DNA of 64,000 bases from an uncultured Gammaproteobacteria bacterium (GTDB taxonomy: Bacteria > Pseudomonadota > Gammaproteobacteria > Eutrophobiales > Eutrophobiaceae): the NCBI GenBank assembly GCA_943788815.1, contig CALSRS010000002.1, positions 230,636 through 294,635 on the forward strand, given 5' to 3'. A program made the position numbers and the translations under genes. This document shows positions 1-64,000 of this stretch, in pieces. Every line of letters begins with the position of its first letter. The first letter of the stretch is position 1. The notes beneath the pieces were generated by a model. That model worked only from the letters and a program-made list of their open reading frames with translations. It was not told the origin of the DNA and did no database searches.

Positions 1-1462
1 AAATATTAAAATTATCATTGATAGGTCAACTTCAAAAATCTCAAGCAATATTAATCACGCCATAGAATTAATGCACGACGGCTACACCATATTCCTTGAA
101 CCTACTGATGTCTTAACTTCACATGCCTTATATCTGTTCGCATTACAAACGATAAACAAAAATGACTTGAAATTAATCTATTCTGATCATGACCAGATAG
201 ATAATTATGGCATATTAGATAATCCCGCTTTTAAATCTGACTGGAATTACGATCTCTTTTTAGGAAAGAATTACATAAAATATTTATCCTGTTATGAAAC
301 AAGCCTGTTAAAAACAATATTCGCAGAATCCGATAAAGATAATTTCAACATCTATGATGACCTGAGTTTACTATTCGTTGAAAAAATCTCATCTAATGAA
401 ATAGCACATATTCCGTATGTATTGTTACATCATAGAAATCTGGAAAATGACATAAATTATAATAAGGATCTTGAAGTTTTACATAATGACAATTCACTAA
501 CCTCACATCTAAATAGAACAGACCAAAATGCCAGTGCCATTAAATCAGAATATGGACATTGGATAAAAAGAAATCCACCCTCCCCGGACCCATTAATAAG
601 TTTAATTGTTTTAACTCGTGACAGAGTTGCATTATTGTCGAACTGCATCAATGGCTTACTAAATCATACTGATTATAACAATATTGAAATCATCATTATT
701 GACAACGGCAGCCAGGAAGAATCGACCCTCACTTATCTGGAATCTCTTGAATCTCATAGCACAATAAAAATAATTAGAGACGACAGCGAATTTAATTTCT
801 CAGAATTAAATAATATTGCGTTAAATTATGCGACTGGTGACTATATTGGCCTGATAAATAACGACATTTCTGTAATTAAGCCCCATTGGCTTACAGAGAT
901 GATGGGACACTTATGTAGAGAGGACGTTGGGATTGTTGGTGCAAAACTACTATATGAAGATAATACTATTCAGCATGCAGGTGTCACTATTGGCCTGGGG
1001 GGCGTTGCTGGACACAGTTTTAGATACTCACCTCAACATTATCGAGGATATGATGACCGATTAATATTATGCCACGAAGTTTCCTGTGTAACCGCTGCCT
1101 GTCTCCTGACAAAAAAATCGATCTACAAAGAAGTAAGCGGACTTAACGCAGTAAATCTACGGGTTGCATTTAATGATGTGGACTATTGCTTAAAAGTAAG
1201 GCAAAAAGGCTATAAAGTAATATGGACTCCATTTGCAGAGCTCTATCACCTTGAGTCGGCTTCTCGTGGATCTGATCTATCACGTGACAACATTCATCGA
1301 TGGAATTCTGAATACACTTATATGAGAGATAATTGGGATGAGGTTTTAGATAAAGATCCATTTTACAATCCTAATTTAACGATTACTGACGAAGACTTCT
1401 CCTTGGCAATTCCTCCCAGACTAGTGCACCCATGGTCAAAATACACATATCTTGAGAAATAA
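1..1462 (+). CDS. Family 2 glycosyltransferase with two GT-A domains (O-antigen/capsule type); 5'-truncated by the window edge
   Basis: Frame is open from base 2 (NIKIIIDRSTSKISSNINHAIELMHDG...). Motifs YSDHD, IIIIDNGS, FNFSELNN, LINND, AFNDVDYCL and HLESASRG are typical of RfbC-like GT2 proteins. Confidence 0.88.
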   Translation, partial: NIKIIIDRSTSKISSNINHAIELMHDGYTIFLEPTDVLTSHALYLFALQTINKNDLKLIYSDHDQIDNYGILDNPAFKSDWNYDLFLGKNYIKYLSCYETSLLKTIFAESDKDNFNIYDDLSLLFVEKISSNEIAHIPYVLLHHRNLENDINYNKDLEVLHNDNSLTSHLNRTDQNASAIKSEYGHWIKRNPPSPDPLISLIVLTRDRVALLSNCINGLLNHTDYNNIEIIIIDNGSQEESTLTYLESLESHSTIKIIRDDSEFNFSELNNIALNYATGDYIGLINNDISVIKPHWLTEMMGHLCREDVGIVGAKLLYEDNTIQHAGVTIGLGGVAGHSFRYSPQHYRGYDDRLILCHEVSCVTAACLLTKKSIYKEVSGLNAVNLRVAFNDVDYCLKVRQKGYKVIWTPFAELYHLESASRGSDLSRDNIHRWNSEYTYMRDNWDEVLDKDPFYNPNLTITDEDFSLAIPPRLVHPWSKYTYLEK

Positions 1463-1519
1463 TTCTATTTAAATTGGTATAATATTACATTACTTACACT
1501 GGAAGTTTATATTTAACGC

Positions 1520-3019
1520 ATGGGAACTATCTATCTTTATGACCTAACCTGTTTAATCTATCAACAGGTATCAGAGACACCTTCAGGGACTATCCGGGTC
1601 GATTTACGTTATGCACACTACCTCATAACAAAACATAAAAATTCCACTGTTTTCGTTAAACAACATGGCAAGCAATTAATCATAATCCAGCATGACGAAG
1701 CTGAAGCGCTGATATTTCATCTCTTAAATAACTGGGAACTGGGATTAAATGATATACAAGATCTAAAAACCAATTCTGAATCAAACCTGGATTTCAGAAT
1801 GAAATACCACGGACTCTGGGATCCGGATCTTGATACTTTCTTCTCCATGCCATTTCATGACCGCTTTCATTTCTTGCTCAACCAGGAATTGACCGAAATA
1901 TTTGGGGTTGAATTTAGCTGGGTTAGAAAAATTCCACATGTATTAAAAATCTGGTACGCCCTGGTGGCTAGCCTGTCAAAATATCCTGCAATTTTTTTAT
2001 TACGTATCGGACAGTTTATTGGGGTGTTATTAAAAACTAAAAACCTGTTTATTGCGTATCGATTTATAATGAGCGGCCGCAAAAATAATGACTACCTGAT
2101 TGATGATATCCAAAAACATAGTAATAGAAATTATTTATATATCTATACGGCATATAACAGAGGATTTCCATTCAATGCATTGGAGGCCATTAGTGCTACA
2201 GCACCCCTGGAATATTGCGTATTTATTCATGATTTAATTATTATTTATTATTCTGAATATTTTCTACCGGTTAATAATCATGAACAAATCAACTGGATGA
2301 AACACCTGCTCACGCTAAAACCTAAAATTATTGCCAACTCAGATGAGACAAAAAAGTATCTGAATCGTTTTGCTGAAGATAATGATAGAGAATATAGTGA
2401 AATATTAACAGCCTATATTGGTGTTGAACCCTGTTTCTTGAATCAAGCTAAAAACTTGCCATCCAAATCAGAAAAAAATTATTTTGTTGTTATTGCCACA
2501 ATCGAGCCAAGAAAAAACCATTTATTATTATTAAATATATGGCGTGACATGGCACAGAATAGATTACTCGACCCTATGCCAGAGCTCTACCTGGTGGGAA
2601 AAAGAGGATGGGAGAATGAAAATGTCATCGACATGGTTGAACGATGCAAACCTATCAATGGACTCGTTCATGAAGCCTCAAACCTGAGTGATAAAGAGTT
2701 GACCAATCTCGTAACTGGCGCACGTGCCTTGCTCTACCCTACTTTTGCTGAAGGATGGGGTATGCCAGTCGTTGAAGCATTAACGCTGGGTGTACCTGTC
2801 ATATGTTCAGATATTCCAGAACTTAAAGAATCTGGTCAAAATATCCCGGACTATCTCCATCCAGTAGACGGACTTGGCTGGATGAATACCATTATAGACT
2901 ATTGCGATCCTGATTCTGCACTTAGAAGTGCACAACTTGCCAGAATGAATCTTTTTAATCCACCTACCTGGGAAGAACATTTTAATTTAGTTTCAGAAAA
3001 ATTATTTGACGAACAATAG
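1520..3019 (+). CDS. GT-B fold (GT4) glycosyltransferase, WcbB-like capsular polysaccharide glycosyltransferase
   Basis: Motifs HDLI..YYSEYF, ANS.ETK, TIEPRKNH, GKRGWENE and PTFAEGWGMPVVEAL (EX7E). Confidence 0.85.
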   Translation: MGTIYLYDLTCLIYQQVSETPSGTIRVDLRYAHYLITKHKNSTVFVKQHGKQLIIIQHDEAEALIFHLLNNWELGLNDIQDLKTNSESNLDFRMKYHGLWDPDLDTFFSMPFHDRFHFLLNQELTEIFGVEFSWVRKIPHVLKIWYALVASLSKYPAIFLLRIGQFIGVLLKTKNLFIAYRFIMSGRKNNDYLIDDIQKHSNRNYLYIYTAYNRGFPFNALEAISATAPLEYCVFIHDLIIIYYSEYFLPVNNHEQINWMKHLLTLKPKIIANSDETKKYLNRFAEDNDREYSEILTAYIGVEPCFLNQAKNLPSKSEKNYFVVIATIEPRKNHLLLLNIWRDMAQNRLLDPMPELYLVGKRGWENENVIDMVERCKPINGLVHEASNLSDKELTNLVTGARALLYPTFAEGWGMPVVEALTLGVPVICSDIPELKESGQNIPDYLHPVDGLGWMNTIIDYCDPDSALRSAQLARMNLFNPPTWEEHFNLVSEKLFDEQ

Positions 3020-3120
3020 ATTCAGTTGACTCCAATTCACATGGATTTCATCAATTGTAATTAAGTTAGTATCTAAGACTATTTATACTATCGGGTTATA
3101 TTAATCTCTCACTCTATTGC

Positions 3121-4020
3121 TCAACCATTAATCCTTGCCCTATGTAACATATACCATTGGTCAATGTTTTCCAATATCCATTTTTTCAAACGAATATTAA
3201 TCATCTCTGCAAAATATTCATCGCTCTGCCCTAAATACTCAGGACTGGAAAGATAGATTGGATTGTCATAGTTAACCTGAAAGCTGGTTTTATATAAGCG
3301 TTTACATAAACCTAATACTATTGGTGCATCAAATCTCCTTGCAAGCGTTATTGCATAGTAGATATTTGATCTATCAGATATGGTTCCATTAAATACTGGC
3401 GCTACAATTTTATTATTACTAAATTCATCCATGGCCAGTCCAACGGATTCCCCTGCAGCTAGAACTTTGAAGAGTTTTCGTGTCCCCTGATAATCAGGCG
3501 TTATTAAATCATAACCTATCCTTTTTCTGGCAGTGATTAATAATTTTCGCTGAAAACGATTGGGGATTTTTTCAAACATAACATTAAGTTTAAAACCCTG
3601 GTTTGACACGGACATGGCCAGAATTTCCCAGTTACCCAGGTGTGGAAATAAAAACACAACCGGCTTATTTTTATCTAATCTGTGTAATACGTTAAGATCG
3701 TTCTCTTCTATATTTTTTCCAATATTGAGTTTATCTAACACGGCCATTTCTGAGAGGGTACGGGCAATGTTTTGCCACATGACATCTGAAGTGAGCAACT
3801 TTTGCTCATTGGTGATCTCAGGGATTAATAACTGGAGATTCGCTGAGGTATCTAAATTGGCTTGTTTAAATCGTTTCTTTGCCAACTTGCCAACAAATGC
3901 ACCAAATCCTGATACCTGATTAAGTGGAAACAACCTGAGAAAGGAAAATGTCAGATAATCGATGCCACCCCAAAATGGATGTAAAATCCAATACTCAATA
4001 AATCGTAATTTCATTAACAA
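3121..4020 (-). CDS. LpxL/HtrB-family lipid acyltransferase (true start possibly ATG at 4014)
   Basis: Catalytic H(X)4E motif HLGNWE, C-terminal QWYMLHR and a hydrophobic N-terminus. Confidence 0.8.
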   Translation of the reverse strand: MLMKLRFIEYWILHPFWGGIDYLTFSFLRLFPLNQVSGFGAFVGKLAKKRFKQANLDTSANLQLLIPEITNEQKLLTSDVMWQNIARTLSEMAVLDKLNIGKNIEENDLNVLHRLDKNKPVVFLFPHLGNWEILAMSVSNQGFKLNVMFEKIPNRFQRKLLITARKRIGYDLITPDYQGTRKLFKVLAAGESVGLAMDEFSNNKIVAPVFNGTISDRSNIYYAITLARRFDAPIVLGLCKRLYKTSFQVNYDNPIYLSSPEYLGQSDEYFAEMINIRLKKWILENIDQWYMLHRARING

Positions 4021-4086
4021 TTATTTTCTAAATTTGGTATTTTACTTATATTAAATTTTTAATTAGCAGCCTGGATTATTCAACCA

Positions 4087-4908
4087 ATGATTTCTAATAT
4101 TCTGAAAATTTCCGCCCGTAATCCGGGATTAAGTTGGAAAAAACAATATAAGCGCCATTGGTTTGGCGGATGTTCTCTAAAATCTAACTGGATGAATGCA
4201 TTATCTACTACCTTCCCTTACGCTGAAAGGTTTTTTATAGAATCAGTCAAACAATATCAATCCCAAATACAGGACCCTGAGCTTGCTGAACAGGTAAAAG
4301 GATTTATCGGTCAAGAATCAGCACATCGTGTTGAGCATGACCGTTTCAATAAATTATTAATCTCAGAAGGTTACCCCGTTAAAAAAATGGAAGCGCGTGT
4401 GGATAAGCTTTTTAACTGGGTGAGAAAAAATCCTGACCCTGAAGTCAAGCTGGCACTAACATGTGCGCTGGAACATTTTACGACCATACTTTGTACAGAA
4501 GTTCTAAAAACACCTGCGTTTCATGAACCCATGCAGGATGAACATAAACGATTATGGTGTTGGCACTGCCTTGAAGAGATTGAACACAAAACCGTAGCTT
4601 ATGATGTTTACAATTCTATCAAGGGGAGTTATAGAAAAAGAATCATAGAAATGATTCATGCTTCAGTTGTTCTATGGTTAGTATTGCTCACAACGATGAT
4701 GGAATATCAACGGTACGATGGACGCCTGTTTAATTTGAAGGATTGGTGGGTGTTAATTACATGGGGTTTCATATGGCCAGGGCTATTAACGAGACTAATT
4801 CCTAATTATTTTCGATATTATAAAAAGGATTATCATCCATCTCACATGCATGACCAGGTACTTATAGAAACATGGCGGGGAAAACTGGGGTTTAATAAAA
4901 AAGATTAG
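4087..4908 (+). CDS. 'Predicted metal-dependent hydrolase' family protein with paired ExxH motifs (probable di-iron enzyme)
   Basis: Motifs FPYAERFFI, FIGQESAHRVEH, ALEHFT, WHCLEEIEHKTVAYDV and YYKKDYHP. Confidence 0.8.
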   Translation: MISNILKISARNPGLSWKKQYKRHWFGGCSLKSNWMNALSTTFPYAERFFIESVKQYQSQIQDPELAEQVKGFIGQESAHRVEHDRFNKLLISEGYPVKKMEARVDKLFNWVRKNPDPEVKLALTCALEHFTTILCTEVLKTPAFHEPMQDEHKRLWCWHCLEEIEHKTVAYDVYNSIKGSYRKRIIEMIHASVVLWLVLLTTMMEYQRYDGRLFNLKDWWVLITWGFIWPGLLTRLIPNYFRYYKKDYHPSHMHDQVLIETWRGKLGFNKKD

Positions 4909-4962
4909 GATTTAGCTGCAACTCAATTAGAGTTGCATACAAATCATGAACACCTCGCTTCA

Positions 4963-6345
4963 TTACTCTCGTTTTTTAATCACCATTGGTAGTCCGTTAC
5001 TCGGCCTGAGCGTTAATCTACATTCATATCCAGGAGTAAATCGTGGACTCATACTTAATGAAAAGTTCTGCATTATGCTAGCCAGGCAAATAGTCGCTTC
5101 CATTAATCCAAACGCCGCACCAAGACAGAATCTCGGGCCTGCACTAAAAGGAACATAAGCGTATTTATCATGTTTATGAGGCCAACCATCCATAAAACGC
5201 TCAGGGATAAAGTGATTGGGCTTATGCCATAATAATTCATGCCGGTGTAATAACCACGGTATCACCAGCATAATTGAATCTTTTGGTACATTGCGATCAC
5301 AGATAGTCTCTTCTTCCAGTGCTACACGAGAAAGTACTGGAACAGGTGGATATAGCCTCATCGCTTCCTCAAAAATAGCGCGGGTATACTTTAAACTGGA
5401 AATATCCTCATACCTGGCAGGTCGACCATTGAGGACGATTTTTAATTCTTCTAATAACTTTTCTTCCACATGGGGATATTGAGATATTAAATAGATAGCC
5501 CATGCTAAAGAATTAGCTGTTGTCTCATGTCCGGCCATTAATATGACGACCGCTTCATTTCTGATCTGTTCTGATGACATACGTGTAATCGAACTTTCTG
5601 AGTCTTGTACTGCGAGCAATTGAGACAACAAGGTGTTATTTCTCAATTTTCCTGCATTACCCATCGCTATGATATCTTCAACAATGACGTGTATTTTTCC
5701 TGCATTATGAGAAACCCGACGTCGTTGAGGCATGTTGGGTAACCACTTTGGCCAGCCAAAAAATGCAGACAAATCAAATTGTTCGACACTGGCTTGAAAA
5801 TCCGCAAATCCTTCAACAATCTGTTTAGCCTTGTTCAGTCCCAGTGGGTAGTCAAACATGGACTGGCTGATAATTTCAGCCGTCAACCACGCCATCTCTG
5901 GCAGGATCATGACTTCCTTATCTATATGTTCTTTTTTCCAACGATCACATGTATCTGCAACCACGTCAGCCATAATATTTCCGTATGTCTGAAAATGGGA
6001 TGGGTGAAAAGCAGGTTGTTCTAAACGGCGGCGTTCCCGCCAAAGTGCCCCATCACTAACAAACAAACCATCTCCTAAAAGTGGTTCTAATGCTTTGCGC
6101 ATATATGGGCTTTTTCTTTCATAATTATCGTTATTTTTTACGAGTACATGCTCAACTGTCGCTGGGCTATTTGCGACATACATATGCTGGTTCATCACTG
6201 GCCCACCAAAAAACTCTTCCTGGTAAGCCGAGGTAGGCCAAATAGAGAGTAAATCCTTGCGTAGCATCCATAATAGTTTGAGGGGCCCTGGGTAATCGTT
6301 CAAAGGTGTTGGCCGTACTGGAATAATTTGGTTATTATCAATCAT
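4963..6345 (-). CDS. Cytochrome P450
   Basis: I-helix AGHETT, K-helix EAMR, PERF and heme-thiolate motif FSAGPRFCLG. Confidence 0.95.
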   Translation of the reverse strand: MIDNNQIIPVRPTPLNDYPGPLKLLWMLRKDLLSIWPTSAYQEEFFGGPVMNQHMYVANSPATVEHVLVKNNDNYERKSPYMRKALEPLLGDGLFVSDGALWRERRRLEQPAFHPSHFQTYGNIMADVVADTCDRWKKEHIDKEVMILPEMAWLTAEIISQSMFDYPLGLNKAKQIVEGFADFQASVEQFDLSAFFGWPKWLPNMPQRRRVSHNAGKIHVIVEDIIAMGNAGKLRNNTLLSQLLAVQDSESSITRMSSEQIRNEAVVILMAGHETTANSLAWAIYLISQYPHVEEKLLEELKIVLNGRPARYEDISSLKYTRAIFEEAMRLYPPVPVLSRVALEEETICDRNVPKDSIMLVIPWLLHRHELLWHKPNHFIPERFMDGWPHKHDKYAYVPFSAGPRFCLGAAFGLMEATICLASIMQNFSLSMSPRFTPGYECRLTLRPSNGLPMVIKKRE

Positions 6346-6374
6346 ATGCTAATGAATTATATACGTTTTATCTA

Positions 6375-7157
6375 TTGGAAGGCATCGTAATTAACATCAG
6401 GTTCAACAATATCATTATTACAGGCGCCAGTAATGGCCTGGGAAATGCGTTAGCCAAACGTTATGCAGATTCTGGCGTTCACCTTGGCTTGATTGGCAGA
6501 CATCAAGACCGTTTAAATCAAACGGCCAAGTATTGTCGCGATAAAGGCGCTATTGTTGAATCAGTCAGTATGGACATCCGAGACAGGGAGAATCTCATTG
6601 ACTGGATATTACGATTTGATTCTAACTTTCCTGTAGACCTGATAATAGCCAATGCGGGTGTAATGTATTCAAGTGTCCCAGGTCATCCCACGGAACAAAA
6701 AATAATAATTGATGAAACATTTGATGTTAATTTCAATTCCGTCATTAATACAGTCAATCCTATGTTAGAACGAATGCAGAAAAGAAAGCATGGAAGTGCC
6801 GTCATTATTAGTTCGCTGTCTGCTTACCATGGGATACCCACCTTCCCTGCATACTCCGCAAGCAAGGTCGCAATAAAAGCTTACTATGAAGCAATTCGTG
6901 GCATCTACGCCAGAGACAATGTAAATATAACTATCGTTTGTCCCAGCTATGTGAACACCGATATGACCAAAACTTTGAATATTAATAAATTTATGCTGAC
7001 GTCAATAGATAAGGCGGTTGATAAAATTATTACGGGGATAGAGAAACGTAAACCACTGATCAGTTTTCCCTGGTTTCACACCCTGGGTATATCTTTACTG
7101 CGACTTATTCCTGACCGGATCGCTGATCGAATATTATTAATGGTCCTGGGGAAATAA
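6375..7157 (+). CDS. Short-chain dehydrogenase/reductase, WcbP/RkpH-like; start codon uncertain (TTG 6375 or ATT 6390)
   Basis: TGASNGLG Rossmann motif, NAG, catalytic Ser and YSASK; sits within a wcbR/wcbT-like locus. Confidence 0.88.
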   Translation: MEGIVINIRFNNIIITGASNGLGNALAKRYADSGVHLGLIGRHQDRLNQTAKYCRDKGAIVESVSMDIRDRENLIDWILRFDSNFPVDLIIANAGVMYSSVPGHPTEQKIIIDETFDVNFNSVINTVNPMLERMQKRKHGSAVIISSLSAYHGIPTFPAYSASKVAIKAYYEAIRGIYARDNVNITIVCPSYVNTDMTKTLNINKFMLTSIDKAVDKIITGIEKRKPLISFPWFHTLGISLLRLIPDRIADRILLMVLGK

Positions 7158-7202
7158 AAGTATGTGATTATAATCCATAAAAACTTGCACTGAAGTTAAG
7201 AC

Positions 7203-7237
7203 ATCCTCCACCTTACACCTCACTCTTCACCCCTCAC
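7203..7237. repeat. Degenerate heptamer tandem repeat, 5 units, consensus ACCTCAC (GTGAGGT on the minus strand)
   Basis: atcctcc-accttac-acctcac-tcttcac-ccctcac, in the gap between two convergent genes. Confidence 0.6.
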
Positions 7238-7242
7238 ATTTT

Positions 7243-8523
7243 CTATCCAAACACCTTAGCGGCACGTTCCGCACTCCATAAGGCGGATTCCATATAACCG
7301 CCGCTTATATAATCACCACAAAATGATATTTTCCTCTTGTCCATAGCATGCATAAAATCACAGGCCCGTTTGACATGGCCAGTAGAATGAAATGGCACGC
7401 CATAAGGATGTCTAGTTATATATACATGCTCAATCCATGAACTAAATCCGGGAAATATCGTTTCAATTTCATTAATACAACATGATGTAATGTCATCATC
7501 TGACATTGCCGCTAGCGTTGCTGATTGTGGATAGCAAACCCAGGGTTGAATGATGGACTGTCCAGACGGGACCATTTCCCTATTTTTTTGTGACGCATCA
7601 GTCAAGTAACTAATCATCCCCTCTCGTTGATGTAACAGAAATGACCAGACGCCTTTCTCAATTGGCCTATCCAGAAAAAAAGTTGGTAGTGAAAACTGTG
7701 GAATATTAATTTCATCAAGAAATTTATGGGCCTCTCCCCAGGAATCTGGAACCATTTTGGATGCCACATGAGGAGTAGTTGCCACTACGATATGGTCTGC
7801 CTTGATCACATCATTTTCCAATTGCACCCCTATTGGCTTCCCATTCTCTTCGACTAATCCCAATACTGGTGATTCTAAAGCAACGGGGATTTGCTTTGAC
7901 ATTGCCTTGTGTAATGAGGAGACCCCCCCTGTTAGCGACAGATATTCTGTAAAAAGAATAATGTGTATCAACCTGTGCATATGATGCAAGCTGACTGCCA
8001 TATCTTCAGGTTCTGACAATGCACCCACCTGCGTCAAAGGCTGTATGATACTTTTATATATTGCTGAATTTGAATTATCAATTACTGCATTGATATCATC
8101 AGCTTTTGCATAATAATTTAAAGCATACGGGTCCATTTCATATTTAATAAATGTCTTTGCCAAGTAAAGACCTAATTGTAGATTGCCCGCTACTCCATAA
8201 GACTGATACCAGGGTAAATATCGATTAAATAAAAACGAGCCTTTCTTTAAATTATCATCATAGATTCGAGTATATCCTCTTATCTTTCTTAGATTTGATT
8301 GCATCCCGGATTCATAAATAAAGGCCAGTGCCCGGCGATAAGATGAGTGGTAATACTGTGTGCCAACGTCGACAATATCTTGCGTACCAGGACGTTGATA
8401 GGTCATTGCACGCCCACCTACCCTCTCGCTAGATTCCAGGACTTGCACCTCGTGTCCTTTTTTCAGAAAGTAATGTGCAGCCCCTAAACCAGCAATACCA
8501 GCTCCGATAATGACGACTTTCAT
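7243..8523 (-). CDS. FAD-dependent oxidoreductase (amine oxidase/protoporphyrinogen oxidase-like superfamily)
   Basis: N-terminal IIGAGIAGLGAA, then E..ERVGGRAMT and DVGTQY; C-terminal CGDYISGGYMESALWSAERAA. Confidence 0.85.
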   Translation of the reverse strand: MKVVIIGAGIAGLGAAHYFLKKGHEVQVLESSERVGGRAMTYQRPGTQDIVDVGTQYYHSSYRRALAFIYESGMQSNLRKIRGYTRIYDDNLKKGSFLFNRYLPWYQSYGVAGNLQLGLYLAKTFIKYEMDPYALNYYAKADDINAVIDNSNSAIYKSIIQPLTQVGALSEPEDMAVSLHHMHRLIHIILFTEYLSLTGGVSSLHKAMSKQIPVALESPVLGLVEENGKPIGVQLENDVIKADHIVVATTPHVASKMVPDSWGEAHKFLDEINIPQFSLPTFFLDRPIEKGVWSFLLHQREGMISYLTDASQKNREMVPSGQSIIQPWVCYPQSATLAAMSDDDITSCCINEIETIFPGFSSWIEHVYITRHPYGVPFHSTGHVKRACDFMHAMDKRKISFCGDYISGGYMESALWSAERAAKVFG

Positions 8524-8563
8524 GATTTGAAATGTTTAAATTAAAAATGGAGTTGTGTGACTG

Positions 8564-9940
8564 TTAGACAAACTTGTAAACAGGTTTCTTTTTCAGTGCC
8601 TTTAATTCGCGTGAGACGATGTCAATCGTTGAACGAATTTCTTCTTCGGTATGTGATGAGCTCAGAAAGAAACGTAACCTGGCAGCACGCTCTTCTACTG
8701 CCGGATAAATTATGGGTTGTACATTAACTCCATGCTCATACAAAAGATTAGACAATTTTGCCGCAATAAGTGAACTTCCAACAATAACCGGAATTACTGA
8801 ATAACCTTCGCAATATCCCGTATCCAAACCAGCATTTTTGGCAAGTTCAAAGAACAGATTCGCATTCGACTGGAGTTTTGTCACGCGCTCAGGTTCTTCT
8901 TTTAGTATATGCAATGCCTCCAGGGCTGCCGCAGCTACTGGAGGCGACATACCCACACTGTAAACAAAGCCTGGTGAAGTATATTTAAGATTTTCAATTA
9001 AAGAATGCTTGCCACAGACATAACCACCACATGCTGCCAGGGATTTACTTAAAGTACCCATTAAAATATCTATTTGATCTGCGTTAATATTGAAATGCTC
9101 TGCTATACCAAATCCTTTCTTTCCCAAAACACCAATTGAATGAGCTTCATCAACCATCAGAAAAACTTTGTGGTGGTTTTTTATTTCTATAAATTTTGGA
9201 ATATCAGGAATGTCTCCATCCATGCTGTACATGCCCTCGGTAACGATCAATACCCGCTCATATTGTCGCCGATTATTTTCGAGCATCTGGTTTAGTGATT
9301 GAAAATCATTATGTGGAAACGTCAAACGTTTTGAACCTGAGAGTATTGCTCCTTGGATAATACTATTGTGAGCTAATGAATCATGTAGGATTAAATCCTT
9401 TTTACCAAACAAACTACCTATGGTGGTGACATTTGTAGCATGCCCACTGACATAAACTACACAATCCTCTGTACCATGAACTTCTGCCAACGCAATTTCT
9501 AACTCACGGTGTATAGGACGTTCTCCAGATACTGGTCTACTGGCTGATGCTGATGTGCCATAATGGTCGATAGCAGTTTTCGCTGCCTTGGATACTCGGG
9601 GATGACCATTTAATCCAAGATAGTTATAGCTTGAATAATTAATGAATTTTCGACCATCGATGGATGTTGAATTATTTGCCACCCCAGTATGGCAACGAAA
9701 AAATGGGTTTTGGATTCCAAATTTTTCAGCTGCACTAGCTTGAATATGTAATTGTTTTAGACCTGGCAAATCATCAATATTGTAATATTCTGCAGGAATC
9801 TCTTTCTTAAAAGCCGTTAGATTTGCTTTTTCCCGCACATCGTATGTGTTCCCGGTTTTTTGCCGTTGACGCATACGGTCTATCAGCCGTTTCTTATGCT
9901 CGCTTGATAAGCCGAATAAATTTTTACCGCTTTCTGTCAT
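8564..9940 (-). CDS. wcbT: PLP-dependent alpha-oxoamine synthase (BioF/serine palmitoyltransferase family), WcbT/RkpG-type
   Basis: Motifs SYNYLGL, DSLAHNS, DEAHS, PLP-lysine GTLSKS and ARLRFF; ATGA overlap with the PKS stop codon. Confidence 0.85.
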   Translation of the reverse strand: MTESGKNLFGLSSEHKKRLIDRMRQRQKTGNTYDVREKANLTAFKKEIPAEYYNIDDLPGLKQLHIQASAAEKFGIQNPFFRCHTGVANNSTSIDGRKFINYSSYNYLGLNGHPRVSKAAKTAIDHYGTSASASRPVSGERPIHRELEIALAEVHGTEDCVVYVSGHATNVTTIGSLFGKKDLILHDSLAHNSIIQGAILSGSKRLTFPHNDFQSLNQMLENNRRQYERVLIVTEGMYSMDGDIPDIPKFIEIKNHHKVFLMVDEAHSIGVLGKKGFGIAEHFNINADQIDILMGTLSKSLAACGGYVCGKHSLIENLKYTSPGFVYSVGMSPPVAAAALEALHILKEEPERVTKLQSNANLFFELAKNAGLDTGYCEGYSVIPVIVGSSLIAAKLSNLLYEHGVNVQPIIYPAVEERAARLRFFLSSSHTEEEIRSTIDIVSRELKALKKKPVYKFV

Positions 9941-12900
9941 TGAATAAGACGCTTCGAACCATCTCTGGCATTGATTGCATCATCGGATATAGATTTGAGT
10001 TCATCTTCTGTAAGGTTTTCTGCATGAATTTTTGCCAGTGAGGTAACTATCTCATCTACATCACTATTGCTTTCACCGTGTAAATCTGCCGGTTCAAGCA
10101 TGTTATTTATTCTATTTGCAAGACTATCCAGGGTAACGTTATCTGCCAGGGTCATCACTGGGAGATTAATACCTAATTTATTTTCTATAGTTGATGCCAG
10201 CTCCATTGCCATTAATGAATCTATCCCCAAATCCTGAATAGTACAGTTATGAGCTATTTTTTCTTCTGGCATCTGCAATATTCTTGCAATCTCACATATC
10301 AGGAAATTTACTATAAATGGCTGGCGTTCAGAGTCATCTAAGCGTGATAAAGTGCCATAGAGATCTTCCCCTTCAAGATGATCATGCCCTGACTGTCCAT
10401 GCAAAATATCTTTAAACAAATGTGAATTAATTATAGGTAATGCACGTTTTAATGCCTGCCAGTTGGCATTGAATACAATCGTCTCAACATGTTCGGACAT
10501 TATTAATGTCTCCATGGCATTAAAAGCCTGTTTACTTTTAATCCCTCCCAACCCAAGACGTTTTGTAATCCGTTCTGCAAGTTTTGTATTTCTGGCAAGA
10601 TATCCGGTATCTGTAATTGCATCCCAGGAAATTACGGTAGCGGGCAAACCTGACTTTGTCCTGAATTTAGCCAGTGACTCTAAAAATGCATTTGCAGCTA
10701 CATAATTTACTTGTCCTGGATTACCCAGGCACGTGGTCACCGAAGAATACATTACAAAAAGATCCAAACTAGAATCCCTGGTTAAACGATGTAGGTTCCA
10801 TGCCCCCTGAACTTTAGGAGCAATAACGTTATACATGGTCTCAAAGTCCATATTCTTAATGAGATTATCTTCCAGAACCATTGCTGCATGCACAATTCCT
10901 TTTAATGGATAGCTGCTTTCCTGTATATCATGCAACACAGACTGTACTTTAATGGCATCAGTAATATCACAGGCAACTAATTTAACATCCACATCTTTGT
11001 CTTGTATCTCTTTTAATGCAATTTCATTTTCCAGTGAAATTGAACCTGATCTACTTAATAAGACAAGGTGCCGAGCACCTTTATCTGCAAGCCAGTTTGC
11101 AGTTGACAGTCCAAATCCACTTAATCCACCTGTTACCATATAGGTTGCATTTCGATTTAATTCCAGATTTTGCTTATTGAGCTTTGCATGAATTTTCAAC
11201 GTGCTGGTATTGTGAGAGATAACCACCTTACCTATATGATGAGATTGCTGCATAAAGCGAAATGCACCACTGACATCAGAAGTTGGAAAAACCGTAAAAG
11301 GTAAAGGTCGAAATACGCCTTGTTCAAATAATGACATAACCTCGCCCATCATTTCACTTGAACGTTCCTGCTCAAATTGCAATAACTGGTCTGCATCGAC
11401 ACCATAATAGGTAATATTATTTCTAAAAGGTTTAAGGTCCAGTTTAGAATTTTCATAAAAATCCCGTTTCCCTAATTCAACAAACCGTCCAAAGGGACGC
11501 AAGACCTTGAAATTTTGAATCATTGCTTCACCGGCAAGTGAATTTAGTACAACATCAATGCCCTGATTGTCAGTCTTAGCCAATATTTCATCAGCAAATT
11601 CCAGGGTGCGCGAATCAAGTATATGGTCAACGCCAAGCAATTCTAAAAATTGACGTTTTTCACGAGTTCCAGCTGTAGCGAAAATTTCTGCGCCGCAATG
11701 GTGTGCATACTGTATTGCTGCTATACCTACACCACCTGCTGCGCCATGGATAAGGATTTTCTCTCCTTTCCTTAGTCTAGCCATATGGTTTAATGCATAA
11801 TATACGGTGAAGAATGTCGTTGGAATCGTCGCGGCTGCTTCAAAACTCCAGAATTCTGGCTTTTTAGTTACTGCATATTTTGATGCAATCACATGCGAGG
11901 AGAAACATGCCGGTGCAAGTGCAATTACTTCATCCCCAACTTCAATATGATCTATTCCTTCTCCAATATGGGTAACGACACCAGAACATTCCAGCCCCAA
12001 TGTTGGTCCGGACAATCCACCCTCAAGCATTTCGGGCGGTAATAATCCAGATGTATACATAACGTCTCTAAAATTAAGACCCGTAGCTTTCACTTCAATT
12101 TCAATTTGGTCTACAGCTGGTAGTTTTCGCTGTTTCGCATTCCATTGCAGGTTATCAATGCTTCCAGCTTTAGTAAATTCTAACTGGTATATTTTATTTA
12201 AACTTTGTAATTTTTCTCTATTAACAATTTCAGATGCAATATCACATTTTTGAAGCCTTAATGCCGATCTTATCTGCTCTGATATAATTATTTCCTCTTC
12301 ACCATCGCCAAACATGATTTCATTCCAAAGCAGTTTACTGACTTGACCGGATGATGCCTGAGTTTTCAGGTCTATCATTCGCAAGTCAACATCCGGAAAT
12401 TCATTTCTAATGACTCTTCCCATTGCCCATAATCCTGACAGGTATGGATTAGGCTGCTCATCATTTCCAATGACATTAGAACTTGTCACAGCCCCTGATG
12501 TAACCAACCAGACTGGAGGCAAGTTATTGATACTTGCAGATGCCAGGATATTTATAAAATTATTTAATCTAATGTTCGTTCTGGAAACTCCCTCACCAAT
12601 ATTTTGAAACGCTGCTCTACTAATATTGTCTTCTTTAACCGCAATATATATTATCTTAAGTGATGGACCATCGAGCTCTTCAATGCATACTTGTAGCTTT
12701 TTCTGGTCATTTTCAGACAGTAGATCAAGAGAAACAGTATCTTTGTTTTTGGGCAGAATATCGCCACTGGTTATTATTTTTGCTTTAACCCCGTCCTTGA
12801 CCATTTCTGACTTAAGAAATTTGGCAATCTTAGCTGATTCCTCATCATCATTGGTTATCAACAGACATGTAGATGTATGTTCCTGAATCTTGAGCATGTG

Positions 12901-15900
12901 GTTGCCCGACCTGGGAGGCCTTCTTGAAACAATTACATAATGATATAAATCCTTGCTTATTTCATCTGTCAAATTCAAGGTATCTTCAAAATCTGAATCC
13001 TCTAGTAAAAACATCCATTCTTCGGGATGCAATCTGGAAGACAATGGAAATTCTTCTTTAGATGACCGATGCCACCATTGAGAATTGACTAATCCCATAT
13101 TTAAATCTGCCATCCTATCGGGGCGTTGTTCTAACAGTATGAGCATGCCTGAGGATGCCAGAATATGTGACACTTGTGAAAAAACATCCCTTAATACATT
13201 ACAAGCATGGAAGCCATCAGATAATATAACGATATCAAATTCACCTTCCTTGTTTTTTTGATGCAAGCCCGAGCTGTCCGGGTCAAAGTGGGATACGGTC
13301 ACATTCAGGTTGCTACGGCACATTTCTTCTGCATGTGAAAATGAATAATCATCCATTGCTAGAATTTCATAGTCACATACACTTTCAGACAATTGAGGCA
13401 GTACATCAATACCTGAAGTTCCAGAATGATTTCTAATTTCAGCTATTCTTAATCTTCTTTTTTCTTTTGGCCATGATTGATTAATTAAGTTAACAATATT
13501 TTCCAGTATATACGCTTGAAGTGGCGATTTAATTTTTGAAATCGCCTTTGGCATACCTTTTTGTAAATCTTCAGTATCTAAATTTGGATCTGAGATTATA
13601 TTTTCAGCTCTCAAGCCGAGATTAGCCGCCTCCCTTAATGCACCTATATATTCCGGGTAGTCTGCTAATATAGAACGCCATATTTCTACAGGGTCATCAA
13701 TATCATCTGAATCGACCATCCTCCAGGAATCATCCTGTCTGTAAGCTTTGCCATCCTGCTCAAGTATACTAAGCAGATAATTCAAATAAGGTTGATATTC
13801 CTTAACTACCATTGATGACTCAATTAATGATGCAATTGTGAATTGCCCCAGATGCGCTCCAAATTCTCTGAATGTCTTCTCTGCTATCGCTGATGCCATT
13901 GCATCAAACAATGGCAATATCTGTTCGTTTAATCTGAGATCTGAACTTATCAGGCTTGGTGTATGAGAGATTTTTCTAACTTCGCTAATAAGATCATTGT
14001 TAGATGGCAATGGTGAATTCTCACCAAGATTTATCAAATTTTTAGGTATGAGTTTGTAGTTATAAAATCCTGCCGTATTATTTTTACCTTCAGATCTAGG
14101 TAATTTCCGAAACACGCAATCTACCAGCTCAGCATTTAATTTTCCGTCTTCATCATACAAATAAAATGATGCATGAATAATATTTTCTGTCGTTGACTGA
14201 ATTACACATTCACTATATTTAATATTGTCTGACAGCTCTCTTACCAATAAAGAATTTATTTCTGTTGGTAAATATGTAAAGGGAAATTGCTGACTATCAC
14301 CAAGTTGCATTAGCGTGAATAAAGAATGAAATGCTGAATCTAAAATAGTTGGGTGAATTAAATAAGCTGCGCTGTCATTTTGTTCAAAAGCAGTCCTGTC
14401 AAATTCGGTAAATACCCTCTCATCATTTGTTATGACTACCCTACTAACTTTTTGAAAATTCTCCCCATATTCCAATCCGCAAATACGTGCATTTTTATAG
14501 ACATCAGCACCAGTTATTTGAATATGGTTATCCCTATCGAGTACATCAGGGTCAAGATTATTCCGAATTTGTTTCGTAGATACAGTGTTTAATTTTCCTG
14601 TGGCATGTTCAACCCATGATTCTGTGCTTAAACGATCACGACTTTTAATACTAAACCGGTTGTCTGAACTTAGCACAAACTGTATCAGCTTGGTTTTACC
14701 ATTTTCCAGAATTAATGGTTTTCGAATTTCGAAATTGCTGATGCTGATAGTCTCATTATCAAACACAGATGCTGCTGCAGCCAATGCCATTTCTGCATAT
14801 CCCGCTGCAGGAAAAATAATCATTCCTTCAACACGATGATCTGAAAGATATGGATGTGTAAAAATATCAATATGATTTGACCAGACGCCATCTACATCAT
14901 TTAACTTAAAGCCGAGCAAGGGGTGCTCTTTACGCTTATTAGTTGCTTCTATGGAGCCAGTAAAAATAAAGTCTTCATTATTCCAAGGGTAACCAGGCAG
15001 TTGAACATGCTTACCGGGAACTGGGAAAACATTACTCAAATCAAATATTTTTTGACTAAATAAAAGTCGGTAACCTGCGCCGAGTATCGAGACCAATTCA
15101 TGTTTATCATTTTTTGATAATGTCTTATAAAAAGCACCCTGAACATCATGAATTCTTAAATTATCACGGATATAGGACTGCAACACGGGATGTGGCCCTA
15201 TTTCCACAAAATTTTTCACTCCCTGGTCTATGAGACTACTTATTGCTGCTTCAAATTCAACTGGATGCCGAATATTTTCCCACCAATACTCGGCGTTTAA
15301 TGTTGAACCTTTGACAGATTTACCACTGATTGTAGATATAAAATCGATGCTGTTTTCTTTTGGTTTTATGTCTTGCAAGTTTTCATATACATAGTTTTTG
15401 ATACTATCCATGATGTTACTATGAAACGCGTAATCGATATCGAGCTCTCGACATGTAACCGATTGTTCCTGCAACACATCAATCAATACTCGGATTGCTT
15501 CTGTGCTACCCGATACGGTAACCGAATTTGGGGAATTAATTGCTGCAATCTCCAGGTCATTTCCATGATTTTCTAAAAACGGAGTTATGTCTTCAACAGA
15601 CAGCCGTACTGCCGCCATTCGCCCTTGACCTTTTGTTTTTCCCTGAGCACTACTACGATAAAAAATAACCTTAACGGCGTCGTCTAAGTTCAGAGCACCT
15701 GCCACATACGCAGCGGCAATTTCACCAACACTGTGCCCAAGAACAAATCCAGGAAAAATCCCCATGGATTTAAGTAGATCTACAATTCCAACCTGTATAG
15801 CGAATAATAAGGGCTGTGCAACCTCGGTATATTCCAGCCCGCTGTCAGAATAATTACTGATGGTATCTAAGATCGACCAACCTGACATAGGCTCAAATAT

Positions 15901-17604
15901 TGCGTCTATTTCCTGGATAACATTACAAAACTGAGAATGCTGGACCAGTTCTTTCCCCATACCAATCCACTGAGAACCATTCCCTGAAAAAACGAACGCC
16001 ACGCCTCCCGATTGTGACATGGAATCCATTCTTACAATATTTGCAGACCGCTTACCGTCTATAAAATTCTGTAAACTATTAATAATGACTTCTAATGAGT
16101 CCCCGAAAGTCACCAACGAAAGTTTAAGCTGCTCTCTTTTTAAAGCCGAATTATAGAAAATGTCATATATCTGTTTTGAAGTTAATTCCTGATTCAACAA
16201 ATCGATAAACTGTTTTGCTCTACTTTTGAGAGACTCTTCACTCTGAGCACTTAAAAATAACGGTGGTATCCCATCGATATCATAAGTGTCTTTACTTACA
16301 GAATTCGGGATATGTTCTTCAAGGATAGTATGAGCGTTCGTTCCACCAAACCCAAAAGAATTTACTCCCATAATTAATGAGCGTTCAAGCTGATCCAGTA
16401 ATTTAGTTTTATTGACAACTTTTATATTATTTTTTGTGAAGTCAATATTTGGATTAAGCTGATTTTGATGAATAGTTGGAGGGATTAAGCGATGCTTTAA
16501 ACTAAGAATAACTTTCAAGAGACCAGCAAACCCGGACGCAGGTTCTAGATGTCCTATATTCGATTTAACTGATCCGATAAGCAATGGATTATCTGCTGAC
16601 CTGGCGCTACCGATAGCTCTTCCAATGGCTTCTACTTCAATGGGATCTCCTACCGGCGTCCCTGTTCCATGTGCTTCGATATAATCTATTTCATCGATAT
16701 TAACACCGGCTCTGGTATACACTTCATCTAATAGCCTGGATTGGGCGATACCATTTGGTACGGTCAATGCAGATTTAGTACCATCTGAATTAACACCAGT
16801 ACCGCGGATGAGTGCGTGCACAGGATCCCCATCCTTAATTGCCTGTTCATAGGGTTTTAAATAAAAAACGACGCCGCCTTCTGAACGCACATACCCATCT
16901 GCACTCGCATCAAAAACCTGGCATCGTCCTGTATTGGATAACATATTGGCCTTGGAAAATCCGATGAATGGAAAGGGACTCAATACAAGGTGTACAGCAC
17001 CGACTATGCTACTACTAGATTCACCAGACCAAATACTCGAACAGGCTTGATGTAATGCTACCAGGGAGGATGAACAGGCTGTATCTATCGCCATACTTGG
17101 ACCATGTAGATCATAAATATAGGAGATTCGATTTGCCGCGATGCTTAAGGTATTACCAGTCATAAAATAGGCATCGGCTACATTTGGATCATCCATCCTG
17201 TTATTGGCATAGTCGAGACTGGAGATACCAACATAAACAGAACAGTCGGATCCTGCGAGTTTACTTGGAACCTGCCCACCATATTCCAATGCCTCCCAGC
17301 TCATTTGTAATAATAATCGCTGCTGAGGATCCATCTGCGCAGCTTCACGAGGAGAAATACCAAAAAATTCTGGATCAAACTTGTAAATATCTGAAAGCTG
17401 TCCGGCCGATACAGTATAAGATTTACCAGAGGTCTTAGGATCTGGGTGGTAGTAATAGTCCCTGGACCATCGATCATCCTTGATTTCAGTGATGACATCT
17501 GTCCCGGAACAAAGCATTTCCCAAAATTGGTCAGGACTGTTACACGAACCTGGAAAACGACATGCCATACCCACGACAGCTATTGGTTGCTGCGATTTTT
17601 TCAA
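9937..17604 (-). CDS. wcbR: Reducing type I polyketide synthase KS-AT-DH-(pseudo-MT)-ER-KR-ACP, WcbR/RkpA-type, no thioesterase
   Basis: KS DTACSSS/HGTGT/NIGHLEPASG; AT GHSVG/YAFHS; DH HRVEGMIIFP and HPTILD; ER HGAAGGVG; KR TGGLSGFG/GNPGQVNYVAAN; ACP LGIDSLM. Confidence 0.9.
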   Translation of the reverse strand: MKKSQQPIAVVGMACRFPGSCNSPDQFWEMLCSGTDVITEIKDDRWSRDYYYHPDPKTSGKSYTVSAGQLSDIYKFDPEFFGISPREAAQMDPQQRLLLQMSWEALEYGGQVPSKLAGSDCSVYVGISSLDYANNRMDDPNVADAYFMTGNTLSIAANRISYIYDLHGPSMAIDTACSSSLVALHQACSSIWSGESSSSIVGAVHLVLSPFPFIGFSKANMLSNTGRCQVFDASADGYVRSEGGVVFYLKPYEQAIKDGDPVHALIRGTGVNSDGTKSALTVPNGIAQSRLLDEVYTRAGVNIDEIDYIEAHGTGTPVGDPIEVEAIGRAIGSARSADNPLLIGSVKSNIGHLEPASGFAGLLKVILSLKHRLIPPTIHQNQLNPNIDFTKNNIKVVNKTKLLDQLERSLIMGVNSFGFGGTNAHTILEEHIPNSVSKDTYDIDGIPPLFLSAQSEESLKSRAKQFIDLLNQELTSKQIYDIFYNSALKREQLKLSLVTFGDSLEVIINSLQNFIDGKRSANIVRMDSMSQSGGVAFVFSGNGSQWIGMGKELVQHSQFCNVIQEIDAIFEPMSGWSILDTISNYSDSGLEYTEVAQPLLFAIQVGIVDLLKSMGIFPGFVLGHSVGEIAAAYVAGALNLDDAVKVIFYRSSAQGKTKGQGRMAAVRLSVEDITPFLENHGNDLEIAAINSPNSVTVSGSTEAIRVLIDVLQEQSVTCRELDIDYAFHSNIMDSIKNYVYENLQDIKPKENSIDFISTISGKSVKGSTLNAEYWWENIRHPVEFEAAISSLIDQGVKNFVEIGPHPVLQSYIRDNLRIHDVQGAFYKTLSKNDKHELVSILGAGYRLLFSQKIFDLSNVFPVPGKHVQLPGYPWNNEDFIFTGSIEATNKRKEHPLLGFKLNDVDGVWSNHIDIFTHPYLSDHRVEGMIIFPAAGYAEMALAAAASVFDNETISISNFEIRKPLILENGKTKLIQFVLSSDNRFSIKSRDRLSTESWVEHATGKLNTVSTKQIRNNLDPDVLDRDNHIQITGADVYKNARICGLEYGENFQKVSRVVITNDERVFTEFDRTAFEQNDSAAYLIHPTILDSAFHSLFTLMQLGDSQQFPFTYLPTEINSLLVRELSDNIKYSECVIQSTTENIIHASFYLYDEDGKLNAELVDCVFRKLPRSEGKNNTAGFYNYKLIPKNLINLGENSPLPSNNDLISEVRKISHTPSLISSDLRLNEQILPLFDAMASAIAEKTFREFGAHLGQFTIASLIESSMVVKEYQPYLNYLLSILEQDGKAYRQDDSWRMVDSDDIDDPVEIWRSILADYPEYIGALREAANLGLRAENIISDPNLDTEDLQKGMPKAISKIKSPLQAYILENIVNLINQSWPKEKRRLRIAEIRNHSGTSGIDVLPQLSESVCDYEILAMDDYSFSHAEEMCRSNLNVTVSHFDPDSSGLHQKNKEGEFDIVILSDGFHACNVLRDVFSQVSHILASSGMLILLEQRPDRMADLNMGLVNSQWWHRSSKEEFPLSSRLHPEEWMFLLEDSDFEDTLNLTDEISKDLYHYVIVSRRPPRSGNHMLKIQEHTSTCLLITNDDEESAKIAKFLKSEMVKDGVKAKIITSGDILPKNKDTVSLDLLSENDQKKLQVCIEELDGPSLKIIYIAVKEDNISRAAFQNIGEGVSRTNIRLNNFINILASASINNLPPVWLVTSGAVTSSNVIGNDEQPNPYLSGLWAMGRVIRNEFPDVDLRMIDLKTQASSGQVSKLLWNEIMFGDGEEEIIISEQIRSALRLQKCDIASEIVNREKLQSLNKIYQLEFTKAGSIDNLQWNAKQRKLPAVDQIEIEVKATGLNFRDVMYTSGLLPPEMLEGGLSGPTLGLECSGVVTHIGEGIDHIEVGDEVIALAPACFSSHVIASKYAVTKKPEFWSFEAAATIPTTFFTVYYALNHMARLRKGEKILIHGAAGGVGIAAIQYAHHCGAEIFATAGTREKRQFLELLGVDHILDSRTLEFADEILAKTDNQGIDVVLNSLAGEAMIQNFKVLRPFGRFVELGKRDFYENSKLDLKPFRNNITYYGVDADQLLQFEQERSSEMMGEVMSLFEQGVFRPLPFTVFPTSDVSGAFRFMQQSHHIGKVVISHNTSTLKIHAKLNKQNLELNRNATYMVTGGLSGFGLSTANWLADKGARHLVLLSRSGSISLENEIALKEIQDKDVDVKLVACDITDAIKVQSVLHDIQESSYPLKGIVHAAMVLEDNLIKNMDFETMYNVIAPKVQGAWNLHRLTRDSSLDLFVMYSSVTTCLGNPGQVNYVAANAFLESLAKFRTKSGLPATVISWDAITDTGYLARNTKLAERITKRLGLGGIKSKQAFNAMETLIMSEHVETIVFNANWQALKRALPIINSHLFKDILHGQSGHDHLEGEDLYGTLSRLDDSERQPFIVNFLICEIARILQMPEEKIAHNCTIQDLGIDSLMAMELASTIENKLGINLPVMTLADNVTLDSLANRINNMLEPADLHGESNSDVDEIVTSLAKIHAENLTEDELKSISDDAINARDGSKRLIQ

Positions 17605-17989
17605 AATGATTTATCCATTAATATTTAATCAACTTCCGGCCTATAGAATAAGTCAAAAACTTCTATAATTCAATTAGTTATATTAATATATTAAAAAGCT
17701 TATCGTATACTTTGTTACAACTGGATATAGAATATATGAAGTCCTTGATTTAGCAGCCATTTCACACTTATTTACTCAAATACTAATCATTTTTTAGCTT
17801 ATTATTAAGGATTAATTATTAGGATGTGATGTGTATAACAGTTTTAACGCCACATCAGGATTTTCGCTGACAAACATTGAAATTCTATGAGGCAAATAGA
17901 TGGAATAACTGGTACTTTATACGGTCTAATATCGAATCTTGAAAAGATTACCGATACTCAAAATTTTGCAATGATTTAATGGGAAGTAA

Positions 17990-20080
17990 ATGTTTATGCA
18001 TCTTAAATTAATTCAGTTTTGCCTATTATTTAGTTTGGTTCACACTGCCGGAGCTATCACTCCAATAGTTGATGAGTCGGAACTACACCCTAATAAAGAT
18101 CAGGAACGGGCGACGGAAATCATTCTCCATATAATAGAGAATTATCACTACCGCACCAGACTTCTCGATGATGAATTATCTAGTGAAATTTTTGATTCTT
18201 ATCTTAAAAGCATGGATCCCAATAAAAGTTTTTTTACCCATGCTGATATAGATGAATTTGAAAATTATCGCTATAGCCTGGACGATGCACTGGACGATGC
18301 TCAACTAGACACCGCATTTATTATTTTCAGACGCTACCGTACCAGGGTACAGGAACGCGTCGAATTCGCCCTGGAACAACTTAAAGGAGAATTTGATTTT
18401 TCAGTTGATGAAGACTATCAGTTTGATAGATCTGAGCTAATCTGGCCAACAGATTTGGAACAGAATGAAATCTGGCGCAAGAGAGTAAAAAATGATTTCC
18501 TTAATCTAAAACTTGCAGATAAAACTGAAGATGAAATAAGGGAAACACTGTCGAAGCGATATCAACGACTTACAACTAGTACCCTGCAATTCAACACCAG
18601 TGATATATTTCAGCTGTTTGTAAATGCTTATACCAGCAGCATAGAACCACATACTTCATATTTTTCACCCAGGACTTCTGAAAATTTTGATATCAGTATG
18701 AGCCTGTCTCTTGAGGGGATCGGTGCCGTACTTCGTGGCGATACAGATTATACCGAAGTCCAGAGCGTCGTACCTGGTGGCCCTGCGGACCTTAGCGAAT
18801 TATTACATGATGGTGACAAAATTATCGGCGTCGGTCAGGAAGAGGATGGGGAAATTGTAGATGTTATAGGGTGGCGTCTGGATGATGTTGTGGACCTGAT
18901 TCGTGGTCCTAAAGGCTCAATAGTACGCCTGGAAGTATTACCGAAAGATGCAGGACTGGAAGGTCCAAGCAAAACTATTTTAATTACACGTGATGAGATT
19001 AAACTGGAAGAACAGGCCGCTAAGTCTGAAATTATTGAAACTGAAACTGGTGGCCACATGGGCGTTATTACTATCCAAACCTTCTATAGCGATTTTGCTG
19101 CCCAGGCCAGAGGTGAACCCGATTTCAAGAGTACGACCAGAGATGTTCGTAAACTTCTGGCTGAAATGGAACAGGAAAATATTGATGGCTTAATCATAGA
19201 TCTAAGAGACAATGGTGGCGGCTCATTATCCGAGGCTATCGAATTTACAGGTTTATTTATTGAGTCTGGCCCCGTAGTACAAACCAAAGACTCCACGGGA
19301 AACATTGATATCAACCGTGATAGAGACCCCGATATAGTTTATGGAGGTCCTCTTGCTGTATTGGTAAACAGGAACAGTGCGTCCGCTTCTGAAATTTTTG
19401 CCGGTGCTATTCAGGACTACCATAGGGGCATTATTTTGGGAGAACCGACTTTTGGTAAAGGTACTGTACAAAATATTGTTGATCTAAACCGATTTTCCAG
19501 AAGTGGGAATGATTATGGAAGATTAAAAACTACCATTGCCCAGTTTTTCCGTATCAATGGCGGCAGTAATCAACATAAAGGCGTAATCCCTGACATAATT
19601 TATCCAACTGCCAGCTTCAGTGCAGAACATGGAGAAAGGTCTCTTGATAATGCATTACCATGGGATGAAATTAAACCTGCCAGATTTGTACCTGCACAAG
19701 CACCTTTAGACCGTTTTGATAGCGCCAAGCTTCGTCATGAAAATCGAATTGAATCAGACAAGTTGTTTCAGCTATTGCTTGATGAACAACGACTGGTGTA
19801 TGAAATAAACGAAAAGAAAATTACAAGTTTGCAGGAAACCAAACGTAAAACTGAGCGGGAAACATTAAGTACTGCGCGCAAAACATTACAAAATGAATTT
19901 CGTATTGCCCAGGGACTTGCCCCGTTGGATGATGAATCAGATGACCAGGATTTTGAAGACACCGAACCTGTTGATGTTATTCTAAATGAATCCGCTCGTA
20001 TCCTGGAAGATTTACTAATACCGCCGCAAACCACAGCATCTTCTGTGAATAAGCGCACAGAAATCTCCAATCCACTATAG
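17990..20080 (+). CDS. prc: Tail-specific (carboxy-terminal processing) protease, S41 family
   Basis: Signal peptide, PDZ region (LEGIGAVL), DLRDNGGGSL, catalytic SASASEI and TFGKGTVQ. Confidence 0.93.
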   Translation: MFMHLKLIQFCLLFSLVHTAGAITPIVDESELHPNKDQERATEIILHIIENYHYRTRLLDDELSSEIFDSYLKSMDPNKSFFTHADIDEFENYRYSLDDALDDAQLDTAFIIFRRYRTRVQERVEFALEQLKGEFDFSVDEDYQFDRSELIWPTDLEQNEIWRKRVKNDFLNLKLADKTEDEIRETLSKRYQRLTTSTLQFNTSDIFQLFVNAYTSSIEPHTSYFSPRTSENFDISMSLSLEGIGAVLRGDTDYTEVQSVVPGGPADLSELLHDGDKIIGVGQEEDGEIVDVIGWRLDDVVDLIRGPKGSIVRLEVLPKDAGLEGPSKTILITRDEIKLEEQAAKSEIIETETGGHMGVITIQTFYSDFAAQARGEPDFKSTTRDVRKLLAEMEQENIDGLIIDLRDNGGGSLSEAIEFTGLFIESGPVVQTKDSTGNIDINRDRDPDIVYGGPLAVLVNRNSASASEIFAGAIQDYHRGIILGEPTFGKGTVQNIVDLNRFSRSGNDYGRLKTTIAQFFRINGGSNQHKGVIPDIIYPTASFSAEHGERSLDNALPWDEIKPARFVPAQAPLDRFDSAKLRHENRIESDKLFQLLLDEQRLVYEINEKKITSLQETKRKTERETLSTARKTLQNEFRIAQGLAPLDDESDDQDFEDTEPVDVILNESARILEDLLIPPQTTASSVNKRTEISNPL

Positions 20081-20116
20081 ATTATTTTCTCTATTTAAAG
20101 CCTTTTTATTCATAAA

Positions 20117-20129
20117 AATCAATTAGTTA
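20117..20129 (+). promoter_or_regulatory. Possible IHF-binding site upstream of the PilZ-like gene
   Basis: AATCAATTAGTTA matches WATCAANNNNTTR exactly; a near copy ATTCAATTAGTTA lies at 17668-17680. The AT-rich background makes chance matches plausible. Confidence 0.3.
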
Positions 20130-20269
20130 AATATTCATTATATTTATTATTTAATGTGATATTTAATATAAACTCTCTAATCAACGGAATTTAAAGGATT
20201 TTTTTCTTGCTTTTATAAAAAAGATAGTCTAAAAAGAACGATAATTCAGGAATATTTCTAGGGAAATAT

Positions 20270-20788
20270 ATGTATTCTCAAAGAGTTAATCGTTATAGTT
20301 CACAGACTGCACGAATGACACCTGCCATTCTTCGTCGATCACAGCTACTCAGTGATAAACCCATACATGATATTAAAACAGGCTTTATAAGACATCCCAG
20401 TGGATTTCCTCTAGAGATTAAAAGGCGTCGCTTTTGGGAACGTACATCATTACCAGATACGAATAACCCCAAAATTGGGATCATTTTTGAATCTACAGAA
20501 TACATTAAGCCAGGAGAGATCATTGAGATTTCCATTCTTTTGCAAAGCAAGCTGGAATCTTTCACAGGAAAGGTAATCCTGGTGAAAAATAACGGTGATG
20601 ATTATGAAATCGGTCTGTGGCTTTTATACCAGGAAGACGCAAGCCGTGCACGGATTGTAGAGCAACTCTGTCATATTGAACTTTATATGCAGGAAAAGAA
20701 ATATAGAGAAGGACCTTATAATATCAACCCTGACAGAGTAGCAAGTGAATGGATAACAAAATATGCTAGTGAGGTTCCATCTTTGTAG
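20270..20788 (+). CDS. PilZ-like domain protein with degenerate c-di-GMP motifs
   Basis: FIRHPSGFPLEI...GIIFES...YEIGL, followed by RARIVEQLCHIELY...EWITKYA, a C-terminal pattern I recognise from a gammaproteobacterial single-domain PilZ subfamily. Confidence 0.65.
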   Translation: MYSQRVNRYSSQTARMTPAILRRSQLLSDKPIHDIKTGFIRHPSGFPLEIKRRRFWERTSLPDTNNPKIGIIFESTEYIKPGEIIEISILLQSKLESFTGKVILVKNNGDDYEIGLWLLYQEDASRARIVEQLCHIELYMQEKKYREGPYNINPDRVASEWITKYASEVPSL

Positions 20789-20832
20789 TAATTCACGAGA
20801 AATAAAATAAATTCTCCATACAAAGCATACAA

Positions 20833-21804
20833 TTACATATTACTTTCATTTAGCAGTTGTTCAAAATATTCAATGGTCTGTTTTAAACCATCTTTTAATT
20901 TTACTTTTGGTTCCCAATTTAGCGATTCTTTCGCCAATGTAATGTCTGGTTGACGCTGCTTAGGATCATCTTCAGGTAAGGCTAAGAACTCAAGTTTCGA
21001 GCTAGAACCTGTCATCTCTATAATATTTTCTGCAAGTTCTTTTACCGTAAATTCACCGGGATTCCCGAGATTCAGAGGTCCAGTCAGGTCATCACTTGAA
21101 TTCATAAAACGGACAAAACCCTCAATTAAATCATCTACAAAACAAAATGACCGGGTTTGTGAGCCATCTCCATAAATGGTAATCGGCTGATTGCTTAACG
21201 CCTGTAATATAAAATTGGAAACTACTCGACCATCATTTGGTTGCATTTTGGGGCCATAGGTATTGAAAATCCTGGCTACCTTGATCCTTAGATTATGTTG
21301 ACGATGATAATCAAAAAACAGTGTTTCTGCACAGCGCTTGCCCTCATCATAACAGGAGCGAGGGCCGATTGGATTGACGTTTCCCCAGTAACTTTCAGGT
21401 TGAGGATGAACAGCTGGGTCACCGTAGACTTCACTGGTGGATGCCTGAAATATTTTTGCTTTAGTCCGCTTCGCCAATCCAAGCATATTAATTGCGCCAT
21501 GCACACTGGTCTTGGTTGTCTGGACGGGGTCGTGCTGATAGTGAACGGGAGAAGCAGGACAGGCAAGATTATAGATTTCGTCTACTTCAATATATAAGGG
21601 GAATGTTACGTCATGACGGACCAACTCGAAATTTGAGTAATCCAGCAAATGCCTGATATTACTTTTACTTCCTGTAAAATAATTATCTAGACAAATTACA
21701 TCGTGCCCCACTGTAAGTAATTGTTCACACAAATGTGACCCAAGAAAACCTGTGCCACCTGTTACCAGAATCTTTTTCATTTGACTAATTCCATTATTGT
21801 TCAT
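20833..21804 (-). CDS. uxs: UDP-glucuronate decarboxylase (UDP-xylose synthase)
   Basis: [54 protein letters not shown] and [10 protein letters not shown]. Confidence 0.92.
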
Positions 21805-21822
21805 TCTTGTTATTCCTGAATC

Positions 21823-22455
21823 CTAACCACACTCAATGCCAGTTCCACCTAATCCACAATAACCACCAGGATTTTTTGCCAGGTATTGCTGATGATAATC
21901 CTCTGCATAATAAAACTCCGGGGCAGCTATTATCTCTGTTGTAATTTCACTATAGCCCGCAGTGGACAAATCTTGCTGATATCGCTGTTTAGATTTAACT
22001 GCCAGATTATACTGATTATCATTAATGCAATATATACCTGAACGATATTGTGTCCCTATATCATTTCCCTGTTGCATACCCTGAGTTGGATTGTGTGATT
22101 CCCAAAATATGACCAAGAGATCAGAATAATCGATGACAGTTGGATCAAAACAGACTCTTACGACTTCATTATGAGCTGTTTTGCCACTGCAAACTTCTTC
22201 ATAGTTTGGATTTGGAGTATAGCCTCCAGCATATCCTACCGCTGTAGAATACACTCCGATGCTTTCCCAGAATTTTTTTTCGGCTCCCCAAAAGCATCCC
22301 ATACCAAATAGAGCCAATTCCATATTTTCCGGGAAGGGGGGGCAAATTGGATGATGATTCACAAAATGGAGATTAGTAATCTCCATGGAATCTAGACGTC
22401 CTGGCAAGGCTTCATCTGCTGATGGAACAGCATTGTTTCCTCTAAAAAAATTCAT
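21823..22455 (-). CDS. msrA: Peptide methionine sulfoxide reductase A
   Basis: [32 protein letters not shown] and C-terminal [10 protein letters not shown]. Confidence 0.96.
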
Positions 22456-23210
22456 GACTCTTGAACGATAGTTATCGCGTTATCAGGATTGTAGATATCT
22501 AGATAGGCGAGATAAACACTTGCGATGGTCATAGGCATTAATATAAACCAACCCAGCATTAACGGTAAGGTAGCAATAAATGATAGTACTAGTCCTACAA
22601 ATCCATAGATCAAAAAAGCCATTATATTTTTCATGCAGCCAGAAAAGCTATCTTTTATGGCATCCACGGGACCCATTTCTTCCAGTACCGTCAGCGCAGG
22701 TGCAAACCAGAAAGCCATTAATAAAGGAACGTAAAAAAACAGTCCCGTTAAAATCACCAGTAACATATTTCTTATATGTTCTAGTGACAATTCTTGAAGT
22801 GCACTCTCCGCACCACCTTGTGCTATTAAGTTGATAAATTCCAGACCAACAGTTAGAAATAACACAATGACCATAAATATGAAGATCATTACTGAACCTA
22901 AGGTATATAAAACACCTAATAGGACAAGATTACCCGTATACTGGCTAAACCCGGCAAAAAGATGATTAATTTTCAGCCCTTTACCATCGCCAATATCTCG
23001 ACATCCAAGGAGCAACCCTCCAATAAAGACCGGAGTCAATAACTGGGTTAGTAACATTCCAGCTATAGGTAACATGCCGAGAGTAATATTTATGACCAGT
23101 AAAATAACAGCGCTGCCTATCCATGGCCCTGCACTTAGCCTGAAATACTCAAACCCCTCTGAAAACCATGCAGCACCTCGACTTGCTGGAACTACATTCA
23201 CATTTACCAT
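22452..23210 (-). CDS. BPSS1780-family integral membrane protein
   Basis: [23 protein letters not shown] and Y.AY.DIY; multiple transmembrane segments. Confidence 0.75.
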
Positions 23211-23470
23211 AACTAACCCCTTGTTATTTGATTCTGATTCGATACTGCTAAAAGAATATCATTAATTAGCAAATTACATTTTCAGATTTAGCAACTCGTT
23301 CATCATGCCGTTTCTCAACATACAGCGCTTATATTTACCTGATTTTTACCGCTGAAAAACCAATATTATTTTTATTTAACATATTATATTTCACTTAATA
23401 ATTATAACTTATTGTTTTATATGATATTTTTAATATGTTATCAGATTTTAAAAAAAAACCTAAAATAATG

Positions 23471-23510
23471 TTGCGTCGCGTCATAATCTAATTTATGATG
23501 CACTGCACAA
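23471..23510 (+). promoter_or_regulatory. Paired PhaR-like operator boxes upstream of the phasin gene
   Basis: TGCACTGCACAA (23499-23510) and TTGCGTCGCGTCAT (23471-23484) are GC-rich TGC-N3-GC(A) boxes in very AT-rich DNA, 24-63 bp upstream of the phasin ATG. Confidence 0.55.
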
Positions 23511-23534
23511 GAGTCATAAAACGAGGAAATCTCT

Positions 23535-23861
23535 ATGAACGAACAATTTGAAAAATATTATGCGCCTGTTAAGGATCTTAATGCACTGGCTGTCAGCAAT
23601 TTTGAAAAAATTCTGGAATTACAGTTGAAATATTTTGAAGATTCCACCAAAGCTGGAATTGAAGGTCTGAAAAGTGCTGTTGCCATTAATGATGCAGAAG
23701 GTTTTAAAGATTATATTAATGCCCAGGTTGAAACATCCAAGCAATTTACAGAACGTGCTATAGAAGATGGAAAAAATGCCCTGGAACTTGGAAATAGTTA
23801 CGCTGCAGAAGTACAAAAGGTAGTTAAAGAGACTATATCAGTACCAAAAGCTGCCGAATAA
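23535..23861 (+). CDS. phaP: Phasin-family (PHA granule-associated) protein
   Basis: 108-aa helical protein (PVKDLNALAVSNFEKILELQL...EDGK...ELG...EVQK); GAGG Shine-Dalgarno; PhaR-like boxes upstream. Confidence 0.8.
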   Translation: MNEQFEKYYAPVKDLNALAVSNFEKILELQLKYFEDSTKAGIEGLKSAVAINDAEGFKDYINAQVETSKQFTERAIEDGKNALELGNSYAAEVQKVVKETISVPKAAE

Positions 23862-23907
23862 AGTCTTCAAAACACCATTCTTGCCCCCCCGAGAATTGGT
23901 GGTTTAT

Positions 23908-23940
23908 AAGCCGCCCTATTTATTGATAGGGCGGCTTTTC
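23908..23940. terminator. Intrinsic terminator, probably bidirectional, between the phasin and the ABC transporter
   Basis: 12-bp perfect stem AAGCCGCCCTAT / ATAGGGCGGCTT running into a T tract. Confidence 0.85.
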
Positions 23941-23942
23941 TA

Positions 23943-25754
23943 TTATATAGCCTCTATTTCCTCTACCAAGTCCAGTGCGGCAATTGGGACTTCTCTGTCG
24001 AATTGTAATCTAGCGAGTTGAGCATATAGGCCTTCTTTTTTGATAAGATCAGCATGCCTGCCTTCATCAATGATCTGCCCTTTTGATAATACGATAATTC
24101 GATCAGCTTTCTTTACTGTCGCCAATCTGTGTGCAATTACAATTGTTGTTCTATCACGCATTAGATGTTCCAGGGCTTCTTGAACCAGGAGCTCACTTTG
24201 AGCATCCAGTGAACTGGTGGCTTCATCAAGTAAAAGCACAGGGGGATTTTTAAGTATTGCCCTGGCAATTGCCAGGCGTTGTTGTTGCCCTCCTGATAAC
24301 CTTGCACCCTTTTCACCTAGATACGTATTGTATTGATCAGGCAATTCACAAATAAAATCATGTGCTATGGCAATTTTTGCTGCATTTATAACTTCTTCAT
24401 CACTGGCTTCTGGCCTACCAAGCCTGATGTTTTCCAGAACAGATTCTGCAAATAACACAGTGTTTTGAGGCACAATACCAATGCGTTGCCTCACATCGCT
24501 AAGAGATGCAGAGCGAATATTTACATCGTCATAAATAATTTCCCCTTGCTGAGGGTCATAAAATCTCATCAATAACTGAAATACTGTGCTTTTACCTGCC
24601 CCAGACGGACCTACCAGGGCGACTGTTTCCCCTGCTTTTATATTCAGCGAAAAATCTTTTAGTGCGAATTGTTCAAGGCGGGATGGATAACTAAAACTAA
24701 GGTTTCTTATATCTAAATTTCCTTTACTTTGACCAAACTGCTCAGGGTTCTTTACCGTCTGCACTGAGGGCATGGCAGTAATCAGTTCCAACAATCGCTC
24801 CATAGCACCTGCTGCGCGTTGAACATCAGACCAGACTTCACCTAGAGCCATTGTCGTACCAGCGACTATGGTGGCATATAATAAAAATTGTCCTAAAGTA
24901 CCAGTAGACATTTCACCGGCTATCACCTCTCTGGCACCTATCCAGAGAACGCAAACTATTGCCCCAAAAGCAATTAACACCATCGATGCAGATAAAATCG
25001 AACTGAGCAAAATTCGCTGACGTGCTGTTTGAAAAGCAGTTTCAACAAATGTTGAAAATTTGGAGGATAATAAAGTTTCCAGGTTATAGGCCTGGACGAT
25101 ATGTATACTATTTAATGATTCATCAGCAATACCACCAAGATCAGCTACCCGATCCTGGCTAGAACGTGATAAGCGGCGAACCCGTTTTCCATATACCATC
25201 ACTGGAAATACCACAACGGGAATTAATAAAAACAATAAAGTCGTTAATTTTGGACTTGTCACGAACAGCATCAAGAATGCACCAGCCAACATTACCGCAC
25301 TACGGACAGCGATAGACATTCCAGCCCCAAATACTGTCTGAACCAGTGTCGTATCTGTTGTTAACCTGGATAATACTTCACCCGTTCGAGTTGTTTCATA
25401 AAAACTGGGACAAAGTGTAATAACATTCGCATAGACTGCATTTCGAATATCGGCAACCACACGCTCACCAATCCACATGACGGTGTAAAACCTTAATGCC
25501 GCAAAAATTGCAAATACTCCAGCAAGAACAAATAGATAAAGAAAGTACTTATCAATTGATTCGGCTTGTCCACTTGAAAATCCATAGTCAATTACTGCCC
25601 GAAATGCTATAGGCATGCCTAGCGCCGCTCCTGCTGCAATTAGCAAAAATGAAATAGCAAATGCCAGTCGCATTTTATACTTAAGTAGAAAAGGCAACGC
25701 CTCTTTAAGTGGCCTCAGATCTTTGCTAGCGGGACGTTCAGAACTATTTTTCAT
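23943..25754 (-). CDS. ABC exporter, fused permease/ATPase (MsbA-related subfamily)
   Basis: Six-TM N-terminus with RTGEVLSRLTTDTTL; Walker A GPSGAGKS, signature LSGGQQQR and Walker B LLLDEATS. Confidence 0.92.
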   Translation of the reverse strand: MKNSSERPASKDLRPLKEALPFLLKYKMRLAFAISFLLIAAGAALGMPIAFRAVIDYGFSSGQAESIDKYFLYLFVLAGVFAIFAALRFYTVMWIGERVVADIRNAVYANVITLCPSFYETTRTGEVLSRLTTDTTLVQTVFGAGMSIAVRSAVMLAGAFLMLFVTSPKLTTLLFLLIPVVVFPVMVYGKRVRRLSRSSQDRVADLGGIADESLNSIHIVQAYNLETLLSSKFSTFVETAFQTARQRILLSSILSASMVLIAFGAIVCVLWIGAREVIAGEMSTGTLGQFLLYATIVAGTTMALGEVWSDVQRAAGAMERLLELITAMPSVQTVKNPEQFGQSKGNLDIRNLSFSYPSRLEQFALKDFSLNIKAGETVALVGPSGAGKSTVFQLLMRFYDPQQGEIIYDDVNIRSASLSDVRQRIGIVPQNTVLFAESVLENIRLGRPEASDEEVINAAKIAIAHDFICELPDQYNTYLGEKGARLSGGQQQRLAIARAILKNPPVLLLDEATSSLDAQSELLVQEALEHLMRDRTTIVIAHRLATVKKADRIIVLSKGQIIDEGRHADLIKKEGLYAQLARLQFDREVPIAALDLVEEIEAI

Positions 25755-25867
25755 ATATATATATTAACAGACATAATGTTGAGATGGATGATAATATAAT
25801 AAGGAATATCATTTTTGAATATTTGATTTAAATACATTCGATAAATACAAAGTAGAAATTAATTACT

Positions 25868-26866
25868 ATGTGGTCTGATTTTATTCTTGAATTCGGGATT
25901 TTCTTTGCAGAAGTTCTTTCTGTCATTCTATTAATTTCGATTGCCGTCTTATTCATTTTCTTTGCAATAACCCGGTCTCGTCCTGATATGGAAGGCCAAA
26001 TAGAAATAAGAAATTTAAACCAAAAATTCGATCAAATGCGATTGATTCTCAACTCTGTTCTACTACCTAAAAAAGAATATAAAAAATCCCTCAAAGACTA
26101 TAAGTCTGACCATAAAAAAACTAAAAATCGACCCGATGACGATAAAAGAAATCGATTATTCGTAATCAGCTTCAAAGGCGACATCAAGGCATCTGAAGTT
26201 ACTTCTCTAAGAGAAGAAATCACAGCAATTTTAGGCGTATCTAAGCAGGGTGACGAAGTCCTGGTCAAACTTGAAAGCGGTGGAGGTACTGTCCATGGAT
26301 ATGGACTTGCGGCATCCCAATTAAAACGACTGCGTGATAAGAAAATAAAATTAACGGTGTCTGTTGATAAAGTTGCTGCTAGTGGTGGCTATATGATGGC
26401 ATGTGTTGCGAACACGATTGTTTCTGCTCCTTTTGCAATAATTGGTTCAATTGGCGTCCTCGCGCAATTGCCCAACTTCAATCGTTTTTTAAAAAAACAT
26501 AATATTGATTTTGAACAAATTAGTGCCGGCAAGCATAAACGCTCTATCACTTTGTTTGGAGAGAACACCAAGCAAGACAGGGAAAAACTAAAAGAGGAAC
26601 TGGAAGATACTCATGAATTATTCAAACAATTTATTATAGAAAATCGTGAGATTGTTGATATAGAATCCATCGCCACCGGAGAACACTGGTATGGTCAACG
26701 CGCGCTGGACTTGAATCTTGTCGATAAGATTCAAACTAGTGATGATTTTATTGGCGAAGCTACAGAAATATTTGATATCTATGAAATTGAATATTCCAGG
26801 AAGAAACCTGTAATGGAAAAAGTTTTTGGTTCAGCAGTGAAATTATTCACGCCTGATGACTACTAA
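25868..26866 (+). CDS. sohB: Inner-membrane S49 peptidase SohB
   Basis: N-terminal TM; FKGDIKAS, LREEITAIL, LESGGGTVHGYGLAASQL, DKVAASGGYMMAC and ATGEHWYG. Confidence 0.94.
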   Translation: MWSDFILEFGIFFAEVLSVILLISIAVLFIFFAITRSRPDMEGQIEIRNLNQKFDQMRLILNSVLLPKKEYKKSLKDYKSDHKKTKNRPDDDKRNRLFVISFKGDIKASEVTSLREEITAILGVSKQGDEVLVKLESGGGTVHGYGLAASQLKRLRDKKIKLTVSVDKVAASGGYMMACVANTIVSAPFAIIGSIGVLAQLPNFNRFLKKHNIDFEQISAGKHKRSITLFGENTKQDREKLKEELEDTHELFKQFIIENREIVDIESIATGEHWYGQRALDLNLVDKIQTSDDFIGEATEIFDIYEIEYSRKKPVMEKVFGSAVKLFTPDDY

Positions 26867-26941
26867 TGTATGATTGTGGATTTCCATATTCCATCAATAT
26901 AAATTTAATCTTTATCAACTTTCCGCGTGGCTCTCCACTTC

Positions 26942-28192
26942 TTAGGTATATAAGGCCCTGACCTCTTCACCAATTATTTTAATTCCCTTCTCAACGATAG
27001 AATCATGCATGGCATAACTAATTCTCAGGCATTCTTTGCTATGAGGCCAGTCATCGCTTAAGCCAGGAAAGAAATAATTACCGGGCACTACGATGACCCC
27101 TCTTAATTTCAGTCGCAGGTAAAGCTCATGACAAGATATAGGTAAATCAGGTAACCATAACCAGAGAAATATGGCGCCTTCCATTTTATGTGTATAAAAA
27201 TTTAATCCTTTAAGTTCTTGATGCAAGCAGTTCGCGGCCTGTTCCGCCTTGCGCCGGTAATAATGCCGAATGACATTATTACTCAAGTTAATTATGTCGC
27301 GTGTATGCACTAAATCCAGTGCCAGCGCTGGTCCAAAACTCCCTATAGACAAACTGAATATCGCATTCATTTTCACAATAGAATCAATCATATCCGCATC
27401 ACCAATAATTATTCCGGTACGCGCACCCGGAAGTCCAAATTTTGACAGGCTCATGCAGAGTATCGTGTTCTTATCCCAATTTAATGTGGCATCAGTGTAG
27501 ATAATATTCGGGAAAGGCATACCATAAGCATTATCAATAATTAATGGAATATCATGATTAGATGCCAGCACCTGAAGATGTGATATTTCACTATCAGACA
27601 TGACATTTCCCGTGGGGTTAGTTGGGCGTGATATACATATAGCGCCAATTTCAGGCCCTATAGACAGGGATTCAAAATCCACATGGTATTTAAACCAATG
27701 ATCTTCCATCTTTTCAATTTCAGGTTTATGCCCAATAAACTGATCAGATGATAATCCCAGGTCACTGTATCCAATATATTCAGGCAACATTGGTAATAAT
27801 ATTTTTCTCCTGGGTCCTTTATCATAATCACCAGAAAACATATTAAATAACATAAAAAATGCTGCCTGACTTCCAGATGTTAGTGCAATATTCTCAACAC
27901 CTATTTCCCATCGATATTCACTATTAAAAAGATCAACTAAGGCTTCAATAAACTCCATATTTCCCCGTGGGGGATCATAGTCACCTATTATCTGTGCAAA
28001 CTCTACAGGGTCGGCAGCAATACGTTCCAGTCGTTCCATAATAAATTGCTGTACCTCTGGAATATGGGCAGGATTGCCACCACCTAACATTAGCAACTCA
28101 TTCTCACCTGCATTAGCATCACCAAGATCTTCCATTAATCGGACAATCCCGGAATCTTCCGTAAAGTGTTTTTGAAACTTGGAGTAGTGCAT
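26942..28192 (-). CDS. avtA: Valine--pyruvate aminotransferase
   Basis: LMEDL, MLGGGNPAHIP, PEYIGY, SRPTNPTGNV, DNAYGMPFP and PLP-lysine SLSKFGLPG. Confidence 0.92.
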   Translation of the reverse strand: MHYSKFQKHFTEDSGIVRLMEDLGDANAGENELLMLGGGNPAHIPEVQQFIMERLERIAADPVEFAQIIGDYDPPRGNMEFIEALVDLFNSEYRWEIGVENIALTSGSQAAFFMLFNMFSGDYDKGPRRKILLPMLPEYIGYSDLGLSSDQFIGHKPEIEKMEDHWFKYHVDFESLSIGPEIGAICISRPTNPTGNVMSDSEISHLQVLASNHDIPLIIDNAYGMPFPNIIYTDATLNWDKNTILCMSLSKFGLPGARTGIIIGDADMIDSIVKMNAIFSLSIGSFGPALALDLVHTRDIINLSNNVIRHYYRRKAEQAANCLHQELKGLNFYTHKMEGAIFLWLWLPDLPISCHELYLRLKLRGVIVVPGNYFFPGLSDDWPHSKECLRISYAMHDSIVEKGIKIIGEEVRALYT

Positions 28193-28259
28193 AAGGATAT
28201 TTTTATATTGGGTTAATGAATCTTAAAAAGCTGGATAAATACAAATCTTGATATTGTTA

Positions 28260-29303
28260 TTATTCCTGTGCAAGACGTTCTATCAAAAGCGACAATCCCT
28301 TGACCACTTTTGCCATACTTTCATAATCAAGCGTATCGTAAAGATCACTTGGTGAATGGTAATTCCTGTTTCTATAAAATGAAGTGTCAGTAATCATTAT
28401 CGCTGGAAAATCGTAATACCAATAAGATGCATGATCAGAACGCCTGATATCCCGCTCTATCCATTGTGGAGCGACCAGTCCTTCAGAGGGAAATAATTCC
28501 AGATCCCTGAAGTGTGTAATTGCCCTCATTTGAAAATCCCTTGATGACAGGTTTGATACAAACGCAATAAAATTCCCAGTATCTGGATAAAAATTCTGAA
28601 GTATAGCCGGATAACGCTGACTACCTGGCTCATTAGAATAATAACCAATCATTTCAAGCGAAATCATTCCCACAATTAATTCGGATCGTGTGTATGAACG
28701 CTTTGCACTATACATGCTTCCCATTTCAGTTTGTCTGTATCGTGGAACCTCTTCGTTAGCAAATGCAATAATTCTTACTGTTCTAGGGAACCGTTTGCCA
28801 CTTAAATATTTTGCAATTTCCAATAATCCTGCAATACCAGAGGCATTATCATCAGCGCCGGGGGTTAGCCACCTTGTGTCATAATGTGCCCCAATAACAA
28901 GGATTTCATCTCGCTTTTCCTGTCCGTAGATATCGACTTCTATATTTCTTAGATCATGTTCTCCAAATACCCTGCTCGTAGGGATGTACCCATAAGATTC
29001 TAGTTGTCGTTGTATATAATCGGCCGCCTGATCGAGCTTGATATTCTGTCCAGTACTGCGATCACCAATTTCATCTGATAAATAATAAACATGTTTTTCC
29101 AGTTGTAGACTTAAATCTTCCAACTCACTTGAATACTGTGGCATATCCCGTTGTATGGAAGTGCCCGGCATAGTGACAGCAAAAAATAGAAAAAACACAA
29201 AGAAAATAACAAGAACGACTGCAGAAATGATTACATTAATGACGATTTTTTTACTGTTATATTCCGGTTCGTCATCCTCAAGATAATCAGGATAATCATT
29301 CAT
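28260..29303 (-). CDS. Membrane-anchored M28-family zinc peptidase (YfbL-like)
   Basis: GAHYDT, PGADDNASG, NEEVP, LEMIGY and SDHASY; one N-terminal TM. Confidence 0.88.
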   Translation of the reverse strand: MNDYPDYLEDDEPEYNSKKIVINVIISAVVLVIFFVFFLFFAVTMPGTSIQRDMPQYSSELEDLSLQLEKHVYYLSDEIGDRSTGQNIKLDQAADYIQRQLESYGYIPTSRVFGEHDLRNIEVDIYGQEKRDEILVIGAHYDTRWLTPGADDNASGIAGLLEIAKYLSGKRFPRTVRIIAFANEEVPRYRQTEMGSMYSAKRSYTRSELIVGMISLEMIGYYSNEPGSQRYPAILQNFYPDTGNFIAFVSNLSSRDFQMRAITHFRDLELFPSEGLVAPQWIERDIRRSDHASYWYYDFPAIMITDTSFYRNRNYHSPSDLYDTLDYESMAKVVKGLSLLIERLAQE

Positions 29304-29321
29304 AACTAGTTCTTATATGCA

Positions 29322-29792
29322 CTAGTTTAAATCAGGAAGAGTAACTGTGTCACCGATAGAAATTTGATGTTTATCCACCTGGCCAGCATTTAATTCCAAT
29401 ACTCCCTTTACAGCTTGCCCTGAACTTATTCGATCCAGAGAAAATGGGACAGTATTTCTGGCAATATTAACAACCATGCCATTGCCATCAATAAACAGCA
29501 TATCTAGTGGAATGATTGTATTTTTCATCCACATTGTTGCTGGGCGTTCGGGGGAATATATAAATAGCATACCTTGATCTTCAGGCATATTATCTCGAAA
29601 CATCAATCCTCGCATCATTTGCGCTGGCGTCTTTGCTATTTCTATTTGATAGGTAACAGATGTGCCTTTGGATGTCGTAATCAGCAATGATTCAAGTACT
29701 GATTCTTTTCCATATAGGGTACTGGATGTCAGTGAAATAATTACCAAGAAGAATACATTTACAATTATTTTAATATTTTGCTTCATAAACAT
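29322..29792 (-). CDS. DUF192-family exported protein
   Basis: EIAKTP..MRGLMFR, GMLF, WMKNTIIPLDMLF and VLELNAG. Confidence 0.9.
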   Translation of the reverse strand: MFMKQNIKIIVNVFFLVIISLTSSTLYGKESVLESLLITTSKGTSVTYQIEIAKTPAQMMRGLMFRDNMPEDQGMLFIYSPERPATMWMKNTIIPLDMLFIDGNGMVVNIARNTVPFSLDRISSGQAVKGVLELNAGQVDKHQISIGDTVTLPDLN

Positions 29793-29808
29793 ACCTGATT
29801 AAAGTTGA

Positions 29809-30558
29809 TTAGTCCCTCTGTCGCAAGACCTCATATAAACAGACACCGGTTGCGACTGAAAGGTTCAGACTCTCAACAATACCATGTACAGGAAAACTGA
29901 CAAGAAAATCACAATGATCCCGGGTATTTTTTCTCAAACCCGTTCCTTCCCCTCCCATAACCATTGCAATAGGAGGTCGAAGATCCACATCATAAAGATT
30001 TTGTGTCGCTACGCTGTCTGTTCCTACTATCCAAATCCCAATCTCTTTTAACGACTTAATCGTTCTTGAGAGATTAGTAACAGATATTATAGGAGTATAT
30101 TCCACAGCGCCGCAGGCAACCTTTCGCACGGTCGATGTGACGGAGACGGTTTTGTCTTTAGGGATAATGACAGCCGCCACACCTGCCGCATTAGCAGTTC
30201 GGATACATGCGCCTAGATTATGTGGGTCCTGCACCCCATCGAGTATTAATAAAAGAGGTGGGGCATCCACACAGTTTTCGATAATTCTGGGTAAATCCTT
30301 TTCGGACCAGAGATCTCCAGATTTAATTTTTGCCATTACCCCCTGATGAACACCGTGATCAGTATGCTTGTCCATAACTAATTTGGATACGTGTTCAATA
30401 TTCAATTCGTTCTTCTCACATAACAATACAATTTCATTTAATTCCCTGGAATTTTTCTTCTTATCAATAATCCAAAGATTCAAGACCCTGTCAGGATTCT
30501 GTTTTATTAAATGGTGTACAGCATGTATGCCGTATATCGTTTCGTTTTTTTGATTCAT
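29809..30558 (-). CDS. rlmB: 23S rRNA (Gm2251) 2'-O-methyltransferase
   Basis: YGIHAV, HQGV, LDGVQDPHNLGACIR, GGEGTG and ESLNLSVATG; lies downstream of rnr. Confidence 0.95.
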   Translation of the reverse strand: MNQKNETIYGIHAVHHLIKQNPDRVLNLWIIDKKKNSRELNEIVLLCEKNELNIEHVSKLVMDKHTDHGVHQGVMAKIKSGDLWSEKDLPRIIENCVDAPPLLLILDGVQDPHNLGACIRTANAAGVAAVIIPKDKTVSVTSTVRKVACGAVEYTPIISVTNLSRTIKSLKEIGIWIVGTDSVATQNLYDVDLRPPIAMVMGGEGTGLRKNTRDHCDFLVSFPVHGIVESLNLSVATGVCLYEVLRQRD

Positions 30559-30589
30559 TCAATGAAAATATTATTGTTTAAGAAACTTA

Positions 30590-32731
30590 CTATACCAACT
30601 CAAAATCTATCTTATTATCTTCCGTATTTACTTTGATTAATTTAACTTTCAATGGCTCACCAAGTCGGTAGATACGTCGTGTCTTTTCACCTTTAAGCTG
30701 ATGATGAATACTATCATGATGATAATAATCAGCTGGCAGGCTGGTCACATGAACCAAGCCCTCCACAAAAACATCCGTCAGCTCGACAAATAGTCCAAAT
30801 GCTGTAACACCTGATATTAGTCCCTGAAAATTCTCACCTATTCTGTCCTTCATATACTCACATTTTAATCTTTGTACCACATCGCGACTTGCTTCTTCTG
30901 CTCGCCTTTCAGTCATAGAGCAATGGTTTCCATATTCATGCATATTTTCAGTAGTATATGGGTACTTATTTTTTTTATCAGTCGCCAGGTGCTTGATGCC
31001 TCTATGGACAATCAAGTCGGGATAACGCCTGATTGGAGAAGTAAAATGTGTATACGCTTCAAATGCCAATCCAAAATGTCCCATATTTGATTCACCATAA
31101 TATGCAAGCGGCATGCTTCTTAGCATTACTGTTTGAATCAGATGTGCTTCCGGCTTGTTCTGGATCTTGTCCATTACCCTTGCATAATCATCTGTAGTTG
31201 GTTCTTTTATATTACCTAGTCCTAGACCAAATGATTTCAAAAATATATTTAAATTCTCAAGTTTTTCCTGCTTTGGACAATCATGTACTCTAAACAAGGA
31301 AGGTAATTTATTTTCAAGTAAATAGTTAGCTGCTGAGGTATTTGCTGCTAACATAAATTCTTCAATCAGGCGATGTGCTTCGTTTCGAACTAGTGGATCA
31401 ATTGATCTGATATCTCCTTTATCATCAAAATTTATAACTGATTCCAGGGTTTTAAATTCCAACATCCCTTGCTTCTTTCTATACTTATGCATCATTGAAT
31501 ACAGTTCTGACAAGGCATCCAGGTGAACCAGAAGTTTGGCATATTTGGAACGTAGATCTTTTTTCACATCAAACACACAAGCATTCATTATTGTATATGT
31601 CAGTCTAGATGCTGAGCGTATCGCTGCCTTATAAAACTGATAATCAACAATTTTCCCTGACTTACTAATTTTCATTTCACAGACCATAACTAACCTGATC
31701 TGATCTGGCACAAGTGAACACAGATTATTTGAAAGCACCTCAGGTAACATGGGCACTACACGGTCGGGGAAATAGACGGAGGTTCCACGTTTGTAGGCTT
31801 CTGTATCAAGTGATGTAAAAGGCCTTACATAATGAGAAACATCCGCAATAGCCACATATAAAGACCAGTTATCTCCAGATTTTTTACAAAATACAGCATC
31901 ATCGAAATCTCTTGCATCCTCTCCATCTATCGTTACAAATGGAAGATGAGTCAGGTCTCGTCGACTAGATGAAATATTGACTTCTTGCTGCTCAATTCCT
32001 TTAATTTCTTCTACAACTGCAACTGGCCATTCATAAGGAATCTCATAGGAACGTATCGCAATATCAGTGGCGATGTTTGTTGAATAATGATCAGTAATAA
32101 TTTCAACAATCTTGCCCACTGGCTGGGTATGTTTATCAGGTTGCCTGGTTAATCTGACAACAACATATTGTCCATGCTTTGCCTTTTTCTCGCTCCCGGG
32201 AGGAATAAAAATATCTTGATGAATTCGTTTATTGTCTGGTGTAACAAACCCGATTTCACTTTCCTTGAAATATTTACCAACAATAGTTTCATTTCCCCGC
32301 TCTACAACCTCTATCAGTTCACCTTCCTTTTTACCTCGTCGATTTATGCCTGATACACGAACAATGGCACGATCACCATTTAACAAAGATCGCATTTGTT
32401 TTCCGGAAAGATATATATCTTCATTACCTTCATCAGGAACAAGAAAACCATATCCATCTCTATTTCCAATTACTTTACCAGCAACCAGGTCCATTTTATT
32501 CACCAGGCCGTAACCACCGCGACGATTTCTAATTAATTGTCCATCTCGAACCATTGCCTTGAGACGCTTACGTAGAGCTTTACGTTCTTCCACCGAGTTC
32601 ATATCGAAACGGCTTGCAATTTTTTTTGAATTTAATGGGTGCCCTGATTTATCAAGTATTTTCAGGATATCATCCCGAGAAGGGATGCTTATAGTATGTT
32701 GCTCATGCGCTTTGGATTGTTTTCGTTTCAA
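30590..32731 (-). CDS. rnr: Ribonuclease R
   Basis: HTH and CSD N-terminus, TIDGEDARDFDDA, AHRLIEEFML, YTHFTSPIRRYPDL and S1 domain. Confidence 0.96.
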   Translation of the reverse strand: MKRKQSKAHEQHTISIPSRDDILKILDKSGHPLNSKKIASRFDMNSVEERKALRKRLKAMVRDGQLIRNRRGGYGLVNKMDLVAGKVIGNRDGYGFLVPDEGNEDIYLSGKQMRSLLNGDRAIVRVSGINRRGKKEGELIEVVERGNETIVGKYFKESEIGFVTPDNKRIHQDIFIPPGSEKKAKHGQYVVVRLTRQPDKHTQPVGKIVEIITDHYSTNIATDIAIRSYEIPYEWPVAVVEEIKGIEQQEVNISSSRRDLTHLPFVTIDGEDARDFDDAVFCKKSGDNWSLYVAIADVSHYVRPFTSLDTEAYKRGTSVYFPDRVVPMLPEVLSNNLCSLVPDQIRLVMVCEMKISKSGKIVDYQFYKAAIRSASRLTYTIMNACVFDVKKDLRSKYAKLLVHLDALSELYSMMHKYRKKQGMLEFKTLESVINFDDKGDIRSIDPLVRNEAHRLIEEFMLAANTSAANYLLENKLPSLFRVHDCPKQEKLENLNIFLKSFGLGLGNIKEPTTDDYARVMDKIQNKPEAHLIQTVMLRSMPLAYYGESNMGHFGLAFEAYTHFTSPIRRYPDLIVHRGIKHLATDKKNKYPYTTENMHEYGNHCSMTERRAEEASRDVVQRLKCEYMKDRIGENFQGLISGVTAFGLFVELTDVFVEGLVHVTSLPADYYHHDSIHHQLKGEKTRRIYRLGEPLKVKLIKVNTEDNKIDFELV

Positions 32732-32753
32732 TTTCGTATTCCAGTGCGTATCA

Positions 32754-32788
32754 TTGACAAGTATCCAGTGTATCGGTAAAGTCCGCCG
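32754..32788 (+). promoter_or_regulatory. Sigma70 promoter of tRNA-Leu with GC-rich discriminator
   Basis: TTGACA (32754-32759), 17-bp spacer, TAAAGT (32777-32782), then CCGCCG. Confidence 0.7.
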
Positions 32789-32811
32789 TTACTTTCCGTG
32801 TATGTTACCTT

Positions 32812-32898
32812 GCCGAGGTGGCGGAATTGGTAGACGCGCTAGCTTCAGGTGCTAGTTGGGGCAACTCAGTGGAGGTTCAAGTCCTCTTCTCGGCACCA
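32812..32898 (+). tRNA. tRNA-Leu (CAG)
   Basis: Acceptor stem GCCGAGG/TCTCGGC-A-CCA; D-loop GGAATTGGTAGAC; anticodon arm CTAGC-TTCAGGT-GCTAG; long variable arm; GGTTCAAGTCC T-arm. Confidence 0.97.
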
Positions 32899-32913
32899 TC
32901 TTTACTAATATTA

Positions 32914-34218
<1,305 letters not shown>

Positions 34219-34260
34219 CTAATATCAAAAATTATGGCTTGACGCCCGTTATGATTCGAA

Positions 34261-35445
34261 TTAACTCAGATCCCGTATCTTCCATCGCCCACCATCAAGA
34301 TACAATTCACGATCGCATCCCATAGTTTTTGCATCACCCGCCTGACCTGATAACTGATAAATAACTTTCTCACCTTTTTTTCTCAAATCATTCACGGCAT
34401 CATTTAATCCCGGCACATCAGAACCAGGAGCAAATATGACTGATTTATTTGTATCTTCATGAACGCTAAGTTCGTAAAGTAATTTTACATCAGAACTAAA
34501 GCCCGTAGCAGGACGGAAACGTCCACATTCTTTACCAATATCATCATATCGACCACCGAAGGCAATTCCCTGCCCCTGTCCATGGGTATATGCAGTAAAC
34601 ATCATTGCATTATGATAGTTATAACCACCAAGATCAGACAGGTCATACATTAATGATGCATCCTTAACATGCTTTTGGGTTAAGTCAGAAATCTGTTCCA
34701 GTTCATCGATACAGTTAATTATGGTCATATCCACTTTATTAAAAAGTTTTCGTGCTTCATCAAGAACAGTGTGATCGCCATATAATTCCATTAAAGATAA
34801 TGTCACATCATGTAGTTTTGGTGATATTTTCCAGGATTTCAGTGCCTGATCCAATTCAGTTTTTGCCTTTTTTTGTAACAAGGAAAAAATAATTGCTTCT
34901 TGTTCTGTTGTTACTTCCAGTAAGTTCATAAGTCGACGGTAGATGCCCATGTGACCTATATCGACATATACATTTCGAATCCCGGAGATCTGCAGAGTCA
35001 TTAACATTAATGATAATATTTCCGCATCACTTTCAACGCCACCATGACCGTATAATTCAGTACCTATTTGCATGGGAGCACGCGTCCCACCAAGGGTCCG
35101 GGTACGAGTATGTAGGGTCGTACCGAAATAACATAACCTCACAGGAATATCGCGTTTAATTAGACTACTATCAATTCTTGCAACCTGGGGAGTCATATCA
35201 GCACGAACTCCCATTAAACGACCCGTAAGTTGATCCGTAATCTTGAATGTTTTTAAATCAAGATCTTTACCAGTTCCTGTTAATAGCGAATCCAGGTATT
35301 CAATCAAAGGTGGTATGACCAGTTCATAGCCCCAACTATCAAACTGGTCAATAATTTTTCGGGACAAGAGTTCCAATTGATAGGCGTGCGGCGGCAGAAC
35401 TTCTTCAATACCCTCAGGTAATATCCACGACTTACTATCTGACAT
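34261..35445 (-). CDS. hisZ: ATP phosphoribosyltransferase regulatory subunit
   Basis: WILPEGIEEVLP, DQLTGRLMGVRADMTPQVARID, GGRYD and RPATGFS; position upstream of purA. Confidence 0.93.
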   Translation of the reverse strand: MSDSKSWILPEGIEEVLPPHAYQLELLSRKIIDQFDSWGYELVIPPLIEYLDSLLTGTGKDLDLKTFKITDQLTGRLMGVRADMTPQVARIDSSLIKRDIPVRLCYFGTTLHTRTRTLGGTRAPMQIGTELYGHGGVESDAEILSLMLMTLQISGIRNVYVDIGHMGIYRRLMNLLEVTTEQEAIIFSLLQKKAKTELDQALKSWKISPKLHDVTLSLMELYGDHTVLDEARKLFNKVDMTIINCIDELEQISDLTQKHVKDASLMYDLSDLGGYNYHNAMMFTAYTHGQGQGIAFGGRYDDIGKECGRFRPATGFSSDVKLLYELSVHEDTNKSVIFAPGSDVPGLNDAVNDLRKKGEKVIYQLSGQAGDAKTMGCDRELYLDGGRWKIRDLS

Positions 35446-35448
35446 TTT

Positions 35449-35634
35449 TTAGCGCACCAAATACAAAAAAATCAAACCCAGTAACATACTTGTTAATCCC
35501 ATAATTCTTAGGTTGGTATTAGTTAATTGAGAGGCCATCATAAACATTTTGCGGACACCATCGGGATTTAAAAACGGCATTATTCCTTCTATTACGAAAA
35601 CCAGTGCCAGAGCAGTCAATAAATCAGTCCACAT
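35449..35634 (-). CDS. yjeT: DUF2065 small membrane protein
   Basis: ALALVFVIEGIMPFLNP...LRIMGL; position between hflC and hisZ/purA. Confidence 0.9.
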   Translation of the reverse strand: MWTDLLTALALVFVIEGIMPFLNPDGVRKMFMMASQLTNTNLRIMGLTSMLLGLIFLYLVR

Positions 35635-35679
35635 GGATCTGAGTAAGTAGCGTATCGTAAGGTGGATGTATTGTTGCGG

Positions 35680-36549
35680 CTATTTTCCTTGCTGACCTCT
35701 GAAATATTTAAAAAAATCTGAATCAGGCTTGAGAATCATAATATCATTATTACCGATAAAACTGTTCTGATAAGCAATTAAACTTCGATAAAATGAGAAA
35801 AACTCCTGATCTTTCCCATACGCTGATGCATAAATTTCCGTCGCCTGAGCATCACCTTCACCTCGTATGGTTTCAGCATCCCGGTATGCATTTGCAAGTA
35901 TGATTTCCTGCTCGCGATCTGCGTTTGCACGTATTCTTTCAGAAGCTTCACCGCCTCTTGCCCTGAAGTCCTTGGCAACCCGGGTTCGTTCTGCCTTCAT
36001 CCTGTCATAAACGGAAGAGCTAACCTCCTCGGGCAAATCTATCTTCTTTGTCCTGACATCAACGACATCAATCCCAAGTTCTCCCTGCACCATTTCTGTG
36101 GTTGATTGAACAATATCCAGAATTTCACCTCTAGCACCAGCAACAACTTCCTGTACTGTTCTTCTACCAAATTCATCACGTAGGGCCCGATTAATTCTTT
36201 GACCAAGCAGACCATTGGCATATTGAATATCTCCCCCACGAGTTGCCGTATAAAACTCCTCAACATTGGATATTCGCCACTTCACATAGTAATCAACAAG
36301 TACATCCTTTTTCTCGATAGTCAAAAACCGTTGTTCTTCCTGATCAAAATTTAAAAGGCGTGTTTCAAATTTTTGTACTGTATTAATCCATGGAATCATA
36401 AAATGCAAACCTGGCTCGTTAACAGTATCCTGAACTTCTCTGAACTTGAATACTATCGCCTGTTCCCATTGATACACCCTGAACATTGATAAATACGCAA
36501 GAATCAACCCAATAACGACAACCGGGACCAAACCTCTTATAAATGCCAT
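35680..36549 (-). CDS. hflC: FtsH protease modulator HflC
   Basis: SPFH domain; VYDRMKAER, GEGDAQA and FFSFYRSL. Confidence 0.95.
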   Translation of the reverse strand: MAFIRGLVPVVVIGLILAYLSMFRVYQWEQAIVFKFREVQDTVNEPGLHFMIPWINTVQKFETRLLNFDQEEQRFLTIEKKDVLVDYYVKWRISNVEEFYTATRGGDIQYANGLLGQRINRALRDEFGRRTVQEVVAGARGEILDIVQSTTEMVQGELGIDVVDVRTKKIDLPEEVSSSVYDRMKAERTRVAKDFRARGGEASERIRANADREQEIILANAYRDAETIRGEGDAQATEIYASAYGKDQEFFSFYRSLIAYQNSFIGNNDIMILKPDSDFFKYFRGQQGK

Positions 36550-37709
36550 TATCTTGCCCCCCTGTCTCTAGCGTTAGACCTATCATACTGATTTATTGGT
36601 GCCTGAAATGTTGATGAACCTGATAATGGTGGTTCAATAGTATTGGATAATGAAGTACTTCCTCGAGGGTTGTTTTCGATCATTTTATCCAGAGGTAAAT
36701 ACATCAGGCTATTACCCCCATCTCCGTCCAGCAGAACTTTATTTGAATTTGATAGGACCTGTTGCATCGTTTCAAGATAAAGCCGTTCACGTGTCACAGC
36801 TGGAGCACGCTCATATTCAGTAAGTACTTGTTCAAATCTAGCTGCATTTCCTTCTGCTTCTGCGATTACTCTCGCCTTATATCCATTTGACTGTTCTCTT
36901 GCCCTTGCTGCTGCGCCTCTGGCTTGTGGGATTATTTCATTACGGTAGGCTTCCGCCTCGTTCACTAATCGTTGCTCATCTTCACGCGCCTTAATAGCAT
37001 CATCAAATGCAGCTTTAACTGGCTCTGGTGGCTTGGCAGTCTGCATATCGACCTTAACGATCAAAATACCAGAATTATAATCCGTTAGTATCTGTTGCAT
37101 CAGAGCCTCCTGGCTTTGGGCCACATCACTACGACCTTCAGTTAGCACATAATCCAGGGTGCTTTTTCCTATGACACTCCTGACTGCACTTTCAGCGACC
37201 TGTTGCAAGGTCATTTCAGGTTGCACTACATTAAACCTATAATTTGTCGGCTCCATAATTCGCCACTGAACAGCTACCTCTACGTCCACAATGTTCTCAT
37301 CTTGAGTAAGCATGGATGTTTTGTGCTGTATAGACCTGACCTGGCCTACATTAAACCTTTCTACATTATCGATAACACTGGGTAATGCGAAGTTCAAGCC
37401 CGGCTGCATCGTTTTTACATATTGACCGAAACGTAAGACCAGTCCTTTTTCTTGTTGGTCAATTGTATATGTGATGTCATAGACCAAGGCAACGGTCAGT
37501 GCGGCGAGGATTCCAAGTATTAATAAGGGAGAACCATTACTACCGCCACCTATAGTAGATGGTGATTTACGACCAAATATGCCTCCCAGGCCTTCTTGCA
37601 TCTTTTTTACAATTTCATCCAGATCAGGGGGGCCATCATTTCCACCACCTGGTCCTTTACTCCAGGGGTCCTTATCTTTTTTTTCACCGCCAGGTTCATT
37701 CCAACCCAT
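36549..37709 (-). CDS. hflK: FtsH protease modulator HflK
   Basis: MGWNEPGG, DPW, GPPDLDE, MLTQDENIV, AFDDAIKAREDE and TRERLYLET. Confidence 0.96.
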   Translation of the reverse strand: MGWNEPGGEKKDKDPWSKGPGGGNDGPPDLDEIVKKMQEGLGGIFGRKSPSTIGGGSNGSPLLILGILAALTVALVYDITYTIDQQEKGLVLRFGQYVKTMQPGLNFALPSVIDNVERFNVGQVRSIQHKTSMLTQDENIVDVEVAVQWRIMEPTNYRFNVVQPEMTLQQVAESAVRSVIGKSTLDYVLTEGRSDVAQSQEALMQQILTDYNSGILIVKVDMQTAKPPEPVKAAFDDAIKAREDEQRLVNEAEAYRNEIIPQARGAAARAREQSNGYKARVIAEAEGNAARFEQVLTEYERAPAVTRERLYLETMQQVLSNSNKVLLDGDGGNSLMYLPLDKMIENNPRGSTSLSNTIEPPLSGSSTFQAPINQYDRSNARDRGAR

Positions 37710-37793
37710 TATTTAACTCCACTAATAATTTAAAAACGTCGTATTTAATCCTAAGATTATTGTTAGATATCCTACCATACTATCCACCAAATT

Positions 37794-39074
37794 TTACTGG
37801 ATCATGGACAACAGATTTCCACTATCCCTGAATATCCTCTCCAATGAGGGCTGGTCGATACTTACATCTATCAACCAACCACCTTCACCATCGAGCACTT
37901 CATGGCAGACTGCCCCTTTTTCAAACAGACTGGCGCGTATTTTTCCTGCATCTGCAGGTACATGAAGTTTAAACGTTTGTTTCTCCGCCCTGATATATTT
38001 ACCTATTAACTCCCTTAGTTCGTTTTCGCCTTCTCCGGAATGTGCAGATAACCAGCATTTTGCAACGTCACCTGGATTATCAATCACATGGGCTTGAACC
38101 CGATCTGTTACATCAATCTTGTTAAATACCATTACCTGAGGAACCACATCAGCACCAATTTGCTCGATCACCGAATTCACCTGGGCAATATGTTCGTCTC
38201 GTTGTTCATCGTTCACATCCACGACATGCAACAATAAATCAGCTGATTTAACCTCTTCAAGAGTAGCGTGAAACGCCTGAATCAAATCATGTGGGATATG
38301 GCGTATAAATCCGACCGTATCACTGAGTATGATTTTATAGCCCGGAAATAGTTCTAGCCGTCTTAATGTGGGATCCAATGTGGCAAAAAGTTTATCTGCA
38401 GTATAGACACTGGCACCACTTAGTCGATTAAATAGAGTGGATTTTCCTGCATTAGTATAACCTACCAGGGAAACCACTGGCACACCGGATCGTTTCCTCC
38501 ATTTTCTGCCCTGATTTCGTTGACTTCTTACCTTACTCAAGCGGTTATTTATTGCTTTTATACGGTTTCCGATCAATCTTCGGTCAGTTTCAAGCTGCGT
38601 CTCGCCAGGTCCTCTTAAACCAATCCCTCCCTTTTGTCTTTCAAGGTGAGTCCATCCCCTAATGAGACGAGTAGATAGATGTTGTAATTGGGCAAGTTCA
38701 ACCTGTAACTTGCCTTCGTAACTTCTTGCCCTGAGTGCAAAAATATCTAAAATTAGGCCAACTCTGTCAAGAACTCGGCACTTTATCTCTTTTTCCAGGT
38801 TCCTTTCCTGTGCAGGCGTCAATTCGTGGTTAAATATAACTAGATCAGGCTTATGTGCTTGAACGAATTCCGAAATTTCTTCCACTTTACCTTTACCAAT
38901 AAAAAACCTGGCATCTGGTTTGTACCTTTGACCACCAATAATTATATCCGGCGACAAGCCTGTCGATTCCACCAACTGAATAAATTCATCCAGTTCCTCG
39001 TCGAATCGTGGCGTATTGAAGTCTATACTTACAAGTACTGCTCGTTTGACTTGCGCATCATCAACTTCAGTCAA
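37794..39074 (-). CDS. hflX: Ribosome-splitting GTPase HflX
   Basis: GPGETQLETDRR, GYTNAGKST, LFATLDPT, DTVGF and NKID. Confidence 0.96.
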   Translation of the reverse strand: MTEVDDAQVKRAVLVSIDFNTPRFDEELDEFIQLVESTGLSPDIIIGGQRYKPDARFFIGKGKVEEISEFVQAHKPDLVIFNHELTPAQERNLEKEIKCRVLDRVGLILDIFALRARSYEGKLQVELAQLQHLSTRLIRGWTHLERQKGGIGLRGPGETQLETDRRLIGNRIKAINNRLSKVRSQRNQGRKWRKRSGVPVVSLVGYTNAGKSTLFNRLSGASVYTADKLFATLDPTLRRLELFPGYKIILSDTVGFIRHIPHDLIQAFHATLEEVKSADLLLHVVDVNDEQRDEHIAQVNSVIEQIGADVVPQVMVFNKIDVTDRVQAHVIDNPGDVAKCWLSAHSGEGENELRELIGKYIRAEKQTFKLHVPADAGKIRASLFEKGAVCHEVLDGEGGWLIDVSIDQPSLERIFRDSGNLLSMIQ

Positions 39075-39098
39075 ATCAGTAATTACCTATCTGAATAA

Positions 39099-39341
39099 TC
39101 AAATGTTTTCACTATCCTCATCAGGTCTTGGCAATTTAACATTTCGAGTCGGAACAATGGTTGAAACAGCATGTTTATAGACAAGTTGACTAACTGAATT
39201 TCTTAATAAAATGACAAATTGGTCAAATGATTCAACTTGCCCCTGTAGTTTAATTCCATTAACGAGATAAATCGCAACTGGAATTCTGTCCTTACGTAAT
39301 GCATTAAGAAAGGGATCCTGCAATGTATGCCCCTTACTCAT
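39099..39341 (-). CDS. hfq: RNA chaperone Hfq
   Basis: [20 protein letters not shown] and VYKHAVST. Confidence 0.98.
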
Positions 39342-39438
39342 GATGGCTCTCCTTTTTTTTATATATCGTTATAGTTATGTTTATTTCTTCCATGACGTCA
39401 GTCCCTGACCCTCCAACTCCTAATACCTCCATAGTTTA

Positions 39439-40398
39439 CTATGTGAAATTATAGAGTGCACGAGACTCAATATAATTTCGTAAATAATGAGATATTTGTG
39501 TCATTTCACTGTCTACCCAATGCGCATTTTCCTCCCTTCGAAGCCAGGTATACTGCCTTTTTGCCAACTGACGGGTAGCTATTATTCCCTTACTTATCAT
39601 TTGCTTATACGATAATTCTCCGTCAAGATATGACCAGACCTGGCGGTAACCTACCAGACGCATTGAAGGTAAGCTAACATGCAGTTTATTTTGTTTTTGA
39701 AGTCCTTTTACCTCCTCAACCAATCCTCTATCTAGCATTTGCATAAATCGCACTTCAATCGTGTTGTGTAGCTGATCCTTGTTGTTTGGGGCAACGACCA
39801 GCTTAATAACAGGGCTTTCTATGCAATTTACACGTCCTTGGCTATACCAATTAGAAGCCGGCTTGCCGGTTTCTTCATATATCTCCAGTGCGCGTTGTAT
39901 ACGCTGAGGATCATTTTTATGAATACGACTTTCTGATTGGGGATCCACACTAAGCAACCTGGAATAAAGTGCAGCCAATCCCTTTTCACTTAATTCTTGT
40001 TCTAATCGAGCACGAATCTCTGGATTTGCTTCCGGCAAAGGCGAAAATCCCTGTTCAAGGCTACGAAAATATAAGCCTGTCCCTCCAACCAACAATGGGA
40101 TTCTTCCTTTTGATTGAATTGCTTCAATTTCCCTTTTGGCATCACAAACAAAATTTCCAGCAGAATATATATCGACAGGATCGCAGATATTGATGAGTCG
40201 GTGCGGCGCAATATTAAGAATATCTTCACTGGGTTTAGCCGTACCAATATCCAATCCACGATACACCATGGCAGAATCAACGCTGATTATATCCACGGGA
40301 AGCTGCTGCACCAGTTCAGATGCGATTTGCGTTTTACCACTAGCAGTGGGTCCCATCAAAAATATTACTGGTATTTTTTTTCTACTTTCAGTTGCCAT
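39439..40398 (-). CDS. miaA: tRNA dimethylallyltransferase
   Basis: MGPTASGKT, SVDSAMVYRGLDIGTAKP and TRQLAKRQYTW. Confidence 0.97.
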   Translation of the reverse strand: MATESRKKIPVIFLMGPTASGKTQIASELVQQLPVDIISVDSAMVYRGLDIGTAKPSEDILNIAPHRLINICDPVDIYSAGNFVCDAKREIEAIQSKGRIPLLVGGTGLYFRSLEQGFSPLPEANPEIRARLEQELSEKGLAALYSRLLSVDPQSESRIHKNDPQRIQRALEIYEETGKPASNWYSQGRVNCIESPVIKLVVAPNNKDQLHNTIEVRFMQMLDRGLVEEVKGLQKQNKLHVSLPSMRLVGYRQVWSYLDGELSYKQMISKGIIATRQLAKRQYTWLRREENAHWVDSEMTQISHYLRNYIESRALYNFT

Positions 40399-42130
40399 TA
40401 TGAATGATCTTTTTCAAATCCTCATTTGTCATCGTCTTCCAGTATCCCTGTACATTTCTTTTAGCAAAAGGTAAATCAAGTATCTTAAACTGCTTCAATA
40501 ACACCTTAACCTCATCCATCGATAGTATCTCGTTACTATCAGCTAAAGATATTTCAATCATTTCTCCGACTAGTTCAAGCATTATTTGAAGATCAAAAGC
40601 TGAACCTGGATGATAATTTTTTATAAATATTTGTATTGCCCTATCTATATCTATTGCTGGTAGTAATGTAGGAATTGATCGAACTGTAATTGACAGAGGT
40701 CCTGATTGTGTTGTATCAAACCCCATTTTCAATAAAGATTCCTGGCAAGAAAGAACTACATCAATTTTTTTATCATTTAATTTCAAAGCCACTGGAACAA
40801 GTAGCGGACGTGATTTTATTTCTCCAGATTTTATTTCTTCAGCCAATACAGTGTATAAAAAATATTTTCTGAGATTATAAAAATCAACCAGCCTAAATCC
40901 TCCTGCATATCTTGTAATTAATATATTTTCCGAGAGTAGCATGACAGGGCTACCAATCGGGCTGCTTTCAACCTGCTTTTGGTCCACCGTTGAATTTGAA
41001 ATCTGATAATTAATCATGTGATCTTTAATCATCAATGTAGGTGCTGATTGCTGTGCGTTTTCGTGTATATCCCACTTATTTCCCTCATCCGAAATAAGTA
41101 AGGCACCCGATTGTCTGTGTTGCCTAACAACATCACTGATTACAGCATAAATAAAATCGTGGATAGTCCTTGGAGTTCGAAATCTGACTTCCTGCTTTGT
41201 AGGATGTACATTCACATCTACTGTGGATGGATCAACTTCGACATACAGGATATAACTGGGATATCTTGACTCATGAACTAATTCATCCAATGCCATACGA
41301 ACTGCATGGTTAATGTGCTTATCCTTAATTATCCGATTATTTAAGAATAGATACTGCCTGTCTGACTGGCTCCTGAATGTCTTCTCATTTCCCACCCAAC
41401 CCCATACTCGTATTCCTGCAATACTGTTATCAATAAACCAGGCGTTTTTATAAAACAAGGTCCCGAATATTGTGGAAAGCCGATCACTGTAATCGTCTTT
41501 ACAGGATCGACACGACAACACTAGATTTTTATTGTTGTATAGATAAAAATCTATATGACATTGGCTCAGGACAAATCGTTTTAATAATTCAAGTATATGT
41601 AAATATTCTGTCTTAGCAGATCGCAGAAACTTTCTACGAGCAGGTACTGGTTGAAATAACTTGATGACATCTACGCTAGTACCGATATTTGCAGCCGCAG
41701 GTAATAGATTTGTATTCGATGTATAAGGATCAAATTCTAGCCTCATCGCATTTTCTTCAGAGGATATTCTTGATGTAATTGAGAACTCTGAAATTGATGC
41801 AATACTGGAAAGGGCTTCCCCCCTGAAACCAAGACTGTTTATTGCATTTAACCCATCTTGGTCCCGGAGTTTGCTGGTTGTATGGCGCTGTATCGCCAAT
41901 TCCAAATCATTTGGATGAATTCCACACCCGTTATCTCTAATAAGGATTTTTTCTGCGCCCCCTCTCTCTACATGGACTTCAATTTTTGTAGCGCCAGAAT
42001 CTATTGCATTTTCTACCAGTTCCTTAACGACAGAAGAGGGTCTTTCAATTACCTCTCCTGCCGCAATCTGATTTATTAAGGAGCCATGTAAGCTGGCTAT
42101 TCTGGGTAGTTCTCGATTCTGTGACATCAA
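40388..42130 (-). CDS. mutL: DNA mismatch repair protein MutL (intact GHKL ATPase domain, divergent C-terminal domain)
   Basis: NQIAAGEVIERP, KELVENAID, GFRGEAL, PARRKFL and VDVNVHPTKQEVRF. Confidence 0.95.
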   Translation of the reverse strand: MMSQNRELPRIASLHGSLINQIAAGEVIERPSSVVKELVENAIDSGATKIEVHVERGGAEKILIRDNGCGIHPNDLELAIQRHTTSKLRDQDGLNAINSLGFRGEALSSIASISEFSITSRISSEENAMRLEFDPYTSNTNLLPAAANIGTSVDVIKLFQPVPARRKFLRSAKTEYLHILELLKRFVLSQCHIDFYLYNNKNLVLSCRSCKDDYSDRLSTIFGTLFYKNAWFIDNSIAGIRVWGWVGNEKTFRSQSDRQYLFLNNRIIKDKHINHAVRMALDELVHESRYPSYILYVEVDPSTVDVNVHPTKQEVRFRTPRTIHDFIYAVISDVVRQHRQSGALLISDEGNKWDIHENAQQSAPTLMIKDHMINYQISNSTVDQKQVESSPIGSPVMLLSENILITRYAGGFRLVDFYNLRKYFLYTVLAEEIKSGEIKSRPLLVPVALKLNDKKIDVVLSCQESLLKMGFDTTQSGPLSITVRSIPTLLPAIDIDRAIQIFIKNYHPGSAFDLQIMLELVGEMIEISLADSNEILSMDEVKVLLKQFKILDLPFAKRNVQGYWKTMTNEDLKKIIHNGN

Positions 42131-42222
42131 TCTAGATTAACGTCACATTAGTAGACAGTGAAGTATTTTATACAAACAAATTGAACAGCGTAGATTAGTC
42201 AGATACTAGCTGACATAAGAGA

Positions 42223-43545
42223 TTAACTGCCACTTAGTGGAATTATGAGTTTCTGACCTATGCGAATCTTGTCTGAGGCAAGACCATTTGCCTGTCTGAG
42301 GCTACTCAAACTGACCCTGTGACGACTTGCAATATCAGACAATGTGTCCCCACGGGAAATCACATATTCCAAGGACCTGTATTGGGAAATTATTGAATTG
42401 TCTGGCGGATTAAACCTGAAATATGCCTCTAGACCCGCAAGAAGAGCACTGGTGAGAGCTTCTTGATGGCTTGGGCTCCTGAGCTTTTTTTCTTCGCCAG
42501 GGTTGGATATATAAGCCGTCTCGACTAAAACAGATGGTATATCAGGTGATTTTAAAACTGCAAATGCAGCAGATTCTACTCGACGTTTATGCAATTTACC
42601 CACACTTTTCAAACCTGCAAGTATCTTGTCTGCAACATCAATACTGGCTTCAAGGCTGGCTGTTTGGGATAAATCCAGTAATACCGAAGCCAGAACATCA
42701 TCCTTGTCTTCCAGTTTAACCCCACCTATCAAATCTGAAGCATTTTCCTTTGCAGCAAGCCACTTGGCATGTTCACTACTGGCTCCCTTTTGGGACAATA
42801 CATAAACGGATGATCCCGATACCCTGGGATCTGTAAAGGCATCAGCATGTACGGAAACAAACAAATCGGCATTATGTTTTCTGGCCTTGTCTATACGATC
42901 TCTCAATCTTACATAGTAATCCCCTTCCCTTATGAGCACGGCTTTCATTCCATGGACCTGGTTTATTTTAGCTACCAGTTTTTTTGCCAGTATTAACGCT
43001 ATATCTTTTTCATACGTACCAGATGGGCCAATTGAACCAGGATCTTCCCCACCGTGTCCGGCGTCTATTGCAATTACTACGTCACGAGGCGCCAATATCT
43101 CATCTATTGATTTTGTGTTTTCATCAATAACATCGGTTTCCTGATTATCATCGCTAGAAAGGTCAATCACAAGACGGTAACCGTATGTTTTATTAGGTTC
43201 AAGTTGAAAACTTTTAACAATGGCAAATTTTTTCAGATCCAGGACAACTCTAAGGTCATCCTCGTGATTAGCGCTACGTAATCTTCTGAGATATCTATCT
43301 GCATCTACGGGTTGAGACAGGTCATTTTTTAATCTTGCATTACTTATATCGACAACTGCACGGAAAGGATCGTTGAGCTTGGTTAATTCATGGTCAATAG
43401 GACCACTGAGATCTAAAACAATTCGGGTATTTTCAGGCGCAGCCCAGATACGAATATTCTCGACATCAATAGTAGCTGCCGATACGGTCCAGGTAAAAAA
43501 CGTTAAAATGATATAAAAAAGTAGACGCATATTAATAATTGTCAC
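42223..43545 (-). CDS. amiB: N-acetylmuramoyl-L-alanine amidase (AMIN + Amidase_3 + LysM)
   Basis: IDAGHGGEDPG, EK, SVHAD, FAVLKSPDIPSVLVETAYISN; C-terminal LysM GDTLSDIA. Confidence 0.92.
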   Translation of the reverse strand: MTIINMRLLFYIILTFFTWTVSAATIDVENIRIWAAPENTRIVLDLSGPIDHELTKLNDPFRAVVDISNARLKNDLSQPVDADRYLRRLRSANHEDDLRVVLDLKKFAIVKSFQLEPNKTYGYRLVIDLSSDDNQETDVIDENTKSIDEILAPRDVVIAIDAGHGGEDPGSIGPSGTYEKDIALILAKKLVAKINQVHGMKAVLIREGDYYVRLRDRIDKARKHNADLFVSVHADAFTDPRVSGSSVYVLSQKGASSEHAKWLAAKENASDLIGGVKLEDKDDVLASVLLDLSQTASLEASIDVADKILAGLKSVGKLHKRRVESAAFAVLKSPDIPSVLVETAYISNPGEEKKLRSPSHQEALTSALLAGLEAYFRFNPPDNSIISQYRSLEYVISRGDTLSDIASRHRVSLSSLRQANGLASDKIRIGQKLIIPLSGS

Positions 43546-43634
43546 TTAATTTCAAACGTATTACACTAATAATTTCAATTTTTTATTAGAAAATCAAGCT
43601 ATCTTTATGATTTAAAACAATATTAAGCTGATAT

Positions 43635-44099
43635 CTAATGATTCATTTGAGATGATATCTTAGTAATCAATGGCTTAGCAACGCCTCCTGGGGCTAAGAT
43701 ATCTACAATCCTGCTATCATTCTCTATTTGTATTTTTACTAATAAATCAGGGATTTCAAGGTAATCATCTGCTTTCTCTGGCCATTCTATTAAACATATA
43801 GAATCTGCTCCCAGATACTCTCTGTATCCAATGGCTTCCAATTCCAATGAAGATTCAATCCGGTAAAGGTCAAAATGAAATACAGAATATGCCTCAAATT
43901 CATAAGGTTCCACCAGAGTAAAGGTTGGACTTTTCACATTCCCAAGATAACCCAATCCACGCAAGAAGCCTCTCACCAGGGTAGTTTTACCTGCACCCAG
44001 AGGCCCTGATAAGTGAATTTTCATGCCTGGGTTAGAAACTTGTGATATTACGATACCAAGTTTCTCCATCTCAGCTGCACTATTAATAATCTTATTCAT
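43635..44099 (-). CDS. tsaE: tRNA threonylcarbamoyladenosine biosynthesis ATPase
   Basis: GPLGAGKTT, VKSPTFTLVEPY, HFDLYR and IEWPE. Confidence 0.96.
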   Translation of the reverse strand: MNKIINSAAEMEKLGIVISQVSNPGMKIHLSGPLGAGKTTLVRGFLRGLGYLGNVKSPTFTLVEPYEFEAYSVFHFDLYRIESSLELEAIGYREYLGADSICLIEWPEKADDYLEIPDLLVKIQIENDSRIVDILAPGGVAKPLITKISSQMNH

Positions 44100-45595
44100 T
44101 TATCAATATTTACCAATTTGCGAATATATGGAAACAGATCTGTTGCCATCATGCCTCGTTCTCCATCCTGGGCAGCGCTTAAATCTCCTGCGCGTGCATG
44201 GAGACATACGGCCGATGAAGCTGCCAATTCCATATCTATTCCCTGCGCTATTAAACCTGCAATGATGCCTGTCAATACATCTCCCATTCCGCCAGTCGCC
44301 ATACCTGGATTACCATCCTTACAAATCCTAAGACAAGTAGATGAAGCTATGATTGTTCCAGATCCTTTCAGGACGATGACACCGCCAAATTTTTGCTGTA
44401 AGGCTTTAGCTACTGTAATACGGTCTGACTGGACCTCATACACAGAAATGTTTAATAAACGAGCAGCTTCGCCTGGATGTGGCGTCAACACCCAGTTATT
44501 TCGTTTTATCGGATCTACAGCAAGGAGGTTGAGGGCATCTGCATCAATTACCAATGGATATTTAGTATCAAGAATCTCCATCAGTAAACCAACAGACCAT
44601 GATGTTGTCCCAAGGCCGGGTCCAATAGCGATAACTGTAGCCCGACTTAACAGTGATCGAATATCACTGGGAGAACTAATTCCTGCTGCCATTAGTTCAG
44701 GGCAACTATTTTGTAGGGTATAAGCATGTTCAGGACGTGTTGCAATACTGACAAGACCCGCACCAGTGCGAGCCGCTGCCTCACCACTCATTATTACAGC
44801 ACCGGCATAGCCATAATCACCACCAATGATCAAGACGTGACCATTATGACCTTTGTGATTTGTCCGACTACGTGGAGAAAATAAATATTCGAAAATTGAG
44901 ATATCTACAAGTTCAGCAGTTTGTGTAACTGACTGATAAATAACTGGAGGAACATCCAACTTATTAAAAATAATTTTTTTGCAATAATCTGCCGCCTCAC
45001 CGGTATGCATACCCTGTTTTTGACCAATGAAAGTCACGGTACAATCAGATTTAACCGCTGCTCCTTGAACCTTACCGGTATTAGCATCTAAGCCTGAAGG
45101 GACGTCCACTGAAACAACTGGAATACTGGATTCATTAATATAATTTATAGCTTTTAGATATTGCCCCGTTACTACTCTATCAGTTCCTGTACCAAGAATT
45201 GCATCGACGATGACATCAATATTTGCAAATTCTATTTCATCCAATGAGTCCAGAGGGACCTGATGCAATGACAAATACTCATTTGCGGCAATCAGAGCAT
45301 CACCTTTCAATTTTTCTACTGGGCTAATTGCAATAACTGTCACATCCAGTTTTGCTTCCAGGGCTAATTTGGCAATCACATAACCATCACCTGCATTATT
45401 ACCGCCACCGCAAATCACAAGAATATGTTTTGCGTCGGGCCACTCATTGAGCAATATATCCCAGGTAACCTGTCCTGCTCTATGCATCAGATCAATTCCC
45501 GGAATTTTGTGTTCTTCTATCGCGATGCGATCCAGCTCACGGACTATACTGGCTGGATATAACCTGCGATTAATATCTATGGAAGAGATACCCAT
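44096..45595 (-). CDS. nnr: Bifunctional NAD(P)H-hydrate epimerase/dehydratase
   Basis: GGGNNAGDG, DVPSG, HKGHNG, GPGLG, DADAL, TPHPGEA and GGMGDVL. Confidence 0.95.
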   Translation of the reverse strand: MGISSIDINRRLYPASIVRELDRIAIEEHKIPGIDLMHRAGQVTWDILLNEWPDAKHILVICGGGNNAGDGYVIAKLALEAKLDVTVIAISPVEKLKGDALIAANEYLSLHQVPLDSLDEIEFANIDVIVDAILGTGTDRVVTGQYLKAINYINESSIPVVSVDVPSGLDANTGKVQGAAVKSDCTVTFIGQKQGMHTGEAADYCKKIIFNKLDVPPVIYQSVTQTAELVDISIFEYLFSPRSRTNHKGHNGHVLIIGGDYGYAGAVIMSGEAAARTGAGLVSIATRPEHAYTLQNSCPELMAAGISSPSDIRSLLSRATVIAIGPGLGTTSWSVGLLMEILDTKYPLVIDADALNLLAVDPIKRNNWVLTPHPGEAARLLNISVYEVQSDRITVAKALQQKFGGVIVLKGSGTIIASSTCLRICKDGNPGMATGGMGDVLTGIIAGLIAQGIDMELAASSAVCLHARAGDLSAAQDGERGMMATDLFPYIRKLVNIDK

Positions 45596-45597
45596 GA

Positions 45598-46152
45598 CTA
45601 AAACTTGAAATAATTGTCACGATAGAATTGTAATTCTTCTATGGAATCCTTGATATCATTGAGGGCAAGATGGCTGGAGTTTTTTAGAAATTGTGGTTTT
45701 CCCGATGCCCATCGTTTGACCAGTTCCTTGAAACTACTAACATCCAGATTGCGGTAATGAAAATAGACTTCTAGATCAGGCATAAATCGATGCAGGAAAC
45801 GACGATCCTGACAAATGCTATTACCACACATAGGTGAAACATTAGCAGGGACATATTCTTGCAGGAACTCCAGCGTCAGTTTTTCAGCCTGCTTATTTGC
45901 ATACTGACTACTCTTGACCCGGTCAATCAGACCTGATTTCCCGTGCTGTGTGGTATTCCACTCGTCCATATTGTTTAATATGACGTCCTCCACATGAATA
46001 GCAATTACAGGCCCCTCGGCGAGTATCTCTAAATTCGCATTTGTAATTACTGTTGCAATTTCGATGATATAATCTGCATCTGGATCGAGGCCAGTCATTT
46101 CCAGGTCTATCCAAATCAGATTGTCAGGTGATTGATTCATTATGATTTTCAA
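45598..46152 (-). CDS. orn: Oligoribonuclease
   Basis: [30 protein letters not shown] and HLAL.DI..SI.EL..YR. Confidence 0.97.
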
Positions 46153-46223
46153 CTAGTTTCTGGAACATTTTAACCTAATATCGTACGAAATCGACATTCA
46201 ACATAATAATCAGGATTAATTAC

Positions 46224-47468
46224 ATGAATTCATTCAGTTTTCTGTTTCTTGCCTTTCTCACAATTGGCCTTGTTGTACAGTATTTACTGATATATAGGCA
46301 CATCCACTATGTCGCCAAACATAAAGAAACTGTACCTGAGCAATTTACTGACAAGATCAGTTTAGAAGCACATCAAAAGGCTGCAGATTATACCCAGGCT
46401 AAATCTCGTACTGCGAGTATTGAATTAATTATCAGCACAGTGATATTACTAGCGTGGACCTTAGGTGGTGGATTAAATATTTTCGATAATATCTGGCGTA
46501 AGCTATCCCTTTCACCATTGTGGACAGGTGTAGGATTAATGTTAACGGTCATGCTGCTTTCAAGCCTGCTTGATCTCCCCATGTCTGTTTACCGAACATT
46601 TGTACAGGAAGAGAATTTTGGTTTTAACAAAACCACACCAAAGACATTTATTACGGATTTATTTAAATCATTGACACTCAGTCTGGTAATTGGCGTGCCC
46701 ATGCTGGCACTGGTGTTATGGCTAATGATGAATGCCGGCGATCTCTGGTGGCTTTATGTCTGGATGACATGGTTGGGATTTAGTTTATTTATGATGTGGT
46801 TTTATCCTGCTTTCATCGCACCAATATTTAATAAATTCAGACCTCTTGAAAACCAGGATTTGAAAACGCGTATAGAATCGCTGCTGGATAGAAATGGTTT
46901 CACCAGCCAGGGAGTTTTTGTCATGGATGGTTCCACGCGTTCCACCCATGGCAACGCATACTTTACAGGAATGGGGGGGAATAAACGTATTGTCTTCTTC
47001 GATACATTGATGGATGATCTATCCCACGAAGAAATTGAAGCGGTACTTGCCCATGAACTCGGACATTTTAAATGCAACCATATTAAAAAACGGATTGCAC
47101 TCATGGCTACTACATTCCTCATAGGTTTGTGGATATTGGGTTGGCTAATCGATAAACCCTGGTTTTACAACGGGCTGGGAGTAGAAATGCCCTCCACCTA
47201 CATGGCACTGATTCTGTTTATGTTTGCAATCCCTGTATTTACATTCTTCATGCAACCCATGTTTGCCTATTATTCCAGACTGCATGAATTTGAAGCTGAT
47301 GACTTTGCTGCAAACCAGGCCCAGTCTGAAAACCTGATCCAGGCATTGGTGAAATTATATAAAGAAAATGCCAATACCCTGACACCAGATCCGCTTTACT
47401 CGGCGTTTCATGATTCCCATCCTCCAGCTCCCATACGCATTGCTCATTTATCAGAAAAACAGGTTTAA
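46224..47468 (+). CDS. M48A (Ste24-like) integral membrane zinc peptidase
   Basis: FGFNKTT, MDGSTRSTHGNAYFTG, AHELGH, HEFEAD and SHPP. Confidence 0.93.
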   Translation: MNSFSFLFLAFLTIGLVVQYLLIYRHIHYVAKHKETVPEQFTDKISLEAHQKAADYTQAKSRTASIELIISTVILLAWTLGGGLNIFDNIWRKLSLSPLWTGVGLMLTVMLLSSLLDLPMSVYRTFVQEENFGFNKTTPKTFITDLFKSLTLSLVIGVPMLALVLWLMMNAGDLWWLYVWMTWLGFSLFMMWFYPAFIAPIFNKFRPLENQDLKTRIESLLDRNGFTSQGVFVMDGSTRSTHGNAYFTGMGGNKRIVFFDTLMDDLSHEEIEAVLAHELGHFKCNHIKKRIALMATTFLIGLWILGWLIDKPWFYNGLGVEMPSTYMALILFMFAIPVFTFFMQPMFAYYSRLHEFEADDFAANQAQSENLIQALVKLYKENANTLTPDPLYSAFHDSHPPAPIRIAHLSEKQV

Positions 47469-47535
47469 ATCACACAGGACCAAGAATTTAATCTTATTAA
47501 TTCTTCAAATTGAGATAAATCTTTAGGGTTAAGGA

Positions 47536-47566
47536 TTTTATGGCGTTCAGTCAGCGCCTTATAAAA
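47536..47566. terminator. Possible bidirectional hairpin terminator between the M48 gene and recR
   Basis: TTTTATGGCG-TTCAGTCAG-CGCCTTATAAAA imperfect inverted repeat. Confidence 0.35.
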
Positions 47567-47789
47567 GGACAGACAAGCTACATGTCATCACATGGATATT
47601 GAACCATAATCAATATTAGATAAATTTTTTTTATTGAGATGAGACCAGAACCTATTAAAAATTTGATACCTGCACGAATGCATGTAGTAAAAACAAGTAA
47701 GAACCTGAAACGAGTTAACAGCCTCTGCCCAGCCTCGCATCAGAGCAAGGTGAGAACGAAGTTTCGTAAACAATAAAAAGAAAACGGCT

Positions 47790-48383
47790 TTAGATTTCTC
47801 TTCTACCTGACAAGGCCTCTGACAGCGTTCCGCTATCAATATATTCAAGCTCCCCCCCCACGGGTACACCGTGAGCTATACGGGACACTTTAATCTTGTT
47901 TTTCCTGACCATCTCACTGATGAAGTGTGCAGTGGCCTCGCCTTCAACGGTGGAATTTGTAGCCATGATGACTTCCTTAACTTCGCCTTCCTTCATGATT
48001 TCATCAAGTTTTTCCAGGCCCAGATCTTCTGGACCCACACCATCCAGAGGGGAAAGGTGCCCCATGAGCACAAAATAGACACCTCTATAAGCAGCATCCT
48101 CCACTGCAAATACGTCGGCCGGACTTTCTACCACGCACAGTAATGATTTATCACGATTATTGTTAGAACAAATTACACATAACTCCAATTCAGTAAAATT
48201 CCGACAACGAATGCAATGGCCAATTTCGTCCATGGCAAGCTGCAATGCTGATGCAAGGTCGCGTGCGCCATGACGGTTTCTTTGTAATAAATGGTATGAA
48301 ATACGCTGGGCAGATTTTCTCCCTATGCCGGGCAAACAACATAGTGCAGTAATCAACTGGTCGAGCCGTGAAGATGAAGACAT
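47790..48383 (-). CDS. recR: Recombination mediator RecR
   Basis: LPGIGRKSAQR, C4 zinc finger, ATNSTVEGEATA and RIAHGVPVGGELEY. Confidence 0.97.
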   Translation of the reverse strand: MSSSSRLDQLITALCCLPGIGRKSAQRISYHLLQRNRHGARDLASALQLAMDEIGHCIRCRNFTELELCVICSNNNRDKSLLCVVESPADVFAVEDAAYRGVYFVLMGHLSPLDGVGPEDLGLEKLDEIMKEGEVKEVIMATNSTVEGEATAHFISEMVRKNKIKVSRIAHGVPVGGELEYIDSGTLSEALSGRREI

Positions 48384-48573
48384 ATTAAATTCTAAATTAC
48401 TTAATTTTTTTATTCTAAAAAACTGGAATCGTTTTTAATTATTTTTTTCAACAATGATAAGGATCGCGCATATTGATAAATCAAATTTATAGAGCAACTG
48501 CAGACTTTCGACTCCACATTATTATGATAGGCACGAGCCTAATATTGATAATAACAGCTATTTTGATGCGGCT

Positions 48574-48897
48574 CTAAAATGGCAGGTTCATACCCGCGGG
48601 TAGATTCAACCCAGCAGATATTTCTGACATTTTTTCCTGAGTCATAATTTCCACACGCCGATTCGCATCATTAACAGCCGCCGCCACGAGATCTTCCAAC
48701 ATATCTACATCATCCCCTATCAAGCTCGGATCAATATTAATTTTTTTGACATCATGCTTTCCTGTCATGGTAACCTTTACCAGGCCTGCACCCGACTCAC
48801 CTGTAACTTCTGTTTTGGCAATGTCATCTTGCACTTTTTTCAGATTTTCCTGCATCTGCTGTGCCTGTTTCATTATATTTCCTAATCCTGCTTTCAT
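48574..48897 (-). CDS. ybaB: Nucleoid-associated protein YbaB/EbfC
   Basis: [17 protein letters not shown] and [13 protein letters not shown]. Confidence 0.96.
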
Positions 48898-48914
48898 ATT
48901 CGCCTCAACAATAC

Positions 48915-50474
48915 TTATTGTGGTTGTATCGTGTTTTGTTCAATAGTTGCATTAAATGTATCAACGATATTCTTAACATCTTGATCATCATTGAATGACT
49001 CTATTGCCTGTTGTTCTCGCTCATCCTTCAATCTTTTCTTGGATTGGTTTGGTGTCTCAGAATCAGGTTCTTCAACCGTAATTACTAATTTCACATCCTT
49101 GCCAAATCGTTCATGTATAACACTTTGCAAACGTTCCTGTTGAATAGTTCTCAACAGGTGTTCCTGACTAGGCAGTAGAACTAGATGTATACGGTCACGA
49201 TCATGTTCTTTTAATATACAATTTCCTGCCAGTTCCCGGACCAGCCCCGTCAGGGCCATTTCATCTATTAAATTCTTCCAGTCTTTACCGATACTTGCTT
49301 CTGCTGACTCATGATTTATATTTGCTAGATCAGGTTTAACAGAGGTGTGAGTTTGTTTTCCATTCAAGTCTTCAGGTCCTCGGCTAACTGTATTTGGCCG
49401 AAATGCCAGCATTCTCACCAGGGTCATTTCAAACCCTATCTTTGTATCTGGCGACATAAATAGATCTCTTCTGCCAGCAAGAGCAATCTGGTAATACAAT
49501 TGAACATCCTCTTTACCTAAACGCTCTGCCAGATGACGAATATCTGCTCTGATATCCGTCAATGTGTCTGCCCCGGCACCGATGGCCTGACACACTGCCA
49601 TATCATGCAAGTCAGTAAGGATTTCTGCAAAGACAGCATCATAATCAGGCGTATGCTCGTCCATCTTATCGATACAATGTATCAGTGCGGTGGCATCATT
49701 GTTTATCAATGCCTCGTAGAGTGATATCAAATCCTGGCTGTCTATAGTACCCAGCATATCTCTCACCAGTTCCTGCTTTAATTCACCACTGCCGTGGGAA
49801 ATCGCCTGGTCAAGCAAACTCAAAGCATCTCGCATACTTCCATTTGCTCCCGCTGCAATCAGACGTAATGATTCATCGTCTGTCTTAACATCTTCCTTTT
49901 CAGCAATCATCTTTAATTGTGCTGTAATTTGATCACGGGTCAGATGTTTCAAATTAAATTGCAGACAACGAGATAAAATTGTTACTGGCAATTTCTTGGG
50001 CTCAGTGGTAGCCAATAAAAATTTCACATGGGGAGGTGGTTCTTCCAGAGTTTTTAATAAAGCATTAAAACTATGATTGGAAAACATATGAACTTCATCT
50101 ATTAAGTAAACTTTGTAACGTCCATTACTAGGTGCATACTGGACGTTATCCATAAGATCACGTGTCTCCTCAACCTTGGCACGGGACGCGGCATCTACTT
50201 CGATTAAATCAACAAATCTTCCATTATCTATAGAAGTGCATGCGCTACAGCTACCGCAAGGTACGGAGCTAACACCTTCCTCACAATTCAGACATTTTGC
50301 CAAAATTCTGGCGAGGGTGGTTTTACCTACACCACGTGTTCCTGTAAATAAATATGCATGATGTAGCCGATCAGAATCCAGGGCATTTTTTAACGCTGCA
50401 AGAACATGGTGTTGTCCAACCATGTCATCAAACGATTGTGGGCGCCATTTTCTGGCAAGGACCTGATATGTCAT
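48915..50474 (-). CDS. dnaX: DNA polymerase III subunit gamma/tau
   Basis: [40 protein letters not shown] and a tau C-terminal domain. Confidence 0.97.
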
Positions 50475-50540
50475 GTTTGTTTACACCTTTTTACAACTAA
50501 CAGGTCTTGCCTGCTTATCCTTGTTTATTATATTTTAAAG

Positions 50541-50641
50541 GGCCCGCACCGAATCTAACGCACCCGTATCCATTATTACCGCTGCTCCCTTCCGGGCCTG
50601 ACGGGGTTCATAATTTAACGCCACGAAGACCGATACGGACC
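50541..50641 (-). ncRNA. ffs: Signal recognition particle RNA (4.5S)
   Basis: Minus strand contains domain IV TCAGGCCCGGAAGGGAGCAGC; ends GGTCCGTATCGG / TCGGTGCGGGCC pair; usual position upstream of dnaX; TACTAT -10-like box at 50651-50656. Confidence 0.92.
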
Positions 50642-50742
50642 ACATCGTAAATAGTAACATATCTACTGCCTGAACCAATCTGAAAACCTGCTAATATTTG
50701 AGGTAAATGGAGAAAATACAGAGTCTTAGTTGAAGTATGAAA

Positions 50743-53700
50743 TTATTCTTCCCTGCTTAATCGGCGATAATATTCTGCTATAGCGTCCTTATACTCGGTT
50801 GAGATAGGCTCTGCAGCTGCAGAGCGAACATTTTGCGGATCCTTGTTTTTCATTCCAGCATCCAATCTTAGCTCAAGTTGCTCGATCAAGTTTAATGCTG
50901 CCAAGTATTCCTGCTCAATAATTTCGTCATTTTTGCCATTCCCTGAAAATGCAATTTGTTGTTGTAATTGCTGGGTCAAGTCGCGGATTTCATTGATTTC
51001 TTCCAGGCTTAAATCCTGATCTCGTAATTCAGGAATCACATCACGGATAGCCCGGGCGGCCTCATTTAGTTCCTGTCCAAATCGATCCCAGGTGGCGCGA
51101 TCAATAACAGGACCTTCACGGTTGGTATTTCCTTGCCAGACACCACCACCATAAACATTGCCCTGGGCAATATTCTGTCCTGGACTTTCTCCACCTTGTG
51201 ATGAGGACTGTGATGGGTTTTGCGATGGATCGCTTGCCTGATTTGAAGATTCTGATGGTTCCCCGTCCCGGTTCAACTGTTCAAGATCTCTTCTCAGCGA
51301 CCGCGTTTGTGCCAAAGTCTCTCCAAGTTCATCGGTATCTGCCAGTTCTGTTCCATTTGCAACACGATTTGCGTCCTGGAGCATGTCAGTAATGTCGCTT
51401 AAAGCCTGTGTAACTGCACTCTCACTTCCCGCAATGTAGGGCGCCGCTCCGTATGCAATATATTCAGATGCCACATACAATCGTTCTTGTAATTGTGACT
51501 TTCCAATAACTTCCTGTGCTTCGCGGAGATCGGCAATTGCCTCGGGCATACTATCTTCATATTGCTCCACCGATGAGTAAATTGCTTGTTCCAGTCTTTG
51601 TAGACGTTCTGACATCGCTTTCTTTTCTTCAGCAAGCTCAGCTTCTTGAGCAGGTGATAAACCACTTGTCACTTGACCGGTTCGATCACGCTCTGCAAGC
51701 GCACGTCTTACTGCTTGCTGTAATTCCTGCTCCATTTGCATCTGTTCTTCATACAGTTCATTTGCAGAAGCTGCCATATTGTCAAAAGATTCCTGCATAG
51801 ACCGTTGCTGAGTACGGGCCACCTCGTCCCGTGCGCCCTGCAACTGCCTACTGGCCTCCTGTGCTGCACGGTCCAATGCTTCTCTGTCACCCTGGTTTTG
51901 CATTGCCTGGGAAATTTCGTCCATTGCTCTGATGGCACTTTCAAGTCGACGGCTAGTCGCCGATTGACTATTACCTTGACCTCCTTGCTGACCATTCGCA
52001 GCAGATTGCTGTTGCTCACTGCCTGCTTGTGAGGACGAAGACTGTTGGCCTTGCTGCCCTTCTTGGCCTTGCTGCCCCTGCTGAGAATTTTGGGCCATCT
52101 GTTCCATTTGCTCTAGTCGTTGTTGTAATTCTTCTGCTTCTCGTCTTAGCATTTCCTGCTGCCAACGCTGTGCTTCTGTGAGATTATTTTGTTGATGTAA
52201 ATTATTTGCTAATTGCTCCTGTCGACGCGCAAGGTCCTCTAGTTGATCCATGGCATCATCGGCCTGCTGTGTTTGTGCACTAGGTGACGCGGGGCTACCT
52301 GTTTCATACTGGTTTTTCTTAAGGTCCATTTCCAGTTCGAACATCTCAGCCAAATCCTGACCCCCACGTGAACTGCCACCACCTCCCTGTCCTCCCTGGT
52401 TAAACGCCACCTGCATATCAGTGAATACTGCTTCTGCTCTTAACAGGTGCTGAAGAGCCTCCTGTTCAGGTTGGATGGCACTCTCAAGATCAATGGCTTT
52501 GAGATAATCTGATGCAGGCATCATAGCTTCTGCCGCCATCTCCATGTTTTCCACAAATTTATTAATCTGTTCATCTTCGTTTAGTTGTCTTGCACGAGCC
52601 CTCTCAGCCAGGGTCCTGGCCTGTTCTGACAATGTTGACTGCAAGCCTGATAACAGCATTGCATTGTCCTGGGTGGTAGAAGAGATTTCTCCTTTGGACT
52701 CCGTTTTTTCGCGGATCAGGTTCCAGGTGGACACAATGATTTCCTTCTGGCGTTGTGAAATCTCCTGTTGTTCATTTCCACCCTGACCACCTGCGCCGCC
52801 CGTTTGCTGAGACTGCGTATAGCGTCTGTCAAACGGCTGCACCTGTATAAAGTACATGTCGGTGGAAGATTCCTGGTCCCTATCCGATGTTCGAGCATAA
52901 TAGGCCACGAGATCCCCTGCCTGAAGATCTTCCAAAGTAGCAGTATTATCACGACCGGATCTAGCCTGCATGTCCTCCAGGTAGAAGACATGATCTTCAG
53001 AAATCTTTCTACCTTCAATTTCCATGGGAACCGATTGCCATTCACCACCATTGACAGAATAGCGAAGTTCCATAGTCTCCAGAGCATAATCATCACTGGC
53101 TTCTATTTCCACGGTAACTTCTTCAATACTGCTGGCTGTCCAGTCACGGCCAGGTCGATTAATTTTAATCTCTGGTTTTCCATCTTCCATGACACGGATA
53201 AAATAATCTTCGCTGAGCCTGACCAGTTCTCCACCTAATTCAGCCGCTATGTAGTACTGACCATCTTCCAATATTTCAAATGTACCCGTTGCAGTTCGTT
53301 CAATAATATCTAAATCTTGTGATTCACCATTGAGGACCAGAACACCGGATGGTAACGGTGCGTCCGTCAACACCTCCAGTTCAACACTTGTTCCCGCGAT
53401 GGTCTGTATATCGCCACCGGGATCTTTTATATCAGAAGTCCGTTTGGCCCATTCTGGATAATGGTAAGTAAGTTTCAGATTATCGATGTCAGGCAGATCG
53501 ACTACCTGTATCTGATAATCCGGGCTACGTATTCCCGCCGATGTCACATAATATTCAGTCTCTTCACGTATGGAAAAAAAGGTAAACTCAAAGCCCCTAT
53601 CGGTTTGAATCATATCGACTTCCTGCCAGTCCTTGTCGCCCATCTTCACCTGAATGCTCGCACTGGAAGGGTTAAAACCGTTCATTTCCGCCAACAAACG

Positions 53701-54303
53701 GACACTACCACCACGCCTGACTGCTTCATCACCAGGCGTTACTGAAATAGTTTGTGGTGGTAAAAGATTGGAAAATGCCCAACCGCCCCACAAATGCCTG
53801 ACGCCATAATTTAATAGACCGGGACCTGCGATAATCAACCATAAAAAGACCAGGATACAGATGCCAGTAATGACACCAGGAATGGTTAATTCACGTTTCT
53901 GTATGATAGTTTCGGGTGCATTGTTACTCGTAACTACAAGGGTGTCTTCTGCGAGCAAATCTTTTAGAGGGTGACCTGTTTTTAACCCACTGTAGGTTTC
54001 AATCCTTCCCTTAAATTGGTCCGAACGGCGCTCAATTAAACCTGATAAATTTTTGCCAAGTAAGTTTAATGGACGGACAAAATAGAAAAATACGATAGCC
54101 GAGATTGCAATCAGAAGGACTATTCTGCCGGTATTGACAGTATCAGAAGAAAAACCTGTCCTGATAGATAAAAACGCAGTGATGACAGACAGCAATAAGG
54201 CCACAAACACCAATATTGCCGTCCCTCTCAAGATTAAAACTTTCTTTAATCGATTACGATATTGAACGAGTACATGATCGAGCTTTTCAGAAATTAGAGA
54301 CAT
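50743..54303 (-). CDS. Large membrane-anchored protein, DUF4175-like: 3 TMs, beta-rich/Ig-like domains, long Q/E-rich coiled coil
   Basis: N-terminal TMs; DGKPEIKINRPGRD..ASSIEEV...ASDDY; Gln/Gly/Ser linkers; C-terminal EYKDAIAEYYRRL. Confidence 0.7.
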   Translation of the reverse strand: MSLISEKLDHVLVQYRNRLKKVLILRGTAILVFVALLLSVITAFLSIRTGFSSDTVNTGRIVLLIAISAIVFFYFVRPLNLLGKNLSGLIERRSDQFKGRIETYSGLKTGHPLKDLLAEDTLVVTSNNAPETIIQKRELTIPGVITGICILVFLWLIIAGPGLLNYGVRHLWGGWAFSNLLPPQTISVTPGDEAVRRGGSVRLLAEMNGFNPSSASIQVKMGDKDWQEVDMIQTDRGFEFTFFSIREETEYYVTSAGIRSPDYQIQVVDLPDIDNLKLTYHYPEWAKRTSDIKDPGGDIQTIAGTSVELEVLTDAPLPSGVLVLNGESQDLDIIERTATGTFEILEDGQYYIAAELGGELVRLSEDYFIRVMEDGKPEIKINRPGRDWTASSIEEVTVEIEASDDYALETMELRYSVNGGEWQSVPMEIEGRKISEDHVFYLEDMQARSGRDNTATLEDLQAGDLVAYYARTSDRDQESSTDMYFIQVQPFDRRYTQSQQTGGAGGQGGNEQQEISQRQKEIIVSTWNLIREKTESKGEISSTTQDNAMLLSGLQSTLSEQARTLAERARARQLNEDEQINKFVENMEMAAEAMMPASDYLKAIDLESAIQPEQEALQHLLRAEAVFTDMQVAFNQGGQGGGGSSRGGQDLAEMFELEMDLKKNQYETGSPASPSAQTQQADDAMDQLEDLARRQEQLANNLHQQNNLTEAQRWQQEMLRREAEELQQRLEQMEQMAQNSQQGQQGQEGQQGQQSSSSQAGSEQQQSAANGQQGGQGNSQSATSRRLESAIRAMDEISQAMQNQGDREALDRAAQEASRQLQGARDEVARTQQRSMQESFDNMAASANELYEEQMQMEQELQQAVRRALAERDRTGQVTSGLSPAQEAELAEEKKAMSERLQRLEQAIYSSVEQYEDSMPEAIADLREAQEVIGKSQLQERLYVASEYIAYGAAPYIAGSESAVTQALSDITDMLQDANRVANGTELADTDELGETLAQTRSLRRDLEQLNRDGEPSESSNQASDPSQNPSQSSSQGGESPGQNIAQGNVYGGGVWQGNTNREGPVIDRATWDRFGQELNEAARAIRDVIPELRDQDLSLEEINEIRDLTQQLQQQIAFSGNGKNDEIIEQEYLAALNLIEQLELRLDAGMKNKDPQNVRSAAAEPISTEYKDAIAEYYRRLSREE
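52045..52077. repeat. In-frame direct repeat (TTGGCCTTGCTGCCC x2, 18-bp period) encoding GQQGQ units
   Basis: Copies at 52045-52059 and 52063-52077. Confidence 0.6.
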
Positions 54304-56297
54304 CAGGTATAACCTCTACGGGCCCCAAGATAATGGTTTCCAATAATCGATTCTATCAGCACAATAACTCCCATCAACACTAACAGTATATGCCATAATT
54401 CTATTGAATCCTGCTGAATATTAATGGGACCTGAATCAGATACACTTACCTGTGGGGCTGAAAGGGCATCCCTCCAGGCCGAAATTGCCTCTATAGTCAT
54501 AAAAGAAGGCTCAGATTCCCTGACATCCGGGTTAACAGCCACCAATGTTTCAGTATCAGAGGTATAGATCTCATAAAATCCCGTCAGGTTCAATTTAATG
54601 TCCTGACTGCGGTGAGTTTCTGCGAGAGATAGTAGATTTGCTCCTTGTGGGTCAATGACCTGTCCTGCAGAAGATCCAGACTGGACCAACTGCAGATAAT
54701 CTCCAGCTACCTGGTTCTGTATTAATTTTTGGTCTCCAGATAGATACTTCCCGGCTTCTGCTACGAAGTTTACAAATACCGGTCTTACTGGCAGGTCATT
54801 CTGCCTGTTATCAAGACTGGTGCTCAGCAGTAAAACCCTACCCGTACCAAATTTTTTCTCAATCACCAAGGGCGAACCATCCTCCAGGGTAACAATAACA
54901 TCAGCATTGTTTCCAACGTCCAGACCCAAAAAACGAGTAACATTGATATCTCGCCACCCACTTGTTTCTGCGAGTGCAGGATGACTAAGATCAATAGCCG
55001 ATACTGTATAGGGTGCAGTGATATCCGACGCTAAGCGATCGGCTGATACGTCAAAATTAACTACTGGAATTGTATTTTTTTCTGCTGCCCTGGTACCCAG
55101 TGCAGCAAAAATAGCACCCCCATTGTTTAAATACTCAGTAATCACAGGTTCTAATGTTTCGTTCACTAATCCCAGATCATCTATCAAGATCCATGGATAC
55201 CGTTTTATTATTCGCGGATCCAGTTCATTAATCCTCACGGCTTCTATACGATAGCCTTGTTGCCCAGATTCCACAGCAGCTGTTAGATATTTCACAGACA
55301 GGGCATCAGTATTTTCAGTCAACAGTAAAACTGGCTTAGGAGGTGTATTGTCAAGAACGTAATATCGAATATTGTCTTCATCCAGAGAATCATCATTCAA
55401 ATACTTCGCCACCAAACGGTTTTCGCCTTCTGGAATCTCATCAATTGAGAATTCAAATATCGTTAAACCTGTATCTGATAATGCTAAAGTTTCCTGGTTA
55501 ATACTTTCACCATTAAGCATTATTTCAACACTACCTTCTGCTCCATCATTCTGATAGGTCCTTACTGCGACTTCGATCCCATTTTCAGTATGTACCACGG
55601 TATCGATATAGGCATTCACCGCATTATCCTGGCTAATTTGATGTAAATTCAAGACCCTTAAATTAGTCTTCAATGCATCGGGCACCAGTTCAGAAAACTT
55701 TGATGGTAAGGCGCTTTCCTGAAAATCACTGATTAAATGGAGCTCTACCGTCTGTTCTATCTCGCTTACCAATTGGTCTATAGACGCAATGACATTACCC
55801 ATTTCTAACCTACCAAACCCGGGTTGCAAGCGCCCCAACACTTGATCAAAATCGAAATTAATCCCCGCGGGGTCCATGAGAACTTCAATAGTATTACTCG
55901 CTGCTATTAGTTGAGCAGCGTCATCTGCTTCCAATTCATTTAAAATTTCAGATACTTTTCCCATCGCCTGATTAAACTGGTCTGAATATTTCATGGAGAA
56001 CGATGTATCAATTACAATCATATGTAGGATGGCGCCCTCACCACCTGCTATAACTGGCGGCCGACTAATCAGAGGTTTTGCAAACGCAAATATTAGTAAG
56101 CCAAGGAATCCTATACGCAAAGCCATTAATAACAAATATTTGAGTTTCTTTTGAATTAAGGTTCGCTTACTGTGCTCCAGCAACATGGCAGAAGGAAACG
56201 CATGTCGTTCAGGATTTAATGTATTCATCCTGTGCAGCCATATCGGCAATGCAATAGAGAAAAGACCGAGCAAAAATAATGGCGCAATAAGACTCAT
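54303..56297 (-). CDS. BatA-type double-TM / VWA domain membrane protein
   Basis: ALPIWLH...FPSAMLL...LLLMALR...FAKP N-terminus; MIDAS DTSFS; ISDFQ; C-terminal TM ELWHILL. Confidence 0.85.
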   Translation of the reverse strand: MSLIAPLFLLGLFSIALPIWLHRMNTLNPERHAFPSAMLLEHSKRTLIQKKLKYLLLMALRIGFLGLLIFAFAKPLISRPPVIAGGEGAILHMIVIDTSFSMKYSDQFNQAMGKVSEILNELEADDAAQLIAASNTIEVLMDPAGINFDFDQVLGRLQPGFGRLEMGNVIASIDQLVSEIEQTVELHLISDFQESALPSKFSELVPDALKTNLRVLNLHQISQDNAVNAYIDTVVHTENGIEVAVRTYQNDGAEGSVEIMLNGESINQETLALSDTGLTIFEFSIDEIPEGENRLVAKYLNDDSLDEDNIRYYVLDNTPPKPVLLLTENTDALSVKYLTAAVESGQQGYRIEAVRINELDPRIIKRYPWILIDDLGLVNETLEPVITEYLNNGGAIFAALGTRAAEKNTIPVVNFDVSADRLASDITAPYTVSAIDLSHPALAETSGWRDINVTRFLGLDVGNNADVIVTLEDGSPLVIEKKFGTGRVLLLSTSLDNRQNDLPVRPVFVNFVAEAGKYLSGDQKLIQNQVAGDYLQLVQSGSSAGQVIDPQGANLLSLAETHRSQDIKLNLTGFYEIYTSDTETLVAVNPDVRESEPSFMTIEAISAWRDALSAPQVSVSDSGPINIQQDSIELWHILLVLMGVIVLIESIIGNHYLGARRGYT

Positions 56298-56299
56298 AA

Positions 56300-57211
56300 T
56301 TATCTTCGTCTTTGCCTGAACATTAGATAGTTACGAAGAGCCTGATCCAGTGGTTCTGATGTATTCACGAGCACATGATCAGCCCCGACACTCTGAGCTG
56401 CTTCATTTATCGATAAAATATGGTCCTGGATTATTTCAGGATAACGATCACGGATAAATTTTCTGGACACTTCCAGTGTTTCGCCAGTTTCAAGATCTTC
56501 AATTAAAACATCATCTTTAAAACCTGGATTAAGTTCACCCGGGTCAAGTAATTGAAATAAAATAATATCCTGACCTTTGAACGCAAGCGGTCTGACATTC
56601 TCAATCATTTCTTGTGCGTTACTATAAAAATCTGAAATCACTACAACCATGCCTCGCCGTTTCGAATATTCACTAAAGTGTTGAAATGGTTTGCCCAGAT
56701 CAGTTCCATGCGATGCTTCAGCCTTATCTATGGCATGTAATACTCCCATCAACCTGCCGCTTCGGGTTGATGGCGCCCGGTACTCAACGATACCTTCATC
56801 AAAGATAATACAACCAACAGCATCATGCTGTTGTGATGCCATAAAAGCCAGACTGGCCGCCAGGTATTTTCCATACTGAAACTTGTTGATATCTGTCGAA
56901 CCGTAAGACATGGAAGCACTGGAATCCAGTAGCAACATCATATGACTATTGGTTTCTCCCAGATATCGTTTGATGTAGGTTTTTTCACTTCTGGCGTAAA
57001 CATTCCAGTCCACATATCTCAGGTCGTCTCCTTCTACATATGGGCGATATTCTGCAAATTCCTGACTGAACCCAAATTGAGGTGAACGATGCAATCCAAT
57101 TAAAAACCCTTCCACAACTGCCCGTGCCACCAGTTCAAGGTTAGACAGTCCTGCCAATACATCTGGTTGTAATAAGCGGGCAGGTCCTGATTTAGGTAGT
57201 GTTGAATTCAC
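56300..57211 (-). CDS. DUF58 / VWA protein (MoxR partner)
   Basis: GLHRSPQFGFSQEFAEYRPYVEGDDLRYVDWNVYAR, DSSAS and ISDF. Confidence 0.92.
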   Translation of the reverse strand: MNSTLPKSGPARLLQPDVLAGLSNLELVARAVVEGFLIGLHRSPQFGFSQEFAEYRPYVEGDDLRYVDWNVYARSEKTYIKRYLGETNSHMMLLLDSSASMSYGSTDINKFQYGKYLAASLAFMASQQHDAVGCIIFDEGIVEYRAPSTRSGRLMGVLHAIDKAEASHGTDLGKPFQHFSEYSKRRGMVVVISDFYSNAQEMIENVRPLAFKGQDIILFQLLDPGELNPGFKDDVLIEDLETGETLEVSRKFIRDRYPEIIQDHILSINEAAQSVGADHVLVNTSEPLDQALRNYLMFRQRRR

Positions 57212-57215
57212 GGTT

Positions 57216-58241
57216 TCAGGACTTCACATGATCCAGCATAGAACGTAAAACGTCATCTACAGTCGTACCATCGGATTCAGCGTGGTAATTAGTAAGCACT
57301 CTGTGTCTTAGTACCGGCAATGCAGTTGCAGCGATATCATCATTACTGACATGATAGCGACCTTGTAACAAGGCATTCGCCTTGGCTGCTAGTGTCAGAA
57401 ACATGGTCGCCCTGACGCTGGCACCAAAATTAACGTATTTCCTCACAGCATCGGGGGCAGCCGGATCTTGGGGACGTGTCGCCCTCACGAGATTGACCGC
57501 GTACCGGTTAACTGAATCAGATACTGGAACCTGTCTAACCAACCATTGGAATTTGAGGATATCTTCTGCATTGGTGCAGACATCTACCTCAGGCATATCT
57601 ACACGAGTGGTGTAACGGTTTACAACGGCCAGTTCATCATCACCGCTTAAATAGTCCAGTACTACATTAAATAAAAACCGGTCCAATTGTGCTTCAGGTA
57701 ATGGATAGGTGCCTTCCAGTTCAATGGGATTTTGGGTTGCCAGCACCAGAAACGGAGGATCCAATGTATGGATTTTACCTCTCACCGTTACTGACTTTTC
57801 CTGCATGGCCTCAAGCAGGGCTGACTGGGTCTTGGGTGGTGTTCGATTGATCTCATCCGCAAGCAGTACGTTAGCAAAAATAGGACCCGGGACAAATGTC
57901 CAGGTTTTGTGACCAGTGGTTGAATCCTCTTCAATAATATCCGTTCCAGTCACATCCGTAGGCATTAAGTCTGGCGTAAACTGAATACGTTTATAGCTCA
58001 GGCCCAATGCATTCGCCAGCGTTCTTACCAATAGTGTCTTTGCCGTGCCTGGCATACCGGTGATCAGGCAATGTCCACCGACCAGTAAGGTAGTTAGCAA
58101 ATTTTCAACTACTTCGTCCTGTCCAACAATGACCTTACGTACCTCAACCCGGATACGATCCATGGTAGATCTGAAGGACTCAACCAGTGGTCTGACCTCT
58201 TCTGAATCCAGCGCCCCCGAATTTATATTATCTTCTGACAT
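57216..58241 (-). CDS. moxR: MoxR-family AAA+ ATPase
   Basis: IVGQ, GMPGTAKT, RIQFTPDLMPTD, LADEINRTPPKTQSALLEAM and ATQNPIELEGTYPLPEAQLDRF. Confidence 0.95.
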   Translation of the reverse strand: MSEDNINSGALDSEEVRPLVESFRSTMDRIRVEVRKVIVGQDEVVENLLTTLLVGGHCLITGMPGTAKTLLVRTLANALGLSYKRIQFTPDLMPTDVTGTDIIEEDSTTGHKTWTFVPGPIFANVLLADEINRTPPKTQSALLEAMQEKSVTVRGKIHTLDPPFLVLATQNPIELEGTYPLPEAQLDRFLFNVVLDYLSGDDELAVVNRYTTRVDMPEVDVCTNAEDILKFQWLVRQVPVSDSVNRYAVNLVRATRPQDPAAPDAVRKYVNFGASVRATMFLTLAAKANALLQGRYHVSNDDIAATALPVLRHRVLTNYHAESDGTTVDDVLRSMLDHVKS

Positions 58242-58263
58242 GAGTTTTCAAATCTCCTTATCG

Positions 58264-60567
58264 TTATTGAGTTCTTGTTGTTTCTAATAATAATTTTTGT
58301 GCAGGCCGATAATGCGGTGCAATTTCAAGTGCAGACAATACATTTTTTCTGGCATCATCATATTGCTGTAAAAAATAATTGGCATTTGCAATGCGGTAAA
58401 AAGCTGCCGCCTTGTCATGGGGTTCCATCGCCAGAGCAACCTTGTACTCTGTTAATGCCAGAGTATAGTCACCTTCCTCCAGCAACCAGTCTCCCAGTGT
58501 ACTATGCAATTCAACATCAAATGGATCAACCATGTTTAAGGAATCAAGTACGTCAATTGCCTCTGTTTTCCTGTCTCTATGATATAACTTATTTGCTAAC
58601 AACCAGATTGCTTCGGGGGCGTATCCCCCATTTTGCCAGTACTCATGTAAAGTATTTAATTCGGCATTGTCATCACCAAGCTTGGAGTGTGCCCTTGCCA
58701 TGAATAGAAATGGGCTATCACTTTCCACATACTCCGGGAAAATCTCAATTGCATCACCCGCTGCCTTCAATGTGTCCTGCCATTTCTCTTCAGCAAGTGC
58801 CTTAACGGCTCGCTGATGGAGTGTTTTCCATTGACCCAGATGACCTAGCAAATCACCAAACTCCTCGAAGATGAAATCATCAAACCGTTCATCAAATTCT
58901 TCAGGAGTAATGCCAAGCACACGTCTGACTGTTTGACCTGTATCAATACCATTTTTAAATTCAGCTAACATCCCCACAATCTTGTCAAAACCAAATTCAC
59001 GCGCAACGAATTCACATACCAAACCCGCCTGCATATAAGAAACGATAACCTGTTCGTCATAACTGGGACGGATGAAGCCGCCATCTAATTCAGCAATGGG
59101 CAGAAATTTGTCATCGGCCATTGCATCGAGCACATTGACAGGTATTCTGATTCCCTTAATAGGTCCATACCGCCACTCCTCAAAAACAGAAATTCCCTCA
59201 CTGTACCACCGGGGAATCAGATGATCAGTTGCCTCCAAAGTGAATACATGCGCCAGTTCATGCCAAAATGTTGTTCCCCAATGGTACTCATTATCAGGAT
59301 GATCTGTGGGTGAATCCATTGCGAACAAATAACCAAACGTTGCACCAAGAATGCCAACACCAGGCATACCGATAGTACGCACAACGAAATCATCATGATT
59401 AGGATAAATTTCAATTATCACTGGCTCTTTTAAATCAAATTGGTATCGCTTGGTAAATTCTCTGATGCCCTGTTCCGCCAGTTTTTCTGCATAGGGTCTC
59501 AGTACACCACTCTCATCCTTATGAAGACGAAAAGTAATCCTCGGAAAAGTATTTTCAGTTGGGACCTCAGGAATATTAATTAAATCATAGTCATCAAATG
59601 TATCTAGCAACCTCAACGAATTTACAGTCTTGGGATTATATGGATCACCGCCATAGGCAATTTCCAGATGCTGTCTGGCCCTGGTCACCTGATTATCTCT
59701 TAACAAATTAATCCCCAGTTCCATATGCGCAACCCAGTGGTCTGGCTCTATCTCAACAGCCGTGCTGAACAATTCAATCGCTTCACGATAACGCCGTGAT
59801 ATCCAGAAAAAATAACCAGGAATTGCGTAAATATCGCCGTAACCGGGACTCATTTCCAGGGCCCTGGTGATCCATTCCGACTCGGACTCTCCCTCCAGCA
59901 AGTCCATACTGGCAAATAAAGCAAAGACCTCCAGTGGCGGTATCTCATTTTCCTGGGCAAGCGTTTCAGCCTCATTGAGTAATTCCACAGCCTTAAACAT
60001 CTCTGTTGCTTCCATCGCCATACGGGCGAGTAATAAAAACGCCTGATAGCGCGCACCTGCGGCAGCATTCTCGTTATTTAGGACCTGATCAATATATTTT
60101 CTGGCATCTGATTCAAACCGTTCTACCAAGGCCTTGGCTGCACCAATCTGAGCAAAGCTATTATCGGGTTCATGTAATAAGGCTTCCTGAAAAAGCTCTA
60201 ATGCAGTCTGGTATTGATAGGTTTGCATAAATAATTCACCCCAACGTACTCTCATCAGGGCATTTTCAGGATCAGATTTAACCGCATTTTGAAACAGGGT
60301 ATTGGCATTTTTTATATCACCAATTGCCCAACTACTCTCAGCCTGGACCAACATGTCAGCTGAGGAAGAAATTAATTGCCGGTAACATTGTCGAGCCTGT
60401 ATGCGTTCTCCACGAAAATGTAAATCATCACACTGATCTAATTCGGGATTTGACAGGGCACCGTAATGAATAGCACGTGCCGTTGCCTCATTTGCAAGAA
60501 CCAATACCCACGTAAATAATAGTGCTGTAGTCGAATATCGGATAAACATGGACACCCGGGATATCAT
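58264..60567 (-). CDS. Exported TPR-repeat protein with a central HExxH zinc-peptidase (gluzincin-like) domain
   Basis: Signal-like N-terminus; TPR-like repeats on both sides of FWHELAHVF...PRWYSEGIS. Confidence 0.8.
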   Translation of the reverse strand: MISRVSMFIRYSTTALLFTWVLVLANEATARAIHYGALSNPELDQCDDLHFRGERIQARQCYRQLISSSADMLVQAESSWAIGDIKNANTLFQNAVKSDPENALMRVRWGELFMQTYQYQTALELFQEALLHEPDNSFAQIGAAKALVERFESDARKYIDQVLNNENAAAGARYQAFLLLARMAMEATEMFKAVELLNEAETLAQENEIPPLEVFALFASMDLLEGESESEWITRALEMSPGYGDIYAIPGYFFWISRRYREAIELFSTAVEIEPDHWVAHMELGINLLRDNQVTRARQHLEIAYGGDPYNPKTVNSLRLLDTFDDYDLINIPEVPTENTFPRITFRLHKDESGVLRPYAEKLAEQGIREFTKRYQFDLKEPVIIEIYPNHDDFVVRTIGMPGVGILGATFGYLFAMDSPTDHPDNEYHWGTTFWHELAHVFTLEATDHLIPRWYSEGISVFEEWRYGPIKGIRIPVNVLDAMADDKFLPIAELDGGFIRPSYDEQVIVSYMQAGLVCEFVAREFGFDKIVGMLAEFKNGIDTGQTVRRVLGITPEEFDERFDDFIFEEFGDLLGHLGQWKTLHQRAVKALAEEKWQDTLKAAGDAIEIFPEYVESDSPFLFMARAHSKLGDDNAELNTLHEYWQNGGYAPEAIWLLANKLYHRDRKTEAIDVLDSLNMVDPFDVELHSTLGDWLLEEGDYTLALTEYKVALAMEPHDKAAAFYRIANANYFLQQYDDARKNVLSALEIAPHYRPAQKLLLETTRTQ

Positions 60568-61463
60568 TCCTGATTTTCTCCACTTATTTGATCTATTTTT
60601 TCCTGTACTGTGGAGAGATCAATCATCAATATCTGTAACTGGCTTAGAAATTCATCCTGCAACAATTCACCTTTCTTAAGTTGCAGTTCTTCGATTTTAA
60701 TATCAATTTCACCACGCTCTGTAAGAAATTTTGTTAATTCAGGATTTTCATCCTCTGTTCTGTCTCTTAGTAATCGAGCAATTACAAATTGGCCTGCGTA
60801 ATCACCAGATAATTGAGGGTGTTCTGTTGCAAGTTGACCTTGGTCTTCAAAGTAATCCGTGACCATTCGTTCAGCGTAATCAAACGCCTCCTTTACAGTA
60901 ATTGCATTATTTTTATTAATATCTGCAGCGCTATTCTCTATGGCCTCAAAGAAGTAAGCACCAAACCTGGTAGCAAGCCTTTCATTTCCATTTCGAGTTG
61001 CAGTAATGACCACTCGATCTTCGTTCTTCAATTGCTCATTAATAGCGCCACTGGCACTACTGGTATTCACCAACAACTGAACCTTCGCTGGCAATGCATT
61101 CATAACATCCTTAATATGTTTACCAGTTATATCGGGCCCCGGGATATTAAATTTATATTCAAAACCGTCATAGCTCCCATGCCCTATTAGAAACACTGCA
61201 ATTCGATCTTCGTGTGTCATTGTTGATGCTAATTGACTGAAATGATCAAGAATTGATTCTCTTGTAGCGTCCTCCCCGGAAAAATATCGAATCAACGGGT
61301 TTTGGGTTACAGACTCCGAAGCAATATTTACACGGCGAGCCTGTTCAGAAAACTGCTGAGCATAGTCACTGGTTCCATCCAGCCCTTGAATTATTGTGAT
61401 GTGGAGTTCTGCAGACGTCATTAACGGCAACATCAAAACTAGCGATAGAATTACACGACTCAT
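60564..61463 (-). CDS. Exported caspase/legumain-fold (C13-like) protein; Ser at the catalytic Cys position
   Basis: Probable start at 61463 (TGATG overlap) gives a signal peptide MSRVILSLVLMLPLMTSA; motifs FLIGHGS, LLVNTSSASG, VITAT, ADINKNNAITVKEAFDYA and EHPQL. Confidence 0.6.
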   Translation of the reverse strand: MSRVILSLVLMLPLMTSAELHITIIQGLDGTSDYAQQFSEQARRVNIASESVTQNPLIRYFSGEDATRESILDHFSQLASTMTHEDRIAVFLIGHGSYDGFEYKFNIPGPDITGKHIKDVMNALPAKVQLLVNTSSASGAINEQLKNEDRVVITATRNGNERLATRFGAYFFEAIENSAADINKNNAITVKEAFDYAERMVTDYFEDQGQLATEHPQLSGDYAGQFVIARLLRDRTEDENPELTKFLTERGEIDIKIEELQLKKGELLQDEFLSQLQILMIDLSTVQEKIDQISGENQE

Positions 61464-63691
61464 CAAATTGTATTCCAACGTCGTCTAAGCAACCATTCAG
61501 TTGCTTTAAAAAGAAATAACAGTATAAAAATTAATGGAGCATCCCATAAAGGACTAATCTCTCTTTGTGTTATACCCGCGGCAGAAAATTCAATAGCACT
61601 TAATAGCTCATCTAGTTCGTCTTGATTCCAATATCGCCCGCCAGTAGCATCTGCAAGTTGCTGTAAAAGCATGTGGTTAGCCCTTAAAGAAAAATATTCT
61701 GCCTTTCCTGCATCATGATAAATGGCTATTCTTGCTGAAGCTATAGGTTCATTGTCACGACGTGTTATGGTTTCTATATCATATAAGCCAGATGTATCTG
61801 CACGAAATTCACCCGTCATCAGGTCAGGGATGTCCTGTGATGGATGCAGTTCCACTGTCATGGCTTCACCTGTTTGTGGAGTAACGATTGCTGTTAATTT
61901 TAATTCCCGTTCAGGTTCATAATTTTCATCCCTGATTTCAGTCTTTATACTGATTTGATCACCTGTTACCTGGCTCGTCATAAAAAATCTTCCAGGCGTA
62001 TCAATCACAAGTTCTCGTAGTAATTGGCGCCAGAAGGTCTCATGACTTTGATCTTCCAGGGGCATGCTCATCTGCCATCGCCAGGTACCCCCAGTTGCAA
62101 AAATATAACTGGATCCGCGCCCGTATGGTTGATTAACCAGAAGTGGATGATTTTCACCATTGACATCAATGGTCAGTAAAGTGCTGGCAGCAGGTTTTAG
62201 CTCGCCGATTAACTGGTAATCTGCAATCTCAGGTAATTCTTGCCATGCCTTACGGTTATTATTTATGTCCTGATCAAATTTCAGCATAGGTGAGTGCAGT
62301 CCTGCCGCTGTGAGTTCAACTTTCGCCTTTTCGCGTATGAATTTACCATTGCTCTGGCTCAACCTGGCAGGTAGGGCTTCATATATTAGAGAATTTTCCC
62401 ATCCTCCACTGCCCAGGCCATTAAGCCCGGCAATCATTAACAGGCTCCCACCCCGTTCACTTACAAAATCGTGGACCATCTGTTGTTGTTCGGGAGTAAA
62501 TGATGCTGCCTCGATACTGCCAATAATCAAGGCATTGTATTTAAAGAGTTCTGCCTTCGTTAAAGGAAAGCCTTCCACAAGCTCATCAGGGCTACTAATG
62601 CCTTGCCTGTAAAATTTGTTCTGACTGACGCGTAATAAGCTAACCAGATCTATGCTTTGATCCTTATCCATCGCACGGCGGATAAATTTATATTCCCACC
62701 GCGGCTCGCCTTCAATGTATAACACCTTATATTTTTCTTCCTTGACATTAACCACGCGCGATTGATGATTGTTTTCAGTGATCTGTTCACCTTCCCAGGG
62801 ATCCAGTGAAAACCTCAAATGTCTGTATCCAGTGTCTGAAACAGGAATATCTATCCATGCTGTAGAAATTTTATTTCCCTCGTCCAATTCCAGATCATGA
62901 CTCATAATTATATTGTCATTATCATAAATCTTTAGCCTGGCCTGACCGGGCTTGTCATGGCGCACGGCAACTCGTGCAGCTAATATTGTCCCAGGCAATG
63001 CCTGCCCCGGTAATGTCACTTCCTGAAGTTCAAGATCCTCCTCTATCTCTTCTTGCCCGACACCGATCGCATGTACAGGGACATTAAAACTTGCAAGCTC
63101 TGCTAACTGGTCCTGTGTCAAGGCTCCGGCATTATCAGCACCATCAGAAACCAAAACAATCGCGCCAAGTGGTGTGGAACGCGACATACTGAGTACCTGC
63201 CTGACAGAATTACCCAGCAATGTCATTTGTTCTGGAGACGGTAATGTTTCGTATGATTCAGTAGGGTTTGCATCGTGTGCAAACGTAAAACGCGAGATCT
63301 GATAATGATCCTGAAGTGCGGAAATTGCATCATTATCAATAACCGTCAATGCCTCCTGCATCCTTGAGCCATCGGCTTGCGAATAAGTCATGCTTTGCGA
63401 TGTGTCCAGCATAATAGCGATAACATTGTCACCTGCCCTGAGCTTTTCAGTCATGATCGCTGGTTGCCAGAGGACGACCAGTACTACAAGCACCATACAA
63501 AGCTGCAAACCCCAAATACAAAACAGTTGTGGTAGACGCAATGTAGTCCGTTTGGCAAGTAACATGACCGAAATCGTAATTAATATGACAACAAAACTTG
63601 CTATCGCAATCCAAACTGGCCACTCCCGTGCAAATATTAATTCACCCTGGTCATAGACTATCTGTGGATATTTTAATAAGTAATCGAGCAT
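61463..63691 (-). CDS. Membrane protein with VWA and class-I glutamine-amidotransferase-like domains
   Basis: Two N-terminal TMs; MIDAS DTSQS, VSDG; VLYIEGEPRWEYKF, GGSLLMIAG, YGRG, TWRW; C-terminal EWLLRRRW. Confidence 0.82.
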   Translation of the reverse strand: MLDYLLKYPQIVYDQGELIFAREWPVWIAIASFVVILITISVMLLAKRTTLRLPQLFCIWGLQLCMVLVVLVVLWQPAIMTEKLRAGDNVIAIMLDTSQSMTYSQADGSRMQEALTVIDNDAISALQDHYQISRFTFAHDANPTESYETLPSPEQMTLLGNSVRQVLSMSRSTPLGAIVLVSDGADNAGALTQDQLAELASFNVPVHAIGVGQEEIEEDLELQEVTLPGQALPGTILAARVAVRHDKPGQARLKIYDNDNIIMSHDLELDEGNKISTAWIDIPVSDTGYRHLRFSLDPWEGEQITENNHQSRVVNVKEEKYKVLYIEGEPRWEYKFIRRAMDKDQSIDLVSLLRVSQNKFYRQGISSPDELVEGFPLTKAELFKYNALIIGSIEAASFTPEQQQMVHDFVSERGGSLLMIAGLNGLGSGGWENSLIYEALPARLSQSNGKFIREKAKVELTAAGLHSPMLKFDQDINNNRKAWQELPEIADYQLIGELKPAASTLLTIDVNGENHPLLVNQPYGRGSSYIFATGGTWRWQMSMPLEDQSHETFWRQLLRELVIDTPGRFFMTSQVTGDQISIKTEIRDENYEPERELKLTAIVTPQTGEAMTVELHPSQDIPDLMTGEFRADTSGLYDIETITRRDNEPIASARIAIYHDAGKAEYFSLRANHMLLQQLADATGGRYWNQDELDELLSAIEFSAAGITQREISPLWDAPLIFILLFLFKATEWLLRRRWNTI

Positions 63692-63693
63692 GT

Positions 63694-64000
63694 CTAATGT
63701 GTCATTGCATATATAACGTAGTTAACACCAAAACGGTACGCCAATGCCGTCATTGGTTCAGGATAATCAGGGTGGTCTGCGTGTTCCCAGGCATCACCGA
63801 TATCCATGTTAAAATTTATTGCTACCATTAACCTGCCCTCATCGTCATAGATCCCTCGCCAATGTGGCTTCACACCGTCTTTTTCAAATGTATTACCACT
63901 CCAGTATGTATACATACCGGGGATCTGTATCCGATTGTCCAGATCATAAAAAACATGGAGGACTTCATGATTATTATCAATTTCATGAACTGGACGGTTT
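63694..64000 (-). CDS. DUF4159-family protein, 5'-truncated by the window edge
   Basis: Frame is open to the window end (NRPVHEIDNNHEVLHVFYD...); GIYDDEGRLMV..N.DIGDAWE and GVNYVIYAMTH. Confidence 0.82.
   Translation of the reverse strand, partial: NRPVHEIDNNHEVLHVFYDLDNRIQIPGMYTYWSGNTFEKDGVKPHWRGIYDDEGRLMVAINFNMDIGDAWEHADHPDYPEPMTALAYRFGVNYVIYAMTH

Follow-up and report, generated by a model that had tools for sequence, protein, structure and literature searches.

The window analysed here, a 64,000-nucleotide stretch of DNA from G000, the genome of an uncultured marine gammaproteobacterium of Ca. Eutrophobius-like lineage, carries at its left end nine genes that we refer to as the lipid module (Table 1). 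The leftmost of these is cut by the window edge, as the 857-aa double-GT2 gene starts at G000:C2:229524, 1,111 nt before the window begins. The genes named in a first-pass annotation of this DNA were all found where it had placed them, as long open reading frames with strong family matches. Relatives keep the gene order and the sequence at 48–90% amino-acid identity, indicating that the nine genes are real and not chance reading frames. The protease gene prc is the right border of the island to which the module belongs and lies outside the pathway.

Table 1. Genes of the lipid module and its right border, with positions in the window
Feature	Position	Strand	Family match or motif
Two-GT2-match protein, 3′ part of 857-aa gene	1..1462	+	Pfam PF00535, 2 stretches
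GT4-family glycosyltransferase, 499 aa	1520..3019	+	PF00534, PF13692
LpxL/LPLAT-family acyltransferase, divergent, 299 aa	3121..4020	-	PF03279, 100 bits; HLGNWE (Hx4E)
PF10118 protein, 273 aa	4087..4908	+	PF10118, 268 bits
Cytochrome P450, 460 aa	4963..6345	-	PF00067, 259 bits
Classical SDR, 260 aa, candidate 3-ketosphinganine reductase	6375..7157	+	PF00106, 145 bits
FAD oxidoreductase, amine-oxidase/PPOX/phytoene-desaturase superfamily, 426 aa	7243..8523	-	PF01593, 110 bits
PLP-dependent α-oxoamine synthase (AOS), SPT-like, 458 aa, ~85-aa N-terminal extension	8564..9940	-	PF00155
Single-module fully reducing type I PKS, 2,555 aa	9937..17604	-	Pfam domains, no TE
Tail-specific protease Prc	17990..20080	+	PF17804, PF03572, NF008388 at 700 bits

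The stretch was carried, with at least half of its words, by 11 runs labelled as marine or estuary metagenomes. Three RNA libraries from two studies also yielded contigs over the region (30 of 30 bins in X6, 29 in X8 and 10 in X19). Their cover was flat and resembled that of the DNA run X5, and DNA can occur in such libraries. Because the RNA-library contigs were as even as the DNA run, they do not show expression.

The PKS has the domain order KS-AT-DH-ER-KR-ACP, with about 650 aa without a Pfam match between DH and ER, and contains the motifs DTACSS, HGTGT, GHSVG, YAFHS, HxxxGxxxxP, GGVG and GIDS. A thioesterase gave no Pfam match in the protein. A C-methyltransferase was considered for the DH-ER spacer and rejected, as residues 1172-1899 matched no Pfam family at E≤0.01 and the ExGxGxG motif was absent; we therefore treated the spacer as what we infer to be a FAS-like pseudo-MT/pseudo-KR region. 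Over its full length, the PKS aligned at 33–45% with the PKSs of 16 loci outside the genus, for example in Bordetella, Geobacter and Comamonas. The start codon of the AOS gene overlaps the stop codon of the PKS gene. The best solved relative of the AOS was the Sphingobacterium SPT (3a2b/8guh, 245 bits), with the PLP lysine aligned in GTLSKSLA, and its scores against the NCBIfam bioF and serine palmitoyltransferase models were under the cut-offs. The L005 row has an in-frame stop and was omitted from an alignment of related loci. In a quick IQ-TREE analysis, from which two short rows (L108 and L069) were excluded, the window AOS fell within a 31-row clade with 99% support that includes capsule-linked Bordetella, Comamonas and Geobacter loci. 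This placement bears out the first-pass assignment of the core to the wcbR/T/P–rkpA/G/H type. SDR homologues adjoin the PKS and AOS genes in L013, L094, L107, L019, L031, L016 and L025, and the best PDB match of the window SDR was HSD17B13, not a KDSR.

A group of nine loci (L016-L019, L023-L025, L027 and L031) holds what we take to be capsule lipid genes of the wcbR/wcbT/wcbP and rkpA/rkpG/rkpH type. Identities between these loci and the window were 33–39% for the PKS (full length), 54–57% for the AOS and 33–38% for the SDR. They likewise stand in a Kps-type capsule locus, and L019 and L031 have a related GT4. In contrast, canonical wcb/rkp loci carry KpsS/KpsC (9 loci), sulfatase-family (5) and formyltransferase (6) genes beside the PKS, where the window locus has none of these, and they are without the FAD enzyme, P450, PF10118 protein and LPLAT found in the window.

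The PKS+AOS+SDR core is already known as a bacterial sphingolipid route. According to the main text of Peters et al. (Nat Commun 2025, PMC12134224), SgaA, SgaB and SgaC of Pseudomonas fluorescens MYb115 make C24–C28 sphinganines, SgaB is a serine-specific SPT, the SDR is proposed to be a 3-ketosphinganine reductase, and the products are free sphinganines and phosphoglycerol sphingolipids. As there described, the Sga set resembles the window core in having a single-module, TE-less iterative type I PKS, an adjacent SPT-type AOS and a clustered SDR. By its architecture and the clade shared with wcb-like loci, the window AOS is a putative orthologue of SgaB. The sphingoid product that had been predicted in the first pass is thus, by analogy with its Sga homologues, now beyond a guess, and the accompanying remark that the structure of the core product was not well defined is outdated since that main text appeared. 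The window set differs from SgaABC by the addition of the FAD oxidoreductase, P450, PF10118 enzyme, LPLAT, GT4/GT2 and a kpsMTED island; the main text of PMC12134224 contains no mention of capsul-, wcb, rkp, glycosyl-, P450 or acyltransferase.

The gene for the FAD enzyme follows that of the AOS after a gap of 40 nt. Its structural model (pLDDT 91.8) matched PPOX/CgoX, MAO and PDS alike at TM 0.77–0.81, so that the fold comparison does not separate C-C from C-N oxidation. Full-length NCBIfam matches were obtained with PRK07233 and HpnE, and amine oxidases matched the N-terminal FAD fold only; a protein atlas returned generic amine-oxidase/PPOX-like clusters only. Among 400 gammaproteobacterial genomes, G000 was the only one with a match at E≤1e-40. 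Homologues with 38–52% identity were present on 20 of 35 metagenome contigs without a PKS or AOS (8 of them with at least 4 kb of flank), indicating that the FAD family is not confined to this pathway. Across these 20 contigs, none of the neighbouring gene families was shared by at least three loci, and the apparently recurring "families" were shadow reading frames over the FAD gene itself. In L103 the homologue overlaps a gene of PAP2_3, the Pfam family to which inositol-phosphoceramide synthases and sphingomyelin synthases belong, and in L095 it adjoins patatin and acyl-CoA dehydrogenase genes. These neighbours point weakly to lipid work of the FAD-family homologues.

The nearest solved structures of the P450 were CYP97 carotenoid hydroxylases (167 bits), CYP102/BM3 and CYP4B1, all of which hydroxylate long hydrophobic chains. 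No solved structure was matched by the sequence of the PF10118 protein, which is annotated only as a "predicted metal-dependent hydrolase", and a literature search for PF10118 returned bare mentions of the accession only. Its AlphaFold model (pLDDT 93.8) has hydrophobic C-terminal helices and matched CmlI with Z 13.2 in VIA-align, followed by R2, AurF, sMMO and R2lox (Z 13.2–10 over about 220–237 residues). All Foldseek E-values were >0.001, and for helical bundles a Z score of about 13 is marginal. Twelve residues were invariant in 32 sequences (E47, E77, H80, E83, H84, E129, H130, H160, E163, E164, E166 and H167). Judged by the model, the protein has a ferritin-like four-helix di-metal oxygenase fold with paired E...ExxH putative metal ligands and is probably a di-iron enzyme; the earlier description as an ExxH di-iron-type enzyme is borne out by the di-metal oxygenase matches and the invariant Glu/His set. 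The gene is present as a single copy in G000, and orthologues occur in all five genus members with the PKS set (G000, G001, G002, G003 and G006) and in neither of the two searched members without it (G007 and G008). Matches at E≤1e-30 were found in 21 of 400 gammaproteobacterial genomes, all at ≤38% identity and often in several copies.

The window acyltransferase is the second PF03279 copy in the genome, the other copy at C1:76419 scoring 190 bits. Its nearest solved structures were LpxM (5kn7) and PatA, and only 33 relatives at E≤1e-15 were found in 5.8 billion proteins. The longest contigs carrying PF10118 and LPLAT homologues had matching sizes (36,224 and 2,438), hinting that further, more distant contigs are shared by the two.

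The nine lipid-module genes form one conserved end of a ~52-kb kpsMTED island, the position at which capsule clusters usually carry their lipid-anchor genes. The first-pass annotation had suggested looking left of the window for kps genes, and a Kps-type island with kpsMTED, rml genes and large GT genes indeed lies there. kpsM, kpsT, kpsE and kpsD are located 34–38 kb to the left (L092:4972-9265), and Poly_export and SLBB domains were found among these capsule export genes. The matches to the KpsM model (141 bits) and to TIGR01010 (KpsE, 290 bits) were both under the curated equivalog cut-offs, and KpsM, KpsT and KpsE matched VexB, VexC and VexD more weakly. NeuB/CMP-sugar genes, rml genes and large multi-domain GT genes lie between the kps genes and the lipid genes. 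Three species (G000, G003 and G002) have a common layout, in which a conserved lipid end is followed by a variable middle, kpsDETM and an FKBP gene. Contiguous with the lipid genes is a conserved block of a sulfotransferase, a PhyH dioxygenase, rml genes and a GT2-GT4 fusion. kpsM orthologues with 60–82% identity were found in three of the four other PKS-bearing genus members (G003, G006 and G002); G001, which has the lipid genes and is 89% complete in 200 contigs, gave no kpsM or kpsE match. In G000, prc and the FKBP gene, the latter at the kps end, bracket the whole island; in L013 prc flanks a four-gene core and is itself followed by the FKBP gene.

Homologues of the double-GT2 gene adjoin GT4 in G003 (58–65%), G002 (47–53%) and the metagenome contig L094 (48%). 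GT4 itself was 81% identical in L011, 66% in G002 and 56% in L094, and its C-terminal half was 38–44% identical to the GT4 of the Geobacter (L019) and Comamonas (L031) PKS-capsule loci. Because the lipid cluster runs into the Kps island, the GT2, and possibly the GT4, may initiate a polysaccharide on the lipid instead of simply adding sugars to a free glycolipid. The conserved module is larger than the span read in the first pass and also takes in the sulfotransferase, the PhyH dioxygenase and the rml genes.

Searching with the AOS gave 84 AOS loci. Eight carry the FAD enzyme, nine carry KpsS and/or KpsC, and none carries both; seven of the eight FAD-enzyme rows form a single AOS clade (SH-aLRT 99). 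In L094 the order PKS-AOS-FAD-SDR-GT4-GT2 is kept at 44–64% identity. A GT4, a Wzx-like flippase and a CDP-alcohol phosphotransferase adjoin FAD-SDR-AOS-PKS in L107, and in the 21 kb retrieved for L013 the core is accompanied by neither a GT nor a kps gene. Both loci and L094 lack the acyltransferase while retaining the PKS, AOS, FAD enzyme and SDR. Co-occurrence of tailoring genes with the core, which the first-pass annotation had proposed as a check, therefore held for the FAD enzyme in several lineages and for GT4 plus GT2 in the distant L094, but for the P450, PF10118 protein and acyltransferase it was seen only within this genus. What is new here is a rare, enzyme-rich variant of the polyketide sphingolipid route that is conserved at the end of a capsule island.

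The classical partners of such capsule loci were missing. A search for PF05159 (KpsC/KpsS) in 41 genomes, among them G000 with its 99.2% completeness, gave no match, and the E. coli control was positive. A sulfatase-family partner (WcbQ/RkpI-like) was absent from the window locus and from the FAD-type loci, and a search with one query, the sulfatase-like protein of L019, found no homologue in the G000 genome. The earlier observation that the sulfatase-like (wcbQ/rkpI) and wcbS genes are missing from the window was thereby confirmed, for the sulfatase-like gene also genome-wide with that one query. No dedicated formyltransferase was found in the window locus; the formyltransferase matches in G000 were two Fmt/PurN-like reading frames elsewhere (328 and 209 aa, 31–35% identity).

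A capsule that does without KpsC/S is represented by the Vi antigen, in which VexE, an LPLAT-family protein, builds the lipid end (PMC9597891, in its available portion). The Vi system resembles the window locus in having an ABC-transporter-dependent capsule, no phosphatidylglycerol-Kdo acceptor and a locus-encoded LPLAT. According to the same portion of PMC9597891, VexE is a TPR-LPLAT fusion with Tyr replacing Asp/Glu in the motif and acylates UDP-GlcNAc, and neither a PKS nor an AOS is mentioned for the Vi locus. The window LPLAT, in contrast, is a stand-alone protein of 299 aa with PF03279 only and the canonical Hx4E. Fungal pathways to sphinganine analogues, such as those of fumonisin (FUM1/FUM8/FUM13) and sphingofungin, combine a reducing PKS, release by an AOS, a ketoreductase, oxidative tailoring and acylation, and all of these elements are shared with the window. 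The fungal pathways differ in making eukaryotic secreted toxins, in having no glycan or capsule context and in using other oxygenase and acyltransferase families. KDSR homologues are noted in the fumonisin and sphingofungin clusters (PMC12134224, main text). The legionellol cluster of the Legionella type was also compared, prompted by low G+C and the PKS, and was rejected as no match: as far as PMC5640695 describes it in its available portion, it has discrete domains and an ornithine-derived unit. The lineage of the present DNA is Ca. Eutrophobius-like.

Our preferred reading, to which we assign a probability of roughly 0.45, is that the nine genes serve a Kps island as its lipid module and make an oxidised, acylated and glycosylated sphingoid lipid by which the capsule is primed or anchored. 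By analogy with SgaABC, the TE-less, FAS-like PKS would work iteratively on its own ACP to assemble a saturated acyl chain of very-long-chain type, and the coupled AOS would release this chain by decarboxylative condensation, most likely with L-serine, as a 3-keto long-chain base, which the SDR would reduce to a sphinganine-type base. For the subsequent tailoring and glycosylation steps, family, fold and gene neighbourhood are the only guides. The FAD enzyme, a fixed fourth member in its sub-lineage, may oxidise the base, whether by desaturating a C-C bond as PPOX and phytoene desaturase do or by acting at the amine, and the P450 and the putative di-iron PF10118 enzyme may hydroxylate or desaturate the chain. 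The LpxL-family acyltransferase could add a second acyl chain from acyl-ACP (N- or O-acylation) to give a ceramide-like, two-tailed lipid. GT4 would then place the first sugar, and the double GT2, sulfotransferase, PhyH dioxygenase, rml genes and GT2-GT4 fusion would build a conserved linker, to which the variable middle of the island would add a species-specific polymer before KpsMTED exports the lipid-linked glycan. The lipid module would in this way stand in for the phosphatidylglycerol-Kdo acceptor that KpsS/KpsC make in classical systems. Adjacency to kps genes is in itself no proof of a covalent link. Against this reading, the L013 core stands apart from GT and kps genes, and L107 has a Wzx-type flippase and not a Kps exporter, so that a Kps capsule is not a prerequisite for the lipid. 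In the nine canonical loci the PKS set coexists with KpsS/KpsC, and the PKS lipid is therefore not generally their substitute. The missing kpsM and kpsE matches in G001 and the FAD-family homologues on contigs without a PKS or AOS also count against it.

The lipid could instead be a free outer-membrane glycosphingolipid, with the capsule polymer anchored otherwise, GT4 and perhaps GT2 adding only a short head group, and the adjacency to the island reflecting only the clustering of surface-structure genes. Glycosphingolipids are membrane constituents in sphingomonads or Caulobacter. The four-gene core of L013 without a GT or kps gene nearby agrees with this explanation, and the L107 core with its Wzx-like flippase, GT4 and CDP-alcohol phosphotransferase would fit a membrane phospho- or glycosphingolipid; the FAD homologue overlapping a PAP2_3 gene in L103 also speaks for it, as do the free sphinganines and phosphoglycerol sphingolipids of SgaABC (PMC12134224, main text). 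However, the lipid genes are contiguous with the conserved GT/sulfotransferase/PhyH/rml block, with kpsMTED at the other end, in three species, and no KpsC/KpsS was found in the 41 genomes to supply another anchor. The lipid module contains no separate flippase, although an MsbA-related ABC transporter does lie 6 kb to the right. We consider a free glycosphingolipid possible, though not the likelier outcome.

We rate two further explanations lower. A diffusible bioactive sphinganine analogue, that is, an oxidised and esterified amino-polyol in the manner of fumonisin, AAL toxin or sphingofungin with unrelated glycan genes beside it, would match both the three oxidative enzymes and the fungal-like logic of reducing PKS, AOS release, ketoreductase, oxygenases and acyl or ester transfers. 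We regard it as improbable, since the module is without an exporter, regulator or self-resistance gene, its acyltransferase belongs to the lipid A/glycolipid LPLAT family, three species show it in synteny with capsule genes, and every one of its nearest relatives is a locus linked to capsule or envelope. Alternatively, the PKS could provide a very-long-chain acyl group for transfer to lipid A by the LpxL-like enzyme, as in the AcpXL/LpxXL system of rhizobia, with sub-terminal hydroxylation by the P450 and the AOS branch secondary. An LpxL-family enzyme with an intact Hx4E, a PKS that terminates in an ACP without a TE and a P450 nearest to fatty-chain hydroxylases would suit such a route, and lipid A LPLATs prefer acyl-ACP donors (PMC9597891, available portion). 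Yet the AOS is translationally coupled to the PKS and linked to this PKS type in every locus examined (all found by the AOS search), the acyltransferase is dispensed with in L013, L094 and L107, and a better-scoring housekeeping LpxL is present at C1:76419, making transfer to lipid A very unlikely.

A bolder form of the capsule-lipid reading is that the product is, in Ca. Eutrophobius-like bacteria, a third kind of capsule anchor, beside the two named in the available portion of PMC9597891, namely phosphatidylglycerol-Kdo (KpsS/KpsC) and the acylated HexNAc of the Vi antigen. This polyketide-made, oxidised and acylated glycosphingolipid would come from the core together with the P450, di-iron enzyme and LPLAT, possibly with both acyl chains drawn from the ACP of the PKS, and would fully replace KpsS/KpsC. 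We hold this stronger version to be doubtful.

PKS/oxoamine-synthase genes have long been noticed in capsule loci (wcb, rkp-1), and what they do there is, to our knowledge, still a question. Anchoring and export recognition of ABC-transporter-dependent capsules are known for two lipid ends only, and the Vi authors ask about further variants (PMC9597891, available portion). The present locus is a natural experiment in which the exporter and the PKS-sphingolipid genes are kept, the Kdo-transferase, sulfatase-like and formyltransferase partners are missing, and another tailoring set is present. If the lipid is an anchor, bacterial sphingolipid synthesis would be linked to capsule assembly, and first functions would be obtained for an uncharacterised flavoprotein clade, for PF10118 and for a small LPLAT clade. 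If it is a free membrane glycosphingolipid, PKS-made sphingolipids would extend to marine Gammaproteobacteria, with new oxidative chemistry.

All nine long ORFs at positions 1-17604 of the window were assigned to families unambiguously by family profile matches, and the set of PKS, PLP alpha-oxoamine synthase (AOS), tailoring and glycosyltransferase genes claimed by the first-pass annotation was present in full. The GT2 ORF is the 3′ end of a gene for an 857-aa protein with two GT2 matches, which starts 1,111 nt beyond the left edge of the window. The stop codon of the PKS gene is overlapped by the start codon of the AOS gene, and the flavoprotein gene (FAD enzyme) follows 40 nt after the AOS. 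The P450 and SDR genes (4963-6375) are divergent; their predicted starts, that of the SDR being a TTG, are just 29 nt apart, and either their promoters overlap coding regions or the SDR start lies further downstream.

Features of the lipid gene cluster and of the DNA to its left. Plain coordinates are window positions; L091 and L092 are DNA left of the window in the same genome (G000), with positions on its contig C2 in brackets. Blocks are listed leftwards from GT2.
Feature	Position	Strand	Basis
Type I PKS, 2,555 aa	9937-17604	-	Pfam domains
AOS	8564-9940	-	family match
Amine-oxidase-family flavoprotein (FAD enzyme)	7243-8523	-	family match
SDR	6375-7157	+	family match
Cytochrome P450	4963-6345	-	family match
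PF10118 protein	4087-4908	+	PF10118
LpxL-family acyltransferase (LPLAT)	3121-4020	-	PF03279
GT4	1520-3019	+	family match
GT2	2-1462	+	family match
MsbA-related ABC transporter	23943-25754	-	TIGR02204, 798 bits (above cut-off)
First block: sulfotransferase, PhyH-family dioxygenase, rmlD, rmlC, rmlA
Second block: 955-aa GT2-GT4 fusion, 794-aa GT
Third block: methyltransferase, CMP-sugar transferase, SIS protein, NeuB fusion, GHMP kinase	NeuB fusion, L091:1035-2927 (G000:C2:213034-214926)
Fourth: IS element	L092:17207-18549 (G000:C2:209206-210548)
Fifth block: sialyltransferase-like/GT1 protein, RgpF-like protein, GT11
Last block: kpsD, kpsE, kpsT, kpsM, FKBP gene			kpsE, TIGR01010, 290 bits; kpsM, KpsM model, 141 bits

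The Pfam domain order of the PKS is KS-AT-DH-ER-KR-ACP, with the expected catalytic motifs and no thioesterase domain in the Pfam search. For the 650-residue spacer between DH and ER, a Pfam search relaxed to E<=0.01 gave no match, and the SAM-binding glycine motif is missing; we infer that it is a FAS-like pseudo-methyltransferase/pseudo-KR region. Two further segments, an N-terminal extension of about 85 residues in the AOS (residues 1-85), which is missing from solved serine palmitoyltransferases (SPTs) and mostly invariant in the genus, and about 55 residues beyond the ACP of the PKS (residues 2500-2555), may be docking elements. A candidate Sfp-type PPTase is encoded elsewhere in G000, at C1:2138644.

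The best solved relative of the AOS was the Sphingobacterium SPT (245 bits). In a quick IQ-TREE analysis of 83 AOS sequences, from which two short rows were dropped, the AOS grouped, with 99% support, in a 31-row clade together with capsule-linked loci of Bordetella, Comamonas, Azonexaceae and Geobacter. Full-length alignments with the PKSs of 16 loci from outside the genus, capsule-linked clade members among them, gave 33-45% identity. Peters et al. 2025 (PMC12134224) characterized the iterative PKS SgaA, the AOS SgaB, a serine-specific SPT, and the SDR SgaC of Pseudomonas fluorescens MYb115, which together produce C24-C28 sphinganines and putative phosphoglycerol sphingolipids; 6,101 homologous clusters are reported there, mainly from Burkholderia. 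The PKS-SPT-SDR principle is already published, and architecture and clade membership suggest that the PKS and AOS of the window are orthologous to SgaA and SgaB.

Annotations of the PF10118 protein uniformly read 'metal-dependent hydrolase'. Its structural model (pLDDT 93.8) is a ferritin-like bundle whose best matches were oxygenases with di-iron or Mn/Fe centers: CmlI (Z 13.2), R2, AurF, methane and toluene monooxygenases and R2lox, followed at lower rank by acyl-ACP desaturases and aldehyde-deformylating oxygenases; Foldseek E-values were all >0.001, and among helical bundles a Z of about 13 counts as a borderline value. An invariant Glu/His pattern supports a predicted di-metal site. The earlier label of an 'ExxH di-iron-type' enzyme holds at the level of the fold. 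Named relatives at about 38% identity occur in Oceanospirillaceae, Alcanivorax, Thalassolituus and Marinobacter, and some gammaproteobacterial genomes (G035, G253) carry up to five paralogues, two of them in tandem (e.g. G035:C62:13711-15355).

The flavoprotein fold matched PPOX/CgoX, monoamine oxidases and phytoene desaturase equally (TM ~0.8). At the sequence level, amine oxidases matched the FAD-binding N-terminus only, and HpnE and PRK07233 matched the whole length; we lean slightly towards a putative C-C oxidation of the lipid. Closest to the P450 are CYP97, CYP102 and CYP4 enzymes, whose hydroxylation targets are hydrophobic long-chain substrates. The LPLAT carries the Hx4E motif, has 33 relatives at E<=1e-15 among 5.8 billion proteins, and is a second, divergent copy in a genome whose other lpxL scores better. 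According to PMC9597891, members of this family use acyl-ACP donors; they include VexE, which makes the lipid end of the Vi capsule, a capsule built independently of KpsC/S. VexE, however, is fused to TPR repeats and its motif differs, so the window LPLAT is an analogue rather than a member of that type.

The first-pass annotation had pointed to the DNA left of the window as a place to look for kps genes, and the 38.6 kb examined there indeed contained kpsD, kpsE, kpsT and kpsM. The same layout was found in two more species of the genus, at 58-90% identity in G003 and 48-75% in G002. In all three genomes the lipid end (PKS, AOS, FAD enzyme, SDR, P450, PF10118, LPLAT, GT4, double GT2, sulfotransferase, PhyH and rml genes) and the export end (kpsDETM, then the FKBP gene) are conserved, and the middle of about 13-20 kb shows little or no similarity. 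The island of G000 is bracketed by prc and the FKBP gene. In L013, a comparison locus whose AOS is 64% identical, only PKS, AOS, FAD enzyme and SDR are present, adjoining prc with the FKBP gene just past it. Since these brackets are neighbors in L013, the approximately 52 kb between them in G000 forms a single variable island for surface structures, with the lipid genes as one of its conserved ends. Group 2 capsule loci classically have a serotype-specific middle between conserved genes for export and anchoring.

The IS element, which encodes a 328-aa transposase with HTH and rve integrase-core domains and a small upstream ORF, lies in the variable middle and has no counterpart in G003 or G002. 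The serotype-specific part also encodes a 630-aa protein of unusual architecture, in which a NeuB-type nonulosonate synthase with a SAF domain is joined to a TIM barrel of the xylose-isomerase-like kind (AP_endonuc_2); its gene adjoins the SIS, cytidylyltransferase and GHMP-kinase genes. The MsbA-related transporter, 6 kb right of the PKS, could flip a lipid.

KpsS and KpsC make the phosphatidylglycerol-linked Kdo oligosaccharide of classical capsules. A search for their family, PF05159, gave no match in any of 41 genomes (G000, 8 further genus members, 16 genomes from the family and 16 from the class), with a positive E. coli control. This oligosaccharide is described in PMC9597891 as the base of classical Kps-type capsules. 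The canonical Geobacter PKS-capsule locus (L019) has the order PKS, AOS, formyltransferase, sulfatase-family protein, SDR, KpsS, half-size KpsC, GT4, KpsD. When used as queries against G000, its sulfatase-family protein had no match, and its formyltransferase matched only two ORFs of Fmt/PurN size elsewhere in the genome.

The proteins of the window and of L019 were compared with 115 fetched loci, 84 of which carry an AOS. The FAD enzyme occurs in eight of these 84 (four from the genus, plus L013, L094, L097 and L107/L108) and KpsS and/or KpsC, scored within +/-10 kb, in nine, and the two never occur together. In the eight FAD loci, three of them on short contigs, neither the sulfatase-like protein nor the formyltransferase was found. 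All of the eight except L107 group in a single AOS clade (SH-aLRT 99), and L107 branches elsewhere, where the tree is unresolved. The L107 core adjoins a GT4 as well as genes for a Wzx-like flippase and a CDP-alcohol phosphotransferase. L094 keeps the order PKS-AOS-FAD-SDR-GT4-GT2 (GT4 56% and GT2 48% identical to the window), indicating that linkage of the glycosyltransferases to the lipid genes persists over considerable divergence. A P450, PF10118 and LPLAT set between SDR and GT4 is confined to the genus. Of the genus members searched, all five with the PKS set have a PF10118 orthologue (66-82%) and the two without it have none; the G001 orthologue (L132, G001:C129:4178-4984) has one in-frame TGA, which may be a sequencing error or mark a pseudogene.

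Among 400 gammaproteobacterial species genomes, with up to four candidates per genome scored, relatives of the FAD enzyme at E<=1e-40 were found in G000 only; close relatives are rare. More distant homologues (38-52% identity) lie on 20 of 35 metagenome contigs without PKS or AOS. At L103:9156-11272, one of them (44% identical) overlaps the end of a gene of PAP2_3, the Pfam family to which inositol-phosphoceramide and sphingomyelin synthases belong, with no PKS or AOS within 10 kb upstream. This context hints that the flavoprotein family may act on sphingolipids made by other routes.

Among public records, MAGs assigned to Candidatus Eutrophobius (Gammaproteobacteria, order Ca. Eutrophobiales) come closest, and the AOS of Ca. 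E. brisbanensis is 89% identical. G000 itself (3.23 Mb, three contigs) is rated 99.2% complete, and the sequencing runs in which the stretch occurs come with marine or estuary metagenome labels. Contig L012 (CAMDWI010000039.1; 7.2 kb), whose record title names a Klebsiella pneumoniae MAG, is the same as contig C39 of G002. It encodes a PKS, an AOS and an FAD enzyme that share 54-75% identity with those of the window, and its label appears to be mistaken or its bin contaminated.

We did not find in print the FAD-enzyme sub-lineage, its P450/PF10118/LPLAT extension or a Kps island with PKS lipid genes and without KpsS/KpsC, although the supplementary cluster tables of PMC12134224 might list some. 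The main text of that paper has zero occurrences of capsul-, wcb, rkp, glycosyl-, P450 or acyltransferase.

With the lipid genes at one end of an island that ends in kpsDETM, we put the probability that the lipid is a primer or anchor of the capsule at roughly 0.45. Several observations speak against this reading. L013 and L107 have the core without a Kps exporter, the lipid genes are present in G001 with kpsM and kpsE unmatched (in a genome 89% complete), and flavoprotein homologues often occur apart from PKS and AOS. In canonical loci, moreover, the PKS set coexists with KpsS/KpsC and is thus not in general their substitute. Beside the loci without an exporter stands the reading that the product is a free membrane glycosphingolipid, which we consider less likely, the conserved linkage to kpsDETM in three species weighing on the other side. 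Still smaller weight is given to a secreted sphinganine analogue and to a lipid A modification.

In the capsule reading, the iterative PKS, SPT-type release and ketoreduction would yield a very-long-chain sphingoid base, by homology to the characterized SgaABC. Protein families and gene context suggest the later steps. The FAD enzyme, a fixed partner in its AOS clade, would oxidize the lipid, the P450 and the di-iron-type PF10118 enzyme may hydroxylate or desaturate it, and the LPLAT would add a second acyl chain, perhaps from the PKS's own ACP. The GT4 would then add the first sugar, and the neighboring conserved genes may build a conserved linker, possibly rhamnose-containing and sulfated. 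On this polyketide-made sphingoid lipid, the variable middle of the island would direct a species-specific polymer, to be exported via KpsMTED.
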